From: a virus
Lineage: Duplodnaviria; Caudoviricetes
Strand: one strand, 5' to 3'
DNA: 49,175 bases
Virus record (IMG/VR): IMGVR_UViG_3300032074_000005
Span: 1 to 49,175 of that record
In this document: positions 1 through 49,175 of the stretch, in pieces
Layout: each line of letters opens with the position of its first letter
Numbering within the stretch: position 1 is the first letter of the stretch
Made by a program: the position numbers and the translations under genes
Notes under the pieces: generated by a model
The model's database searches: none
What the model was told of the DNA's origin: nothing
Seen by the model: the letters and a program-made list of their open reading frames with translations, nothing else

Positions 1-127
1 TTGCTCGAGCGGCACGACGTGGTCGTCCTGCGTGCTGACCCGTATGCATCCGTCGTACTGCAGGTAGCAGATGGGGTAGAGCCTGAGCACCAGCGCACGG
101 TCCTTGCGGGACTGGCGAGTGCTGCCT
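1..127 (+). repeat. 127-bp terminal direct repeat (copy 1), circular assembly overlap
   Basis: Identical to 49049-49175; lies in the middle of the HNH gene. Confidence 0.95.
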
Positions 128-141
128 CGACCCCAGGTCAT
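1..141 (-). CDS. 5' part of terminase-associated HNH endonuclease (continues across the circular junction to 48905)
   Basis: ATG at 141-139 overlaps the upstream stop (TGATG); reads MTWGRGSTRQSRKDRALVLRLYP, in frame with 48905..49138. Confidence 0.85.
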   Translation of the reverse strand, partial: MTWGRGSTRQSRKDRALVLRLYPICYLQYDGCIRVSTQDDHVVPLEQ

Positions 142-695
142 CAGGCCGTGTTCTTCGGTACGTGCGCCGCACGCAGGCGAAAGGTCTTCCCTTCGCGGAG
201 TCGCACGATGTCTCGCATCTCGACCTGTGAGGCACTTGTGAAGTGGACCCACCTGCCATCGATCTGCATGTCCAGCGCGATGCTGCCGGTGGCGAGCCTG
301 GCGCTCTTCAGGTCGCGCGGGTGGCCGTGCTTCTCGAGGATGTCACCGCGCACCTTATCCCACGCCTGCGACAACTGGCTCGCGGACGAGAACGGCGAAG
401 ACACGCCATGCACAGCAGCCTTGCTTGCGTCGCGCCGTGGAAGCAGCTCCGTTGCACCGTGCGCCTGAGCAGCGCCATGCAACTCGTGAGCCGCCGCCGT
501 GCGATCCTCGGCGCGCGTCAAATTCGGTAGGTCGAGCGCCGCCTTGGCGACGTGCTGTCGCGAGGTGATGCCCTTCGCGTTCGGCGCATCCTTGAGGTAC
601 TGCGCCGCTAGGTCGTGGTTGCCCTTCGCCTTCTGGAGCGCCGCCGTGTGATCGAGCGGGATCCAGCCGTGCTTCCAGTGATACACGACAGCCAT
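141..695 (-). CDS. Hypothetical protein (184 aa)
   Basis: ORF coupled to the HNH by TGATG; N-terminal YHWKHGWIPL. Confidence 0.7.
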   Translation of the reverse strand: MAVVYHWKHGWIPLDHTAALQKAKGNHDLAAQYLKDAPNAKGITSRQHVAKAALDLPNLTRAEDRTAAAHELHGAAQAHGATELLPRRDASKAAVHGVSSPFSSASQLSQAWDKVRGDILEKHGHPRDLKSARLATGSIALDMQIDGRWVHFTSASQVEMRDIVRLREGKTFRLRAAHVPKNTA

Positions 696-702
696 TGGTT
701 AG

Positions 703-945
703 TTAGCCACCCTCAGCAGGAGCATGGCCCGGCCGCGCTCCTGTGGCAATCTTGTGGAGGGTTGCGCACAGCCCGTGGATCACATGGTCCGGCAATGGGT
801 GTCCACTCTCGGTTGCCTCAGACTGGACCTCTTTCACGCAGGCGGCGTAGTCCCCAGCGTGGCCCCATCCGCCGATCTTCGCCGCACCGGGGCCGACGGT
901 CCAATACTTGATGAGCTGAGGGGGTAAGCCCGTACCAGCAGCCAT
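703..945 (-). CDS. Hypothetical protein (80 aa)
   Basis: GGGAG RBS; KYWTVGPGAAKIGGWGHAGDY...CATLH...PG. Confidence 0.7.
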   Translation of the reverse strand: MAAGTGLPPQLIKYWTVGPGAAKIGGWGHAGDYAACVKEVQSEATESGHPLPDHVIHGLCATLHKIATGARPGHAPAEGG

Positions 946-954
946 GTCAGCTCC

Positions 955-1794
955 CTAAACTCCGCGGACAATAGACAGACGTTCCGGCTCGATGCTGATG
1001 CGCGAGTAGCCAGAGCAGGCCGTGCACTTGCGCATCGAATAAGTCAGCACGTTGGCCACGTACCGCTTGGCGATTGGCTCCGTGTCATGGCCGCAGCGAT
1101 GGCACGTTGTGAGCGCGTCTTTCCCATCCACGAACAGGGCCGGATGGTTCTTGATGTGTGGCCGCAGCCAGTCGTACAGCCCTTGTGTGGCAACCACGTC
1201 CCCGGCGCAGTAGTCGGTGAGTCGCTGCCGGTCCTCGATGCTGCCGGCGACTGCACGTTCCATCGCCTCGCGGTCGTAGCGGTCGGTCTTGGCTGGTACG
1301 CCGACGATCTTGCAGAACGCATCGAGCGACTTGAATGGTGCGCCCGACTTGAACTGCTGCCGTAGAACTTTGAGCGTGTCGACCGTCTTGAACGGCGGCA
1401 ACGGTGGCAGCTGCGGCCGGTGTGCGTGACCGATGCGCGGTAGGTAGAAGTCACCCTTCAACCACGGCACGTCAGCTACATCAAGATGATGCCCGACGAT
1501 GATGTCCGCTTTGGACATGAGAGCGTGGACCCTCTTGAGGAACTGGCCGCGTCCACCCTTGTCCCACTCGGCGAACCGCATGACGTCGGGTTCATCGTAG
1601 AACTTGGCGCAGACGATGGTCGTGCGTGGTTCTCGGATAACTGTCTCGTGGTGAACGTAGCGGTTCTTCAAGTCGCCGCGGTCCCAGAAGTGCTGGCTCG
1701 TGATGCCGTCGAGACGTTCCACGTCCAGGATGAGGATGCGGTTGCGGACACCCGGCGCGATGGGGATGGTGGCCGCGAGCTCGGCGATGCTCAC
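955..1794 (-). CDS. DEDDy/RNase H-like 3'-5' exonuclease with C-terminal zinc ribbon
   Basis: ExoI LILDVER, ExoII VGHHLDVADVPWL, ExoIII YCAGDV; CHRC...CTAC. Confidence 0.8.
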   Translation of the reverse strand: MSIAELAATIPIAPGVRNRILILDVERLDGITSQHFWDRGDLKNRYVHHETVIREPRTTIVCAKFYDEPDVMRFAEWDKGGRGQFLKRVHALMSKADIIVGHHLDVADVPWLKGDFYLPRIGHAHRPQLPPLPPFKTVDTLKVLRQQFKSGAPFKSLDAFCKIVGVPAKTDRYDREAMERAVAGSIEDRQRLTDYCAGDVVATQGLYDWLRPHIKNHPALFVDGKDALTTCHRCGHDTEPIAKRYVANVLTYSMRKCTACSGYSRISIEPERLSIVRGV

Positions 1795-2048
1795 CGCAGC
1801 CGCTCCCGTGCCGCACAGATGCCCCGCGCGTGCCGTGCATACGACTGCGCGGAGATGTCGAGCGGGTTGTCCGGGTCGGTGCGGACCTTCTCGGCGATGG
1901 TGGAGTACCGCCAGAGTGGATCGCTGAGCAGCCGCCGTAGCCCGTCAGCCTCGCCAGGTGGCAGCGAGTCCAATGCTAGACACACGTCGCACGGTGGACC
2001 CTTGCGGATCTTCGGCGCGACGGTGTGCTCAATGTTGGAGATCGCCAT
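1791..2048 (-). CDS. Small Cys/His-containing protein, possibly DNA binding
   Basis: CDVC...RH..G.C; GTGA coupling to the exonuclease; start uncertain (2048/2057/2078). Confidence 0.65.
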   Translation of the reverse strand: MAISNIEHTVAPKIRKGPPCDVCLALDSLPPGEADGLRRLLSDPLWRYSTIAEKVRTDPDNPLDISAQSYARHARGICAARERLR

Positions 2049-2103
2049 TGCGGGCATCCTGTCGTCGGCAGGAGGCATCGGCGTCCTGCGGAGCGGGACT
2101 TGC

Positions 2104-2133
2104 CAGATAACTTCCGGAAGCGGAAGTTATCTG
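2104..2133. promoter_or_regulatory. Perfect 13-bp inverted repeat
   Basis: CAGATAACTTCCG-gaag-CGGAAGTTATCTG in an intergenic gap. Confidence 0.6.
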
Positions 2134-2264
2134 TTAACGCTGTGCGTAAACCGAGAGATGTTGTCCGGGATACGAGAGAGGTCAGGCGCGGACGAACCGC
2201 ACGCGTGTGGTACCGTCAGTGTCGGCAAGCAAGCACGTAGGCCCTCGCGAACCAGACTCTCAAG

Positions 2265-2555
2265 TCAGGCGCGAGGGCCTTCGTTATACCTGCTGAGGTG
2301 TGCGCCCAATCGGATTGCCTCACCGCAGACGTTACATGTCACGCACTGGCCGCAGTGCTGAGCGACCGGACCCAGCTCGGGCTCGACGTCGGCACGGTGC
2401 TTCGGCGCGTTGAACGACCGGTCGAGCGCGTCACGGTGACCTTCGGACTCAAGGCGAGCGGCCTCGTGCAACGACTGCGAGGCCTGACGTCTGACCTCGC
2501 GCTCGGCCTCACTTGCAGGGGTCACTGGCACGCCGGGCCCGTCAATCATCGTCAT
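2265..2555 (-). CDS. Hypothetical protein
   Basis: 3' part of ORF 2265..2747; GAGGAG RBS before MTMIDG. Confidence 0.55.
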   Translation of the reverse strand: MTMIDGPGVPVTPASEAEREVRRQASQSLHEAARLESEGHRDALDRSFNAPKHRADVEPELGPVAQHCGQCVTCNVCGEAIRLGAHLSRYNEGPRA

Positions 2556-2760
2556 CGCTCGGCTCCTCGCACAGATCCAGGCACTCGATGCTGTACGTGA
2601 GCAGCCCGAGCGTGTCCCAGGGTTTCGCGCCGTAGTGAGTCTCGGTCCAGATGCCGCGCTCACCGTCAGTGTCGATGACTTCGGCGATGAGGACGAACTT
2701 AGTGACGAACGCGCCAGGCTCGAGACCCTCGATGATCTGGCCGACAAGTTCCGCGCTCAT
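2542..2760 (-). CDS. Hypothetical protein (72 aa, acidic)
   Basis: ATGA-coupled ORF. Confidence 0.7.
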   Translation of the reverse strand: MSAELVGQIIEGLEPGAFVTKFVLIAEVIDTDGERGIWTETHYGAKPWDTLGLLTYSIECLDLCEEPSDDDD

Positions 2761-2900
2761 GAGTCGGCGGCCGGTCGCTCGATGTCACTGTTTGCGTACC
2801 ACTCCGCGTACAGCAGGTCTGGATCCTCGCCGGCGTTGGCCCGGCGTAACGCCTCTAGGAAGCACTCCCCGCTCATCGTCCACCACGCAAGGCCGCTCAC
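2757..2900 (-). CDS. Hypothetical protein
   Basis: GTGA/ATGA coupling at both ends. Confidence 0.6.
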   Translation of the reverse strand: MSGLAWWTMSGECFLEALRRANAGEDPDLLYAEWYANSDIERPAADS

Positions 2901-3124
2901 TGGTCGTTCCAGATCGACGTAAGGGATCGGTCGATGTCCGCCCATTCGACAGTCTTGCCGTAGTGGCGGACGACGATCTCCGTCACCTCGAAGTCTCGCT
3001 GAAGGTTGAGCAGGACTTCGTGAAGGTGCTCTGCGTCCGCCCAGGTTGCCGCCACATCCCCACGGCGGGTAAGGGTCCAGACGGCATCACCGCCGCACAC
3101 CTCGCAACGATAGGCGTACGTCAT
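2897..3124 (-). CDS. Hypothetical protein (75 aa)
   Basis: Coupled ORF with N-terminal CEVC. Confidence 0.65.
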   Translation of the reverse strand: MTYAYRCEVCGGDAVWTLTRRGDVAATWADAEHLHEVLLNLQRDFEVTEIVVRHYGKTVEWADIDRSLTSIWNDQ

Positions 3125-3309
3125 CGGCCCACGAGCTCGTCGAGAAGGTCGTTGATGGCCCGGTGGATGCGCGCGTGGTCAGGGTTCAGGTTGCCGACGC
3201 GATCACGGGTCAATATGCGCTTGGCGTCGTGGGCGAGTCCGAGCAGCGCCTGGCGAATGTCCTCGGGCGTCGTGTTCTCGTCGACCACGGGGAGAATCAG
3301 TGCGGCCAT
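3121..3309 (-). CDS. Hypothetical protein
   Basis: GGAGG RBS before MAALILP. Confidence 0.6.
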   Translation of the reverse strand: MAALILPVVDENTTPEDIRQALLGLAHDAKRILTRDRVGNLNPDHARIHRAINDLLDELVGR

Positions 3310-3419
3310 CGCAGAACCTCCAACCGCAGGCCGTCCGCATCGCCGGCTACGGGCGGTCTGCGGTGAGGTTGCCCACGTTCCCGTACCCGTGGGCCGAACG
3401 TGGAAGGTCCCGGTAGTCG

Positions 3420-3860
3420 CTAACTGGCGACCGGGGGTGCTGCCTTTCTGGCAGCCCAGCGCCGCACAGCAGCGGCTTGGCACTTCTTGCAGTGTCGTCG
3501 GCGCCCGGTCGCGGCGTTCACGATGAGCAAGTTGTCGCCAGAGTACGGGTGCCCGTAGCGGCATGTCGTCTTGGCACCGTGCGCAATCGGTGATCGCTGG
3601 GTGTTGATGAGCGGCGTCACCGGGTCAAGGTGGTAGGGATTTACGCATGCACGATTGCGGCACAAGTGGTCGAGGTGCAAGCCGTCTGGAATGTTGCCGA
3701 CCATCAGCTCGTAGGCGATGCGATGCGCGTACGCAGTCTTGCCGTGAACCCGGACTCGCCCGTAACCGGAGCGGGGATCCTTGGCTGCGGTCCAGAGCCA
3801 GCAGTCGCCGTCTTGGGCAACCTTGCGCCAGAAGCGCGCCGAGAGGGTAGGGTCATACAT
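3420..3860 (-). CDS. HNH homing endonuclease (HNH_3 type)
   Basis: RFWRKV..CWLW..GYG..AHRIAY..LDHLCRNRACVNPYHL; C-terminal C..GH...RHCKKC; GAGGAG RBS. Confidence 0.9.
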   Translation of the reverse strand: MYDPTLSARFWRKVAQDGDCWLWTAAKDPRSGYGRVRVHGKTAYAHRIAYELMVGNIPDGLHLDHLCRNRACVNPYHLDPVTPLINTQRSPIAHGAKTTCRYGHPYSGDNLLIVNAATGRRRHCKKCQAAAVRRWAARKAAPPVAS

Positions 3861-3989
3861 CGTCGAACTCCTCAGTAGTTCGGCCATGACCCGGGGCGGT
3901 GCCAGCCGTCGCCGGGTCCCACTTTTGGGCGCACAAAACACACGCCAGGACACACAGGATAGCACGCAAACTACCACCGTGTAACTCGC

Positions 3990-4799
3990 TCATCCGGCGA
4001 GTCGATTCAGCACCTCGCCGAGCCGGTGTCGCTTCACCGCGTAGTCGTGCTTGCGGACCGTGTCGATGTGTCCTCGTGCCGCCCAGATCGCGATGCGCTT
4101 CCGCAAGTCCTCGACACTCACCTCATCGTCGACGAGAGACACCAGAACCTCCGCGAGACGGACCGGAGTAGCCACCCAACCGCGCGCCTCATCGAGCACG
4201 ATGTCCAGATGGTCGCGCGCGTAGGTCGTCGCGCCACAGCCGCTGCATGTGACCCACGTCAGGCCAGGAACCACGTACGTCCGGGCCTGGCAGCGCCGGC
4301 AAAGTCCCGCGTACCAGCCCGGTGCAACCTCCTCGGTGAGCGCCCGAAGCCGCTCCTCGTGCTGGCCCAAGTCACGCACGAACTCGCCGCACCAGTCGAG
4401 CGTTGCGATGCTCGTCAGGTACCGCTCGAAGCCCGCACAGAGCCATGCGACGGCCTCGGCCTCGGTGACGGTCTCGGCCTCACGCGCAGCCACGAGCCGG
4501 TTGAGCATTCGGGCTAGGTGCTGCCGGTCATCGACCAGTGTCCGCGCCCAAGTGGTGAGTGCGTTGGCCGTCTCGTCGAGCGCGTCGCTGATCCGGTCAC
4601 TCGACACGCGCTCCTCCCCGTCGTACAGCACCCGCGAGCCTGGCACTGGACGCGAGCCGGCGCGACCTGGACGCCAGCGTGCGAGGTTTCGGAAGTAGAC
4701 CGGCAGGTACTCGAACATCGAGCGCGCCTTGTACTGGCACATCTCGCACAGCGCGAGACCGTTGCTCGTCTCGGCGCCACAATGCAGACAGTGGATCAC
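3990..4799 (-). CDS. Conserved actinophage zinc-finger/HTH DNA-binding protein
   Basis: N-terminal CxxC..CxxC, internal CxxC..CxxC, C-terminal IAIWAARGHI HTH-like segment. Confidence 0.6.
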   Translation of the reverse strand: MIHCLHCGAETSNGLALCEMCQYKARSMFEYLPVYFRNLARWRPGRAGSRPVPGSRVLYDGEERVSSDRISDALDETANALTTWARTLVDDRQHLARMLNRLVAAREAETVTEAEAVAWLCAGFERYLTSIATLDWCGEFVRDLGQHEERLRALTEEVAPGWYAGLCRRCQARTYVVPGLTWVTCSGCGATTYARDHLDIVLDEARGWVATPVRLAEVLVSLVDDEVSVEDLRKRIAIWAARGHIDTVRKHDYAVKRHRLGEVLNRLAG

Positions 4800-5302
4800 G
4801 CCACATCCTCCCTAGCTGCCTTGATCCGCTTCCACTTCTCACTTGAGCGGCGGCTTACGCATGCCCGGCACTCGCGGCAGCCGTTCCGCTTGATGTTTGT
4901 GTTCTCAGGTGTGAACTCGTGGCCGTGGATGCAATGGGTCTGGGCAGCTCTCGTCGCTGTGAATCCCTGACCGCGGTGGAGGTTCACGTAGTTCGTGACT
5001 GGCTCGAGATGCTCTGGATTGACGCACTTACGGTTGCGGCAGAGGTGGTCGAGGTGGAGACCGTCTGGGATCGGGCCTACTAGCCACTCATAGGAGATGC
5101 GGTGAGCCTTGCGGATTACCCCATGCCTCAATGCGAACTGGCCGTATCCGTAAGACAGTGATGCGGTCCACTCCCAGCACTCACCGTTCTGCCTGACCTT
5201 GGACCAGAACCTCTCCCACAACTCTGGCCGGTCAGCGAGTTCCGGTGAGCGCGACATGGCGGTGAGCGTGTCGGCGGGCAGGTCGTGCTGTAGGCAGGTC
5301 AT
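4796..5302 (-). CDS. HNH homing endonuclease (HNH_3 type)
   Basis: RFWSKV..CWEW..AHRISY..LDHLCRNRKCVNPEHL; THCIHGH..RECRAC. Confidence 0.9.
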   Translation of the reverse strand: MTCLQHDLPADTLTAMSRSPELADRPELWERFWSKVRQNGECWEWTASLSYGYGQFALRHGVIRKAHRISYEWLVGPIPDGLHLDHLCRNRKCVNPEHLEPVTNYVNLHRGQGFTATRAAQTHCIHGHEFTPENTNIKRNGCRECRACVSRRSSEKWKRIKAAREDVA

Positions 5303-5832
5303 GCGGCAGTCCTTTCGAGGCTGACGTAGCGGCCTGGCAGCGGTTCCGCAGCAAGGATGGCGGCGTCCTGTTCGCCGTAGGCGATGAGCACTGACGGAGC
5401 GCCTGCCGCGTCGGCCTGCTTGCCGTTTGTGTAGTGGAAGCGAATCCGGCCCTTGAGGAACAGCAGTCCGGTCGCCTTGGGCCAGATGTGGTCGAACCAC
5501 ATGCGCGTCTCGGTGCGGGCGAACAGCAGTGCCGTCCCAGTCCCGTGGTCCGCGAGTCTGGCTAACCACTTGGCCGAGTGGGCGTAGGGCGGATTCAGCC
5601 AAACGCGTCCATGCCAAGGCTTCCGCAGGCCGTCATCCTCGATGCCATAGTGCAGTTTGGCGGTGTCCCACGGGCGACGATGACCCGGTGAGCATGGGTC
5701 TAGGTCGAACTCGCCCAGGGCTGCGATGAGGCTCGGCGGGGTGAGCCACTCGTCCGAGCCGCCGCTATTGGACTCCTGGAGCCCGAACCCTTGGCGGTCG
5801 GCGTGCTCAACTCCAAAGAGGTCGGCGGTCAT
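5299..5832 (-). CDS. Phage DNA N6-adenine methyltransferase (phage Dam-like)
   Basis: DEWLTPP, FDLDPC, VWLNPPY, LFLKGRIRF. Confidence 0.85.
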   Translation of the reverse strand: MTADLFGVEHADRQGFGLQESNSGGSDEWLTPPSLIAALGEFDLDPCSPGHRRPWDTAKLHYGIEDDGLRKPWHGRVWLNPPYAHSAKWLARLADHGTGTALLFARTETRMWFDHIWPKATGLLFLKGRIRFHYTNGKQADAAGAPSVLIAYGEQDAAILAAEPLPGRYVSLERTAA

Positions 5833-5984
5833 GCGGGCTCCTCGGCCATCTCGCGCAGCAGCCCCGAAACGAGTCCAGCGACGTGAGTGCCGGTCGTCAA
5901 CCAGTTCGAGTCGCCACCCCAGACCGAACCCATGCTGTCGAAGTAGTCCGCTGCCTCACACAATGCCGCCTCGCGCTCGCTCAT
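5829..5984 (-). CDS. Hypothetical protein
   Basis: AGGAGG RBS, ATGA coupling. Confidence 0.6.
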   Translation of the reverse strand: MSEREAALCEAADYFDSMGSVWGGDSNWLTTGTHVAGLVSGLLREMAEEPA

Positions 5985-6000
5985 CCTCGAGCCTCCTGCT
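5976..6000 (-). repeat. 25-bp junction direct repeat (other copy 6408-6432)
   Basis: AGCAGGAGGCTCGAGGATGAGCGAG vs AGCAGGAGGCAAGAGGATGAGCGAG, 23/25 identical. Confidence 0.8.
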
Positions 6001-6244
6001 GCTTGAACTTGCATGTTTCCGGGGTCGTCACCATCGGGAACCCGTCGAGGTCGTAGGCGATGAGAGCGCCTGACCGGATGCATGCGGTCAGCGCCTCAAT
6101 TGCCTCGTCACGGCTCACGTTCTCGTGCTCGGCGTACTGGTCCGCGAGGTACGACGGTGAGAAGCCACTGAGGCGCCGGTCACCGAGCAGGCGATCCACC
6201 ACGGCAGTGACAGCCGCGTCACTCTCGGCGGTGTGCTCAGGCAT
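5981..6244 (-). CDS. Hypothetical cassette-type protein
   Basis: Starts MPEHTAESDA, carrying start motif A. Confidence 0.65.
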   Translation of the reverse strand: MPEHTAESDAAVTAVVDRLLGDRRLSGFSPSYLADQYAEHENVSRDEAIEALTACIRSGALIAYDLDGFPMVTTPETCKFKQQEARG

Positions 6245-6416
6245 CGGCGTTCCCCTCTCTGGGCGAAATGATGCGGCGAACCTCTGACGCGCAGGAGAGG
6301 AGCGTTCTGGCGACGAGCTGTGCTTCCTCAGGCCAGGTGAGCCTGGCGGCTTCGTGCTCCCACTCATCTGCCAGCCGCTCCAGCGCGCCTTTCTCGGCGC
6401 TACGGGTCTCGCTCAT
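6237..6416 (-). CDS. Hypothetical cassette-type protein
   Basis: MSETRSAEKGA...RIISPREGNADA; degenerate A and B motifs. Confidence 0.65.
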   Translation of the reverse strand: MSETRSAEKGALERLADEWEHEAARLTWPEEAQLVARTLLSCASEVRRIISPREGNADA

Positions 6417-6742
6417 CCTCTTGCCTCCTGCTCTCGCTTGCACGTACGCGGCGCCGAGTTCCGCACGCCTTCCTCGCTGCTGAACTTGCTCCAGGCGACC
6501 AGCACCGCCCGCAGATGCCCCCTTGCCTCGGCCGCGCCCCAAACGACGGGAGAGGGCCGCTCAGAGGCTCGTGTGCCGCCCTTGGTGCGGTAGTCAACGC
6601 CCTTGGTGCGCGTGATGGTCGTCTCGAGCTCGGACTCCAACCAGGGAATGTCGCCGAGTGCCTTGGCTAGTTCCTCGCTGCATGTGTCGCACACGTAAGC
6701 CTCGTCGCGGGTCGGGCGTCCGCACTTGCACGTGTTGGTCAC
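6413..6742 (-). CDS. Zinc-finger protein, probably a truncated relative of the 3990..4799 family
   Basis: CKCG...VCDTC..L...L..IPWL..EL pattern resembles the N-terminal half of 3990..4799; ends abruptly at the junction repeat. Confidence 0.5.
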   Translation of the reverse strand: MTNTCKCGRPTRDEAYVCDTCSEELAKALGDIPWLESELETTITRTKGVDYRTKGGTRASERPSPVVWGAAEARGHLRAVLVAWSKFSSEEGVRNSAPRTCKREQEARG

Positions 6743-6969
6743 TTGGCCTCCCATGCCGGCTCCCACGTCAGATCCGCGATGGGGCTCTCCTGGTAGTCCC
6801 GAACGGACTTCACCCAGAACGGATTCGCCGTGTACCGGTGCTCGCCATCTTTGCGACACGGGATGAACCGGCCGTGCGCGATGCAGACGGTGGGCGAGTC
6901 CTCGTCGCCCCAGAACGGCGGCTCGCATCCGCAGCCCTCGGTCGGGGTGGGGCAGTCTGCGGCGGTCAT
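6739..6969 (-). CDS. Hypothetical protein
   Basis: MTAADCPTPT..., coupled at both ends. Confidence 0.65.
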   Translation of the reverse strand: MTAADCPTPTEGCGCEPPFWGDEDSPTVCIAHGRFIPCRKDGEHRYTANPFWVKSVRDYQESPIADLTWEPAWEAK

Positions 6970-7169
6970 GCGTCGCACCCACAGGCGCCGTTCGCTGCCG
7001 GGACCATGAAGCACCGGGGGCAAGGGTCGGCCAGCGCGACGGGCTGCGGGCAGTTGACGTGCGCGACCTCGTCCTCAACATAGGTGCACAGGTCGTCCAC
7101 ACGGATCGCCTCATCGCAGACGCCGCAACGTCCGGGATAGCGCGCCTCAAAGGTGGCGCTCATCCTCAA
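6966..7169 (-). CDS. Small Cys-rich protein
   Basis: FEARYPGRCGVC...HVNC...CPRCF...CGC. Confidence 0.7.
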   Translation of the reverse strand: MRMSATFEARYPGRCGVCDEAIRVDDLCTYVEDEVAHVNCPQPVALADPCPRCFMVPAANGACGCDA

Positions 7170-7504
7170 ACCTCCCGCTCGGGGTCGGTGGGCTCGGGTC
7201 CAGCGAGCGCGGCACGGAGTGCGATGGAGGCGCGGTCAAGCACCTCGCCCTCATGGTCGGGGCCTTCGCCTTCCTGCCACGGACCCCAGCCGAACTCGCC
7301 CTTGTAGCGCCACCGGGCAGCCAGCGCCATCACCCGCTCCACCGCTGCCTGTGCCTGCGCCAGCTCGGGCAGGGCGCCGAGGGCGATCCTGGCGTTGGCT
7401 CGGTAGTAGCTGGCTGAGTCGCAGGGCCAGTTGGGACAACCCCCCGAGTCCTCGCGATGTAGCGCCTCGGCCACTCGCTCCAGCGCGTCTCGGTTCGTGC
7501 TCAT
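7166..7504 (-). CDS. Hypothetical protein, paralog of 7884..8186
   Basis: Shared blocks MSTNRDAL(V)ERVAEAL, ALPELAQAQAAVERV, RAALAGP. Confidence 0.75.
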   Translation of the reverse strand: MSTNRDALERVAEALHREDSGGCPNWPCDSASYYRANARIALGALPELAQAQAAVERVMALAARWRYKGEFGWGPWQEGEGPDHEGEVLDRASIALRAALAGPEPTDPEREV

Positions 7505-7887
7505 GCGGTCACCTCGGGTCGTGCGTCGCCTAGCCAGTTGGTCAGGTCGCGGCGGCCGAGCGGGTTGCGCTGCTTGCCCGCGTGGCGCTGGTTAGCCTGG
7601 GTCTGCCGCTGCACCTGGAAGTCGATTGGGAGACCGGTGAGCTCGCGCACGTAGGCCGATAGCGCGAAGTCGAGAAGGGTGGCGAATCCGTCCGGCGTCC
7701 CGGCCATGAGTGCGTCGTAGTCGTCGTCGGCGAGGATCAGCCGCAGGTCGACGTCCGAGGTTGGTCCAGCGGTGCGCTGCTGAACCGAGCCCACCAGGAA
7801 CGGCCCGCTGAACCCACCGAACACGGCGCTGATGTGCTTGCAGGCCAGGTCGAGTCGGTGGAGCATCGGCGGCGAGAGGGTGCTCAT
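7501..7887 (-). CDS. Minimal nucleotidyltransferase (Pol-beta superfamily)
   Basis: FLVGS...SDVDLRLIL...PIDFQ motif pattern. Confidence 0.7.
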   Translation of the reverse strand: MSTLSPPMLHRLDLACKHISAVFGGFSGPFLVGSVQQRTAGPTSDVDLRLILADDDYDALMAGTPDGFATLLDFALSAYVRELTGLPIDFQVQRQTQANQRHAGKQRNPLGRRDLTNWLGDARPEVTA

Positions 7888-8186
7888 GCGTCCTCCTCGC
7901 CGGACTGGGGTCCGGCGAGCGCGGCGCGGATGGCATGGGCGCACTCGACTTCGACCTCGCTGGCCGTGTCGATGTCATCGCGGATGTACCTTCCATCCCA
8001 GGTGGCAACGACCGCCGTCACCCGCTCCACCGCTGCCTGTGCCTGCGCCAGCTCGGGCAGGGCGTCGAGGATGGTGCGAGCTCGGCGGCGGTCGTATTGC
8101 CCGAACGTCTCCGTCTCGCGCTTGCTCGGCACGTTCGCCAGCGCCTCGGCCACTCGCTCAACCAGCGCGTCTCGGTTCGTGCTCAT
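7884..8186 (-). CDS. Hypothetical protein, paralog of 7166..7504
   Basis: Shared blocks, including a ~46-bp identical DNA segment. Confidence 0.75.
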   Translation of the reverse strand: MSTNRDALVERVAEALANVPSKRETETFGQYDRRRARTILDALPELAQAQAAVERVTAVVATWDGRYIRDDIDTASEVEVECAHAIRAALAGPQSGEEDA

Positions 8187-8449
8187 GCGTCGGCCTTTCC
8201 GGACGGAATGACGTTGCCCGCCGCGTCATCCCAGAGCCGGGCGATGGTGTCATAGTCGGGTTGGCTGCGATCCGCGTCTCCATCCCAGAAGTGCTCCGCG
8301 ACAACGGCGATCACCTCTTCGCGCAGGCGGGCCAAGTAGTCCGCTGCGCAGGTGAGAACCGGCTGCTTTCGTCGCGTCGCAGCCGCCGCATTCCAGTCAA
8401 AGACCGGAACCTCGCCTACCTGCTCAAAGGGGTCGTTGTAGTCGTTCAT
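8183..8449 (-). CDS. Hypothetical protein ending in boundary motif B
   Basis: C-terminus VIPSGKADA; AGGAG RBS. Confidence 0.7.
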   Translation of the reverse strand: MNDYNDPFEQVGEVPVFDWNAAAATRRKQPVLTCAADYLARLREEVIAVVAEHFWDGDADRSQPDYDTIARLWDDAAGNVIPSGKADA

Positions 8450-8928
8450 GCGGTCTCCTGTTCAGCGGGTTGGCGGCGCGGGTCGTGATCGGCGCACAGC
8501 TCGGGTTTGAGGCCGTGCGTGCAGAGTGCGGCGGTGGCTTCACGGAGCCGGGCGCGTGCTATCTCGGCGGCGTTGCTGCGGCCTCGTGCGGCGAGTGCGA
8601 GCGGGCGGAAGTCATGCCCGGACCACTGGTTGTGCGCGCCCTCGGTGCGGCCACAGTCGGCGCACGCCTCATGCTTCTTGGGTGGGCGCGGCGCAACACG
8701 CTCGATTTCCTTCGGCGGCGCTTCGTTCCAGTGCGGGCCGGCCGACGGGATGGCGCCGGGCGTCTTGACCTTCGTGTCGGCGGCAGCTCGCAACGTGGCT
8801 AGCGCAACCTCGAAGGCGTCACGGTCCTTGACGCGGCCGAGTGCGGCGTAGATGCCTTCCTCGTTCCACGCTGGCCGTAGGAGGTGCGTCAAGTGTGTGA
8901 GGGCTTGGGCTTGCTCGCGGCTCAGCAT
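8446..8928 (-). CDS. Hypothetical protein, replication-region associated
   Basis: L...LRPAW...GI...L; lies downstream of the initiator-like gene. Confidence 0.65.
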   Translation of the reverse strand: MLSREQAQALTHLTHLLRPAWNEEGIYAALGRVKDRDAFEVALATLRAAADTKVKTPGAIPSAGPHWNEAPPKEIERVAPRPPKKHEACADCGRTEGAHNQWSGHDFRPLALAARGRSNAAEIARARLREATAALCTHGLKPELCADHDPRRQPAEQETA

Positions 8929-9176
8929 GGCTGACTCCCCACCGCCGCGAAGTGCTCGACGGCACGCAGCCAGCGCGACCGCATGACAAGCGCAGCGATC
9001 TCGTCCGCGTTCTCCTCAAGCGTCCAGCCGCGGCGCCTGGCATCCCAGAGGACGTGGACCATGCCGGTGCTGTCGGCCTCCCATAGCTCGAAAGGCTCAC
9101 TGAGCCCGTACGTGCGACTGTCGAGGTCAAGCCATTCGGCATTCCTGATTCGCGGGTCGGTCGTCGGCTTCCTCAT
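8922..9176 (-). CDS. Hypothetical protein
   Basis: ATGA-coupled, starts MRKPTT. Confidence 0.6.
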   Translation of the reverse strand: MRKPTTDPRIRNAEWLDLDSRTYGLSEPFELWEADSTGMVHVLWDARRRGWTLEENADEIAALVMRSRWLRAVEHFAAVGSQPC

Positions 9177-9361
9177 GCGATCACCGCCGAGCGCAGCGAG
9201 GTCATGCATCGGGCAAGCCGCGCTGGAACAGTCTGGAGATGCGTGGCTAACGCAACCCAAACTCCGAATCCACCTCCTACTCCTACTCCCCCTCCTACTC
9301 GGGGATGAGGAGCGCGTGAGGAATTCATGAGCGCCTCATGAGCAACTAGTGAGAGATTCAT
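9173..9361 (-). CDS. Small ORF overlapping a repeat-rich putative origin
   Basis: ATGA coupling at both ends; GVGVGGG low complexity. Confidence 0.45.
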   Translation of the reverse strand: MNLSLVAHEALMNSSRAPHPRVGGGVGVGGGFGVWVALATHLQTVPARLARCMTSLRSAVIA

Positions 9362-9708
9362 GCGGCATCCTCGGGTGGCTCAGGGATGGTGCTGGGGGAT
9401 GGGTGAGGTGGTTTCTGATGTCTGGCCCACGTCGTCAGATAGCCGTAGGTGCCGCCATTGACTTGGTATGTGGTGACCATCCCTTCCGACTCGATCTCAC
9501 CTAGCCACCGCTTGATGCGAGCTGGCGGGATGTCGTCGTGCGGGAACAGCGAGCCGCAGATGGCGACGGGCGTGGCGATGAATCGGCCTTCGTCGTCGGC
9601 CATGCAGGTGATGAGGCCGGCGAGCGTGAGGCGTGCGTCGCGGCTGAGGCGGCAGACTTTGTCGTCGGACCAGAACGCCGTCTTGAGTGGGCGCGACTGG
9701 CGGGCCAT
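9358..9708 (-). CDS. Phage replication initiator / replisome organiser N-terminal-like wHTH protein
   Basis: MAR..R.LK..FWSDDKV..LS..ARL...GL....DDEGR...W..HQK. Confidence 0.7.
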   Translation of the reverse strand: MARQSRPLKTAFWSDDKVCRLSRDARLTLAGLITCMADDEGRFIATPVAICGSLFPHDDIPPARIKRWLGEIESEGMVTTYQVNGGTYGYLTTWARHQKPPHPSPSTIPEPPEDAA

Positions 9709-10532
9709 CAGGCGACACCGCCGAACAATGTGTCCTGGCAGAGGCGCTTGGCTGCGACCTCGCAGTACCGCTCAGACTTCTCGATGCCGATGGCACGAAC
9801 GCCGGCATCCTTGGCAGCTCGAAGAGTCGTCCCGCTACCCGCGAAGGGGTCTGCCACTAGGGCCGGCGCGGTGGTCTCGATGGCGGCCGCAGGCAGACTG
9901 AGTGGGAACGGCGCAGGATGGTCGGGGTTCGATTCCTGCGGTATGCGCCACACGTCACCTAAGCCGGAGGCGGCCTTGCTCTTGAGCCGGAACCCGGGCT
10001 TGGCGAACACCATGATCCACTCGTGCGTCGGAACGTAGTGCGTCGGCGCGTAGTTCATTCCTCCCGACCGCGCCCACACGACAATCTGCCTGATGGGCAG
10101 GTCCGGGTTCAGTGCGAGCGGGGTCCAGAGGGTGCCAGCTTGAACACGGGGCTTGTGGTTGTAGTAGATCGCACCCGTATCGCTGAGCGATGCCCAGCAT
10201 GCAGCGAGGACACGGCGCTGCCACTCCTCATACATCCGGTATGGCATCGCGTCGTTGTGTGAGTCATATCCGATCCCATCACCGTCATGTTTAGCGGCAA
10301 CCCACTTGCCTTTGCCGCCGTGTGGCTGGCCGTCCTTCCAGTGGCCGAAGCCGCCACCCGTGGTGACCCCGAGGTTGTACGGAGGTGACGTGACGATGAG
10401 GTCGACGCCGGAAAGATTGGGAAGAATGTGCTCGCAGTCGCCGTGGTACAGCGTCACGAGATCGTCGGAGTAGTACGGAACTACCCGGGCGGGGGGTGTT
10501 GCCTCTTCGGAGGCGGGTGGCACAATGGTCAC
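9708..10532 (-). CDS. DNA N6-adenine/N4-cytosine methyltransferase (beta class)
   Basis: TLYHGDC, IVTSPPY, HPAPFP, DPFAGSGTT, GIEK; AAGGAG RBS before the GTG at 10532. Confidence 0.9.
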   Translation of the reverse strand: MTIVPPASEEATPPARVVPYYSDDLVTLYHGDCEHILPNLSGVDLIVTSPPYNLGVTTGGGFGHWKDGQPHGGKGKWVAAKHDGDGIGYDSHNDAMPYRMYEEWQRRVLAACWASLSDTGAIYYNHKPRVQAGTLWTPLALNPDLPIRQIVVWARSGGMNYAPTHYVPTHEWIMVFAKPGFRLKSKAASGLGDVWRIPQESNPDHPAPFPLSLPAAAIETTAPALVADPFAGSGTTLRAAKDAGVRAIGIEKSERYCEVAAKRLCQDTLFGGVA

Positions 10533-10536
10533 GCGA

Positions 10537-10785
10537 TCACAGCTCCTTAGCCGGATGTGGTCGTCGCCCCGGGTCTGTTTGCCGCAGACTCGGGGCACTT
10601 TCGCTACTGACCATCTTACCGCAGCTCGCTTCCCCTTGCTGTGCACGCAATTCCGCGCATCGGCCGCACTCGCAGACCTGCCCGCGCTTGACGCATCGGT
10701 CGCACTGTGGGATCGCGCCGACGGGCCCAGTGCAGAAACCCGACAGGTGCGGCCGGGTCTCCTGCTGGGCGGTCTGGCGGGTCAC
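10537..10785 (-). CDS. Small Cys-rich hypothetical protein
   Basis: GTGA-coupled; RPHLSGFC...CDRC...CEC..C. Confidence 0.45.
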   Translation of the reverse strand: MTRQTAQQETRPHLSGFCTGPVGAIPQCDRCVKRGQVCECGRCAELRAQQGEASCGKMVSSESAPSLRQTDPGRRPHPAKEL

Positions 10786-11252
10786 GAGGCGTCTCGCTTG
10801 GCCCACTGGCGCGCTTTCTGGGCTGCGCTGTGGGCTTGTTTGCAGGCGTCGCACGGCTCGTTCTTGTCCCGGCGCAGGTGCCGGAAGTAGCCACTGTCGG
10901 TCCCGCAGATCGCACTGATTCGGCGTTGTCGCCGCTTGCGGCGAGCTTCGGTTGATGCCTTCCTGCACGCGTCGCACAGTGGCTCTCGGTTACGCGAGTG
11001 CTTCTCTGCGCCGGCCGGTGTCCCGCAACTGTCGTAGATGACTAGAGGCGTGCGTTCGGTGATGGTCAGCCCACCGATGACGCCTTCGTTGTCCGCGTTG
11101 TCGACGAGGCAGGCTTCGCGGATCGGGCAGCGAGCACAGACCGCGCGGGCTTCCTTGACGGCGTCGTAGTAGTCGGCCATCGAGTGCGGCGTGATGGTGC
11201 GGTCGTAGAGGTCTGCCTTGCCGAGACAGGCTGCGCGGCTGTAGTCGGTCAC
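10782..11252 (-). CDS. WhiB-family protein with C-terminal Cys/His repeats
   Basis: AAC...AVCARCPIREACL...GVIGGLT..ER, then two CGT..G...H....E.C..C repeats. Confidence 0.8.
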   Translation of the reverse strand: MTDYSRAACLGKADLYDRTITPHSMADYYDAVKEARAVCARCPIREACLVDNADNEGVIGGLTITERTPLVIYDSCGTPAGAEKHSRNREPLCDACRKASTEARRKRRQRRISAICGTDSGYFRHLRRDKNEPCDACKQAHSAAQKARQWAKRDAS

Positions 11253-11575
11253 GGCGTGAACTCCGTCCAGGTCGATGCGGGGCCAGCAGTGACGTGCCAG
11301 AACTTGATGCCGACGCCGGGTGTGACGACGGCGAGTAGCGGCAGGGCGCTGGCCAGGTTGGCGGCGTGTATGAGTCGCGCGCGGTCGTCGGGGCCGAGGG
11401 TCTTGTTCGGTGTGCCGACTTGGATGAGCGCGAGGCCGTGTTCGGGGTGCGCCATGACGAGATCGGCGGCACCTTTGGATCCGGCTGAGCGTGCGATGAG
11501 TTGCCAGTCGTGGTGGACGATGAGGTGGTTCCTGACGCGATGCTCGCGAGCTCGGCCGGCTGTGGCTGAGCTCAT
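11249..11575 (-). CDS. PD-(D/E)xK nuclease, Hjc-like Holliday junction resolvase
   Basis: G.AREH.V...RSAGSKGAADL...LIQV. Confidence 0.7.
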   Translation of the reverse strand: MSSATAGRAREHRVRNHLIVHHDWQLIARSAGSKGAADLVMAHPEHGLALIQVGTPNKTLGPDDRARLIHAANLASALPLLAVVTPGVGIKFWHVTAGPASTWTEFTP

Positions 11576-11730
11576 GCGTCGACCCCCGGCTCGTGCTCAT
11601 CAATGCGTCCACAGCCACACGGGCACATGGACGCCAAGGTGCGCTCGACCAGCCGTAGGGTTGCGCTGTCCCGGACGCCGATGGTCCAGGCGCGGGCGTC
11701 GTGGATGGCGAGGATGAGGCGGGCGATCAT
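11572..11730 (-). CDS. Hypothetical protein
   Basis: MIARLIL...; ATGA coupling. Confidence 0.5.
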   Translation of the reverse strand: MIARLILAIHDARAWTIGVRDSATLRLVERTLASMCPCGCGRIDEHEPGVDA

Positions 11731-11800
11731 CGTCCGCGGCCCATCACGAGCCGGTAAACGCGGTCGAGGACGCGGTACCAGAACGGCCAGGTGAAGATCC

Positions 11801-11944
11801 TCACGATTCCTCCAGGTCGTCCGCGTCGGGCATCCGGTTCGCGTCGTACAGGTGGCCTCCGCTGCGGACGGTGTACGGGTGATCACCGAGGCGGCGTGAC
11901 TCGATCTCGTCGACCAAGTTGGGCGTGGCGTCGAAGGTGTTCAT
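11801..11944 (-). CDS. Hypothetical protein (47 aa)
   Basis: MNTFDATPNL...; starts in the ATGA of motif B. Confidence 0.5.
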   Translation of the reverse strand: MNTFDATPNLVDEIESRRLGDHPYTVRSGGHLYDANRMPDADDLEES

Positions 11945-12186
11945 GCGTCGGACTTTCCGGGCGGAATGACGCGCACGAACATGGGCGGGATGAAGTTGTC
12001 AGCCCCGCACGATTGACACATCCAACCTTCGCTAGATGGGAAGTTCTCGCTCAGCCGCGCTGCGTGTATACGGCAGGCCCCGCATGGCTTGGTTCTGTTG
12101 CTGTAGGCCACGTCCCAATGCATCGGGTGATACTCGCGGCACAGCGCCGCAGCAAGTGCGTCATTCTCGGCGGAGTACTCGCTCAT
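11941..12186 (-). CDS. Hypothetical cassette-type protein
   Basis: MSEYSAENDA...RVIPPGKSDA; motifs A and B. Confidence 0.7.
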   Translation of the reverse strand: MSEYSAENDALAAALCREYHPMHWDVAYSNRTKPCGACRIHAARLSENFPSSEGWMCQSCGADNFIPPMFVRVIPPGKSDA

Positions 12187-12698
12187 GCCTGCCCCCTCAA
12201 CGCAGCAGCCTCGGCCTCGATTTGCTTGCGCCGTTCGGGATCTGCGGTGCCCCATTCAGCCTTGAGCGCCCCGAGGAGTTCGGCGTTCGGGTCGGGCGGG
12301 GGTGCGTCGGGGAGCGGCTGCACGACGTGCAGCGACTTCTTGCCCTTCGACTCGGCGAGCGCGATCTTCACGGGCTCCTTGATATGCGACATATGGCTCA
12401 CGCGAATGCCGCCGATCTCCTGGCCGGCCCACTTGACCTTCGCGTCGCGGTACAACGTGAAGCGGGGACGCTCGGGCCAGTCGTCGGTCTCCTCGCCCCA
12501 GACGTGCGAGAGCAGCCGCAGGACGGTCTTGGAGGGCTTGAATGGGCGGCTGGCGGGGAACTCCTCGAGCACGATCGCGACGGGCTGATCAGCGTCACCG
12601 CGGCGAACATCGGCAACCGTGAAGGTGCGAGGGCCCCCCACAAGGTCGTCTGCGTTGAGTTGGTCGCTGCGGGCGAGGATCGCTTGGCTGAGGTTCAT
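12183..12698 (-). CDS. Conserved phage protein, probable recombination/ssDNA-binding partner of RecE
   Basis: I.ARSDQLNADDL...PFKPSK...V.W.G..IGGIRVSH; lies downstream of the exonuclease. Confidence 0.65.
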   Translation of the reverse strand: MNLSQAILARSDQLNADDLVGGPRTFTVADVRRGDADQPVAIVLEEFPASRPFKPSKTVLRLLSHVWGEETDDWPERPRFTLYRDAKVKWAGQEIGGIRVSHMSHIKEPVKIALAESKGKKSLHVVQPLPDAPPPDPNAELLGALKAEWGTADPERRKQIEAEAAALRGQA

Positions 12699-12701
12699 CA
12701 C
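12690..12701 (-). repeat. 12-bp direct repeat GTGATGAACCTC (other copy 13100-13111)
   Basis: Exact match flanking gene 12698..13108. Confidence 0.75.
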
Positions 12702-13108
12702 CACTCCTCGTCTTTCGTGTCGATGACCGCGCAGTCGTCCTCTATGTGCAGCCCGACTACCTGCGGTCCAGTCGATCCGTAGGGAGCGATATGAAGGAAG
12801 GTGTAGGAATCCATCTCGTAATCGCCGCCCTTGTAGCCCCGGAAGGTCTTTCCGTCAGCGGCATCCAGGGATGCGATCACCTCGCGGGCTGTGGTCGAAC
12901 CGCCATCAGCCGCGAAAGCCAGGCGCTCGTAGTAGCCGCGATACGAGTCGAGCGATCCCGGTGCGCCCCCCTTGTCGATTACGACGGGCGTCTCTGGGGG
13001 CAAGGTCGCCAGCGTCGAGCGAAGTCCTCCGAGAGTCATCACCCCGGCTCTTCGCGCGTCCTCGTTGCACTTGGCATTCACTAGATCCATCAGGAAGTCG
13101 AGGTTCAT
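12698..13108 (-). CDS. Hypothetical protein
   Basis: MTLG.L...SYRGYYERLAF...F.GYKGGDY.M. Confidence 0.7.
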   Translation of the reverse strand: MNLDFLMDLVNAKCNEDARRAGVMTLGGLRSTLATLPPETPVVIDKGGAPGSLDSYRGYYERLAFAADGGSTTAREVIASLDAADGKTFRGYKGGDYEMDSYTFLHIAPYGSTGPQVVGLHIEDDCAVIDTKDEEW

Positions 13109-13980
13109 CACATGCTCAATTCGGGTTCGGCGAACGGGTTGAGGTGGTTCGGCAGTAGGTCGCCGTACTGGTAGAAGTAGCGATTGGGTAGCCCGGTCGG
13201 ATCGGCGTGCAGGCTGGGATATCCGGCCCACTGTCCGCTCTTCATCGCCTCGGCGTAGATGTCGATGGCGCGGTCGTTGAGTGCCCGAGCGACTTCGATT
13301 GCCAGCGGGTCGCAGGTGTGCACCTGAACGAGGTACGGGTCTTGCGTCTCCTGGACGATGAACCGCATGGGTTCGTCTGCTGCTTCGTGGCCTAGCGCGT
13401 ACAGGCCGCGCTGGTAGAACTCGGCCTGCTGGTGGTAGCCGTAGGTCGACATGGCGTGCTCGAACCCGCGTGCGGAGGAGTCCTCGGCTGTCTTGTAGTC
13501 CCAGGCGAGCCTGTCGCCGAGGAGGTCGTAGCGGGCTCGGCACCAGACGTCGCCCTCTTGCCAGAAGGCAGACACCTCTGATTCGCAGCGGTCGAGGATC
13601 GCGGCAACTTCCGGCGTTTCGCGCAGGACGATTGCCATGCCGAGGATCTGGTTGCGTTCGGCTTCGGTGACCGCTACTGCGGCCTCTGTGGAGAGCTTGT
13701 CGGCGACAGCCTCTCGCTCAGCCTTGCCAGCCTTGGTGCGTCCGTCGTGCTGCCAGACGATCAGCTCGGGGCCGGCGCCGAGTGCGTGCGCGTGTGCTGC
13801 CTTGCCGAGGTTCATCGACTTGGTTGGCTTGCGGTTGATGTGACATGCGCGCGCCTTGGCTGGTACGTGGCTGGTGAGCAGCCGTGCGAACGTGCTCGAC
13901 AGCGAACCACCAGGCACAGGATCGCCGTGGTAGGTCTCGTCGGACATGCCGCGGACGAGGCGGGGTTCTGTGATACTCAT
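13108..13980 (-). CDS. RecE/exonuclease VIII-like PD-(D/E)xK nuclease
   Basis: YH....LSST..., LG.AAH, E.S.FW, CRARYD, DYKT, YHQQAEFY. Confidence 0.85.
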   Translation of the reverse strand: MSITEPRLVRGMSDETYHGDPVPGGSLSSTFARLLTSHVPAKARACHINRKPTKSMNLGKAAHAHALGAGPELIVWQHDGRTKAGKAEREAVADKLSTEAAVAVTEAERNQILGMAIVLRETPEVAAILDRCESEVSAFWQEGDVWCRARYDLLGDRLAWDYKTAEDSSARGFEHAMSTYGYHQQAEFYQRGLYALGHEAADEPMRFIVQETQDPYLVQVHTCDPLAIEVARALNDRAIDIYAEAMKSGQWAGYPSLHADPTGLPNRYFYQYGDLLPNHLNPFAEPELSM

Positions 13981-14372
13981 GCCGCCCCCCGATCCCGCCG
14001 CCGTTGTGCTGCTGCTGCGTTGTCGCGTCGGTGGCCGGTGTCGTAGCAGTTGTCGGAGCAGTAGGTGCGGCGTCCGTTGGTGAGGGGTGTCGCGCATTCG
14101 ACGCAGACTCGTTTGGCGGCTCGGAGCTTGGCGATCATGTCGCGGCGTTTCCGTTCGCTGGTGCCGGCCCAGATGCCGTACTTCTCGCCGTTGCTGATGG
14201 CGTAGTCGAGGCACTGGTCGCGGACGGGGCATTGGCGGCAGACGGCTTTGGCGATGCGTCCTTGCGGTCCGGTGTTCTCCGGGAACCAAAGGTCGCTGTT
14301 GTATGCGTCCGGCTGTGCGCACAGGCCCCGCTGCATCCATTCGGGGCGCGGGCCGAGGTAGTCAGTTGTCAT
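13977..14372 (-). CDS. whiB: WhiB family transcription factor
   Basis: W...GLC...LWFP...AKAVCRQCPVRDQCL.YA....GIWAG. Confidence 0.9.
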   Translation of the reverse strand: MTTDYLGPRPEWMQRGLCAQPDAYNSDLWFPENTGPQGRIAKAVCRQCPVRDQCLDYAISNGEKYGIWAGTSERKRRDMIAKLRAAKRVCVECATPLTNGRRTYCSDNCYDTGHRRDNAAAAQRRRDRGAA

Positions 14373-14521
14373 CGTCGGCACTCTTCTTCGGCTGCGGCAT
14401 ACATCGCGTTCGCGATGACCACGGCGAAGACGATGGGCGCCACCCAGAGGGAGACGAATCGGCATCCGATGAACACGGCGGCGAAGGTGATCAGGTGGCT
14501 CGTGACCCGTAGCACGCTCAC
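14369..14521 (-). CDS. Small membrane protein
   Basis: Hydrophobic ORF, GGAGG RBS, coupled. Confidence 0.55.
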   Translation of the reverse strand: MSVLRVTSHLITFAAVFIGCRFVSLWVAPIVFAVVIANAMYAAAEEECRR

Positions 14522-14679
14522 GACTCCTCCCGCTCGTCCAGCCGCCCGCTCAGGTCGGGGTCGGGGATCAGCCACACCAGCAGCCGCTCGACGAACGGGA
14601 AACGCTGGTAGAGACGGTCCAGGGCGACGCCGGCGACGAGGATCGCGGCCATTGCGAGAAGGGCGGGGATGATGCTCAT
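14518..14679 (-). CDS. Small membrane protein
   Basis: MSIIPALLAMAAILVAGVAL..., coupled. Confidence 0.55.
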   Translation of the reverse strand: MSIIPALLAMAAILVAGVALDRLYQRFPFVERLLVWLIPDPDLSGRLDEREES

Positions 14680-15179
14680 GCGCTGACTCCCTCGCTGAGC
14701 ACGCGGACGGCGGCGATCTCGTCGTACTCGCGGGGTTGCGTATGCCCATCAGTGTTGGGAAACCAGGGGTTGCGCGTGAAGTCGTCCGCGCCAGCCTCGA
14801 CGCGAGTCCATCGAAGGCCATTCGCGTCCTCGACCACCGCACCGAGGCCCTGCGGCTCAGGCGGCTTCGGCGGGCGGGTCTGCGCCTCGATCTGGTCGAG
14901 CAGTCGACGGATCGCGTCTTTCTCGACGGTGAGCGAAGTCCACCCAGTCCACCGCGCCAGGGCTTCACGGAGCCTGGGAATGTCCTCGCCCAGGTCCAGC
15001 GTGACGAGGGGGCGGATGTCGGTGACGTCATGCGGAGCGTGCGCGCGGCCTCCCTTCATATAGACGGACGAGAGCCATGCGCGAGTGCCCGTTCCGCCCT
15101 CGAAAAGCATCACCCGCACGCCCTCGACCCCGCGCACGGTGGCCGTCGCAACGGTGCCGATCGGGTAGTCGCCGCTCAT
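14676..15179 (-). CDS. Hypothetical protein
   Basis: MSGDYPIGTVA...EP.GLGAVVED; coupled. Confidence 0.7.
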   Translation of the reverse strand: MSGDYPIGTVATATVRGVEGVRVMLFEGGTGTRAWLSSVYMKGGRAHAPHDVTDIRPLVTLDLGEDIPRLREALARWTGWTSLTVEKDAIRRLLDQIEAQTRPPKPPEPQGLGAVVEDANGLRWTRVEAGADDFTRNPWFPNTDGHTQPREYDEIAAVRVLSEGVSA

Positions 15180-15505
15180 GCGCTGAACCTGACCGGCGCG
15201 ACGTCGGACACCTGACCCGCTGCGAGACCCCACGCCCACCAGACGGCCCATTTGCAGTCGTCGTCGATGTAGGCGAGCACAGAACGCAGGTAGACGGGGT
15301 TGGCGCCTGCGAGTCCGGTGAGGAAGTCGAGCAGTGACCATTCGCCCGTCGACAGGGTGAGGTCGCCGTGTGGGACGTCGACGGTCAGCACTTGGCCGTC
15401 GTCGCTGGTGGTTCCGACGCGGCGAACAGCATCACCTAACGGCGTGTGTGCGAGGACGTGGAGCGCGGCGGTGCGGTAGGTGTCGCGATAGTGCAAGGCG
15501 GTCAT
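15176..15505 (-). CDS. Hypothetical protein
   Basis: Coupled 109-aa ORF. Confidence 0.7.
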   Translation of the reverse strand: MTALHYRDTYRTAALHVLAHTPLGDAVRRVGTTSDDGQVLTVDVPHGDLTLSTGEWSLLDFLTGLAGANPVYLRSVLAYIDDDCKWAVWWAWGLAAGQVSDVAPVRFSA

Positions 15506-15906
15506 GACGCGGCCACCGCCTCAATGGGCTCGACATACCGAATGGGGCGCTTTCGTGCCTGCGCGTATTCGATCTCACTGCGCGTCGACTCACCGATGTA
15601 GCCACCGACATTCAGGACGAGCACCTCGTCGGCAAGGTCGATCTTCCGTTTGTGCAGCTCGTCCAGTCGCACCTTGAGTTCCGGGCTGATTGGGACGTTG
15701 ATGTCGGCAGCGGCGGAACTGGTGTCTAGGTCTCCGACCGACAAGACGATGGCGCCGTCGTGCGTCAGGCGCTTCCCGTGTTCGTACCAAGCTTCCTTGA
15801 AACGAGTGGAGCCGCAGAGGACGACAATCTTCGGGCGCGGGCCGAGGAAGTCTCGGACCAACCCGTGGTAGTCGCCGCAATCGTTGGAGTAGTGCGGGTA
15901 TCCCAT
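15502..15906 (-). CDS. Nucleoside 2-deoxyribosyltransferase-like (flavodoxin-like fold) protein
   Basis: IVVLCGSTRF...H.RKID.AD.V.VLN..GYIGEST..EIEYA. Confidence 0.7.
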   Translation of the reverse strand: MGYPHYSNDCGDYHGLVRDFLGPRPKIVVLCGSTRFKEAWYEHGKRLTHDGAIVLSVGDLDTSSAAADINVPISPELKVRLDELHKRKIDLADEVLVLNVGGYIGESTRSEIEYAQARKRPIRYVEPIEAVAAS

Positions 15907-16026
15907 GTGAGACACTTCTTTCTGTCTGGCCGCGTCAGGTGCGATGTGCGATCCCGCCTGGCGCGGCTGTCTTTTGTGCGGACGTGGTTTCCGGCCACCG
16001 CGCATGCGTGACAGCCGGAGTTCGGG

Positions 16027-16137
16027 TTAGCCGCTGAACAGCAGCACGGTCACCGCGAACCCGACGGCGACCCAGCACAGGGCGCTGAATGCGAGTGCGG
16101 CGAACCAGAAGGCGGTCTTGACGGGGTCGGTGCTCAT
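16027..16137 (-). CDS. Small membrane protein
   Basis: Single hydrophobic helix, ATGA-coupled to xis. Confidence 0.55.
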   Translation of the reverse strand: MSTDPVKTAFWFAALAFSALCWVAVGFAVTVLLFSG

Positions 16138-16331
16138 GCGTCCTCGAGCCCGTTGAACCAGTCCTCGAGCGCCGAGGCGGTGATGCGGTAGCCGCGGCCG
16201 AGCTTCTTGGCGCGAAGTGTGTTGCCGCTGGTGGCTCGGATGGCGCGCTTGATGAGGTCGGGAGAGACGGACTTGAGCTCGGCGGCCTCGGTGACTGAGT
16301 AGGCGCGCTCGGCCTGGCGCGGGGTGGTCAT
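16134..16331 (-). CDS. Excisionase-like (HTH_17/MerR-type) DNA-binding protein
   Basis: YSVTEAAE...SPD.I.RAI....L.AKK.G..YRI...AL..W. Confidence 0.8.
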   Translation of the reverse strand: MTTPRQAERAYSVTEAAELKSVSPDLIKRAIRATSGNTLRAKKLGRGYRITASALEDWFNGLEDA

Positions 16332-16573
16332 GCCGCGTTCCCGTTGCCGTTGCCATTACCCTCGCGGTACGGGAACAGGGCGTGTGGGTCTACGTGAAGC
16401 ACCCGGGCGATGCGGACCCGGAGCGCGTCGCTGATGTTGCGCTTGCCGTTCTCCAGCTCGCTGATGGTTACCTGCGTGGTGCCGGCCTGCTCGGCCAACT
16501 GCACCTGGCTCAGCCGGTACAGACCACGTAGAGCCCTGACGCCTTCTCCCCAGACTGGGTGGTCACTCACCAT
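16328..16573 (-). CDS. Cro-like XRE HTH regulator
   Basis: LSQVQLAEQAGTTQVTISELENG; divergent from the repressor. Confidence 0.85.
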   Translation of the reverse strand: MVSDHPVWGEGVRALRGLYRLSQVQLAEQAGTTQVTISELENGKRNISDALRVRIARVLHVDPHALFPYREGNGNGNGNAA

Positions 16574-16580
16574 GAGGATA

Positions 16581-16610
16581 GTTTTACCGAATACGCGGAT
16601 ACCCTGTCAA
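16581..16610 (-). promoter_or_regulatory. Putative early lytic promoter for cro, likely leaderless
   Basis: TTGACA at 16610-16605, 18-nt spacer, TAAAAC, then 7 nt to the ATG; several GATAC/GTATC half-sites nearby could be operators. Confidence 0.5.
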
Positions 16611-16791
16611 GGGATACTCGGTACCTGGGCGATATTTATCGCGCACGGAGGCTGGCGAGTCTGGGCTTGATACATGCGCTCAGGAGGCGACGGTCACACA
16701 TACGGGTATCTAGACACCGGCTATCCCTGTCATGTATAACGTCCATGAACGCTGCGCCGGGGGGCAAAGTGCGAAGCGAGGAGTGGAGACG

Positions 16792-17211
16792 ATGGCGGAA
16801 CGCTGGCAGGAGCGGCTTGGGTCGCTCATTCGGCAGTACCGAGGGTCGATGTCGCAGACGGTGCTAGCTGAGTTGGTCTCGGAGAAGGTTGGGCGCAGGA
16901 TCCGGCAGAACGTGGTCAGCGACCACGAGCACGGGCGACGCTGGGCCGACGAGAACATGGACCTGATCGGCGCCTACGCCGAGGTTCTCGACATCCCGCC
17001 TCAAGAGATCCACGACGCGATGCGGCTGCCGATGGTGGCGGCCGGGCCGGCGCCGCGCGACTTCGCCGAGATCGTCGCGCAGGACAGGACGCTCAGCAAG
17101 ACCGCCAAGGAGCATCTGCTGGCTCAGTACGAGCTGTTGCAGATGGCGACCGAGCATGAGCGGCGGGGTGAGTCGGTGCTTCGCGGATCGCCCGTCCGCA
17201 AGCGAGCGTGA
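16792..17211 (+). CDS. Immunity repressor (XRE HTH)
   Basis: MSQTVLAELVS....IRQNVVSDHEHG; GAGGAG RBS; divergent from cro. Confidence 0.75.
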   Translation: MAERWQERLGSLIRQYRGSMSQTVLAELVSEKVGRRIRQNVVSDHEHGRRWADENMDLIGAYAEVLDIPPQEIHDAMRLPMVAAGPAPRDFAEIVAQDRTLSKTAKEHLLAQYELLQMATEHERRGESVLRGSPVRKRA

Positions 17212-17335
17212 CGCAGCGACCGTAACCGCTACTACCGGGCGCTCGTTGTCCTCGGAGTATCAACACGAGTCTGGGAGGTACTCAAAGGTGGGTGCTTCGT
17301 TCTCAAAAACACATCAGAACAGGGGGAGTCTCGCC

Positions 17336-17620
17336 GTGAGACTCACGATTCACGAAGCGTTACCTATGCTTGGAGTGGCGGCCTTGTGGCTTACAGCGGT
17401 GGTGCTCATGGGGGTCGACTTCGCCGACGGTAGCCGGTCAGTCATGGGCAGACTCGCGCTGCTCATCGGACTGGCCGCAGGGTGCGGAACCCTCATGATC
17501 GCCATGAAGCACTGTCGGCGCGTCATCCTCGAGGTGATGAGCTGGGAGCACCGCATGTATGACCGGCGCGTCACCGACACTGATCGGGCTGAGCGGAGCA
17601 ACGTCCGGGCGATCCGCTAG
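17336..17620 (+). CDS. Two-TM membrane protein, likely lysogen-expressed
   Basis: GGGGGAG RBS, two hydrophobic segments, co-oriented with the repressor. Confidence 0.65.
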   Translation: MRLTIHEALPMLGVAALWLTAVVLMGVDFADGSRSVMGRLALLIGLAAGCGTLMIAMKHCRRVILEVMSWEHRMYDRRVTDTDRAERSNVRAIR

Positions 17621-18816
17621 CCGAGCTGCAACCGTTCGGCGACCCGCTCGAGGGCCTTGCGCGCCTGCGTGACGTCGACGTGCTCGTACCCTCTGGTGCT
17701 CGCGATGCTGCTGTGTCCCATGATCTGAATGCGCACGGCCTCGTCGACGCCGAGCTTCATCAGGAGTGTGGCGGTGGCGTGGCGGGCCTCGTGGAGCTCG
17801 TAGTAGCGGCCGGACGGGTGCCGGACGCCGACGGTGTCCTGTAGGGCCCGCCATTCGAGCCGGTCCTGCCGTGCGGAGGCGGGTGAGCCGGATTGTGCGG
17901 GCCAGACGAGCCCGTGCGGCGACGCGGGTGCGACCTCACGCCAGGAGGCCAGCGACTCGGCCATCCACGGCACGAGCGGGATGACGCGCCACCCAGCCCG
18001 CGACTTCGGCCGGACGAGGTGCAGCGACTTCTCGAGCCGCTTCGCCTCGTAGCCGTCGGGGATCCGGAAGCCGAGCGCCTTGCGCGAGCGGTCGACGTAG
18101 GGGAGCGCCTGCAGCTGCCAGGAGACGGACAGCCGATCCTCGTCGACCTCGTCCCAGGTGAGCCCGAGGCATTCACCTTGCCGCATGCCCTGTAGGAACG
18201 CCGCCAGCCATCGAGAGCCGTGCGGGAGGGTCGCGGCGACGGCGAGCATGGCGAGCGCGTCGGGTTCGGCGACCTCCTGCCGATCGGTCGGTGCCGGGGC
18301 TGGCGCCTTCACGTCGAGCACGCGAGCGGGGATCGAGTAGCCCTCGGCCTGCGCCGCCTTGAGCATCCGTATCAGCGTCCCGTGATAGCGCCGCACGGTG
18401 CTGCTGTTGCCGGTCCCTTCGCGCACCTTGGCGTCGACGGCCCGCACGTCGGCCGGCGCGAGCTGGACGAGCCGCTTGTGCCCGATCACGGGCACGATGT
18501 ACTTCCTGACGGCGCCGAGGTCGGTCGTGTGCGTCTTGGGCCGGTCGGTGCGCTCGGTCATCTCGAGCCACGTCTCGGCCCATGCCTTGACGGTGGTCCG
18601 CGGCGACGTGCTGGTCTCGCCGCGGTCGAGGTCGCGTGCCTTGAGCTTGAGCTTGGTCTTGACCTCAGCCTCGGTCTTGGCTGTGACGACGATGCGGCGT
18701 CGTGCGCCGGTCGAGGTCCAGCCTGCCTCGATGGTGCCGACCCAGCGGTTGTCGCTGCTGCGTTGGTAGACCGAGCCGCTGGCGTACTGGCGGCGCTTGC
18801 GGGGGCGCGGGCTCAT
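17617..18816 (-). CDS. int: Tyrosine integrase
   Basis: GSVYQR arm-binding N-terminus, GMRQGE, PKS, HEARH, MGH, catalytic Y. Confidence 0.95.
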   Translation of the reverse strand: MSPRPRKRRQYASGSVYQRSSDNRWVGTIEAGWTSTGARRRIVVTAKTEAEVKTKLKLKARDLDRGETSTSPRTTVKAWAETWLEMTERTDRPKTHTTDLGAVRKYIVPVIGHKRLVQLAPADVRAVDAKVREGTGNSSTVRRYHGTLIRMLKAAQAEGYSIPARVLDVKAPAPAPTDRQEVAEPDALAMLAVAATLPHGSRWLAAFLQGMRQGECLGLTWDEVDEDRLSVSWQLQALPYVDRSRKALGFRIPDGYEAKRLEKSLHLVRPKSRAGWRVIPLVPWMAESLASWREVAPASPHGLVWPAQSGSPASARQDRLEWRALQDTVGVRHPSGRYYELHEARHATATLLMKLGVDEAVRIQIMGHSSIASTRGYEHVDVTQARKALERVAERLQLG

Positions 18817-19982
18817 TAGTCCCCCTTGACGTTCACGATCTGTCGAAGCGTGTGGTCGACGGACACAAGATCGGCGGCGTCCCGCATCACGATGTCGATG
18901 TCCTTGTATGCGTCCGGGTGCTCGTCGAGGAAGGCATCGGAGCGGCCCCATTCGATGCCGTCCATGCGCCGGTCGAGGTCGTCACGAGTGAACAGCCGCT
19001 TGGCGGCGGACCGCGAGTGGTTGCGGCCGGCGCCGTGCGGGCTTGAGTTCAGCGCGAGCCGGTTACCCTTGCCCGTCACGACGTAGGACGCGGCACCCAT
19101 CGAGCCGGGAATGAGTCCCCGGACTCCCTCAGCGGCGTCGATCGCGCCCTTGCGGGACAGCCACACGTCCTTACCGAAGTGCTTCTCGCGCACCGTGTAG
19201 TTGTGGTGGCAGTTGATCGTCTCGGACTCGTCCAGGCGCGACCTTCCAGCCCAATCGAGGAAGGCGTCGACGACGCGGTGCATCATCTCTTCGCGGTTGA
19301 GGTAGGCGAACCGCTGGGCCCACCGCAGAGCCTCCATGTAGGACCAGAACTCCGGCTCGCCTTCCACGAGGTAGGCGAGGTCGCGGTCGGGCAGGCTGAT
19401 CCACCGCTTCTCGCACTGCTGCTGAGCAACCTTGATGTGCTTCATGGCGAGCTTGTTCCCCACGCCGCGGGAGCCGGAGTGCAGGAACAGCCAGACGCGG
19501 TCCTGCTCGTCGAGGCTGACTTCGATGAAGTGGTTGCCCGAGCCGAGCGAGCCGAGCTGCAGCCGCCAGTTCGGCGCAATGGCCTCCGCCTGCTCCGCGC
19601 CAGCCATGCCTTCGAGCTCGGCAACGCGCTTGGCCGTCTCTTCGGAGTAGAGGTCGGTGTTGTACTTGCCCGCCGACAGCGGCACCTTCGCGCTGATTGC
19701 AGCGTGGAGCGGGGCGCGGTCTGTCGGCAGGTCATCGACGTGCCAGCCGGTTCGGATCGCCATCATGCCGCAGCCGATGTCGACCCCGACCGCGGCCGGA
19801 ATGATCGCGCCGAGCGTCGGGATCACGGAGCCGACCGTCGCACCCTTCCCGAGGTGCGCGTCGGGCATCAGCGCCAGGTGGGGATGAATGAACGGCATGG
19901 AGGAAGTCAGGACGGCCTGCTGGCGCGTGTTGTCCTCCAGGATCGACGCCCAGTTCATCAGCCGCTTGCTTACCTGCTCCAT
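18816..19982 (-). CDS. rtcB: RtcB RNA ligase
   Basis: MPDAHLGKG, GVDIGCGM, LGSGNHFIE, LHSGSRG, HHNY, RKGA, IPGSMG, HGAGR, DE.P.AYK, VKG. Confidence 0.97.
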   Translation of the reverse strand: MEQVSKRLMNWASILEDNTRQQAVLTSSMPFIHPHLALMPDAHLGKGATVGSVIPTLGAIIPAAVGVDIGCGMMAIRTGWHVDDLPTDRAPLHAAISAKVPLSAGKYNTDLYSEETAKRVAELEGMAGAEQAEAIAPNWRLQLGSLGSGNHFIEVSLDEQDRVWLFLHSGSRGVGNKLAMKHIKVAQQQCEKRWISLPDRDLAYLVEGEPEFWSYMEALRWAQRFAYLNREEMMHRVVDAFLDWAGRSRLDESETINCHHNYTVREKHFGKDVWLSRKGAIDAAEGVRGLIPGSMGAASYVVTGKGNRLALNSSPHGAGRNHSRSAAKRLFTRDDLDRRMDGIEWGRSDAFLDEHPDAYKDIDIVMRDAADLVSVDHTLRQIVNVKGD

Positions 19983-20005
19983 GCTTCGCTCCGGTCCTAG
20001 TCGTT

Positions 20006-20029
20006 CCGCACGGTGTAGCCACCGTGCGG
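20006..20029. promoter_or_regulatory. Perfect 10-bp hairpin in the rtcB leader
   Basis: CCGCACGGTG-tagc-CACCGTGCGG. Confidence 0.55.
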
Positions 20030-20222
20030 GGGTGTTAGCCATCTCTTTAGCCATCTGCTGCCATAGCAACACTAGCCATAGCCCTCTGAATCACGCTCAA
20101 ATCCTTGCGTTTTCGGTCGGGCACGGCTAATATTACCTCACTTACAAGGAGGTGGTCGCGTGTTCGAATCACGCTGCGCCCACGGGTCCGATGCCCCGAA
20201 TGTTAGCCATGTCGGTAGCCAT
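20016..20222 (+). repeat. TAGCCA(T) direct repeats, probable integrase arm-type sites
   Basis: Copies at 20016, 20036, 20048, 20073, 20204 and 20216; two pairs spaced 12 bp; on both sides of the core. Confidence 0.7.
20141..20183 (+). other. attP common core: 3' half of tRNA-Val(TAC)
   Basis: CTTACAA anticodon loop, GGAGG, T-arm GCGTG-TTCGAAT-CACGC, acceptor strand TGCGCCCA; no D-arm or 5' acceptor strand. Confidence 0.88.
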
Positions 20223-20254
20223 GTGCGCGAAAACCTGCACCAGGAGGGCTCGCG

Positions 20255-20491
20255 GTGACTGAGCCCCGAAAGCCGGCGTGGTGGCCGACCGCCGAGCAGA
20301 AGCTGCACGCCGATGCTGGCTGCGCCCACCCCGACCTGTGCCGTGTCGAGCAGCAAGAGCACGCCGCGCGCATCGGCGCTGACTACGGCCGCGAACTGGC
20401 CGATCAGGACACCGCTCGCCCGATGACCGCCGTCCCATGTATCACCCAACCACCCGCCGACTCCTCACCTACTGAACAGGGGGACCGATGA
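20255..20491 (+). CDS. Hypothetical protein
   Basis: AGGAGG RBS; first gene of the accessory array. Confidence 0.6.
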   Translation: MTEPRKPAWWPTAEQKLHADAGCAHPDLCRVEQQEHAARIGADYGRELADQDTARPMTAVPCITQPPADSSPTEQGDR

Positions 20492-20655
20492 GCCACTTCG
20501 AGCGTGAACTGACCCGCGAGCTGACCAGGCGTGCGCGTCGCATGACCGACGACGAGCTTGCGGCGCTGCTGCTGGACCCGGAGACGTCGGTGCCGGGTCT
20601 GCGCGTGGTGCAGGCCGAGGTTGAGGCGCGGGCCGGTCGTAGGGTGGCGTCGTGA
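20488..20655 (+). CDS. Hypothetical protein (55 aa)
   Basis: MSHFERELTREL...; coupled at both ends. Confidence 0.6.
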   Translation: MSHFERELTRELTRRARRMTDDELAALLLDPETSVPGLRVVQAEVEARAGRRVAS

Positions 20656-20939
20656 GCGAGGCGGAGGCTGTAGCCGACAGCGCCGAGAATGACGCGGGTC
20701 GAATGGCACGCGACCAGCGCCGGTACGAGCACGTAGCGGAGACGCTACACAAGGCAGTCGCGTGGGCCGAGGATGCCGAGGCTCGCTGCAAGGCCCTCGC
20801 GGACAAGATCGACCGCTGCACAGAGCACCTGCGCGTCGCCCTTGGATACACCGAGGGCGGGCACGACGCGGGCCTAGAGGCTCTGGCCGTGCAGGTCAGG
20901 CGTGCCCGTGTCATTTCGCCCGGAAAGGCCGACGGGTGA
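20652..20939 (+). CDS. Hypothetical cassette-type coiled-coil protein
   Basis: ..AVADSAENDA...RVISPGKADG; motifs A and B. Confidence 0.7.
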   Translation: MSEAEAVADSAENDAGRMARDQRRYEHVAETLHKAVAWAEDAEARCKALADKIDRCTEHLRVALGYTEGGHDAGLEALAVQVRRARVISPGKADG

Positions 20940-21106
20940 CCGCAGACCTACTCCGCCGCGCCGCCGTGAGAGCGCAGGAGGACCCAGATCCGCGCTGGCA
21001 TCCCGTGGGCGAGTGGCTGGCGGAGACTGCGATCCGTTGGGATTGGGTTGAGGAGCGCGACTTGGCAGCCGCCGTCGCCCGCGCACTCCTGGGCGAGTCG
21101 GCATGA
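20936..21106 (+). CDS. Hypothetical protein
   Basis: VTADLLRRAA..., coupled. Confidence 0.6.
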   Translation: MTADLLRRAAVRAQEDPDPRWHPVGEWLAETAIRWDWVEERDLAAAVARALLGESA

Positions 21107-21414
21107 GGCTGACCGAGTTCCTACTGGCGCGGATCGCTGAGGATGAGACCGATGGGCCTCGGCATCCTGACTGGTGCCGAGCGGTCGCTGATGACCAAGC
21201 GTGCGACTGCGATGGCCCCGCTCGCATCCTGGCCGAGTGCGAGGCCAAGCGGCGGATCGTGCAGGAATACTCCGAGCGGGACGCCGACGTGGACCTGATG
21301 CTGGGGCCGAACACTCTTCGACAGCGCGAGTGGTCTGGACTACGGCTCGCCCTCCGCTACCTCGCCCTGCCCTACGCCGACCACCCGGATTACCGCGAGG
21401 AGTGGAAGCCGTGA
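21103..21414 (+). CDS. DUF6221-like protein
   Basis: FLLARIAEDE...PARILAECEAKRRIV...LALPYADHPDYREEW. Confidence 0.8.
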   Translation: MRLTEFLLARIAEDETDGPRHPDWCRAVADDQACDCDGPARILAECEAKRRIVQEYSERDADVDLMLGPNTLRQREWSGLRLALRYLALPYADHPDYREEWKP

Positions 21415-21590
21415 CGCTTGACGAGGCACCCGTGGGCACGATCGTAACTGTCGGTCACCCGGCGAACGCGAGTACCGCGACGAAGTACCCCGATGGGGCC
21501 TGGCGCTACACCTTCCCGCCTCATCGAGTGGTCGACTACGACGATCTCCACAAGACTGCCCGCGCCGTCTACATTCCCGAGCGCGCATGA
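21411..21590 (+). CDS. Hypothetical protein
   Basis: VTLDEAPVGT..., GTGA-coupled. Confidence 0.55.
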   Translation: MTLDEAPVGTIVTVGHPANASTATKYPDGAWRYTFPPHRVVDYDDLHKTARAVYIPERA

Positions 21591-21592
21591 AG

Positions 21593-21628
21593 AAAGCCCC
21601 CCGCCTGCCGAAGCAGACGGGGGGCTTT
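21593..21628. terminator. Bidirectional intrinsic terminator
   Basis: AAAGCCCCCCG.CTGC-cgaa-GCAG.CGGGGGGCTTT between convergent operons. Confidence 0.8.
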
Positions 21629-21706
21629 GTCCCGGGGGCGGCCACGACGAGCCGCGTGGGCTGCGTCTGCCGCCTCTCACCGCCGCGGCAGGTGAGGCGC
21701 TGGGGG

Positions 21707-22021
21707 CTAGGTGACTTGGATCCGGTTGTAGCTGCCGGTCGCTGCGGTCAACGGGATGACTTCGGGGCTGTCGGTGGCGCGGATGTCGAGCGCCTGATAG
21801 GTGCCTTTCGGTGTGGCCGCGTCGACGAACAGGGACACCTCAGCGGTCGAGAGGCTGGGGTTGTCGACCTTGTCTGCTGCCTGCCAGTCGGTGTCGGGGG
21901 TGTCTGCGTCGCCGACGAGTTTGACGGTCCAGGTCACGGCGGTGATGTCGAGGCCGTTGCGTTCGGTGACGGTGGCGGTGACGTACTCCGCTTCGCCGTT
22001 GGTCGCGTCGATGGTCCTCAT
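21707..22021 (-). CDS. Beta-rich virion-associated protein (BppU-N/Ig-like?)
   Basis: ATGA-coupled to 22018; GTY....R.TDSPE.I. Confidence 0.5.
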   Translation of the reverse strand: MRTIDATNGEAEYVTATVTERNGLDITAVTWTVKLVGDADTPDTDWQAADKVDNPSLSTAEVSLFVDAATPKGTYQALDIRATDSPEVIPLTAATGSYNRIQVT

Positions 22022-23928
22022 GGGGCCTCCATTCGGGCGGTCATGCGGCGGGGCTCGAGGTCGGCTGTCATGCGCCGGCCGAGTAGTCGGGCGGTGAGTG
22101 CGAGGTCGCGTTCGTTGCCGGGGATGATGCCGAGCGCGGTCAGGGTGCCGTTGCCTGCGAGGTCGGCTGCTGCTGCGGCGTTGACTTGCGCGGCGTAGGT
22201 GAGGGTTCCTTCGCCGCTGAGCTCGACCGTGATGCTGGTGGCGGCTGTCCCTTGGGCGGTGAGTGTGCCGGTGCCGTTGAACGCGGCGGTCGCTGAGCCT
22301 GAGCCGGATGCTGCGGCGGTGAGGTTGCCCGCGCCGGTCAGGGTGACGGTGGCACCGGTTGCGGGTGCGCCGGCCGCCGTGAGGGTGCCTGTCCCGCTCA
22401 GTGGCGCCGTCGCTGTCGTCTGCGCCTTGCCGGTGGCGGTGAGCGTGCCAGCGCCGGACAGGGTGGCCGTGCCGAGCGCGTCAGCCTGGGTCGCCGCGAT
22501 CTCGAAGTTGTCGCGCTTCTCCCACCCCTGCGCCGTCATGTGCGTGGAGTCGGTGGGGTAGATCCAGTCGGCGGGGTCGTACACACCGGCTGCGTGAATG
22601 TGCGTGTTCCAGTCAAGCAGGGTCGCGTTCGTGGCGCCGGACATCACCGACGCCAGGAGTGGGTTGAAGTGGGCGGCGTTCGTGTTGGCGGCCGAGTAGT
22701 AGGCCAGGTTGACCCACAGCACCTTGCCGGTCGTGCCGATGCCGTTGAGGATCGCCTGAGCACCGGCCGTGAACGCGGAGTCCGTCTCGCCCGTGTCGTT
22801 GGTGCCTAGGCCGATGATCCAGAAGTCGACGGTGCCGAGCTGGGCCTTCGCGGCGGCGATGTTGTCGGCGACGGTCTTGCCGTTGGCGTCGGTGCCGACC
22901 ATCGGCTTGCCACCGACTGCGTACCAGTAGATCGAGGCGTCGTCGAAGCCTGCCGCCTGGAACCTTGAGCGGGTGATGGATTCGCGGCTGGGCGGGTTGG
23001 CGTCGGAGCCGGATCGCCAGGTGAGTGAGTCGCCGATGATGGCGACGGTGGGGTGGCTGAGGTTGCGGGTAGCGGTGAGCGTGCCGCTGCCGGACAGTGT
23101 CGCCGTGACCTTGGCTGCTGGTGTGCCTGTCGCGCTGAGTGTGCCGCTGCCGGCGAGGTTGACGGCTGCCCCGTTGCCAGCGATCCCGGTCGCGGTGAGT
23201 GTGCCGTCCCCGCTGAACGATGCCGACCCGCTGTGTGCCTCGGTGCTGACTTGCGCGAACGACAGGGACACGGCGGCGTAGGTGACGGCGAGTGGCTGCC
23301 CGGTCGAGCTGCTGGTGATGGCCGCGGTCGGTGTCGTGGAGCCTGCCGCGGCGCGCTGTGACTCGAGGACGCCACCGTTTCGCGGGTTGCCGGAGCCGCT
23401 GGACAGCTTGACCCCGGACACGGTGTATTCGGAGCCGGACGGTACGCCCATGACCGACGACTGGTTGCCGAGCACGAACGCGGCGTGAACCAGGGAGCCG
23501 GCCGCAGCGTTGACGGCTGGTGCGGCAGGGTTCGTGGTGGTCGTGTTGCTGAACGTTCCGACAGCGGCGACGTCGATCGGCGCGTTCGGGTTCTCTCCGG
23601 TGACGGTGGCTGCGTACCAGGCGAGCCCACCAGCGACGGAGCGGGTGACGGTGATCGTGTCGGTTGCTGTGAGCGGGTTGGTGATGACGCTGGTGTAGGT
23701 GGCGACCGTCGAGGCGTTGGTCGTCGCGGATGCTGTGCCTTGCAGCGTCCAGGTGTTGCTCTTGGAGTCGGTGACGGTGAACGTGATCGACGCGGCACCT
23801 GCGTAGATGTCGAGGACGACCATCGTGCCCGCAGGCACGGCTGCCCCGACCGCGACCGGCCCCGAGGTGGAGACGTTCGCGGACGAGGCGTACCCGGCGC
23901 CTAGCGGTGTCCCGAGGGAGACGGCCAT
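22018..23928 (-). CDS. Minor tail/fibre protein with SGNH hydrolase domain
   Basis: IIGDSLT, GLGTND, DSTH blocks flanked by about 10 repeats of A.LSG.GTLTA. Confidence 0.8.
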   Translation of the reverse strand: MAVSLGTPLGAGYASSANVSTSGPVAVGAAVPAGTMVVLDIYAGAASITFTVTDSKSNTWTLQGTASATTNASTVATYTSVITNPLTATDTITVTRSVAGGLAWYAATVTGENPNAPIDVAAVGTFSNTTTTNPAAPAVNAAAGSLVHAAFVLGNQSSVMGVPSGSEYTVSGVKLSSGSGNPRNGGVLESQRAAAGSTTPTAAITSSSTGQPLAVTYAAVSLSFAQVSTEAHSGSASFSGDGTLTATGIAGNGAAVNLAGSGTLSATGTPAAKVTATLSGSGTLTATRNLSHPTVAIIGDSLTWRSGSDANPPSRESITRSRFQAAGFDDASIYWYAVGGKPMVGTDANGKTVADNIAAAKAQLGTVDFWIIGLGTNDTGETDSAFTAGAQAILNGIGTTGKVLWVNLAYYSAANTNAAHFNPLLASVMSGATNATLLDWNTHIHAAGVYDPADWIYPTDSTHMTAQGWEKRDNFEIAATQADALGTATLSGAGTLTATGKAQTTATAPLSGTGTLTAAGAPATGATVTLTGAGNLTAAASGSGSATAAFNGTGTLTAQGTAATSITVELSGEGTLTYAAQVNAAAAADLAGNGTLTALGIIPGNERDLALTARLLGRRMTADLEPRRMTARMEAP

Positions 23929-23938
23929 CTACGTCGCG

Positions 23939-24286
23939 TCAGCTCTGCGAGAAAGTAAAGGTGACGGAGTAGGTCCCCTGCGAGTTGAAAGCCTGGCTGG
24001 TCACCGTCGCCCCGTCGAGGTACGTGCCACCCGTGACGGCCGTGTGCACGCCGACGCCGACGATGGTCGCACCAGCAGGAACGTCGAAGGTGGCGGTTGC
24101 GGTCACGACGCCGTCGACTGTGCCGGCGGTCCAGGTGAGCGGCTTGCGTGCGTAGGCCGGTGACCCACCAGACGGCTCAGTGCCTGCCGACGCACCGGGA
24201 GCGGTCGTGTAGATCGCGCCATAGGTGGCGTTGGTGCCGTATGCGACGGCGAGGTTTTCCTTCTGCTGCGCGGTCTGGATGGCCAC
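23939..24286 (-). CDS. Minor tail protein
   Basis: PG..G.E.SGG..AYAR...W...FDVP.G.T....G. Confidence 0.65.
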   Translation of the reverse strand: MAIQTAQQKENLAVAYGTNATYGAIYTTAPGASAGTEPSGGSPAYARKPLTWTAGTVDGVVTATATFDVPAGATIVGVGVHTAVTGGTYLDGATVTSQAFNSQGTYSVTFTFSQS

Positions 24287-24310
24287 GGGGTCTCCTTCAG
24301 GTTGGGCGGG

Positions 24311-24631
24311 TCAGTGGGAGCCGGTGAACGGGGTTGTATCGGGGCCGTGCTTGGAGAATCGACCGTGCGAGTCGCGGTCCGCGGCCTTCTTGATGCCTTC
24401 GTGGAAGGGTTCCGAGTTCGGCAAAGCGTTGATGTGCACCGCACCCTTGACCGGCGTGACGAACTGGCGGCTGATGAACCCGGCGACAATGGGCGCGAGG
24501 AGTGCGACGGCGCCCATGATGGCGGCGGTCTGCTCCTTGGACAGGTGCAGGCCGAACGCTGCGGCGAGGGCGAGACCTGCGGCGACGATGGCCGTAATGG
24601 TGGAGGCGGAGAGAACGGGCTCGCGCTTCAT
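24311..24631 (-). CDS. Holin
   Basis: EPV...two TM helices...R.FVTPV; GAGGAG RBS. Confidence 0.75.
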   Translation of the reverse strand: MKREPVLSASTITAIVAAGLALAAAFGLHLSKEQTAAIMGAVALLAPIVAGFISRQFVTPVKGAVHINALPNSEPFHEGIKKAADRDSHGRFSKHGPDTTPFTGSH

Positions 24632-24664
24632 GGTGCTCCTCAGATTTCGTTGAGAAAAGGTGGG

Positions 24665-24701
24665 CAGGTGTATTGACAGGTGTATGTACACCTAGTAGTG
24701 T
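24665..24701 (+). promoter_or_regulatory. SigA-type promoter with overlapping operator
   Basis: TTGACA(24673)-17 nt-TAGTGT(24696); palindrome AGGTGTA-tg-TACACCT; direct repeat CAGGTGTAT. Confidence 0.8.
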
Positions 24702-24749
24702 TCTTCTTGTCAGGCGGAAAGGCCGCCTCGGAGCCCCAGGAGGGCGAAA

Positions 24750-24875
24750 ATGTTCGCTACTCTCGCCGCCGCCAAGGTCGCCGCTCGCGAGTTCTTCGCA
24801 TCGGACTCCCGCATCGCCGCGGTCGTCTACATCGTCGCCGGCCGCGAGGTGCGCATCACACGGAAGGACGTGTGA
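24750..24875 (+). CDS. Small hypothetical protein (41 aa)
   Basis: AGGAGG RBS; MFATLAAAKVAAREFF...; TGATG coupling. Confidence 0.6.
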   Translation: MFATLAAAKVAAREFFASDSRIAAVVYIVAGREVRITRKDV

Positions 24876-25027
24876 TGCGGATGCCGAACCAGCCCCGCAA
24901 GGAGAACCCTGCCCGCGCCATTCGCGTGCCGGACGAGTTGTGGCAGGCCGCTCAGAAGCGAGCGGGCGAACGAGGCGAGACGGTCAGCGAGGCCGTACGC
25001 CGATTCCTAGAGAGGTACGTGAAGTGA
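24875..25027 (+). CDS. Ribbon-helix-helix (CopG/Arc-like) repressor
   Basis: RAIRVPDELWQAAQKRAGERGETVSEAVRRFL. Confidence 0.85.
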   Translation: MRMPNQPRKENPARAIRVPDELWQAAQKRAGERGETVSEAVRRFLERYVK

Positions 25028-25227
25028 CCGAGCCCAACGCTGTAGCCCACACCGCCGAGAATGACGCAGTGGAGCGTGCAGCCTGCGCCCTCGATGACTT
25101 GGCGCTGGCACTAATGAGCGGGAGCGCGGACAACCCCGAAGGGAACCGACTCACCGCCGCCGTGGTCCACAAGTGTGCAGCAATCGTCCGACAGCACCGC
25201 GTCACACCGTCAAAGGCCGACGCATGA
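25024..25227 (+). CDS. Hypothetical cassette-type protein
   Basis: ..AVAHTAENDA...RVTPSKADA; motifs A and B. Confidence 0.7.
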   Translation: MTEPNAVAHTAENDAVERAACALDDLALALMSGSADNPEGNRLTAAVVHKCAAIVRQHRVTPSKADA

Positions 25228-25276
25228 CCGCCGCCGACTGCCCCACCCCGACGCTCGCGAGGAGTGGAAGCCCTAG
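25224..25276 (+). pseudogene. Chimeric deletion remnant
   Basis: 25218-25252 matches the start of gene 6739..6969 (34/35); 25256-25272 matches the end of the DUF6221-like gene (17/17). Confidence 0.65.
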
Positions 25277-25422
25277 TCGGTGTAGGTGAGGTGGAAAAGG
25301 GACTGTGAGTCGGCTGCCCGTAGTGCTGCGCTGAGCCTCGGGTCGGTGGCTGCCTGCTGTGCCACGGTCATCGCGCGCCAGGCGTCGAGGATGGCGTCGG
25401 TGAGCGCGTCGGGCCGGTTCAT
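25273..25422 (-). CDS. Hypothetical protein (49 aa)
   Basis: MNRPDALTDAILDAW...; ATGA-coupled to the EEP ORF. Confidence 0.5.
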   Translation of the reverse strand: MNRPDALTDAILDAWRAMTVAQQAATDPRLSAALRAADSQSLFHLTYTD

Positions 25423-26219
25423 GACGTCATTCGCCGTAGGAATGCGCCGAACCGCTGCATGGCTGAGGGTGTGGGCGGAGGCGTGAGGCCGGTCGCACGC
25501 AGGTTTGCCACCTGGAAGTCGTGGTCGCTGGCGTTGGCGTAGACCTCATGTGACAGGAATGAGAACTCCCAGTTGGAGCCGGGCGCGTTGACGTAGCCGA
25601 TCTTGTCGATTCCGTTATGACCACCCTGGACGGCCCACACCCAGCCGGGAACGACGGGCGGCATGTCCGGCCAGTTCGAGTCCAGACAGAGCAGCACATT
25701 CAACCCGGCTGCGAGCCACCACGCGATGTTGTCGTGGAGGCCGGCGAACTCCTCGGACCGTGCGGCCTTGCGCCAGTCGAGGTTGTCGTTGCCCGCATAC
25801 ACGCCAGAGACAAGGTGCGTCCCACAGAACACGAACGGATCCCAGTCGGCGCGCGCGGTCCAGTTGAGCGCGGCGTGCGTGAGGTCTCGGTGAGGAGAGA
25901 CGTGCGCCTTGCCCTTGGATAGCAGCGTGATATCGGAGACGAGCATGTGTCGCCCCGTCGGGTCGACCGTGGACGGCAGCCGATCCGGCGTGGTGAGCGC
26001 CCAACGGTCCCGCTTGACGAGCAGGTCGTTCTCAGAGCTCGCGGTGAAGTGTTGCCAGCGTGACGACGGGAGCGTCTCGTCGAGTGCGGCGTTGTCCTCA
26101 GCCTCGCTGGTCTCCTGCGTGGCGAGCAGCCCGACCTGCGCGTTGGCGGCCTTGGCGACCTGCACGACGGTCGCATAGGGCAGATCGCCAGCCTGTCCCG
26201 CGGCGGCGGGGATGTTCAT
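25419..26219 (-). CDS. Exonuclease/endonuclease/phosphatase (EEP) family domain, possibly expressed as a frameshift extension of the endolysin
   Basis: SMNI, ATQE, GTHL, LDSN, IDKI, SDH motifs. Confidence 0.8.
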   Translation of the reverse strand: MNIPAAAGQAGDLPYATVVQVAKAANAQVGLLATQETSEAEDNAALDETLPSSRWQHFTASSENDLLVKRDRWALTTPDRLPSTVDPTGRHMLVSDITLLSKGKAHVSPHRDLTHAALNWTARADWDPFVFCGTHLVSGVYAGNDNLDWRKAARSEEFAGLHDNIAWWLAAGLNVLLCLDSNWPDMPPVVPGWVWAVQGGHNGIDKIGYVNAPGSNWEFSFLSHEVYANASDHDFQVANLRATGLTPPPTPSAMQRFGAFLRRMTS

Positions 26220-26265
26220 GCTTCCCGCGCCGAAATCCTCGACGGCGGCGGGCGGAACCGGGTCA

Positions 26266-26303
26266 GGCGGCGCAGGGGGTACTGGCCGCCGTCCTATTTT
26301 CCC
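26266..26303 (-). promoter_or_regulatory. Candidate -1 programmed frameshift signal
   Basis: G GGA AAA directly before the lysin TAG; hairpin begins 6 nt downstream; the -1 frame is open into the EEP ORF. Confidence 0.7.
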
Positions 26304-27673
26304 TGATCGATGGCCGTCTGTAGCAGGGTCGTCAGCGCGTCCAGCTTCGTGCCGATCTGGCCGAGCGCGTCGACCACCCGGTCCTGTACGAGATCCTGCC
26401 GCGACACCATGCCCGCGAGCGTGCCCTCATTGACCTTCTTGCCGTGCGCGTCCTTGTTGGCGACGGGCGTGCTGGCAACGGCCTTCTGCATGAGGGCGAC
26501 CAACTGGTCGGGCGTGTAGGGCATGTCATCCTCCGGCGGGGTCGGTGGCGGGGTGGGCTTCTTGGGGTCGTTGCCGGTGAGTCGGTCCGTGGCGGCCTTG
26601 ACGAGCGTCATGAACCGGTCCCAGGGGAAGCCGGCGCCGGGGTCGGTGTGTGTGGTCTGGTGCCAGGCGTTCGACACGTCGACGTGGCCGCAGATGCCGT
26701 GCTGTCCGGCGACGAGTTGCCCGGACGAGAGTTTGACGATGGGCACCTTGTACGCGAGGCAGAGTTGCGCCACGAGGTCGGCAGCGCGCTCGAGCATGGC
26801 GGTGTGGTTGGCGTCGTTCCAGCGGGCAGCGGATCCGGTCACGGGGTCGCAGAGTTCGACGCCGATGCTGTCCTGGTTCGGGGGCGCGTGGTAGGCGACG
26901 GTGTGGTCACCGACGCACTGGATGACCTCGCCGGGATCGACAACGTAGTGGGCGCTGGTCTTGTTCGTCTCGGTGGCGAAGAAGTGCGCGATGTTCCGGG
27001 CGCCACCAGCCTCGCACGGGGAGACGGTGCCGTGGATGACGATGCGTTTCGCCGGGGTCTGCGCGCCACCATGCCAACGTGCGGCGATGAATGGCGGTGA
27101 CGGGGGGGCGATGGGCACGGGCGTACCTCCTGCGAGTCGGGTGGTCCACTCGTCGACGAGGGCGGCGAACCGCTGGCCGTATGCGACCGCTGAGGCGTCG
27201 GGGTTGGTGCCGCCGTTGTAGTGGGCTCCGGCGTCTGCCCATGAGCCCCAGCGCGCGTAGTTCGCAGCCATCAGCTCGAAGCCAAACCGGCAGTTGTCGA
27301 GCGGCACCCACGGCTGTAGACCACGGGCGGCCATCTGTGTGAAGTAGCCGCCGTCACGCTTGCCGTTGACGAGTGTGCCGGCGTAGGTGATCTGGCAGGG
27401 TCCAACACCGTTGGACGTCGCGCCTGCCATGACTTGTGTCAGGAAGTCGGTGAAGTTGGCTTCGGTGACCTCGAGCGTCTGACCAACGGGTAGTGAGTTG
27501 ACGCCGCCGACGTCGTGGCCGTAGATGTTCGCGCCGCCCGACTCCATCTCGATCAGCGCACACGCGGCGGGCAGCGGTAGAGGTGCGACGACCGACGCGG
27601 CGATGATCTCGGGCGCGTTCTGGAGGTAGGCCGCGACGATGAGGGTCGGGTCGGTCGGCGTCGTGATGATCAC
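26294..27673 (-). CDS. Endolysin: SLT/lysozyme-like domain plus Amidase_2 domain
   Basis: IEMESGG..GVGPCQ..HYNGG; IVIHGT, SAHY, AYHA.N..SIGVE, GH.D..H.DPG..FPW; GGAG RBS before the GTG. Confidence 0.9.
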   Translation of the reverse strand: MIITTPTDPTLIVAAYLQNAPEIIAASVVAPLPLPAACALIEMESGGANIYGHDVGGVNSLPVGQTLEVTEANFTDFLTQVMAGATSNGVGPCQITYAGTLVNGKRDGGYFTQMAARGLQPWVPLDNCRFGFELMAANYARWGSWADAGAHYNGGTNPDASAVAYGQRFAALVDEWTTRLAGGTPVPIAPPSPPFIAARWHGGAQTPAKRIVIHGTVSPCEAGGARNIAHFFATETNKTSAHYVVDPGEVIQCVGDHTVAYHAPPNQDSIGVELCDPVTGSAARWNDANHTAMLERAADLVAQLCLAYKVPIVKLSSGQLVAGQHGICGHVDVSNAWHQTTHTDPGAGFPWDRFMTLVKAATDRLTGNDPKKPTPPPTPPEDDMPYTPDQLVALMQKAVASTPVANKDAHGKKVNEGTLAGMVSRQDLVQDRVVDALGQIGTKLDALTTLLQTAIDQGK

Positions 27674-27683
27674 GCCGGCTCCG

Positions 27684-28157
27684 CTACGGCGTGACCGCTG
27701 GAGATGTAGAAGACCATGACGCCGCCTCTCGTCTTGCTTGAAATGCCCGACGACGGGCGGCTTGACATGTACGGCAGTAGCGGTACCCGGTCTTCTTCTG
27801 CACGTAGGTGTTTGCCTCGTCCAGTAGATGGCCGGACTTGCACCGTTCGGGGCGGAACGCCGCGTCACGTACGTCTCGGGGAATCCGCTCGAGGTTGACT
27901 GAGCAGGTAACCGGCTCGAGGTGCCAGGGGTTGACGCACCAGCGATTCCGACACAGGTGGTCGATCATGAGTTCGTCGGGAATCTCGCCGCGGAGGCTGG
28001 TATAGGCCCAGCGGTGAGCGCGCACGTACCGCTCGCTGTCCCAGAAGTTGCCGTAGCCGTGACTACCGATAGCGCCAGTCCATCGCCAGCACTCGTCGTC
28101 CTGCGCGACCTTCTCCCAGAAGCGCTCGTCTACGGGCCTGCGCGTACGCTTGCTCAT
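27684..28157 (-). CDS. HNH homing endonuclease (HNH_3 type)
   Basis: RFWEKV..CWRW..AHRWAY..IDHLCRNRWCVNPWHL; CKSGH..RYCRTC. Confidence 0.9.
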   Translation of the reverse strand: MSKRTRRPVDERFWEKVAQDDECWRWTGAIGSHGYGNFWDSERYVRAHRWAYTSLRGEIPDELMIDHLCRNRWCVNPWHLEPVTCSVNLERIPRDVRDAAFRPERCKSGHLLDEANTYVQKKTGYRYCRTCQAARRRAFQARREAASWSSTSPAVTP

Positions 28158-28247
28158 GCGGATACCTCTCGCCAGGTGTTCGCCAGGCCCCGGGCGTTCG
28201 CAGCGCGCCGGGGCCGCCTATTCAATTGCCCTTATTCTATAGGGGGT

Positions 28248-28499
28248 TCAGTGCCACCAGTGCAGAACATGCCCTAGGTACCAGCACCAGGTGACCAGCA
28301 GCGTCAGCCATGTCCCCGCGAACGTCCAGCCGCCCCCAGGGGTGTCGGTGTGGAACCAGGCGCGCGTCCGTTCGGAAAGGGTGTCGCCAGGGACCTTGTT
28401 CTTGATCGCCAGCGCCTCGGGCACAGCGAATCCGCCGAGGACGAGGCCAATCAGCCACACCGCCCAGTAGGCGTGCGGGACTACGACGAGCGCGATCAT
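28248..28499 (-). CDS. Membrane protein (lysis cassette)
   Basis: Two TM segments; E..A......DTLSE..R.W. Confidence 0.7.
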   Translation of the reverse strand: MIALVVVPHAYWAVWLIGLVLGGFAVPEALAIKNKVPGDTLSERTRAWFHTDTPGGGWTFAGTWLTLLVTWCWYLGHVLHWWH

Positions 28500-28508
28500 G
28501 GGGCCTCC

Positions 28509-28667
28509 TCAGTCGACGACGGTCAGCCGGTGGTCGTTCACGCACAGCACGATCCGGTGTCGTACCGGGTTGCCCTCGGGGTCGGGGATCGTGTAGTCGT
28601 CGACCACTTCCGCCGGCCGCAAGCACTTGTCGTCAGCGCAGACGGTGAAGATGAGCGAGGCGGTCAC
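28509..28667 (-). CDS. Small Cys-containing protein
   Basis: GGAGG RBS, GTGA coupling. Confidence 0.5.
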   Translation of the reverse strand: MTASLIFTVCADDKCLRPAEVVDDYTIPDPEGNPVRHRIVLCVNDHRLTVVD

Positions 28668-28960
28668 TTGTCCTCCCGGCCCGCGCGCCAGATGATGAGG
28701 CACAGCGCAAGGAACTGCTGCCACAGCCCCAGGAACACCAGGGCGTACACGACTAGGCGCGTGATGCCGTTGTTGCCGAGCAGCCCGAAGTAGTGCGCCA
28801 CCGACAGGTCGACGAGCAGTGCCAGACCGATCGCCTTCGTCATCAGCGCACGGCCGAGCAGCGAGCGATACCACGGGCGGGTTGCGTACAGCAGCGGGAA
28901 CAGGGTGGCCGGGAGCACCATGCCAACCACGAGAGCCACGGCGAGAGTGTCGCTAGTCAT
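28664..28960 (-). CDS. Three-TM membrane protein, putative holin
   Basis: Y....PW.RS.LGRALM; hydrophobic. Confidence 0.7.
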   Translation of the reverse strand: MTSDTLAVALVVGMVLPATLFPLLYATRPWYRSLLGRALMTKAIGLALLVDLSVAHYFGLLGNNGITRLVVYALVFLGLWQQFLALCLIIWRAGREDK

Positions 28961-29145
28961 CGCTGCGACTCCTCGAACAGCGCCACAATCGCATCCTTGA
29001 AGCCGTTGCGCCGGACGATCATGCGGGCTTCCTCGGCGAGCTTGCGTGCAGCCTCATGCTCCCGATGCGCTTGTTCCAGCCACCGCTCAGCCTCCCTGGC
29101 CTTCCGCTCAGCCTGAGCGGCCCGGTGACGCCACGGCCACCTCAC
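28957..29145 (-). CDS. Small helical protein of the lysis cassette
   Basis: VRWPW...RRNGF; coupled. Confidence 0.6.
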   Translation of the reverse strand: MRWPWRHRAAQAERKAREAERWLEQAHREHEAARKLAEEARMIVRRNGFKDAIVALFEESQR

Positions 29146-29405
29146 GGCGAACTGTCCCGCCTGCGATCCCGAGCCACGTCCAGAAACGCCCGCGTCAACG
29201 CATTCGACTCGCTGATCGCCTTGGAGAAGTCCGAGATGGTCTGATCCTTGATGACATCCCGCTGCATCAACGCCTCGATCTGTCGGTCCTTCGCGTCGAC
29301 TTCCCGCCGCGTCGCCAACCGTCCGGTAGCCAGGAGCCAGCCGAGGAGTGCGACGATCCCAACGACTCCAATGCCATTCAGGAGACCTACCGGCAGCGCC
29401 GTCAT
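29142..29405 (-). CDS. Membrane protein with coiled coil (lysis cassette)
   Basis: N-terminal TM, then TGRL.TRRE; GGAGG RBS. Confidence 0.7.
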   Translation of the reverse strand: MTALPVGLLNGIGVVGIVALLGWLLATGRLATRREVDAKDRQIEALMQRDVIKDQTISDFSKAISESNALTRAFLDVARDRRRDSSP

Positions 29406-29590
29406 GCCATGCCTCCCAGGTGAGGACCGAAGCCCCGGCCATAGCACACAAGCGCGTCTCCCTCGCGTTTGCCCCGGCATGTATCACCACGCCGGGGTGT
29501 GATTCTTTAGTGGTAGCCCGTGACGACCGGTAGGGTCGGTTGCCGCGGGTTAGGTCCGCCCTGGTCTCCCTGGGGCGGGCCGTCCTCCTG

Positions 29591-29725
29591 TTACGTCTGT
29601 GCGAGCCAGGCCGCTGCTGCGTCGTGCAGGTACTTCGGGCAGCTCGACGTAGCCAGGAACCGGGTCAACGCGTCGATGAGCGCCTGCTGCGCGCTAGGAA
29701 CCGGTGCCGCAGCGAGCACGATCAT
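29591..29725 (-). CDS. Hypothetical protein (44 aa)
   Basis: ATGA-coupled to the GH26-like gene. Confidence 0.4.
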   Translation of the reverse strand: MIVLAAAPVPSAQQALIDALTRFLATSSCPKYLHDAAAAWLAQT

Positions 29726-31050
29726 CCGGCGACCTTCGAGGCCAGCGACGCCGAATATGCCGCAACCGACTTCGGGAACGCGCCCGTGTCGATCTGGTAG
29801 GCGACCGCGACGCCGTTGTTGTCGACCTTGTTGCGGTTGAACAGCACCGCGAACAGCACGTTCTGGTCGACCATCGTCTGCCGGAAGTTCGTGAAGAACG
29901 CCGCGACCGCAGTGTCACCGTGGCTCGTGTCGTCACCCGTCTCACTGATGGCCAGCGGAGGCGAACCGAGGCGGGCGTACTGGGTCGCGGCAGCACCCGT
30001 GCGGAACCACGACAGGACCGGCCCCCACGTCGAGGCGGGCGTCGACGATGCCGAGTCGTTCTTCGTGGCGTACGGGTCGACGCTGATCCAGTCCAGCGGC
30101 GTGGTGATGTTCTGCAGAACGGTCAGAATCTTCGTCTTGTCCGACCCGCCGCACCAGTAGCCGACCTTCACCAGCGGCGCGTTCGCTCGGCACTTGGACA
30201 CGAACAGCGACAGGTTCCGGCCGTACGCGCCGAGGTCGGCCGATGTGCCGGTGACCGTGTTCTGGTTGACCTTGACCTCGAATTCGTGGTCGAACGTCGC
30301 GTACACGGAGACGTTGGGGTTGACCCGCGAGAGCTTGTCGAGGGCGGCCACGTAGGCGTCGAGCTTGGACAGCGCGGTCGCGTCACCGGAGGCAATCAGC
30401 GCCTCGTAGGTGGTGCCGTTCGTGGAGATCGTCAGCAGCGGACAGATGCCCTTGTTGATGCGGGTCGTCTCGTTGGTGATGTTCGTCGCGGAGAGGCCGG
30501 CGCTGAACTGGTAGTAGGTGGAGGCGATGTCCGGGTAGCGGCCGAACGAGGTCTGTGCGGCGTCGTCGGTGGTCGGGCCGCCGTTGTAGATGCCGAGTCG
30601 GCGCACGGTGGTCGTGTTCGTCGTCTTGGCCGTCGCGATCGTCGACGGACCCGACTCGCCGGCACTGTTGACCGCAGTCACAAAGTAGGAGTAGCTCGTG
30701 CCAGGTGTGAGCCCGGAGAACGTGGTGGAGGTGACGTTGCCGACCGTCTTGAGCAGCACCGACAGGGCGTTGTACACCCGGTAACCGGTCACTGCGGGCG
30801 ACCCGGCTGCCACGGTGGCGGCCGTCCATGACAGGTCGAGGCTGGTGTTGGACGTGGCGGTCGCCTTGACACCTGTTGGCGGATTCGGAGCACCAGGCGG
30901 AACCGGTGTCGGCGGAGGAGTTGGCGAACCGCCAGACCCTGGCGGGTTCCCGAGCGTCACGTCGACCAGACCCGCCGACGTGGACAGCTTGCTGACCGTC
31001 ACGTCCTGAAACGCGCCCCCACCTAGGGACAGCTTCGCCGGGAACGACAC
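29722..31050 (-). CDS. Fibronectin type III + GH26-like glycoside hydrolase
   Basis: FN3 (P.G..A....SL.LSW...GY.V...L.PGT.Y...V.AVN..GES); catalytic-like FDHEFE, ISVDPY, ISETG. Confidence 0.75.
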   Translation of the reverse strand: MSFPAKLSLGGGAFQDVTVSKLSTSAGLVDVTLGNPPGSGGSPTPPPTPVPPGAPNPPTGVKATATSNTSLDLSWTAATVAAGSPAVTGYRVYNALSVLLKTVGNVTSTTFSGLTPGTSYSYFVTAVNSAGESGPSTIATAKTTNTTTVRRLGIYNGGPTTDDAAQTSFGRYPDIASTYYQFSAGLSATNITNETTRINKGICPLLTISTNGTTYEALIASGDATALSKLDAYVAALDKLSRVNPNVSVYATFDHEFEVKVNQNTVTGTSADLGAYGRNLSLFVSKCRANAPLVKVGYWCGGSDKTKILTVLQNITTPLDWISVDPYATKNDSASSTPASTWGPVLSWFRTGAAATQYARLGSPPLAISETGDDTSHGDTAVAAFFTNFRQTMVDQNVLFAVLFNRNKVDNNGVAVAYQIDTGAFPKSVAAYSASLASKVAG

Positions 31051-31051
31051 G

Positions 31052-32224
31052 TCAGGCCTTCTTCAACTCAACCGCGATGATGGTCTTCTGTGCCGTGCTC
31101 GAGGCGGTCCAGTTCACGAGGTTGACCCCATCCAGCCGGTACTCGGCATCGGTGAGGATCGTCGGCCCGTCTGTGGCTGTCGCCTGCACGCCGAGCTCGG
31201 TGTATCCGTCGCCCACGGTTGCCGTCTGGGATGCCGACTGGGCCGTGTAGTAGCCGACCACGGGGTTCGCCGCATTCACCCCGGACAGAGTCACAGCGGG
31301 GGTCGTGTTCGCCGGGTACGCGGTGGCCCCCTGGACGACGGTGCCAGTAGTGGCAACACCGGTCACCTGCGTGACGCGCAGCCCACAGTTCATCATCGTC
31401 GTAGCGAACGTGGCAGTGATCGCGCCCGCCGTCGGAGTACCGGTGCCGAGCCACAGCGAGGAGGCGGTGTTGCCGGCAGTGGTCTTGACGCTGGCGACCC
31501 GAGTCCACGTCAGACCCGCACCGGTCACCGACGTGGGATGGTCCGCGGTGCCGTCAGTGCGACCCGCGGCGACGTGCAGCAGCGTCACAGAGCCTGCGGC
31601 GGGGGTCACTGAGTCCGTCGCGAACGTCGTGCCGTCCGTGGTCCGCACCGAAGCGAACAGCGACGTGAACGCGGGCTGCCCGACACCCGCGGGGACGATC
31701 ACCAACAGTTGCCCGGCGGGAACGTCGGGGATCGGGTCGCCAGCGTTGATGACCACGAACTGAGGGTGCGCCGTGTTGTACGCGGCCACCTCGTTGTCGA
31801 TGGCCGTGGTGAGCGTCGAGGAGTCCACCTTCGCGGCGAGAGCAGAGGTCAGGCCGGTCACGGTGGTCGTGTCGACCGTGAGCGGCACCGCGCCGGTCAG
31901 TTGTGGGCCACCGTTCAGCGAGATCGACGAGACGCCACCGGTCCGGTTCGCAAGCCCGACCGGCTGCACCTCCCACCAGAGCGAGGTAACCGGATCCTGC
32001 ACCCACATGGACCCCGTGTAACCGTCCGGGCCGAACCAGACCGTCGCACCCGTCACGTCGTCGGGGTCCGGCGCAGTGATCGCGTTGCCGTTGACGTCGG
32101 TCAGGTCAGCCTCCGGGACGCCGCCCTCGGTGCGGGAGACGACCAGCGGCGCCTTCTCTGACGTCAGGGTGCCGCCCGTACCAGGAACGGCGATGACGAC
32201 CGGGCCGTACTTCGTGCGTGCCAT
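31052..32224 (-). CDS. Minor tail protein / fibre
   Basis: Position; Thr/Gly-rich beta domains; FGPDG motif. Confidence 0.7.
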   Translation of the reverse strand: MARTKYGPVVIAVPGTGGTLTSEKAPLVVSRTEGGVPEADLTDVNGNAITAPDPDDVTGATVWFGPDGYTGSMWVQDPVTSLWWEVQPVGLANRTGGVSSISLNGGPQLTGAVPLTVDTTTVTGLTSALAAKVDSSTLTTAIDNEVAAYNTAHPQFVVINAGDPIPDVPAGQLLVIVPAGVGQPAFTSLFASVRTTDGTTFATDSVTPAAGSVTLLHVAAGRTDGTADHPTSVTGAGLTWTRVASVKTTAGNTASSLWLGTGTPTAGAITATFATTMMNCGLRVTQVTGVATTGTVVQGATAYPANTTPAVTLSGVNAANPVVGYYTAQSASQTATVGDGYTELGVQATATDGPTILTDAEYRLDGVNLVNWTASSTAQKTIIAVELKKA

Positions 32225-32226
32225 GC

Positions 32227-33033
32227 TCAGGCTCCGATCAGCCAGGAGGAATTGACGATGCGAATGGAGTGACCGGACGGGATCGTCCCCGTGCCCGGAT
32301 ACAGGACGCCGGTCCCGTCGGTCTGGATCAGCAGGTTGTGGAAGCGTGGGCCGCCCGAGGACTGCGCGTCGGTGTGGCAGAGCACCCAACTGTTCGCCAC
32401 CGGCCGATACCCCGCGGGGATGATTACCGTGTTGATCGCGCTCGTGCCGACCGCGATGTCCACACCGGGCACGAACTGGCCGTCGAGGAAGGCTCTGCTG
32501 CCGGATCTGCGGACGGTGAAAGGTGGGCTGCCCTGAGTGAAGTTCCCGGGCCAGGTGATCGCCTGAGACGAGGAACCAAAGGGGCGCTCGTCCGTGATGA
32601 CAATGGTCCCGTTCGTGTTCACCTTGACCTGAGCAAGCGGCGTCTGCCACGTCACGCCAGGCGTCTGAGTGAGTCCGGGCGGCACGGGCGACGAGCCCTC
32701 GCTGCCGGGTACCGCGACGATGGTTCCCGCCGTGAGGCTGGTGTCCGTCGAATCACTGGCAGGCCACTGAATCTGCAACACGATGCGGTCGATGCGGGGA
32801 TTGGTGACCGCAGCAGGCAGCTGGGCCAGCGTCACCGAGGCATCCACCACCGCCCGCGTGCCAGCCTGCACCGAGCGGCCCGACGACACGGACACGGTGC
32901 GGGTCCCAGCCTGCGACACCGCCAGGCCAGTCAGGACCACCATCTCCGTGCCGGCGGTCATGTAGTCGTGCCAGAGGTTCGCCCAGCCCGTACCGCTGAT
33001 GCTCAGCGGAACGCCATCGACTCTGATCGTCAC
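32227..33033 (-). CDS. Minor tail protein
   Basis: PRIDRIV...W..PLAQV; IP.GYRP. Confidence 0.75.
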   Translation of the reverse strand: MTIRVDGVPLSISGTGWANLWHDYMTAGTEMVVLTGLAVSQAGTRTVSVSSGRSVQAGTRAVVDASVTLAQLPAAVTNPRIDRIVLQIQWPASDSTDTSLTAGTIVAVPGSEGSSPVPPGLTQTPGVTWQTPLAQVKVNTNGTIVITDERPFGSSSQAITWPGNFTQGSPPFTVRRSGSRAFLDGQFVPGVDIAVGTSAINTVIIPAGYRPVANSWVLCHTDAQSSGGPRFHNLLIQTDGTGVLYPGTGTIPSGHSIRIVNSSWLIGA

Positions 33034-33039
33034 GGTGGC

Positions 33040-34683
33040 CTACTCCCTTTCGATGCGGCGGATGTCGCGGCGAAGGCCACGGATGAGGTTTGCGATTCGC
33101 AGGGACGAGTTGACGTTGGACGGCTCACCGAACACGGGAGTCACGGTGATGCCGCCAGACTGGGCATCGAACGTCACCGCGATCGCCGAGATGTTGTCCG
33201 TGGCCGTCGCACCCGTCGCAACCTCAGCGGTGGCGATGTCGCCGACCTGATAGTGCGTGAACGCCTGCATCCCGGCCGGTTCAGCCGACTCGACAGTCAG
33301 GACGCGCGTCTCTGCGCCGTCACTGAGCGACGCCTGCCCGGAGTCGACGATCTCGTTGTCGTCCTTCGTCGACGGGCCATCGACGTACACCTCACGATGG
33401 CCGCCCCACGTCGAGGCTGCGGTGTTCGAGGCGTCCGTGGTGACAACGGTGTAGGTGCGCGCCAGTTGGACGGGGTCGCCCTCGTCGTGGCTCTGCGGCG
33501 TGGTCGAGCCGTAGCCGCGGATGACCGTCCAGTACTTGCCCAGGTCGGCGGTCACGCTGACTCCATCGGAGTGGGCAATCGCAGAGTCGGAGCCGACACC
33601 GCGAGTGACCGTCCAAGTGGTGCCGGAGATCGCTGTCACGCGGATCGACTCGGTGCCGATCTGCGCGTCGAAGGGGGCAGCCGGGAACGAGTCGGAAGAG
33701 GTGACGTGGATCGTCGTGTCGGTCGCCGTGATGGCGCCATTCAGCGTGGTCGATGCCGTTCCGCCCGTGGACACGACCGACAGTGACTCGCTGCCGATGG
33801 TCACCCGGAACGAGGGTGTCGACGAGTCCGGCGTCGGGAAGTTCTTGGACGACTTCACGCGCACCGACGTCGTAGACGCCGAGATGTCCTGATCCAGCGT
33901 CGTGCGCACGGACTTCGTGTCCCCGGTGCCAACGAACGCCTTCGTCGCGCGCGGCGCCGTGTCGTTCTGCTCCCAAGTGCTGATCGTCCGCATCGCCGTC
34001 GACAGGCGCACCGACGCGGACACGTCGGCCGGCTGCCAGAACCGCATCGTGAGCTGTGCGTGAGTCGGGTCGGTGTTCACGAGGTTGACGTCGAGCCCGA
34101 TGCCGCCGACCTTCGCCTTGCCCTGCGCGAGCTCGAGGAGGTTGTCGAACACCGGGCGCACGCGGATCGTGGTGCCGCGACCATGACTGGTGGGCATGGT
34201 GATGTTCAGGCCGTACCGGTCGCGGAGGTTGTCGGCGATCAGCTTCCGCAGGATGTCCTCAGCGGCACCGATGTACGGGGCGGGATCCCTGAGCCGCCAA
34301 ATCGGCTGCACCTCGATGGCCTTCGTGGCGTCCGGCCAGCACAAGCACCAGCCGAGGATGCCGAGCGCGCCACCGCCGGACACCTCAACCTGCGGGCCAC
34401 CAGGATCGTTGCCGTCGGGCGAAGGCTGCTGGAAGAACCGTAGACCGTCGATCAGCCACGTTGTGCGGACACCACGCCAGTCGATCGTCACCAGGCGACC
34501 CGGCGTCAGAGCCAACGCCGCCGCGTCATACGGAATCGCCATCGACCACGAACCAGCGTCGCGGAACGTCGGCGTGAACGTCAGCGACGAGTAGGCACCG
34601 ACCTGTCCGGCCTTCTCGAACGTCCCATCTCCCAGCGGCGACCAGACCGCCACGACGGGCCGGTCTGACGGATTGGTCACCAC
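33040..34683 (-). CDS. Minor tail protein (Gp37-like baseplate hub) with nested domain insertion
   Basis: Second gene after the tape measure; G.W.M.I, AE..LR.LI.DN, YQVGD, C-terminal coil. Confidence 0.8.
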   Translation of the reverse strand: MVTNPSDRPVVAVWSPLGDGTFEKAGQVGAYSSLTFTPTFRDAGSWSMAIPYDAAALALTPGRLVTIDWRGVRTTWLIDGLRFFQQPSPDGNDPGGPQVEVSGGGALGILGWCLCWPDATKAIEVQPIWRLRDPAPYIGAAEDILRKLIADNLRDRYGLNITMPTSHGRGTTIRVRPVFDNLLELAQGKAKVGGIGLDVNLVNTDPTHAQLTMRFWQPADVSASVRLSTAMRTISTWEQNDTAPRATKAFVGTGDTKSVRTTLDQDISASTTSVRVKSSKNFPTPDSSTPSFRVTIGSESLSVVSTGGTASTTLNGAITATDTTIHVTSSDSFPAAPFDAQIGTESIRVTAISGTTWTVTRGVGSDSAIAHSDGVSVTADLGKYWTVIRGYGSTTPQSHDEGDPVQLARTYTVVTTDASNTAASTWGGHREVYVDGPSTKDDNEIVDSGQASLSDGAETRVLTVESAEPAGMQAFTHYQVGDIATAEVATGATATDNISAIAVTFDAQSGGITVTPVFGEPSNVNSSLRIANLIRGLRRDIRRIERE

Positions 34684-35609
34684 GGGCGCCGGTACAGGTC
34701 GTCGAACTCGACCCGCACCCGTGTCGACGAGTCGAAGCCGGTCACTTGCAGGCTCAGCGACACGTCAACACCGGCCGGGATCGGCTCGAAGTCGTCACTG
34801 GCCAGCCGGTTGTAGACGCTGTTGCCGTCCTGGTCGAGCACGGTCAGTTGTGACGGGTCCGTGTCGATGGTCACCGACTGGTCCGCGGTCTGCGGGGTGT
34901 CGGAGGAAACCAGCGCGTCACCGACGCCGACAGCCCACGTCGATGCCGTGCCCTCGATGATGTAACGCGGGTAGGACGGCTCGTCGCCAGGGTTAGTCAC
35001 CGTCGAGCTCTCCGACGCCGACGACCGGTTGATGTTGAACGGCGGCCCAGGGAACAGCGGAAGCGGCGCCTGCGGGAAGAACTCGGCCGACACGCCCTGA
35101 CCGCGCCAGAACGGGGACGCTGCGGTGAACTCGAGCGAGTAGAGCGCGGCGAAGTTCTGCGTCAGCGGGTCCGTGTCGACGTCGCCACCGGAGACGAACC
35201 AGCCGCCGAGGGTGCGCGTGTAGGCGTCCGGCGTCGTCACCGATATCTGGCACTCGTTGGCCGGGTGAATGGCGCGGAAGAACGCCGCGTCAGTGTCCCG
35301 CCAGGTGCGCCAGTCGTCACCCGAGGTCATGATCGGCAGCACGATCTCCCGCTGCGGAGTCCGCATCCCGTCACGACGCGACCCGTCCAGCACGGGAGAC
35401 ACGCGCCACCAGTGAGACACGTCAGGAGCGGCGAACAGTTGCGGACCCGACAGGAGCCGAACCGGGCCGCTGGTGAGATCCCAGGACGAACCGTCGCCAC
35501 CGGTCAACCCGACCCGGAACGCAGCCGAACGACTCGGCGCCGCAGGCGTGCCCGGAGTTCCGACACCCGGAACCGATGGGCTGCCCGGAGAGAACACCAT
35601 CAGACTCAT
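34677..35609 (-). CDS. Distal tail protein (Dit)
   Basis: Follows the TMP; REI.LP, A.SPFW, NPGD.P.YP...I.G, TIDTDP. Confidence 0.85.
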   Translation of the reverse strand: MSLMVFSPGSPSVPGVGTPGTPAAPSRSAAFRVGLTGGDGSSWDLTSGPVRLLSGPQLFAAPDVSHWWRVSPVLDGSRRDGMRTPQREIVLPIMTSGDDWRTWRDTDAAFFRAIHPANECQISVTTPDAYTRTLGGWFVSGGDVDTDPLTQNFAALYSLEFTAASPFWRGQGVSAEFFPQAPLPLFPGPPFNINRSSASESSTVTNPGDEPSYPRYIIEGTASTWAVGVGDALVSSDTPQTADQSVTIDTDPSQLTVLDQDGNSVYNRLASDDFEPIPAGVDVSLSLQVTGFDSSTRVRVEFDDLYRRPW

Positions 35610-38365
35610 GGCGTGCTCGCAAACGCGTACATGGCGTTCACGCGACGGACCTGCTTACGCGCCCAGATGTCGGGGTCAACCGCATAGACAGGGCCGTGGT
35701 AGTGAACGTGCGCGCCCGAATCCGAGGAGATGGCGCTTGCCGGAGCGTTCCGCTGGCTCGCAGCCTGCATGACCGCCCTCGCAGTAGCGGCAGCGGTGAT
35801 GACCGTCCCCGACCGATCCGGAATCACCAGCTCAGGGCCGCGCTCGCCAACCAGATATGGCTGACCCGCCGAGACAGGGCCACCAGTCGCACGGCTACCG
35901 CGAATGCTCGCGATCTCCGCGTGGACAGCGCCGGCATGGGCCGCCGCGATGTTGATCCACACCGTCTTGCCGCGGATCGAGTCGATAGCCGCCCGAGCAC
36001 GCGCCGCACCGGAAGTATCAGCCTCGACCGTGACCTTCGGCTTGGCGGAGTGCGTGTTGAGGATGCGGAGGGTCTTGTCGACGCCCTTGACCTTCGCCTG
36101 CGCGACCTCCGTGCCCTGCGCGATGACATGGGGCTTCGCGGTCGTCTGATTGAGCGTCCGCAGACCCTTCTGGGTCGTCTTGGTCTGGTTCTGCGCGTCA
36201 CGGACACCGACGAGCTTGACGATCGTCTTGATCTGCTTCGGCGTCAGACCGAACTGCTTCGCCAGGTCGTGAACCGACTTCTTCGACTCCAGCGCGCCGG
36301 GGGTGAGGATCTTCGTCCGAACAGTAGGCGGCAAAGTGCGCATCATCTTGCCGAGCTGATGGGTGGAGATGCCCGCCTTGCTCGCCCGGAACTCGAAGTC
36401 GGTCACGTCCAGCGCGGCCGACTTGACCCCCAGGCCGGCGTGCTGGACAGCGGCCTGAACCTTCTTGCCCTCGCTCGCGAAGTTGTCGCCCCAATGACCA
36501 GTGAAAGCGTTCTTGATCGCATTCCCGGCACTCTTTGCGCCGGCTGCGATCTTGCCGAAGTCGAAGCTGCGACCCAGCTTCCCGAACGTGCCGCCATTCA
36601 GGCCGCCGAGGTCGATCTTCGGCAGGCTCGGACTGAAGTTGCGAGCCGCGTCGCCGAACCTGCCGCCGGTGAGCGCATTGTGGGGCTGCGTGATCGGGTT
36701 CTTGCCGTAGTTGTTCGCCTTGGCGAGCTGGAAGGAGGCGTAGCCGACCGCTGCGGCGACCAGACCCGCGATACCCGCCTTGCTGCCGAGGCTAAGCGTC
36801 GCCGCAGCCTCCTCGGCGGGCTTGCCCTTGCCTGGCACACCCGGCACACCCGGCAGGCCGCCCTTCGGCATGTTGACGACATACACCTTCTGCACGCCGC
36901 CACCGAGCACCTTGGACGCGATGCCCTTCACGCCGCCGCCGCCGCCAACCGTGCGGCCACCACGCAGGGCGAGTGCGCCGGCTGCAAGTCCGAGCGCACC
37001 GGACACCTTCACGCCGCTGGGCAGGCTGTTGAGCGCGGAAGCCAGCTTCCCGGCGTCGTTGGCGAGAGTGTGGAACGCCGACGAATGCTTGTAGGCGTAG
37101 GAGATGGCCGTGGAGATCAACACCAGGCCACGCAGCGGCGTCAGCTTGCCCGTCGCCAGACCGAGCGCACCGACCGCGCCCGCGATGGCCGCGATCTGCG
37201 ACGGCTTCGCGCGGGCCACGAACTTGGAAAGGTCGTCTAGGACCGTCAGGACTAGGCCACCCTGCGGCGCCAGAACCTTGACGATCCGCACACCCGCCAC
37301 AGCCAGGTCGTCGAGAACGTGCGCCACATGCGGACCCTCGTCGCGCACGTAGCCGAGGAACGACTGGAAGCCCTTCGAGTCACCGATGTCGCGGAAGCCT
37401 CTGGATGCGCCCTCGAGGTTCTTCAGCACACCACGACCGAGCGGGGCGCTGGCACGAACGATGGAGCCGATGCCCTGCGCCACGTTCCCGGCGATGTGCA
37501 CGAACGACTCGAACGCGGGGACACCCTCATGGTCGATGAACTGCACGAGGTGGGTGAACTGCTCGGAGTCGACCCAGCGGCCAAGATCCTTCTCGACGCC
37601 GACAACCGAATGCCCGAACGCCTCGACGATCGGCCCCGTCTTGGGCAGTACCTTCTGAACGAGTAGGGCACCCTCGGTAAGCGGGCCGAACACCGCGCTG
37701 CCGTGCTTCTCAAGCAGGCGGTCGAAGGTGTTGGAGATGCCGTCCGCCGCGTTGGCGAACGCCAGCTCAGCCTTCGGTAGCGACTTCTCGAGATCGTTGG
37801 CCTGCTTCGTCAGCGCAGCGGCAGCCTTGGGGGTCGTCGCCGCGGCGGCGCGCTTGCGAAGCTCGGTGATCTGCTTCATGTCCTTGACGGCCTTGCCGAG
37901 CGCAGCCGTCTCGATGACACCGAAGATGCCGAGACCAGCACCAGCCGAGAACACCGGGGCAGCAAGAGCAGCAGCCAGGCCGCCGACAGCAGCCGTCGCC
38001 GGGATCAGCGCCGGCCCGAGCCCGAGCACAGCACCCTCGAGCAGCGACACCTGCTTGGCTGCCCCACCCGCAGCCGACTCGGCGCGAGAGAACGACGAGC
38101 GGTCCACACTCGCACGGATCTTCGTGGTCCGGTTCTTGGCGAGCTTGTCCAGCTTCGCCGCAGCCAACTTTGTGTCCGCGTCGACGTTGATCTTCGCCGA
38201 GCGGCGAGTCATCGCCAGCTTGTCGAGCTGGGCCTTCGCCTTGCCCGCGTCGAGATTGACGCCGACCGTGACTTCGAGGTTGCGCAGCTTCGCCTTGAGC
38301 TTCTCGGGGAAGCCGCGGGCGTCGGGGACGACCTCGACGGAAACGGAACCGATGTTGTCGCTCAC
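35606..38365 (-). CDS. Tape measure protein
   Basis: 919 aa, Ala/Gly/Lys-rich; IGSV.V.V.PDARGF; C-terminal RATGG...YLVGERGPEL. Confidence 0.9.
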   Translation of the reverse strand: MSDNIGSVSVEVVPDARGFPEKLKAKLRNLEVTVGVNLDAGKAKAQLDKLAMTRRSAKINVDADTKLAAAKLDKLAKNRTTKIRASVDRSSFSRAESAAGGAAKQVSLLEGAVLGLGPALIPATAAVGGLAAALAAPVFSAGAGLGIFGVIETAALGKAVKDMKQITELRKRAAAATTPKAAAALTKQANDLEKSLPKAELAFANAADGISNTFDRLLEKHGSAVFGPLTEGALLVQKVLPKTGPIVEAFGHSVVGVEKDLGRWVDSEQFTHLVQFIDHEGVPAFESFVHIAGNVAQGIGSIVRASAPLGRGVLKNLEGASRGFRDIGDSKGFQSFLGYVRDEGPHVAHVLDDLAVAGVRIVKVLAPQGGLVLTVLDDLSKFVARAKPSQIAAIAGAVGALGLATGKLTPLRGLVLISTAISYAYKHSSAFHTLANDAGKLASALNSLPSGVKVSGALGLAAGALALRGGRTVGGGGGVKGIASKVLGGGVQKVYVVNMPKGGLPGVPGVPGKGKPAEEAAATLSLGSKAGIAGLVAAAVGYASFQLAKANNYGKNPITQPHNALTGGRFGDAARNFSPSLPKIDLGGLNGGTFGKLGRSFDFGKIAAGAKSAGNAIKNAFTGHWGDNFASEGKKVQAAVQHAGLGVKSAALDVTDFEFRASKAGISTHQLGKMMRTLPPTVRTKILTPGALESKKSVHDLAKQFGLTPKQIKTIVKLVGVRDAQNQTKTTQKGLRTLNQTTAKPHVIAQGTEVAQAKVKGVDKTLRILNTHSAKPKVTVEADTSGAARARAAIDSIRGKTVWINIAAAHAGAVHAEIASIRGSRATGGPVSAGQPYLVGERGPELVIPDRSGTVITAAATARAVMQAASQRNAPASAISSDSGAHVHYHGPVYAVDPDIWARKQVRRVNAMYAFASTP

Positions 38366-39053
38366 GCGGGGCCACCTCCGTCCGGCTGCTCGTCGGGACG
38401 CGGGTTTACCCGCTTCAAGAACGCATCGACTTCCTCACGGGTGACGCCGCCGCGATGCTTCGGCTGCGACCCCTCAACGCCAGGACGCGGCAAAGGCTCA
38501 GGGCGCGGGGCGCGATTGTCGCCCTGCCGCTGCCAATTGGCTTCCTGCAGAACGTCGAAGACCTTCGCCAGGAGGTGCTCAGAAAGGCCCCACATGGCGC
38601 TATCCGGGTTCATCGCACGATCCAGCGCAGAACCGGCCGGAGACTGCTGCACGATCACCAGCAGGTCACGCCAGGTCAGCGCGGGGGTGCCGATCCATGC
38701 GAGTCGCAAGCCGAGTTGGATCAGGTCGTACTCGACGGCCTCCCGATGATCCCGGATCAGCTCGAGGAGGCCGCTGATTCCCCCGGCGACACCGACGACT
38801 CTTCGATCCAGGCATTCTTGAGATCTTCGAACTGGTCGGACTCAAGCGCGCGAACAGCGTCTCCGGCCTTGGTGCCCTTCGCGCCCCAGATCAGGTCCAG
38901 GGTCTCCTCTTCGCCGCACTCGTCCGAGCGGAGGTAGATCTGCTGCTCGAGACTGAGGCAGCCGAACTTCTTGATCTTGTACGCCTTGCCATCGATCTCG
39001 AATTCGAACTTGTCGTCGCCGGTCGACGCCTTCGATGGTGGAACCTTGAACAT
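38362..39053 (-). CDS. Tail assembly chaperone, long -1 frameshift form
   Basis: GGGGGAA at 38784-38778 joins 38757..39053 to the frame ending at 38362 (..EYDLI..WRDL..ANWQR..P.PRPG). Confidence 0.8.
38757..39053 (-). CDS. Tail assembly chaperone, short form
   Basis: Between the major tail and TMP genes; ends SPGES. Confidence 0.85.
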   Translation of the reverse strand: MFKVPPSKASTGDDKFEFEIDGKAYKIKKFGCLSLEQQIYLRSDECGEEETLDLIWGAKGTKAGDAVRALESDQFEDLKNAWIEESSVSPGESAASSS

Positions 39054-39147
39054 CGCAGTAGCCCTTCTGTTGACAGTGGCCCAAGGTGAAGCACCCCCCG
39101 CGACCGGGCCACTGCGATGGAAGCCGCGGGGGGTGGAGCAGATGCGA

Positions 39148-39729
39148 TCAGGCGGTGGTGATCCCGTCGTCGCCGTACTTCGCCGAGAAGGCGCCCGTCA
39201 CGGTGCCCCGGTAGGCGGTGATGGTCACCGGGTACGCGACCACGGCGGCGTCGCTGTAGGTGATCGCGCCGATGTCGGTGATCTGGCCGTTCTCGATGAC
39301 GATGCGCTCGCTGCCGAGCCCGTCGATGGTGTCGATGACGAACGTCTCGTAGGGCAGCGGGTCACCCTTGTCGAGCGCCGCGTACAGGGTGCCGGTGGTG
39401 GCGGTGGCCGCCGTGCTGGTCACGTTGCCCTCGCCGTACACCGAGCCGAGCACCTCATGGTTGCGGGCCTCGATGAACGTCACCGCGAACGTCTTGGTGT
39501 AGGCGCCGGACAGGTTCTTCACCATGTCCCCACCCCAAGCGTTGATCGGGGTGTTCGTCCGAGTCGGGGTCTCCACAACTCCGGTGTCGTCGCAGTAGCC
39601 GTAGCTCTTGAACGCCGCGTCGAGAGCGGTGGTCGAGTCGGTCGGCAGTGCCGTGCCGAGTGGGGCGTGGTAGATGCCGCCACCGAACACGGGCTTTCCG
39701 GCAACGACATTGGCGGTAGAAGTCGCCAT
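39148..39729 (-). CDS. Major tail protein
   Basis: APLGT.LPT....L...F...GY....G, I.AWGG, YP.TI.AY. Confidence 0.9.
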   Translation of the reverse strand: MATSTANVVAGKPVFGGGIYHAPLGTALPTDSTTALDAAFKSYGYCDDTGVVETPTRTNTPINAWGGDMVKNLSGAYTKTFAVTFIEARNHEVLGSVYGEGNVTSTAATATTGTLYAALDKGDPLPYETFVIDTIDGLGSERIVIENGQITDIGAITYSDAAVVAYPVTITAYRGTVTGAFSAKYGDDGITTA

Positions 39730-39798
39730 GTTTCCATCTCCTAGGTGATCTGCAGTGGCCCTAGGGGTTACCTCGCCGTTGCCGGGGAGGGGATCGGG

Positions 39799-40008
39799 TT
39801 ACTTGGGCAGCGGGGTCTTGCGCCAGTGCTGCGCGGTCCAGGCGTCCACGTCGGCAGCCGCGACCTCGGTGGACACGTCCGCGAACGTAGGGTGGTGGAG
39901 CTTGACCGACTTGCCGGACGGGGCCGGCATGTTCGGGTCGCCCGGAGCGACGGCGCCCGCGTTGATGATGTTCGCCGGGTTGCCCTCGGTGTGCTTCTTG
40001 GTCGCCAT
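39799..40008 (-). CDS. Hypothetical protein (tail region)
   Basis: GGAG RBS; 69 aa. Confidence 0.7.
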   Translation of the reverse strand: MATKKHTEGNPANIINAGAVAPGDPNMPAPSGKSVKLHHPTFADVSTEVAAADVDAWTAQHWRKTPLPK

Positions 40009-40017
40009 GGCGCTCTC

Positions 40018-40416
40018 CTAGCTGGTCTGGAGGCTGTGCAAACGGATCCGGTACGAACTGTTGAACCTGCGAAGCGCCGTGTTGTCATACGGCGTCCACA
40101 TGGGCGCCGAGATCGTCGACACGGACAGCACGAATGCGCCCGCGAACGTCTGGCCGGGGAGTTGCCCACGCATGTAGGCGCGGACCTGCTCGGCAAGCGT
40201 CCGTGCAGCCCCTCGAGAGGCCGCATAAACGTCGACGTCGACGTTCGCGTTGTCGAAGCTCAGCACGTCGTCCGAGCCGCCGAACCGGGACACCTCGACC
40301 ACCGGGAGCACGTCGCCGAGGTTCGCGGGAAGTTCGGTTACGACCCGTACGTCCGCAAATGCGGATGCGAGGGCAGACCGGACGACGGATTCCGCTTCGG
40401 CATAAACGAGCGTCAC
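40018..40416 (-). CDS. Tail terminator
   Basis: V.TELP...P.V.V.R.GG......VDVDVYA..R..A..LA. Confidence 0.8.
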   Translation of the reverse strand: MTLVYAEAESVVRSALASAFADVRVVTELPANLGDVLPVVEVSRFGGSDDVLSFDNANVDVDVYAASRGAARTLAEQVRAYMRGQLPGQTFAGAFVLSVSTISAPMWTPYDNTALRRFNSSYRIRLHSLQTS

Positions 40417-40443
40417 CCGGCCCCCTAGGTCTATCCTCCGAGA

Positions 40444-40626
40444 ATGCTGCTTCTCGTAATCATGTTCTGGATGGTCTGCGTGGCCGTCGGTGCAGTGATC
40501 GGGAATGCTCGGGGGAATGTCACCGCGGGCATCCTGCTCAGCCTGTTCCTAGGGGTGATCGGCGTGCTGATCGTCTGCTTCGTGGACCTCGACGAAGGGC
40601 CACCGGCACAGAAGCCGACCGTCTAG
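40444..40626 (+). CDS. Small two-TM membrane protein (moron), antisense to the structural operon
   Basis: Highly hydrophobic 60 aa; TATCCT 6 nt before the ATG suggests a leaderless transcript. Confidence 0.7.
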   Translation: MLLLVIMFWMVCVAVGAVIGNARGNVTAGILLSLFLGVIGVLIVCFVDLDEGPPAQKPTV

Positions 40627-40976
40627 CCTGCAGCGTCCAGAGCCTTGCCGAGCGTGCGGTGGCGAGGTGTCGCACCGTGCTTGCGGCCCTTGTCGTCGAC
40701 AGACTCGGCGGTGCCGAACTCGATGTAGCGCGCCGCCGGGTGGGTGTTGCTCACCCGGCCATAGGTGCGGTCGTGGTGGATGCCACCATGCGTGCCCGAG
40801 TCGGCCTCGAAGAAGTCGCGGTAATGCTCGCCGTCCCTGTCGGTCGGGTCATACGGTGCGATCGCCTCCGCGAGTGCCTTGACCCGCTCGGCACGGGCGC
40901 GCATGTCCGCTTCCATCCACGGGGCGTTGAGGACGAGCGCGCCGAACGCCTTGTAGTCGTGGCGGTAGGTGCTCAT
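40623..40976 (-). CDS. HK97 gp10-like tail completion protein
   Basis: A..AP.....G.Y......A.YIEFGT...LGKAL. Confidence 0.8.
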   Translation of the reverse strand: MSTYRHDYKAFGALVLNAPWMEADMRARAERVKALAEAIAPYDPTDRDGEHYRDFFEADSGTHGGIHHDRTYGRVSNTHPAARYIEFGTAESVDDKGRKHGATPRHRTLGKALDAAG

Positions 40977-41329
40977 CCGGTCACCCGCTCCAGTCTCAAA
41001 ACCGGCCCCACCTGCGTACCAGTGAACGGATTCGGCGGGTAGACCTGCGGCTCACCGTCGACGTCGTACAGGTCGCCGTTCGCGCGGCGCACCTTATCCG
41101 TCGCCTCCGGGTTGACCGGATTGCCGCTCGAGTCGACCAGGCCGAGATAGACGGTCGGATTGGTGATCGTCGTGTCCTGGCCCTGAATGAGCTCCGTGCT
41201 GCCGAATGGGGCGAACACCGAGCCGGGCACGTCCGTCTCGACCGTGTCGTAGACGTCGTTGCCGTCCGAGTCCTGGCCGGTGATGGTGCGAGACAGCAGG
41301 GTGACCGTCTCGCCGTAGGGCGGGGTCAC
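40973..41329 (-). CDS. Head-to-tail stopper
   Basis: PYGETVT...D.DGN...FAP..S.E...YDVDGEP...L.RVTG. Confidence 0.8.
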   Translation of the reverse strand: MTPPYGETVTLLSRTITGQDSDGNDVYDTVETDVPGSVFAPFGSTELIQGQDTTITNPTVYLGLVDSSGNPVNPEATDKVRRANGDLYDVDGEPQVYPPNPFTGTQVGPVLRLERVTG

Positions 41330-41763
41330 CAGGATCGCCAGCCGTGACGGACCGGCGTCGTGCGGATAGTGCCCGGCATGACGAACGCCGCGGACGGAGA
41401 CAACTGCGCCAGGTCAGCGGGCGTGATGACCACGGCCCGCGTCACCGCCGAGCGGTAACTGGTAGTCCGCGAGTAGGGACCTGTCGCCTCGGACTCAGAC
41501 GACGCGCCAGCCGGAACCGTCGCGTTCGACAATGCCCGCGCGACCACGTCACCGAGCATCGCGGCCACGGCCGCCGGGTCCAGTCCCGTCCCAGTCGCGG
41601 GATCGAACGCCGCGATCCGCAGATCCACCGACGGCATTGCTGTGCGCATCCGCACAGACGCGACGTCGCACAGTGAATCAATGAACTCAGCTTCGGAGTC
41701 AGTGAGGGGCCGCAGCAGCGCCGTCTCGACATCAGGCTGTACGACCAGGGGAGTGGCAGTCAC
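41326..41763 (-). CDS. Head-to-tail adaptor
   Basis: DV...L.RPL...E...V.R......E.TGPYS. Confidence 0.8.
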   Translation of the reverse strand: MTATPLVVQPDVETALLRPLTDSEAEFIDSLCDVASVRMRTAMPSVDLRIAAFDPATGTGLDPAAVAAMLGDVVARALSNATVPAGASSESEATGPYSRTTSYRSAVTRAVVITPADLAQLSPSAAFVMPGTIRTTPVRHGWRSW

Positions 41764-41781
41764 GACCCCTCACCTCCCCGA

Positions 41782-41973
41782 TTACTTGCTGGACCGCTTC
41801 GCAGCGGCCTTCTTGGCGGGTGCCGGCGACTCTTCAGCCGCATCCGAGTCGGCGCTGAAGCAGTGGTCGCCCATCTGCTCGCGCGCCCACTTCGGCACGG
41901 TGTCGCCCGGGTGGAACGCAACCGCCTCATTGTCCTCGTTGCGCACCCACACGGTGCTCACAAGGTCGGCCAT
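41782..41973 (-). CDS. Small head-associated protein
   Basis: F.PGD.VP.WA; TGATG coupling to the capsid gene. Confidence 0.7.
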   Translation of the reverse strand: MADLVSTVWVRNEDNEAVAFHPGDTVPKWAREQMGDHCFSADSDAAEESPAPAKKAAAKRSSK

Positions 41974-43016
41974 CAGGCGACCGTGGCGACCATCAGGCCG
42001 CGCGGGTTGTCGAGCACCGGCATCCCGACCGCGTCCACGAAGGTGAACTCGCGGTAGGGCGGCCCAACCTTCTCGACGACGCCGACGATGCCGGCCGCGT
42101 CCTCGAAGGACAGGTCCGTCACTGCCGCGTTGACCAGCTCGAGCGCGGTCGCCGAGACGCCCCACACGGTCCGGCCGAACGGCTGGCCGGCCGGGGGAAC
42201 GAAGATGACCTTGTTCTGCGGCAGGATCCGCGTCGCGGTGCCATCCACGTCGACCTGCGAGTCGTACACGCCGAGGATCGGCGGCAGGCCGCGCTGGTCG
42301 AGCGTCGCGTCCAGCGTGGTGCGGGTGACCATCAGCGACGCGCCGAGGACCGTCCCGGCAGCGGTGCGGATGTTCTGGTTCACCAGCAGGTTGTTCAGCG
42401 TCTGCCGGCTGATCCACATGCCACCCGGCGCGTACCCGTTGAGCCCGATGTAGTAGGTGACCCAGGTGTTGATGTCGCTGATCGGGTCCGCCGTAGCAGT
42501 GGTCGACCACAGAGTCGCCGTCGTGACGAAGTTCCCGGCCGGAACACCCCAGTCGGCCTCCAACACCGGCTCGCCATTCGCGGACAGCATCGTGAACTTG
42601 CCGTCGGACAGGATGTCACCGCGGGCCAACTCCATCCGGTTCTGCACGTTCCGGGTGAGCTGCTCGGCGTCGTTGTAGATCGCCTCCACGAACGCGGCCT
42701 GGTTGGTGCCGCCCGTGCGGGCGAACTCCAGCTTCAGCCGCTCCAGTTCGCCCTGCGCGAGCGAGTCGGAGAGGGGCGGCAGCGTCACCGTGGACACCTG
42801 CGAGACGTCCCGTTGACCGACGTGCAGCGCACCGTCGTAGGCACGGAAGCGCGCCGTCCGGTTGGTGCGGGTGATCTGCCCGACGTCGATGCGGTTGGTC
42901 TGCACATGCACGTCCGGCAGGACGCTGTTGAGCACGTAGTTGGCCGGGACCGGGACCTGCCGCACAAAGGTGGTCAGGTCATCCGGCAGGACCGGGCCGT
43001 CGTAGACGATAGCCAT
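41973..43016 (-). CDS. Major capsid protein
   Basis: 347 aa; ARFRAYD, LPPL, RMELARG..L..GK, DA.GMPVL. Confidence 0.9.
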   Translation of the reverse strand: MAIVYDGPVLPDDLTTFVRQVPVPANYVLNSVLPDVHVQTNRIDVGQITRTNRTARFRAYDGALHVGQRDVSQVSTVTLPPLSDSLAQGELERLKLEFARTGGTNQAAFVEAIYNDAEQLTRNVQNRMELARGDILSDGKFTMLSANGEPVLEADWGVPAGNFVTTATLWSTTATADPISDINTWVTYYIGLNGYAPGGMWISRQTLNNLLVNQNIRTAAGTVLGASLMVTRTTLDATLDQRGLPPILGVYDSQVDVDGTATRILPQNKVIFVPPAGQPFGRTVWGVSATALELVNAAVTDLSFEDAAGIVGVVEKVGPPYREFTFVDAVGMPVLDNPRGLMVATVA

Positions 43017-43042
43017 GATTTGCTCTCTTTCTCAGGCGCCGG

Positions 43043-43477
43043 TCAGGCCGCGTGGTAGATGTTCTTGAGGTCGGCCTGCCCGTTCGCGTCGATGTAGCCG
43101 CCGGCTGCGGCGGTTCCTGACGTGAGCGGCAGCTTCGACACGGACACGGGTGCGAAGGCGACGAGGACGGCGGCGCCGACCTTGCCCTTCGAGGTCCCGT
43201 TGGGCTGGAGCACCTGGGTGCTGGCCGCGAGGTACCCGACCGCGGTCTGGCGACCGTCGGTGGCGGCGTCCAGGTAGGGGCCGAGGAGACCGGTGGCGGT
43301 CACCTTGCCGAGCACGGTGCCGGACGGGATGAACCCGTTCGGGAAGTGCTGCGCGGCCGTGAACAGGGTCACGTCGATGGTCCCCGAGACTCGATGTCCG
43401 GGGTTCTGCGGAGTGCTGAGGTCCCAGGAGAGGTTTTCCGCCTGCTCCTGCACCGTGTAGACGGCGATGTCGGTCAT
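43043..43477 (-). CDS. Head decoration protein
   Basis: H.PNG.IPSG..LGK.TATGL.GPY......G....G.L. Confidence 0.8.
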   Translation of the reverse strand: MTDIAVYTVQEQAENLSWDLSTPQNPGHRVSGTIDVTLFTAAQHFPNGFIPSGTVLGKVTATGLLGPYLDAATDGRQTAVGYLAASTQVLQPNGTSKGKVGAAVLVAFAPVSVSKLPLTSGTAAAGGYIDANGQADLKNIYHAA

Positions 43478-43511
43478 TACTGACCCTTCCTCTTCGGGAT
43501 TGACAGGTGAG

Positions 43512-44228
43512 TTACTGCTTCGCGCCGAACCGCTTCGCGGCCATAGCACGCCCCTGCTCGCCCGGGGCTGGGCGCTGCGGGGTCGGAGCTCCGAGACCGA
43601 ACACGGTCGGGCCTGCGGGACTCCTACGGTTGCCCGTGGCGGGCGCGAACTGCTCAACGCGGGAGAGCACCTTGGCGGTGTCCACCTGCCCGTCGTCGGT
43701 GAGGAACCTTGACAGGTTCAGGTCGGCGATAAAGTCGTCGACCTCGTTCTGGGGCCTCCGGTCGCCGATGGCGACTCGGAAGGCGGTCTCTGCGAGCAGC
43801 GGGAGGTACTTCGCGTCTGCCTCTCGCTGCGTGGTCTGGCGCGCCTCGTCGACGGCCTTCTCCATGTCGGACCTGCTCGCCGCAGTGAGCGCGTCGACCT
43901 GACTTGCCTTCTCGCGGAGAGTGGTGAGTTCCTCCGGGGTGAGCTTGCCGAACGCCTTGACGCGATCCTCGTTGCGACGTGCGTAGTGCTTCCAGTACGC
44001 CTCGCGCTGCTCGGCGGTCATCTGCTCCAGCGGCGTGTTCGCGGGGAATCCGGGCTCGCTGGCCGTGGACGATGCCGAGCCGTCTCCGCTTGCGTCATCG
44101 TCGCCACCGTCACCGGAGTCGTCGCCACCCATGATGGGGAAGCGCGGCCTTCCGTGGCGGTCGATGTAGACGGCGCGGATGCCGGTCAGCGGGTGCGTGG
44201 GCAGGAAGCGGTTGTTCAGGTGTGCCAT
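43512..44228 (-). CDS. Scaffolding protein
   Basis: GFPANTP...MT.E...AYWK..AR..E; helical; FL.DDG.VD. Confidence 0.85.
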   Translation of the reverse strand: MAHLNNRFLPTHPLTGIRAVYIDRHGRPRFPIMGGDDSGDGGDDDASGDGSASSTASEPGFPANTPLEQMTAEQREAYWKHYARRNEDRVKAFGKLTPEELTTLREKASQVDALTAASRSDMEKAVDEARQTTQREADAKYLPLLAETAFRVAIGDRRPQNEVDDFIADLNLSRFLTDDGQVDTAKVLSRVEQFAPATGNRRSPAGPTVFGLGAPTPQRPAPGEQGRAMAAKRFGAKQ

Positions 44229-44266
44229 GTCGGCGTTCTCCCGTGTCGGGTGTTCTCGCCTGCGTC

Positions 44267-45142
44267 TCAGGCGATGTCTGAGGGGCCCGTGAACTTCGCG
44301 CCGCGGACGGAAAGCACTGGTCCGAGTTCGCCGTGCTCGTGCGTCACCAGCACGTCGCGGTACTGCAGGGCCGTCTTGTAGTTGCCGGTACCGGGGATGC
44401 GTCGCGCACCCGCATTCGACGCGCCGAACCGCTGCTCGATGCGGTCGTGAATGTCCTGCAGTGTGTTCAGGTCGAGGATCTGGCCGGGATCGGTGTCCGA
44501 GTAGACGAACTCTTGCCCGCAGTCACAGCCGCCGTGGATCGGCATCAGCTTCGCCGGGTGGTACCGCTGCGTGGATGCGACGATGCACAGCCCACACGAC
44601 GACGGACCTTCGAGGATGCGCCGGACGTACTTGACCCGATCGTCGGCCTTGCCAACCTCGGCGGCGGTGTGGTTCTTCGCCAGTTGCACGTCATCCAGAG
44701 CGAGCTCGACCGCGCGGTCCTCACCAGCGGTGATCGCCTTCTCGATCATGCCTGGCTGATGGGGCAGGTCGTGCAGTTGCCGCCAGGTCAGGTCGAACGG
44801 GCGCCCGTACACCTGATCCGGTGGCGTGCCGAGTCGTGCCGCCGAGCCGGTCACCTTCTCCGGGTCGACTGCGGCCGGCTTGAACGGGGTGCCGAGCGCG
44901 ATCTGCCGCTGATGGGCCAAGAACGCCGACGTCAGCGACGAAACCTGCCGCTGAGCACCGTTCACGACCGGGACAACCTCGCGGATGAACTGCGCCCGCT
45001 GCTGATTGCGGTAGATGCGCAGCGAGCGCCACGTAGACCGCACGTATCGCTCGATCTTGGCCCGTAGACCCTCGGTCTGCGCCTGGTAGGCCGCCGCGAG
45101 CGCCAGCAGCCGCGGATCAGGCTGCGGGGACTGGGTTGCCAC
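44267..45142 (-). CDS. Capsid maturation / MuF-like minor head protein
   Basis: RR.L.G...C.LC..ASTQRY....L.PIH.GCDC; HEHGELGP. Confidence 0.75.
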   Translation of the reverse strand: MATQSPQPDPRLLALAAAYQAQTEGLRAKIERYVRSTWRSLRIYRNQQRAQFIREVVPVVNGAQRQVSSLTSAFLAHQRQIALGTPFKPAAVDPEKVTGSAARLGTPPDQVYGRPFDLTWRQLHDLPHQPGMIEKAITAGEDRAVELALDDVQLAKNHTAAEVGKADDRVKYVRRILEGPSSCGLCIVASTQRYHPAKLMPIHGGCDCGQEFVYSDTDPGQILDLNTLQDIHDRIEQRFGASNAGARRIPGTGNYKTALQYRDVLVTHEHGELGPVLSVRGAKFTGPSDIA

Positions 45143-46673
45143 CGGTTGGGCTTCCCTGAGGTGCAGGCGCGGGGGCTAGCGCGGCGGCCAGGAGTGCGTC
45201 GGAGCTCTTCTGCGCCCGGTTGATCGCCACCTCGTCCGGCGTGAGGCCCCAAATCTTCTGCGCGGCCATGTCCACCGAGAGGGTCTTGTTCTGCGCGTCC
45301 GCGCCGGCCTTCTCGGCGAGACTCGGCCGGTCGGCGGGCTTCCAGTCGAAGATCATTCGGCCGGCGTCTGCTCGGTCGTTCCCGTTCGCGTCGTACCGGT
45401 CGGCTTCTGGCGCGAACGACAGCACCAGTGACATCACCTGCGGCCAGAAGAAGCCCGCGATGTCCTGCCGGTCCTCAACCTTGAGAACCAGACCCTCACG
45501 CTTGGCCTGCGCACCTTCCGCCGACTGGTTCACATCGTCGGAGAGCAGCGCAAACGGCGTGTTCGTCAACGTCGACAGTCGTTTGATCTTGCTCTCGATC
45601 GCCGACAGGAGGCCCTGCATGTCGACCTGGCCAGACTCGTGGATCGTGACGCCCGGCGGCAGCTTCCACAGCGCATCCGGACCAGGCTGGAATATCTCAT
45701 CCCAATTGATCGGCTCGCCCGTGTTCGGGTTCTTGTCCGGCAGGCGGTCCTGGCCGTCGTTTGCGTCCTGCTGAAGCGACCGCTGCTTGTACGCCTGCAC
45801 GCCACCAACCACGTTCAGCAGCATGTCCAGGAAGCTGATGCAGTCGATCAGGTCCAGGTGCTCCTCGAACTCACCAACACCGTCGCGGTTGGTGAGCCGC
45901 ACAACCGGTACGACCGGCTGATCCAAGGTCCGCGAGTACGGGGCCGAGTCGCGCAACTCCTCAGGCACGTCGTCGACGTTCGGGCGCATCGTGAACTGTG
46001 AAGGCTCGAACGACAGCCGCGGAAACCACGGCAGCCGCGCCTGACGGCGGTCCTCAGCCAGAATCCCCGGCACCTGGAACGTCGGCGGCTTCGTCTTGCG
46101 CTCCCGTGTGGCGACATGCTCCTCACCAGGAAGCCACAACAGCGCGTAGTCGGTGCTCGTGATCGGATCCCACATCAACTCGAGCGCCGCGATGGTCCGC
46201 AGCGGGTCGAACGGATCCTGCTCGGTCACCACGTAGCGCGGGTCACGCCTCAGAGCCACCGGAGAGCCGTCGGCACGGACACCGACGCGAACAACCGCCT
46301 CCGAGAACGTCCCCATGTCCGAGTGCACGTCAGGAGCGGCGATATTCAGTCCACATCCTGTCCAGTACCGCCATGCAACCGAGTCGCCCGCGTCGTCATT
46401 GACCGCCGCGGTACGGATCGCCCGGACCGCGAGCCGCTCCACCAGCGCCCGGACCACCGGGCGAGCGAAGTTCGACCGCGACACCCGGTTGAACGCCTGA
46501 AACGTCGTCCGCTGCGACTCGGTAGCCGTCACCAACGGCGGACACCCAGCGCGGTATGCCTCGAGGATGCCGAACCGGAGCAGCCGGCTCCGGTCAAGCA
46601 TCCGCTTCGCCAGCGTGTCCATCCACCACTCGGGCGTGTAGGGGGTTTTCAGCGCAATCGGGTCAAGCGCCAC
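45117..46673 (-). CDS. Portal protein (SPP1 gp6-like)
   Basis: Follows TerL; NF...VV....ER, VPVV...N....GEFE, SAEG. Confidence 0.9.
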   Translation of the reverse strand: MALDPIALKTPYTPEWWMDTLAKRMLDRSRLLRFGILEAYRAGCPPLVTATESQRTTFQAFNRVSRSNFARPVVRALVERLAVRAIRTAAVNDDAGDSVAWRYWTGCGLNIAAPDVHSDMGTFSEAVVRVGVRADGSPVALRRDPRYVVTEQDPFDPLRTIAALELMWDPITSTDYALLWLPGEEHVATRERKTKPPTFQVPGILAEDRRQARLPWFPRLSFEPSQFTMRPNVDDVPEELRDSAPYSRTLDQPVVPVVRLTNRDGVGEFEEHLDLIDCISFLDMLLNVVGGVQAYKQRSLQQDANDGQDRLPDKNPNTGEPINWDEIFQPGPDALWKLPPGVTIHESGQVDMQGLLSAIESKIKRLSTLTNTPFALLSDDVNQSAEGAQAKREGLVLKVEDRQDIAGFFWPQVMSLVLSFAPEADRYDANGNDRADAGRMIFDWKPADRPSLAEKAGADAQNKTLSVDMAAQKIWGLTPDEVAINRAQKSSDALLAAALAPAPAPQGSPTGGNPVPAA

Positions 46674-46695
46674 GCCGTCACCCCTTCACGGTCAG

Positions 46696-48390
46696 TCATC
46701 GGAGGCGGACAGGCGCCACGAACGTCGGTTGCTGGCCTACACCCGCGGCGACCGCATCGAGCCTGCCCTGCCACGCCAGGATGGCCGCCACGGCGGCGTC
46801 GATCTTCTTGTCTGAGTAGTCGTGCTCCTTGGCAAGCGCGAGCTTGCCGTGCCGGAGCCGTCGACGGGCATTCAGCACATGACGCGTCAGGTCGGCAGAC
46901 CCGTCGTGAGTCATGTCCTGGTTGCGAACCGCACCCTCGAGCTGCTCGATGGCCCGCTGGATCAGTCCCGACCGGCCGCCCGTCATCCACCACTCGAACG
47001 GGTGGTCGCGGCTCGAGGTCATGGCCTTCCCTGCCGGCGTCTTGACCAACCGGCCGGCGTACTTCGCTTCCCATGCGTTCACATGCGAACGCCAGTCCTT
47101 CGCCGGGTCGCAGTAGAACGCCGCCACTGAATAGCGGTCGAAGCACTTGGCTATCTCGGCTTCAATCTCGACGATCGGCGGCGACCAGTCCGGCCACTGC
47201 GCCTTGTCCGGCGGCGCCTCCCACACGCGAACCTCGAACAGGTGCCCATCGGAGACTCGACAGCCGACCAGCGCGGTTGCGTCCGGCTTGCCCTTGAATC
47301 GCCCGCGCGAACCGTCGAAACCCAGCGTGATGACGTCGCGGTCTGCGATCACCGCGTTGGGGTCGTAGCACGCCTTCCACTCCGGCTGCGAGAGCCACGA
47401 ATCGGAGGCGTGCGTGATCTGGTTCAACCAGTCCGACCGGGACAGCTGCGGGTCGGCGTCCGGCTCCCAGATCGACGCGGCGATGTGGTCGAGGTTCACC
47501 CAACCGGGACGCTCACACGGCGGCTGATGAATGGCGCACTGAGCAACGTCCGCACTGTCCCCATAGGCGACCGCAAGACCCGCGAGCAGCGAGTCGCGGT
47601 CCTCCATGTCCGTCTCGGCAGGTGCCTCGCGGTGGTCGAAGTAGACACCGTCATCCAGCTTCGTGCGACCCTCGCGGATTGCCTGATACGTCGCCATGCT
47701 CGACTCCGCAACCGAACCGCGGCCCGGCGTGAACGCGTTCGGGGACTCAAGCAGGTGCCCGCCACGCTTGATGACGTTGTTCCGCAGCGTGTTGAACAGC
47801 CGCACACCGCCATTGCTGGCGACCCACTCCTCAGTCTGATCGCAGACCACGAAATGAGCCGGCGCACCCTTCGCTGAACTGGCCTCAGCCGTCCGCTTCT
47901 GGATCTTGCCGTACGGAAGGTTCACGAAACCCGCCATCGGCTCCACGCCGGGATACTCGTCGATCACCGGCCCGCGCTCGAGCATGTCCAGCAGTGGCGC
48001 CCAGGTGTTCGTGTCGACCTGATCCTCGGAAACCGCTGCGATCTCGACCAGCGGCCGACGAACCTCACTCCACGGCATCCCAACCGGCTGCCCGTCCGCG
48101 TCCCAACCGTCGGACAGCGCCGGCCCCAACGCCTCGAAGCACGCCACCGCCGCAGTGAACGGCGACTTACCCCAACCACGCGGCCTCGAGATGATGCCCC
48201 GACGCCGCAGACGAGCCCCGGTGCGCGGATCCAGGCGGTAGAAGTTCAGCAGGAAGTCGGCCTGCTCCTGAGTGGCGACGAACGGCTCATACTCGGGAGA
48301 CTCAGGCCGCGCCAGGTACTCGGTGAACCAGTCGAGGGCCAACCAACCCAGCGTCGGGAAGTCGCCCGGCTCAGCTGGATGCCACGGCAC
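46696..48390 (-). CDS. terL: Terminase large subunit
   Basis: Walker A RPRGWGKS, Walker B VVCDQ, nuclease LGFDGS/DATA, KIDAAVA. Confidence 0.95.
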   Translation of the reverse strand: MPWHPAEPGDFPTLGWLALDWFTEYLARPESPEYEPFVATQEQADFLLNFYRLDPRTGARLRRRGIISRPRGWGKSPFTAAVACFEALGPALSDGWDADGQPVGMPWSEVRRPLVEIAAVSEDQVDTNTWAPLLDMLERGPVIDEYPGVEPMAGFVNLPYGKIQKRTAEASSAKGAPAHFVVCDQTEEWVASNGGVRLFNTLRNNVIKRGGHLLESPNAFTPGRGSVAESSMATYQAIREGRTKLDDGVYFDHREAPAETDMEDRDSLLAGLAVAYGDSADVAQCAIHQPPCERPGWVNLDHIAASIWEPDADPQLSRSDWLNQITHASDSWLSQPEWKACYDPNAVIADRDVITLGFDGSRGRFKGKPDATALVGCRVSDGHLFEVRVWEAPPDKAQWPDWSPPIVEIEAEIAKCFDRYSVAAFYCDPAKDWRSHVNAWEAKYAGRLVKTPAGKAMTSSRDHPFEWWMTGGRSGLIQRAIEQLEGAVRNQDMTHDGSADLTRHVLNARRRLRHGKLALAKEHDYSDKKIDAAVAAILAWQGRLDAVAAGVGQQPTFVAPVRLR

Positions 48391-48811
48391 TGGTGCCGCC
48401 GTACCGCTTCCGCGAGTCAGCGCCGTTCGCCCGCTGCTTGCGCTTGTCGTCCTTCTCGTCCGCGTCCGCGAACGTGATCCGCAGCCGCGCACGGTCCTCA
48501 GGGGTCGCACCGAACTTCGCGACACGTAGACGAACCTCAGCCGCCAGCGTCCACTGACCCTTGCTCCACATCGCGTGATGCATCAAGGCCGTGTCCAGCA
48601 AGAATGACCAGTCGGTAGCCGTGAAGTCCTTCGCCAACTCCGACTCAGTCCACATCGCCCACCAGTCACGCGTGCGCGGATGCCAGTCGATATCATCGGG
48701 AAGCTCGGGAGCAGGCTTGCGGACCAACTGCAGGCTACGGATCGGCGTAGGGTCAGCATTCCGCCGCGCACGACGCGCAGCCGGCTTCGGAGCAGGGCCA
48801 TGACCAGCCAT
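48371..48811 (-). CDS. terS: Terminase small subunit
   Basis: MAG.GPAPK..RARRN..W...T..WW...E.RLRVAKFGATPEDRARLR. Confidence 0.9.
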   Translation of the reverse strand: MAGHGPAPKPAARRARRNADPTPIRSLQLVRKPAPELPDDIDWHPRTRDWWAMWTESELAKDFTATDWSFLLDTALMHHAMWSKGQWTLAAEVRLRVAKFGATPEDRARLRITFADADEKDDKRKQRANGADSRKRYGGTSAVASS

Positions 48812-48860
48812 GTCTACCTCCGATTCCGTGGTGCCAGACCCGTACGCAAGTTCAGCCGCA

Positions 48861-48870
48861 GCACCTTCGG
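48861..48870 (-). other. Candidate 3' cohesive end CCGAAGGTGC
   Basis: Between the HNH and terS; after a C-run and before TGCGGCTG...GTACGGGT, resembling left ends of 3'-cos actinophages (from recall). Confidence 0.45.
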
Positions 48871-48904
48871 GTGTCCGCCGTGGTGGGGGGAGGGGGTCCC
48901 GGCC

Positions 48905-49175
48905 CTACCTCAAGCCTGGATGAGTCTCGCGGGGATGCCGTGCCCGTGCCTGGGCTGCCGCTCTGCCTTGTGCTGCCTCGCGCCGGCTCTTGATCTCGTG
49001 GCAGTGCGCGCACGCACCGCGTCGGTTGCCCAGGTCGTCGGTGCCGCCTTGCTCGAGCGGCACGACGTGGTCGTCCTGCGTGCTGACCCGTATGCATCCG
49101 TCGTACTGCAGGTAGCAGATGGGGTAGAGCCTGAGCACCAGCGCACGGTCCTTGCGGGACTGGCGAGTGCTGCCT
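48905..49175 (-). CDS. Terminase-associated HNH endonuclease (about 94 aa; start at position 141 across the junction)
   Basis: C....C.....DH..P...GG.D...N....C..CH..K. Confidence 0.9.
   Translation of the reverse strand, partial: GSTRQSRKDRALVLRLYPICYLQYDGCIRVSTQDDHVVPLEQGGTDDLGNRRGACAHCHEIKSRREAAQGRAAAQARARHPRETHPGLR
49049..49175 (+). repeat. 127-bp terminal direct repeat (copy 2)
   Basis: Identical to 1-127. Confidence 0.95.

Follow-up and report, generated by a model that had tools for sequence, protein, structure and literature searches.

Small, mutually unrelated genes in a wide range of unrelated soil phages are bracketed by two short DNA motifs, A and B, and we favour, at slightly less than even confidence, the reading that these genes are non-autonomous single-gene cassettes, with imperfect inverted ends in coding sequence, and that their transfer as small circles depends on a sequence-specific factor provided in trans. 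What we observe directly is the two ends, constrained at the DNA level and present together on one ORF, with cargos that are unrelated and with signs of movement. The window (the whole stretch of 49,175 nt that was analysed) is a circular temperate actinophage. Motif A, CGCCGAGAATGACGC, lies just 3′ of the start codon and encodes AENDA; motif B, GCGTCATTCCGCCCG, lies just 5′ of the stop codon and gives the peptide RVIPP. A and B are imperfect inverted copies of each other, both within reading frames. A 7-nt box and GACGC are common to both arms, as is a middle of 3 nt that varies, and CCGCC is a direct repeat in the two although their cores are inverted.

The A and B sites reported in a first-pass annotation of the window were all recovered in their places (Table 1). 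Four matches to A were counted against 0.11 expected, and three matches to B against 0.00 expected, numbers reached in 0 of 100 shuffles in either case. A 30-nt form of the B pattern occurs exactly at 8183–8212(−), 11941–11970(−) and 20910–20939(+). The interiors of the four ORFs with both ends had been called unrelated, and indeed none has a tblastn match to another at E 1e-3. Four window cassettes have one common tail, which stands ahead of four different downstream genes. The ExoVIII-like gene and its neighbour lie immediately upstream of ORF 11941..12186, which has no tblastn match in GenBank phages.

Table 1. Positions of cassette ORFs, their ends and associated features in the window
Feature	Position	Strand	Remarks
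Cassette ORF, 81 aa (A exact, B consensus)	11941..12186	−	ATGA overlap coupling at both ends
A end (left end), exact	12158..12172	−	Cassette 11941..12186
B end (right end), consensus 15-mer	11958..11972	−	Common tail of the window and next start codon come after it
Cassette ORF, 95 aa	20652..20939	+	A exact, B variant
A end, exact	20681..20695	+	Cassette 20652..20939
B end, variant (15 nt)	20908..20922	+	Cassette 20652..20939
Cassette ORF, 67 aa	25024..25227	+	Small plus-strand block within lysis/tail region
A end, exact	25053..25067	+	Cassette 25024..25227
B end, degenerate	25199..25213	+	Cassette 25024..25227
35-nt copy (97%) of 6941–6975(−)	25218..25252	+	Directly behind the 25024 cassette; probably a flank brought along in a move
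Cassette ORF, 59 aa	6237..6416	−	Degenerate A (6385–6399, 2 mismatches), degenerate B (6260–6274)
Natural tandem junction, B–RBS–stop/start–A	6216..6274	−	Layout a circularised cassette would have
A-only ORF, 87 aa	5981..6244	−	A at 6216–6230, 1 mismatch
25-nt direct repeat (RBS and start), left copy	6408..6432	−	Flanks the 6416/6244 gene pair
25-nt direct repeat (RBS and start), right copy	5976..6000	−	Flanks the 6416/6244 gene pair
B-only ORF, 88 aa	8183..8449	−	B at 8200–8214
A-like site, 2 mismatches, A reading frame	14914..14928	−	Inside gene 14676–15179; possible relic
Exonuclease VIII (RecE)-like PD-(D/E)XK nuclease	13108..13980	−	Candidate for a homology-driven alternative
Phage tyrosine integrase	17617..18816	−	Not common to most carriers

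A/B sites were also found in about 20 other soil-phage records (19 fetched, G001–G019, plus G021) and in 8 short metagenome contigs; the window's own record (L340 in the metagenome scan) and duplicates of fetched records were excluded from the counts. As the first-pass annotation had anticipated, A and B bracket unrelated small ORFs at variable loci in these phages; a genome usually has just one or two such genes, at scattered sites and with products that are unrelated. Modules for structure, replication and integration differ among the carriers, and the motif hardly varies between phages with almost no DNA in common. There are 1–6 copies of A per record, starting 8–32 nt past the start codon; the A-to-B distance is 92–373 nt, the ORFs of the carrier set are 48–135 aa long, and both the leader (8–32 nt) and the tail (10–37 nt) vary in length. 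The reading frame of the sites is nearly always kept, with the single exception of G014 50574. Matrix scans gave 35 A and 29 B against 2 and 1 in reversed sequence, counts that are partly circular because the carriers were found through the motif itself. A first strict scan of IMG/VR for B found 0 sites, the GTDB scan gave 1 true site among 23 matches, and the matches listed for GenBank phages and plasmids included no full cassette; a second contig search added 4 further A-bearing contigs from one run, one with both ends. B occurs in 3 of 401 Actinomycetes genomes, as a single copy outside any cassette context, and a host REP-like repeat was rejected on this count. The negative tallies (palindrome, B repeat and Chi-like) include seven genomes flagged as unpublished (G027, G035, G044, G050, G052, G056 and G063), on which no positive claim depends. 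Literature searches, largely of freely accessible papers, listed no description of the system, and nothing relevant, judged by title or abstract, came up for the motif strings.

Requirements on the DNA of the two ends were probed by a route that avoids this circularity: ORFs were found through A, and B was then sought as a peptide only. It was present at the end of 22 of the 35 ORFs so collected, and its codons proved to be fixed, with Val as GTC in 21/21, Ile as ATT in 16/16 (ATT, 10% in window genes), and Pro as CCG in 18/19 and CCC in 20/21 (CCC, 29% in the window). A fully degenerate EHTAENDA scan of IMG/VR returned 5 matches, all with ACC GCC GAG and GAC GC, the Asn codon being AAT in three and AAC in two. 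The middle codon varies non-synonymously (N/K/I/S in A; I/T/F in B), while synonymous positions are fixed on rare codons. In column profiles, conservation ends sharply at two short boxes, and the adjoining leader and tail vary. The suspected DNA-level signal is thus present both in the B codons of ORFs found through A and in the degenerate scan for A.

Mobility of the tagged genes is supported by comparisons of cargos and loci, by native homologs and by flanking direct repeats. The same cargo lies at three loci (G001, G018 and L346; a homolog search with the L346 cargo returned only itself), while different cargos lie upstream of a homologous downstream gene at 20652 in the window and in G005. 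In G002 a cassette sits between terminase and portal, two genes that are adjacent in 3/3 relatives. Native homologs without A or B include P0002, which has 66–68% identity to the interior of ORF 20652..20939, together with Bongo gp85 and the G005 gene at the 5′ end. An allele swap between G004 and G010 has breakpoints just past the start and inside A. In a set of 25 cassettes, flanking direct repeats have higher scores than shuffled pairs (p < 5e-5) and than those of 621 ordinary small genes (p = 0.004); the best are 5–27 nt long, at variable distance, and located over the RBS and start. Only 3 of the 25 cassettes exceed the 99th percentile (Fisher p = 0.09 vs ordinary genes), and an exact-run measure at the start codon gave 5.11 vs 5.12 for consecutive window genes. 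The 35-nt copy behind the 25024 cassette matches the stop/start junction and first codons of gene 6739–6969 (minus strand). The idea that G011 is a circularly permuted insertion into an exonuclease C-terminus was pursued by a homolog search, which returned only the query itself.

If the cassettes are moved in trans, one protein would read both arms through their common layout. Supplied by the host or a helper element, it would excise the cassette as a small circle in which B and A come to flank the RBS and stop/start, the order present in natural tandem junctions. Reinsertion would occur at or near the stop/start overlap, often with duplication of 10–27 nt of the translation-start region, so that the cassette could be driven from one copy and the following gene from the other, with coupling preserved. 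New cargo may enter through in-frame replacement of the first and last few codons of a native gene. On a broader version, which we hold more loosely, this would be a phage-wide cassette system with neither platform nor enzyme of its own, in which a host or helper recombinase captures native genes in frame, moves circles between unrelated actinophages and rebuilds coupling. Translational coupling is mostly kept, as the first-pass annotation had it, with the next start codon at the stop in 19 of 22 full cassettes. Its fixed crossover at the RTGA overlap is not supported, because duplications and carried-over flanks vary, spanning from a few to 27 nt around the RBS and start.

The first-pass annotation had further proposed that circularisation joins B to A as a bulged hairpin with covarying flanks. 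Predicted A:B pairing is indeed commoner in circular ssDNA (14/24) than in mRNA (4/24), and five natural B–RBS–start–A junctions were found, only two of which show significant ssDNA folding. The three quoted complementarity counts (10/11, 9/10 and 10/11) are correct by inspection but do not show covariation, and across 22 cassettes the complementarity between a cassette's own A and B does not exceed that of shuffled pairs (p = 0.93, 0.74 and 1.0). The absence of covariation is what one would expect if a protein reads each end, and not if pairing were under selection. No B–A circle junction was seen among the joints listed (15 of 88, from assembled contigs only). When cargos were inverted as a test for an inversion switch, 16 of 22 stayed open; this is uninformative, because the codon-aligned antisense frame has few stops in GC-rich genes.

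A search for the enzyme gave no candidate common to the carriers. The integrase suggested at first is not supported, since carriers have a tyrosine integrase, a serine integrase or none detected, and no recombination gene common to carriers was found. No cognate transposase was present in shared families or among 47 non-window proteins scanned, picked from 117 near sites or with recombinase motifs, and the loci examined held no autonomous element in which A and B enclose a recombinase. A Xer-like recombinase in G001 lies directly upstream of a nested cassette and has only distant relatives in GenBank phages (29%). RtcB was considered as a partner and rejected, being present in only 1 other carrier. 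We counted against a factor acting in trans that no enzyme, circle junction (in contigs) or palindromic crossover product was found, and also that the variable leader and tail lengths are unlike fixed-geometry transposon ends.

The main alternative, which we consider unlikely though not markedly so, dispenses with a dedicated enzyme: A and B would be 15–25-nt homologies forming exchangeable slots, with cargo swapped by phage exonucleases and single-strand annealing proteins through relaxed homologous recombination, whole units moving via microhomology at the RBS and start, and the inverted symmetry being a relic or a helper ssDNA stem. Short homology is present at the borders of exchanged segments, both as flanking repeats above controls and as breakpoints in shared words. 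The variable junctions with imperfect 14–27-nt direct repeats, the 35-nt flank carried along in the window, the single tail of the four window cassettes and the lack of a common recombinase would all be expected. RecE-like or YqaJ nucleases are present in the window and G018, and a nuclease-like family is common to five carriers; gene 12183–12698, which adjoins the ExoVIII-like nuclease, was checked as a Rad52-like candidate and no family was assigned. Rad52-like recombinases are described as driving mosaicism in temperate coliphages (PMC3945230), which we count for this explanation. It is opposed by the confinement of conservation to short boxes, when leader and tail would be equally useful homology, and by a near-invariant motif in phages with almost no shared DNA. 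It also does not account for the inverted relation of the two linkers or for the variable 3-nt middle that they have in common, and insertion between terminase and portal, which is non-homologous, requires more than slot exchange.

Rather improbable is a regulatory role, in which A and B bind a host or phage protein, or form the two sides of an mRNA stem around the ORF that adjusts how its own gene or the next is translated, the genes themselves moving through ordinary mosaicism. The fixed position relative to start and stop and the frame, fixed save at G014 50574, would suit this, as would cargos that are real coding sequence (GC3 0.82 vs 0.87) and the precedent of start-linked SAS/ESAS repeats in actinophages (PMC3203893). 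Long-range mRNA pairing, offered earlier as an alternative, is weakly predicted, with an A:B pairing probability >0.5 in only 4/24 mRNA folds, and A and B show no compensatory changes. Tagging of one or two scattered genes with unrelated products also argues against regulation, native homologs manage without the ends, and an Rfam search of the window gave no match.

A two-step site-specific integration appears very improbable. Here a tyrosine recombinase would act on a palindromic circle site and a degenerate target and leave A and B as attL/attR-like products, the crossover lying in CCGCC or in a 6-nt core at the inner edge of each. The direct CCGCC beside inverted cores would follow, and the G004/G010 breakpoint falls within the CCGCC segment. 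Native starts in cultured phages match only the left half of A (Piccadilly gp47 and Madraxi gp61), an in-frame GAYGC precedes B by 2, 5 or 8 nt at 11/36 sites (about 7 independent families) vs 2.8% background, and among eight registers tested the 6-nt inner one scores best (own 0.46, cross 0.41, background 0.27; p = 0.044 uncorrected). Against this, no genuine palindromic site was found: the circle site (B-core/A-core, crossover in CCGCC) had 2 matches in IMG/VR and the empty A-core/B-core palindrome 2 in 401 Actinomycetes genomes, all by chance. The empty target had 5 matches, 1 of them plausible (L356) and in a phage without B. The window's one tail precedes four different genes, and other phages with the upstream gene of the G018 cassette have no leader at that place. 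Finally, we give next to no weight to AENDA and RVIPP as terminal peptide signals with incidental DNA likeness, a reading that the kept frame would allow and that fixed rare codons beside a non-synonymously changing middle codon contradict.

Were the phage-wide cassette system real, it would provide a dedicated mechanism for a mosaicism of single genes that is usually ascribed to illegitimate recombination, and a recombinase able to place whole genes in operons with coupling intact would also have practical uses. Even if homology alone were at work, A and B would exemplify universal linkers that serve gene exchange in nature. Lying inside coding sequence, they are missed by intergenic repeat searches.

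The A/B system is not a member of the integrons, MPMEs, PeSLs or SAS repeats. MITEs and mobile insertion cassettes are non-autonomous IS derivatives that carry passenger cargo between short imperfect inverted repeats and use an enzyme in trans. The A/B genes resemble them in cargo, repeats and proposed trans enzyme, but have no fixed-length target duplication or fixed repeat-to-junction distance, no cognate transposase was found, and B is not multicopy in 401 Actinomycetes genomes. Chi-like recombination signals are strongly over-represented in host chromosomes. The 9-nt core reaches at most about 11 per Mb, without enrichment, in 81 Actinomycetes genomes, a set that may not include the true host. 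Integron cassettes are similar as promoterless single-ORF units with imperfect inverted ends (possibly a bulged stem), occasional tandems and a predicted circle. Integron attC structure is kept through covarying arms, whereas A and B are fixed in sequence and do not covary (22 cassettes), their ends are coding, and both arms remain with one ORF. No integron integrase scored above cut-off among the recombinases scanned: the window integrase has no match to TIGR02249 (integron integrase), and four other tyrosine recombinases reach at best 54 bits vs a cut-off of 265. The cassette core sites described for integrons, RYYYAAC/GTTRRRY (PMC5027507), are absent from the A/B profiles. MPMEs (mycobacteriophage mobile elements MPME1/2), described as ~440-bp elements that contain a single ORF of 123 residues and show a 6-bp gap on the left, where the inverted repeat meets the target (PMC4351075), are likewise small, have inverted ends and are scattered among unrelated actinophage clusters, but A/B cargo differs nearly every time, the ends lie within the ORF, and there is no conserved 123-residue ORF. 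T4-like PeSLs are described as short common sequences that shuffle small non-essential genes and yield mini-circles (PMC2839356); both systems place short shared sequences at small genes, but PeSLs are promoter/terminator cassettes recombining together, whereas A and B are two mutually inverted ends inside ORFs. SAS, described as 13-bp RBS-like sites upstream of starts at 11–19 per genome in Cluster K (PMC3203893), are, with ESAS, also conserved short repeats tied to translation starts in actinophages. A, in contrast, follows the start codon, has B as its counterpart at the stop and occurs in low copy. The mosaicism of single genes in actinophages is generally explained by recombination that has no conserved signals at its boundaries; A and B are signals of this kind.

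Motif A, a short DNA tag just after a start codon, and motif B, its inverted counterpart just before a stop codon, form a real pair of coding-embedded inverted ends that mark small mobile genes in unrelated actinophages from soil. All of the A and B positions listed in the first-pass annotation were verified in the window, in numbers far above chance. Both ends are present on four window ORFs (cassettes, each with a cargo between A and B), while one ORF has A only and one has B only; none of the six encoded proteins belongs to a PHROG or Pfam family. The long form of B first described has a window-specific tail and therefore no match elsewhere. GACGCATGA occurs at seven gene junctions of the window, as a B tail at three of them and with no B at the other four.

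The window is a single virus record with direct terminal repeats and 66% GC, encoding siphovirus structural proteins, an endolysin, a tyrosine integrase, RtcB, two WhiB-like proteins, methylases and an exonuclease VIII-like nuclease. Its host is probably an actinomycete, since phages of Streptomyces, Mycobacterium and Gordonia match its terminase-portal DNA at 64–67%. Sequencing runs containing about half or more of its words are soil metagenomes. Between the common blocks of two paralogous small genes (7166-7504 and 7884-8186), the segments differ, a case of intragenic shuffling without A or B.

Features of the window and of carrier phages, with positions (G numbers, carrier records; L numbers, sequences)
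Record	Position	Strand	Feature
Window	5981-6244		ORF with A only
Window	8183-8449		ORF with B only
Window	6274 to 6216		Single natural junction, B - RBS - stop/start - A
Window	6974, 7892, 8191, 11580, 11949, 16142 (-), 25219 (+)		Junctions with GACGCATGA
Window	18816-19982	-	RtcB-family RNA ligase, directly upstream of integrase gene, 1-nt overlap
Window	7166-7504, 7884-8186	-	Paralogous small genes: common start, 67-nt middle block (93%), near-terminal peptide
Window	6413-6742	-	phrog_908, short (109 aa); terminates in a repeat that 5981-6244 also has
Window	3990-4799	-	phrog_908, second member (269 aa)
Window	3420-3860, 4796-5302, ~27900-28130		Three HNH endonuclease segments related to one another (repeat families D1, D8)
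G001	L281:3250-4721		Xer-like tyrosine recombinase, directly followed by nested A-cargo-B-cargo-B ORF; integron-like layout in this single carrier
G004	L288:13300-15500		~120-aa paralogous genes in tandem array around cassettes (13 copies in 4 phages)
G011	L305:18089-19037		Exonuclease with 14-aa extension and B, then RBS-start-A and orphan ORF
G014	L312:8400-11700		As in G004
G019	L299:3860-4040		ORF of A-cargo-A form, placed between the genes for prohead protease and capsid; direct repeat on flanks
G021	L360:1300-2400		Five small genes in a run; decayed, partial and internal A/B copies

Carriers were sought by exact-motif scans of IMG/VR (one of which spanned 33 of the 64 parts of the collection), GTDB contigs and metagenomes, keeping A sites close to a start and B sites close to a stop; raw matches to 15–16-nt patterns were mostly chance. 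Nineteen carrier records were retrieved. In refined form, A is (GAGCACAC)CGCCGAGAATGACGC, 8–32 nt downstream of a start (~29 bits), and B is (C)GCGTCATTCCGCCCG, 10–37 nt upstream of the next start (~24 bits). Non-redundant A-led ORFs number 35, of which two are probably chance and 22 terminate with the B peptide; in three further cases (G008, G016 and L345) A and B bracket two coupled ORFs. A typical carrier has one or two copies of each motif, and because they sit on the same ORF in most carriers, A-cargo-B is inherited as a unit. Carrier genomes form several groups that have little DNA in common, and no gene family is present in all; the most widespread, a lysin-like protein, occurs in 8 of 20. 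Tyrosine integrases are encoded by the window, G001, G003, G005 and G015 and serine integrases by G002, G012, G016 and G018, with none detected in the remaining carriers. The G011 arrangement may be a circularly permuted cassette.

Constraint on A and B acts on DNA. When B was located through its peptide alone in A-led ORFs, its valine codon was GTC in 21/21 cases (50% in window usage), its isoleucine codon ATT in 16/16 (10%), and its proline codons CCG in 18/19 (53%) and CCC in 20/21 (29%). A fully degenerate scan for EHTAENDA picked up 5 sites on 4 contigs, every one reading ACC GCC GAG and GAC GC. The part that varies in each arm is the same 3-nt stretch (AAT in A, ATT in B), where the changes are non-synonymous. 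Cargos are ordinary coding DNA (GC3 0.82).

Judged from sequence, the cargos are native genes with replaced ends. P0002, a native protein 66–68% identical to the interior of the window cassette starting at 20652, has neither A nor B; A is likewise absent from the corresponding position in Bongo gp85 and in a G005 gene. Movement has left traces: one cargo was found at three loci, at one of them fused behind the B of another cassette; homologous genes lie downstream of the 20652 cassette and of a different G005 cassette; and in G002 a cassette separates terminase and portal genes that are adjacent in G001, G011 and G012. Direct repeats in cassette flanks, mostly over the RBS and start, exceeded those of shuffled pairs (p < 5e-5) and of 621 ordinary small genes (p = 0.004). 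Counting against movement, no more than 3 of 25 cassettes lie beyond the 99th percentile, and a simpler run statistic gave the same value as for consecutive window genes. Repeat lengths were, for example, 27 nt in L339, 19 in G006, 15 in L346, 21 for the G019 A-A unit and 25 for the window 6416/6244 pair. Comparison between phages gives good support to cassette behaviour, which is highly probable over the three mobility readings together (a factor acting in trans, relaxed homologous recombination, and crossover inside the motifs).

Outer junctions are imprecise, since a copy of the first codons of gene 6739-6969 lies behind the 25024 cassette. Relaxed homologous recombination (PMC3945230) between common A/B ends accounts for such junctions and for the missing enzyme, but leaves the symmetry of A and B unexplained. 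Some hints point to crossover inside the motifs, one of them also a trace of movement: G004 and G010, which are 97% identical locally, are set apart by a replacement beginning after ATGAGTGA and finishing inside A; the predicted products were looked for and not found.

The A and B cores are exact complements. The A-B covariation proposed earlier did not hold up, either in inner flanks (21/66 where shuffling gave a mean of 24.7, and 41/132 where it gave 43.6) or in cores (173/198, shuffled 173.6). Predicted pairing was above 0.5 in 7/24 and 10/24 linear ssDNA strands and in 14/24 circular units; in this comparison a shorter loop is built into the circular form, and the energy sets for RNA and DNA are not the same. 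A significant fold was obtained for two of the five natural B-A junctions, the strongest being a 14-bp stem in G007. Regulation through mRNA pairing of A and B, the alternative first put forward, fits poorly with pairing above 0.5 in 4/24 mRNAs and no covariation.

We propose instead that cassettes are non-autonomous, with both ends recognised by one sequence-specific factor acting in trans, because the ends, which stay invariant and do not covary, tolerate change symmetrically and are sharply bounded, and because carrier phages have no enzyme in common. Excision would yield a circle in which B and A lie on either side of the RBS and stop/start. Its reinsertion close to a gene junction, frequently with duplication of the start region, would leave both genes translated. 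The reading frame is probably frozen by selection. As a tentative suggestion, A/B cassettes may be a phage cassette system of a new class, driven by an enzyme.

Defining tests for membership failed for integrons (cores and IntI; PMC5027507), MPMEs (PMC4351075), PeSLs (PMC2839356) and SAS/ESAS (PMC3203893). A literature search by motif strings and topic, covering the main text of largely non-subscription papers, listed no description of an A/B system, and the pair is apparently undescribed so far. In the way it works, an A/B cassette most resembles the cassettes of integrons or passenger cassettes derived from IS elements, such as MITEs and MICs.

Follow-up and report, generated by a model that had tools for sequence, protein, structure and literature searches.

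In the lysis cassette of a soil phage (Duplodnaviria; Caudoviricetes; IMG/VR record IMGVR_UViG_3300032074_000005, of which the 49,175 nt analysed here are called the window), an endolysin gene ends just before an open reading frame for an EEP (DNase I-like) phosphoesterase that lies in the -1 frame. Is this enzyme a protein of its own or an extension of the lysin? An initial annotation had proposed a programmed -1 frameshift joining the two; the observation was confirmed, and its interpretation is largely supported and here extended. Judging from conservation of the site, the first EEP strand lying upstream of the ATG and in-frame lysin-EEP fusions among relatives, we consider it likely (probability about 0.8) that a programmed -1 frameshift at the lysin end yields the EEP as a C-terminal extension, which would act as an accessory lysis enzyme.

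Layout of the lysin gene

The lysin coding span runs from GTG 27673 to TAG 26294 on the minus strand (459 aa) and lies between two holin-like genes:

28664..28960 (-), upstream holin-like gene of the lysis cassette (PF23778, E 1e-10)
26294..27673 (-), endolysin ORF, 459 aa: lysozyme-like domain, amidase and C-terminal helical domain, with Pro-rich linkers between
27119..27673 (-), N-terminal lysozyme/SLT-like domain (aa 1-185; Pfam SLT, E 0.005)
26636..27058 (-), Amidase_2 domain (aa 206-346; PF01510, E 2e-18)
26297..26524 (-), C-terminal domain, 76 aa: helix, beta-hairpin and a heptad-repeat helix of 40 residues
24311..24691 (-), holin-like gene, downstream of the EEP (phrog_9752 holin, E 2e-8)

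The N-terminal domain, whose SLT match is weak and under the cut-off, is 39% identical to the lysins L006/L007 and 34% identical to a domain fused to an EEP in P0017, and the Amidase_2 domain shares 67% identity with the amidase of P0031, itself in frame with an EEP. The 76-aa C-terminal domain had no family match and no homologue in a word search, among phages (best E 6) or in the Atlas; its counterpart in a second phage, L010, is 42% identical. It is a predicted oligomerisation or wall-binding module according to an AF2 monomer model (mean pLDDT 74, pTM 0.33), with the heptads judged by eye.

The phage portal is at most 31% identical to portals of Rhodococcus, Mycobacterium and Gordonia phages. 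A sigma-70 promoter scan of 24200-29600, a method uninformative for actinophages, returned none. In L010, a membrane-protein ORF lies at the place matching the downstream holin-like gene (by eye).

The predicted shift site

26297..26303 (-), slippery heptamer G GGA AAA, invariant together with the next TA in L010/L011
26294..26296 (-), lysin stop TAG, directly after the heptamer; TAA in the second phage
26266..26290 (-), candidate 3' hairpin, starting 6 nt past the heptamer (-15.1 kcal/mol)
26220..26297 (-), Pro-rich linker in the -1 frame, upstream of ATG 26219, leading into the first EEP strand

The lysin ends in G GGA AAA TAG (26303-26294, minus strand), at the coordinates first reported, and thus carries a zero-frame X XXY YYZ heptamer followed by an open, coding -1 frame. 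This frame runs for 78 nt (26297-26220) before it reaches ATG 26219 and ends at TGA 25419; with its 292 codons the fusion would have 459 + 292 = 751 aa. Gene callers would miss such a frameshift: they call the EEP as a shortened hypothetical protein of 266 aa.

The minus strand of the window holds a single GGGAAAA and the plus strand none; since about 1.7 copies per strand are expected from base composition, its presence alone is unremarkable. It is the position of the heptamer that carries the weight: only one of the 32 window genes checked ends in an X XXY YYZ heptamer. Both codons are rare in the window (GGA, 8% of Gly; AAA, 5% of Lys), and GGA AAA encodes 1 of 43 Gly-Lys pairs. Given Gly-Lys, the chance of G GGA AAA under window codon usage is about 0.37 x 0.082 x 0.047 = 0.0014. 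An assembly indel is ruled out, because contigs of two sequencing runs, X1 (depth 13) and X2 (depth 14.8), either of them possibly the source of the window, span the junction and show neither differences nor gaps; contigs of runs X3 and X4 do not span it.

The hairpin of the initial annotation is present 6 nt downstream, but it is neither exceptional nor conserved. Its z-score is -3.1 when a 37-nt piece is folded and 0.25 for 67 nt, a length at which a competing fold appears; among 250 random sites, 11% have a hairpin just as stable at the same distance. At this position L010 folds by other pairing (-10.6, matched by 38% of random sites). A comparison of the window with L010 thus yielded no conserved 3' stimulatory structure; a simple stem listing found no shared pseudoknot, and an SD-like stimulator upstream is not consistently present (-5.5 in the window; by a split pairing, -12.2 in L010). 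Stimulators of -1 frameshifting in bacteria are common, not universal, so this lowers, without removing, the case for frameshifting. Stop codons themselves may also stimulate -1 shifts; a text search of PMC5009743 turned up no passage on this.

Slippage of RNA polymerase on the G3A4 run would, by an extra base, give a fused message and an identical product, and sequence alone cannot separate the two routes. We consider it very improbable: the A run is just four long, known polymerase slippage sites being longer runs, and GGGAAAA is reported as a ribosomal -1 site of actinophage tail chaperones (PMC4626039, PMC11749239), in line with what the initial annotation stated for phage tail chaperones.

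Conservation in a second phage

A distantly related phage, represented by L010 and L011 (3 of 1210 nt differ), keeps the heptamer, the stop position and the -1 offset, so that the junction, known from only two phage lineages, is found at the same site in the soil phage and in this relative. Its lysin has other catalytic domains (CHAP-like and GH25) and ends in GCG GGA AAA TAA, with the EEP again in the -1 frame. Between the two phages, 125 of 229 EEP residues are identical. Heptamer plus TA forms an invariant block of 9 nt, and five mismatches flank it on each side.

In a sequence comparison, it is only in the -1 frame that the linker preceding the ATG shows conservation at the protein level. 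Of 22 aligned residues, 14 are identical, yet only 5 of 14 codons, and the alignment score is 45 in this frame vs 5 and 15 in the others. Identical codons are as frequent as expected in the EEP (59/114 vs 60.3), the C-terminal domain (14/28 vs 14.0) and the linker (5/14 vs 5.2); synonymous sites are therefore saturated. Elsewhere, 2 of 20 positions retain a rare codon, while both rare codons of the heptamer are kept, although AAA is less rare in the L011 lysin, being used at 3 of 17 Lys codons, heptamer included. The shift site thus appears conserved beyond protein need (n = 2 phage lineages).

An X1 variant contig of the L010 phage shows 7 differences over 109 nt and no gap, and the heptamer and stop are unchanged among the differences listed, a weak hint. 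Searches for further junction copies found none in viral contigs (with the EEP, alignment A3, the C-terminal domain and a heptamer-plus-EEP pattern) or in genome contigs (alignment A3); whole-genome searches (401, 401, 401 and 20 genomes) returned only G001, with distant cellular copies, and G326, which equals P0017.

The same comparison bears on the idea that the EEP is a relic, an ancestral in-frame gene broken by a one-base change or an assembly error. The family does contain in-frame fusions, but the identical break and codons recur in two phages with saturated synonymous sites, the EEP is intact with complete catalytic residues in both, and two sequencing runs agree; this reading is close to refuted already.

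The EEP domain and its relatives

25488..26243 (-), EEP (DNase I-like) phosphoesterase domain (AF2 pLDDT 90, pTM 0.85)
26243-26214 (-), first EEP strand in the AF2 model
25419..25487 (-), end of the -1 frame: short Pro linker, terminal helix, TGA stop

AF2, Foldseek and the Atlas agree with the EEP assignment, a DNase I-like alpha/beta sandwich. Foldseek against the PDB gave 280 matches at E <= 0.001 (best, 3mpr, E 3e-11), Atlas matches have TM 0.66-0.75, and the best viral structural match is gp5 of Streptomyces phage Yosif (E 6e-15). A PDB sequence search had no match, and neither had the window protein in a PF03372 search at the gathering score; 5 of 45 EEP homologues match PF03372 at E <= 0.01, one of them over the cut-off. 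By sequence, the window EEP belongs to a divergent subfamily of the superfamily. The catalytic set, which we take from DNase I and APE1 to be Asn, Glu, His, Asp-x-Asn, Asp and Asp-His, corresponds to N30, E64, H163, D208, N210, D233, D260 and H261 (P0001 numbering). E64, H163, D208, N210, D233 and H261 are found in 38 of 38 rows, N30 in 36 and D260 in 35.

The AF2 model places strand 1 at residues 21-30 of P0001 and the ATG at residue 29, in line with the original claim that this strand begins upstream. A start at ATG 26219 would drop 8 of the 10 strand residues. Among the other rows having the catalytic Asn, 33 of 35 have at least 6 residues before it, the exceptions being P0004 and P0007, both in the window's clade; the Met of this ATG is internal in P0008, P0014 and P0017.

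Close relatives of both catalytic domains of the lysin occur naturally fused in frame to this family, as the initial annotation had suggested looking for. Four of 44 representative matches (leaving out self and one spurious match) carry the EEP in frame with wall hydrolases (P0017, P0031, P0040, P0044), and further fusions combine it with M15 (L013), GH25 (L017, L018, L020), an amidase (L033) or PG_binding_1 (L024). In L014, the EEP is a separate gene immediately after a CHAP-like lysin. By sequence comparison, members of the subfamily thus turn up repeatedly next to or within actinophage lysins, in no fewer than four hydrolase contexts. A search for longer homologues (525-2000 aa; alignment A1) found 0 among 7993 candidates, which is weak evidence, the fusions found being 428-642 aa long and distant. 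The EEP tree comprises 61 rows with domains >170 aa; shorter matches were left out.

Most members of the family are stand-alone proteins, including homologues in cultured phages (25-28% identical). Relatives outside lysis cassettes include those of Circinus/BillNye (in a tRNA cluster), L015, L016 and cellular genes; by eye, the cellular homologues of Streptomyces and Stackebrandtia carry twin-arginine-like leaders.

Possible separate translation and predicted internal starts

These stand-alone relatives speak for translational coupling, in which ribosomes would stop at TAG and restart at ATA 26297 or ATG 26219, the heptamer being incidental. P0005, in the same clade (60% identity), has its own recorded start 19 residues before the Met, L014 keeps lysin and EEP as adjacent genes, and in both phages the ATA overlaps the stop, as in ATGA overlaps. 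We nevertheless give coupling low odds. It leaves unexplained why two rare codons persist although synonymous sites are saturated; a normal ATG would have come with a TGA stop, which 23 of 32 window genes have, whereas both phages use TAR; the ATG would cost most of the modelled first strand; and the 26-codon Pro-rich leader resembles the inter-domain linkers of P0031 and L033. No ribosome-binding site was found at the EEP ATG (anti-SD -3.2; -3.0 in L010), at the ATA (-1.9 and -4.4) or at an in-frame GTG in the L010 linker (-1.7). Several called starts of the window likewise score weak, so this last point is not decisive.

Strong start signals occur within the lysin itself:

27116..27131 (-), predicted internal start 1: AGGAGG, 7 nt, GTG 27118 (codon 186), at the boundary of the amidase
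26522..26534 (-), predicted internal start 2: GGAGG, 5 nt, ATG 26524 (codon 384), where the C-terminal domain begins

The anti-SD duplexes reach -11.6 kcal/mol at the first, the best of 19 in-frame starts, and -9.5 kcal/mol at the second; we used duplex energies, whereas PMC9430671 used the RBS Calculator. In 18 other genes of the window, none of 343 internal starts has GGAGG 4-8 nt upstream. The amidase genes of P0031 and L033 begin near the residue of start 1, and L010/L011 have GGAGG, 5 nt and GTG at the position of start 2. Both phages thus carry two such sites each at internal lysin boundaries (-9.5 to -11.6), strong by sequence, placed between domains and kept in homologues; the initial annotation did not include them. 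Of its two lysin forms, the lengths hold (459 and 751 aa), but two is probably too few, as two strong internal starts predict up to six products from one message (459/751, 274/566 and 76/368 aa).

Proposed mechanism and function

Under the frameshift reading, a fraction of ribosomes would slip back one base at G GGA AAA TAG and enter the -1 frame. This very probably proceeds by tandem slippage of tRNA-Gly and tRNA-Lys from GGA AAA to GGG AAA, with ATA as the next codon, and the EEP would likely be produced solely as an addition to the C-terminus of the lysin. Initiation at GTG 27118 and ATG 26524 probably adds nested N-termini, giving forms of 459, 274 and 76 aa, each of which would gain a minor extended form (751, 566 and 368 aa). 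All forms would share the coiled-coil-like C-terminal domain; at about even odds they co-assemble through it, and the frameshift rate would therefore set the number of phosphoesterase heads per complex.

The substrate of the EEP is most likely a phosphodiester-linked wall polymer, an assignment that stays conditional since the structural neighbours are only 11-16% identical and of mixed activities (nucleases, phosphatases and a sphingomyelinase among them). At about even odds, this predicted metal-dependent enzyme cuts phosphodiester bonds of wall polymers and so opens the wall to amidase and lysozyme; its targets would be the sugar-phosphate link to peptidoglycan or teichoic-type chains. Alternatively, the fusion could act on nucleic acid or lipid (released host DNA, biofilm DNA or membrane phospholipid), given that the fold is shared with DNase I, TDP2, CCR4-type nucleases and neutral sphingomyelinase and that the Circinus/BillNye homologue sits among tRNA genes. 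This appears rather unlikely: recurrent fusion to amidase, GH25, M15, lysozyme-like and PG_binding_1 domains points to the wall, cellular homologues have the twin-arginine-like leaders (by eye), and the top match in the PDB is an EEP protein from Bacteroides, with a mannosyl-6-phosphatase also matched. For a wall-directed EEP, it is relevant that endolysin action is limited by wall teichoic acids (PMC10778630); a phage enzyme that removes them during lysis would thus fill a gap in opening Gram-positive walls. The analysis also flags an unstudied EEP subfamily tied to actinophage lysins.

Comparison with known systems

Known programmed frameshifts in tailed phages mainly serve tail chaperones and capsid or tail extensions; a lysin frameshift, if true, would adjust the composition of a lysis enzyme. 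A search of an open-access library turned up no paper on a frameshifted endolysin. A close parallel is the tail chaperone pair G/GT of lambda, TM4 and Microbacterium phage Bush, the latter two with GGGAAAA (PMC5009743, PMC4626039, PMC11749239): a same-letter X XXY YYZ heptamer near the gene end, with a short major and a long minor product of common N-terminus. Here, in contrast, the heptamer stands immediately before the stop of an endolysin gene, and what would be added is an enzyme of some 250 residues. The phage's own tail-chaperone site, G GGG GAA, has a strong hairpin (-25.3 kcal/mol), unlike the lysin site, where a strong one is not conserved. Frameshifting also adds Ig-like domains to capsid or tail proteins of T3, A2, A118, A500 and PSA (PMC5009743). 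Like the EEP, these are mobile C-terminal domains, in frame in some phages and attached by frameshift in others, but they are non-catalytic and sit on virion proteins.

Among lysins, Ms6 LysA, 2638A, Lys170, CTP1L and LysP7951 yield two polypeptides from strong in-frame starts between domains, and their short C-terminal polypeptide can form complexes with the full-length one (PMC9430671). These share one stop, whereas two internal starts and an alternative C-terminus are predicted here; the word 'frameshift' is absent from the main text of that paper. The lysin of lactococcal phage phi-vML3 is cited in the PRFect paper as 'known to contain a frameshift' (PMC10885494); according to PMC3111421, that gene yields a larger lysozyme-like and a smaller holin-like protein, with no extension of the kind predicted here. 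With the EEP superfamily (PF03372; Yosif gp5; Circinus gp101, a 'phosphoesterase'; 3mpr), the window protein shares the fold and the catalytic residue set, but it has no PF03372 match, and the cultured-phage homologues stand alone.

In function, the analogy would be to LysB. This mycobacteriophage serine esterase, encoded by its own gene, is an accessory enzyme that detaches the outer wall layer from peptidoglycan. A bolder reading, less likely than not, is a combinatorial endolysin of six chains, from three starts and one frameshift, held together by the shared coiled coil. The frameshift would then dose a new class of lysis enzyme, an EEP phosphodiesterase severing phosphate-linked wall polymers from peptidoglycan, as a LysB counterpart for actinobacteria without mycolic acids. 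The proposed role of the EEP would be the same accessory detachment of a wall layer, whereas the enzyme is a predicted metal-dependent phosphoesterase attached by recoding.

Lysis cassette and candidate shift site

The window spans an entire virus record, with direct terminal repeats and 66% G+C, and encodes terminase, portal, capsid, tail, integrase and lysis genes; an RtcB-type RNA ligase (20072–18816, minus strand) adjoins the integrase. The phage comes from soil metagenomes, and among cultured phages its portal is closest to those of actinobacterial phages (27–31% identity). On the minus strand, the lysis cassette runs from holin-like genes through an HNH endonuclease, the lysin and the EEP frame to a further holin-like gene.

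Features of the lysis region and the chaperone site
23928–22018 and 31050–29722, minus: large genes near the cassette, SGNH/GDSL-like hydrolase domain and fn3 domain
28157–27684, minus: free-standing gene for an HNH endonuclease, after the holin-like genes and ahead of the lysin
27717–27670, minus: 15-codon ORF preceded by GAGAGG (−6.9), its TGA overlapping the lysin GTG (GTGA)
27673–26294, minus: lysin
26303–26297, minus: heptamer GGGAAAA
26290–26266, minus: hairpin
26219, minus: ATG in the EEP frame
25419, minus: end of the EEP frame
25027–24680, plus: small ORF flanked by EEP and the downstream holin; weak match to ribbon-helix-helix (E 0.06)
38784–38778, minus: −1 site of the tail assembly chaperone

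We estimate a probability of about 0.85 that a fraction of ribosomes slips at GGA AAA TAG into the 292-codon −1 frame, judging from the sequence. The features on which the initial annotation had based this proposal are all present: the lysin ends CAG GGA AAA TAG, and the −1 frame is open for 26 codons ahead of the ATG, giving a fused length of 751 aa. An assembly indel is contradicted by contigs from sequencing runs X1 and X2, which cross the junction free of differences and gaps (depth 13 and 14.8), although either run could itself be the source of the record; X3 and X4 do not cover the junction. The mere presence of the heptamer is at chance level (1 seen vs 1.7 expected per strand), but its location at a stop, found in 1 of 32 window genes, and its two rare codons, GGA and AAA, are not.

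The proposed role of the hairpin as stimulator was not supported: it folds locally, but was equalled at 11% of 250 random sites, and no 3′ stimulatory structure is conserved between the window and the second phage described below. The chaperone site (G GGG GAA, with PHROG chaperone matches in both frames) has a hairpin of −25.3 kcal/mol 3 nt downstream, a strength reached by none of the 250 random sites, which indicates that the method can detect a real stimulator. At the lysin site, the stop next to the heptamer may cause a pause, or else the rare Lys codon may.

Conservation of the junction

A single metagenome scan returned three loci, the window itself, L010 and L011; the latter two differ at 3 positions in 1210 nt and represent a single other phage. 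The junction is thus seen in just two phage lineages, which counts against the frameshift. The second lysin carries CHAP-like and GH25 domains in place of the lysozyme-like and amidase domains, the C-terminal domain being common to both (42% identity). It ends GCG GGA AAA TAA, and here too the −1 frame encodes EEP, preceded by a Pro-rich linker that is shorter by two codons. The heptamer plus TA forms an invariant 9-nt block flanked by five mismatches on each side. Synonymous sites are saturated between the phages (identical codons 59/114 vs 60.3 expected; further comparisons 14/28 vs 14.0 and 5/14 vs 5.2), and rare codons are retained at only 2 of 20 other positions, yet GGA and AAA are both retained at the heptamer. 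At the protein level the linkers align in the −1 frame alone (score 45 vs 5 and 15 in the others). Both lysins stop with TAR, although TGA, which at this site would create an ATG, is the stop codon of 23 of the 32 genes in the window; at n=2, that amounts to a hint. A GTG in the L010 linker counts against frameshifting.

Identity and start of the EEP domain

Pfam and PHROGs searches with the downstream domain gave no match; an Atlas search, an AF2 model built on 38 sequences (pLDDT 90) and Foldseek place it in the EEP superfamily (best PDB match 3mpr, E 3e-11; best viral match Streptomyces phage Yosif, E 6e-15). All 38 rows carry E64, H163, D208, N210, D233 and H261 (P0001 numbering), while N30 is present in 36 of them and D260 in 35; these residues form the EEP active site, as in DNase I and APE1. 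The 'predicted tail fiber protein' of Citrobacter phage CR8 (BFVD W6PNE5) also matches the fold, a hint that proteins of the virion surface may carry EEP domains as well, and the homologue P0036 (532 aa) apparently has two in tandem.

Initiation at the ATG would clip the fold, as had been argued: in the model the first strand spans residues 21–30 and the ATG is residue 29. At least six residues precede the catalytic Asn in 33 of 35 other rows carrying it. The remaining two (P0004, P0007) start at the Met and cluster with the window and L010 (support 100/96); in P0017 the equivalent Met lies within the protein, downstream of a GTG that has a good RBS. Counting against frameshifting, P0005, which belongs to this clade, is annotated with a separate start, and the majority of EEP homologues stand alone.

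Natural in-frame fusions of a wall hydrolase to EEP, which the initial annotation had suggested looking for, occur in 4 of 44 representative homologues (46 matches less two, the window protein itself and a spurious repeat protein).

EEP beside or fused to wall-associated domains
P0031: amidase + EEP in frame, amidase 67% identical to the window's
P0044: partial amidase + EEP in frame
P0040: M15 peptidase + glycoside hydrolase-like, fused in frame to EEP
P0017: lysozyme-like + EEP in frame, 34% identical to the window N-domain
L013 (viral): EEP + M15
L017, L018, L020 (viral): one GH25 + EEP gene
L014 (viral): EEP immediately after a CHAP-like lysin
L033: amidase + EEP
L024 (cellular): PG_binding_1 + EEP

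One search gave ten viral loci (L012–L021, nine of them examined), and a second L033 and two repeats. EEP lies outside lysis contexts in L012, L015 and L016; in L021 (phage Yosif) it sits beside a small membrane-protein gene (L021:1421–1651) resembling, by eye, window 28499–28248 (phrog_3555). A genome search gave nine loci, all cellular (eight examined in detail), of which L025, L029 and L030 have, by eye, twin-arginine-like leaders.

Predicted internal starts and products

All in-frame starts were ranked by anti-SD pairing energy, a crude score by which some real starts rank low. The top lysin starts, GTG 27118 at the amidase boundary (−11.6) and ATG 26524 at the C-terminal domain (−9.5), both outscore the 5′ GTG (−5.8), to which the 15-codon ORF could couple translation. 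Both have counterparts in the L011 lysin, codons 135 and 362, each scoring −9.5 and placed at the boundaries of GH25 and of the C-terminal domain, respectively. Across 18 other genes of the window, not one of 343 internal starts has GGAGG 4–8 nt upstream. An RBS thus stands at every domain boundary but that of EEP (−3.2 in the window, −3.0 in the second phage), which carries the slippery site instead. Other lysins, too, have an in-frame ATG with an SD-like motif where two domains meet (L006:2491, −9.3; L013:4685, −7.9; L014:3851, −6.9), which suggests that internal starts are common in this group of lysins. According to PMC9430671, about one in two Gram-positive endolysins has predicted in-frame internal starts, several are confirmed, and some products form hetero-oligomers. 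The 76-aa C-terminal domain is modelled from two sequences (pTM 0.33) as a helix, a hairpin and a 40-residue helix; heptad spacing is seen in each of the two phages.

The initial annotation foresaw two lysin forms; their lengths, 459 and 751 aa, stand, but two internal starts, which it had not noted, predict more products. Translation of the late mRNA would begin at three sites. Most ribosomes would terminate at GGA AAA TAG, while a minority would slip to GGG AAA, read ATA and continue for 292 codons, yielding 459/751, 274/566 and 76/368 aa. Most of the EEP may be carried by the 368-aa tail–EEP form, because its RBS outscores the 5′ one. After holin action the chains would reach the wall, with about even odds that they do so as the predicted mixed oligomers. 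The most likely activity of EEP there is cleavage of wall-polymer phosphodiesters, again at about even odds, its main rival being action as a nuclease or phospholipase. Such polymers are joined to peptidoglycan via a sugar-phosphate link. Teichoic acids hinder endolysins, as stated in PMC10778630.

Comparison with known systems

In the open-access literature searched, we found neither an endolysin extended by programmed frameshifting nor an EEP domain in an endolysin. With reference to the phi-vML3 paper, PRFect (PMC10885494) names lysins as one group of genes 'known to contain a frameshift'; PMC3111421 describes that lysin gene as two overlapping products. Since in-frame fusions exist in other phages, frameshifting here would build an architecture that is encoded directly elsewhere. 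The same pattern is described for Ig-like domains in PMC5009743, these being in frame in some phages and attached by frameshifting in others.
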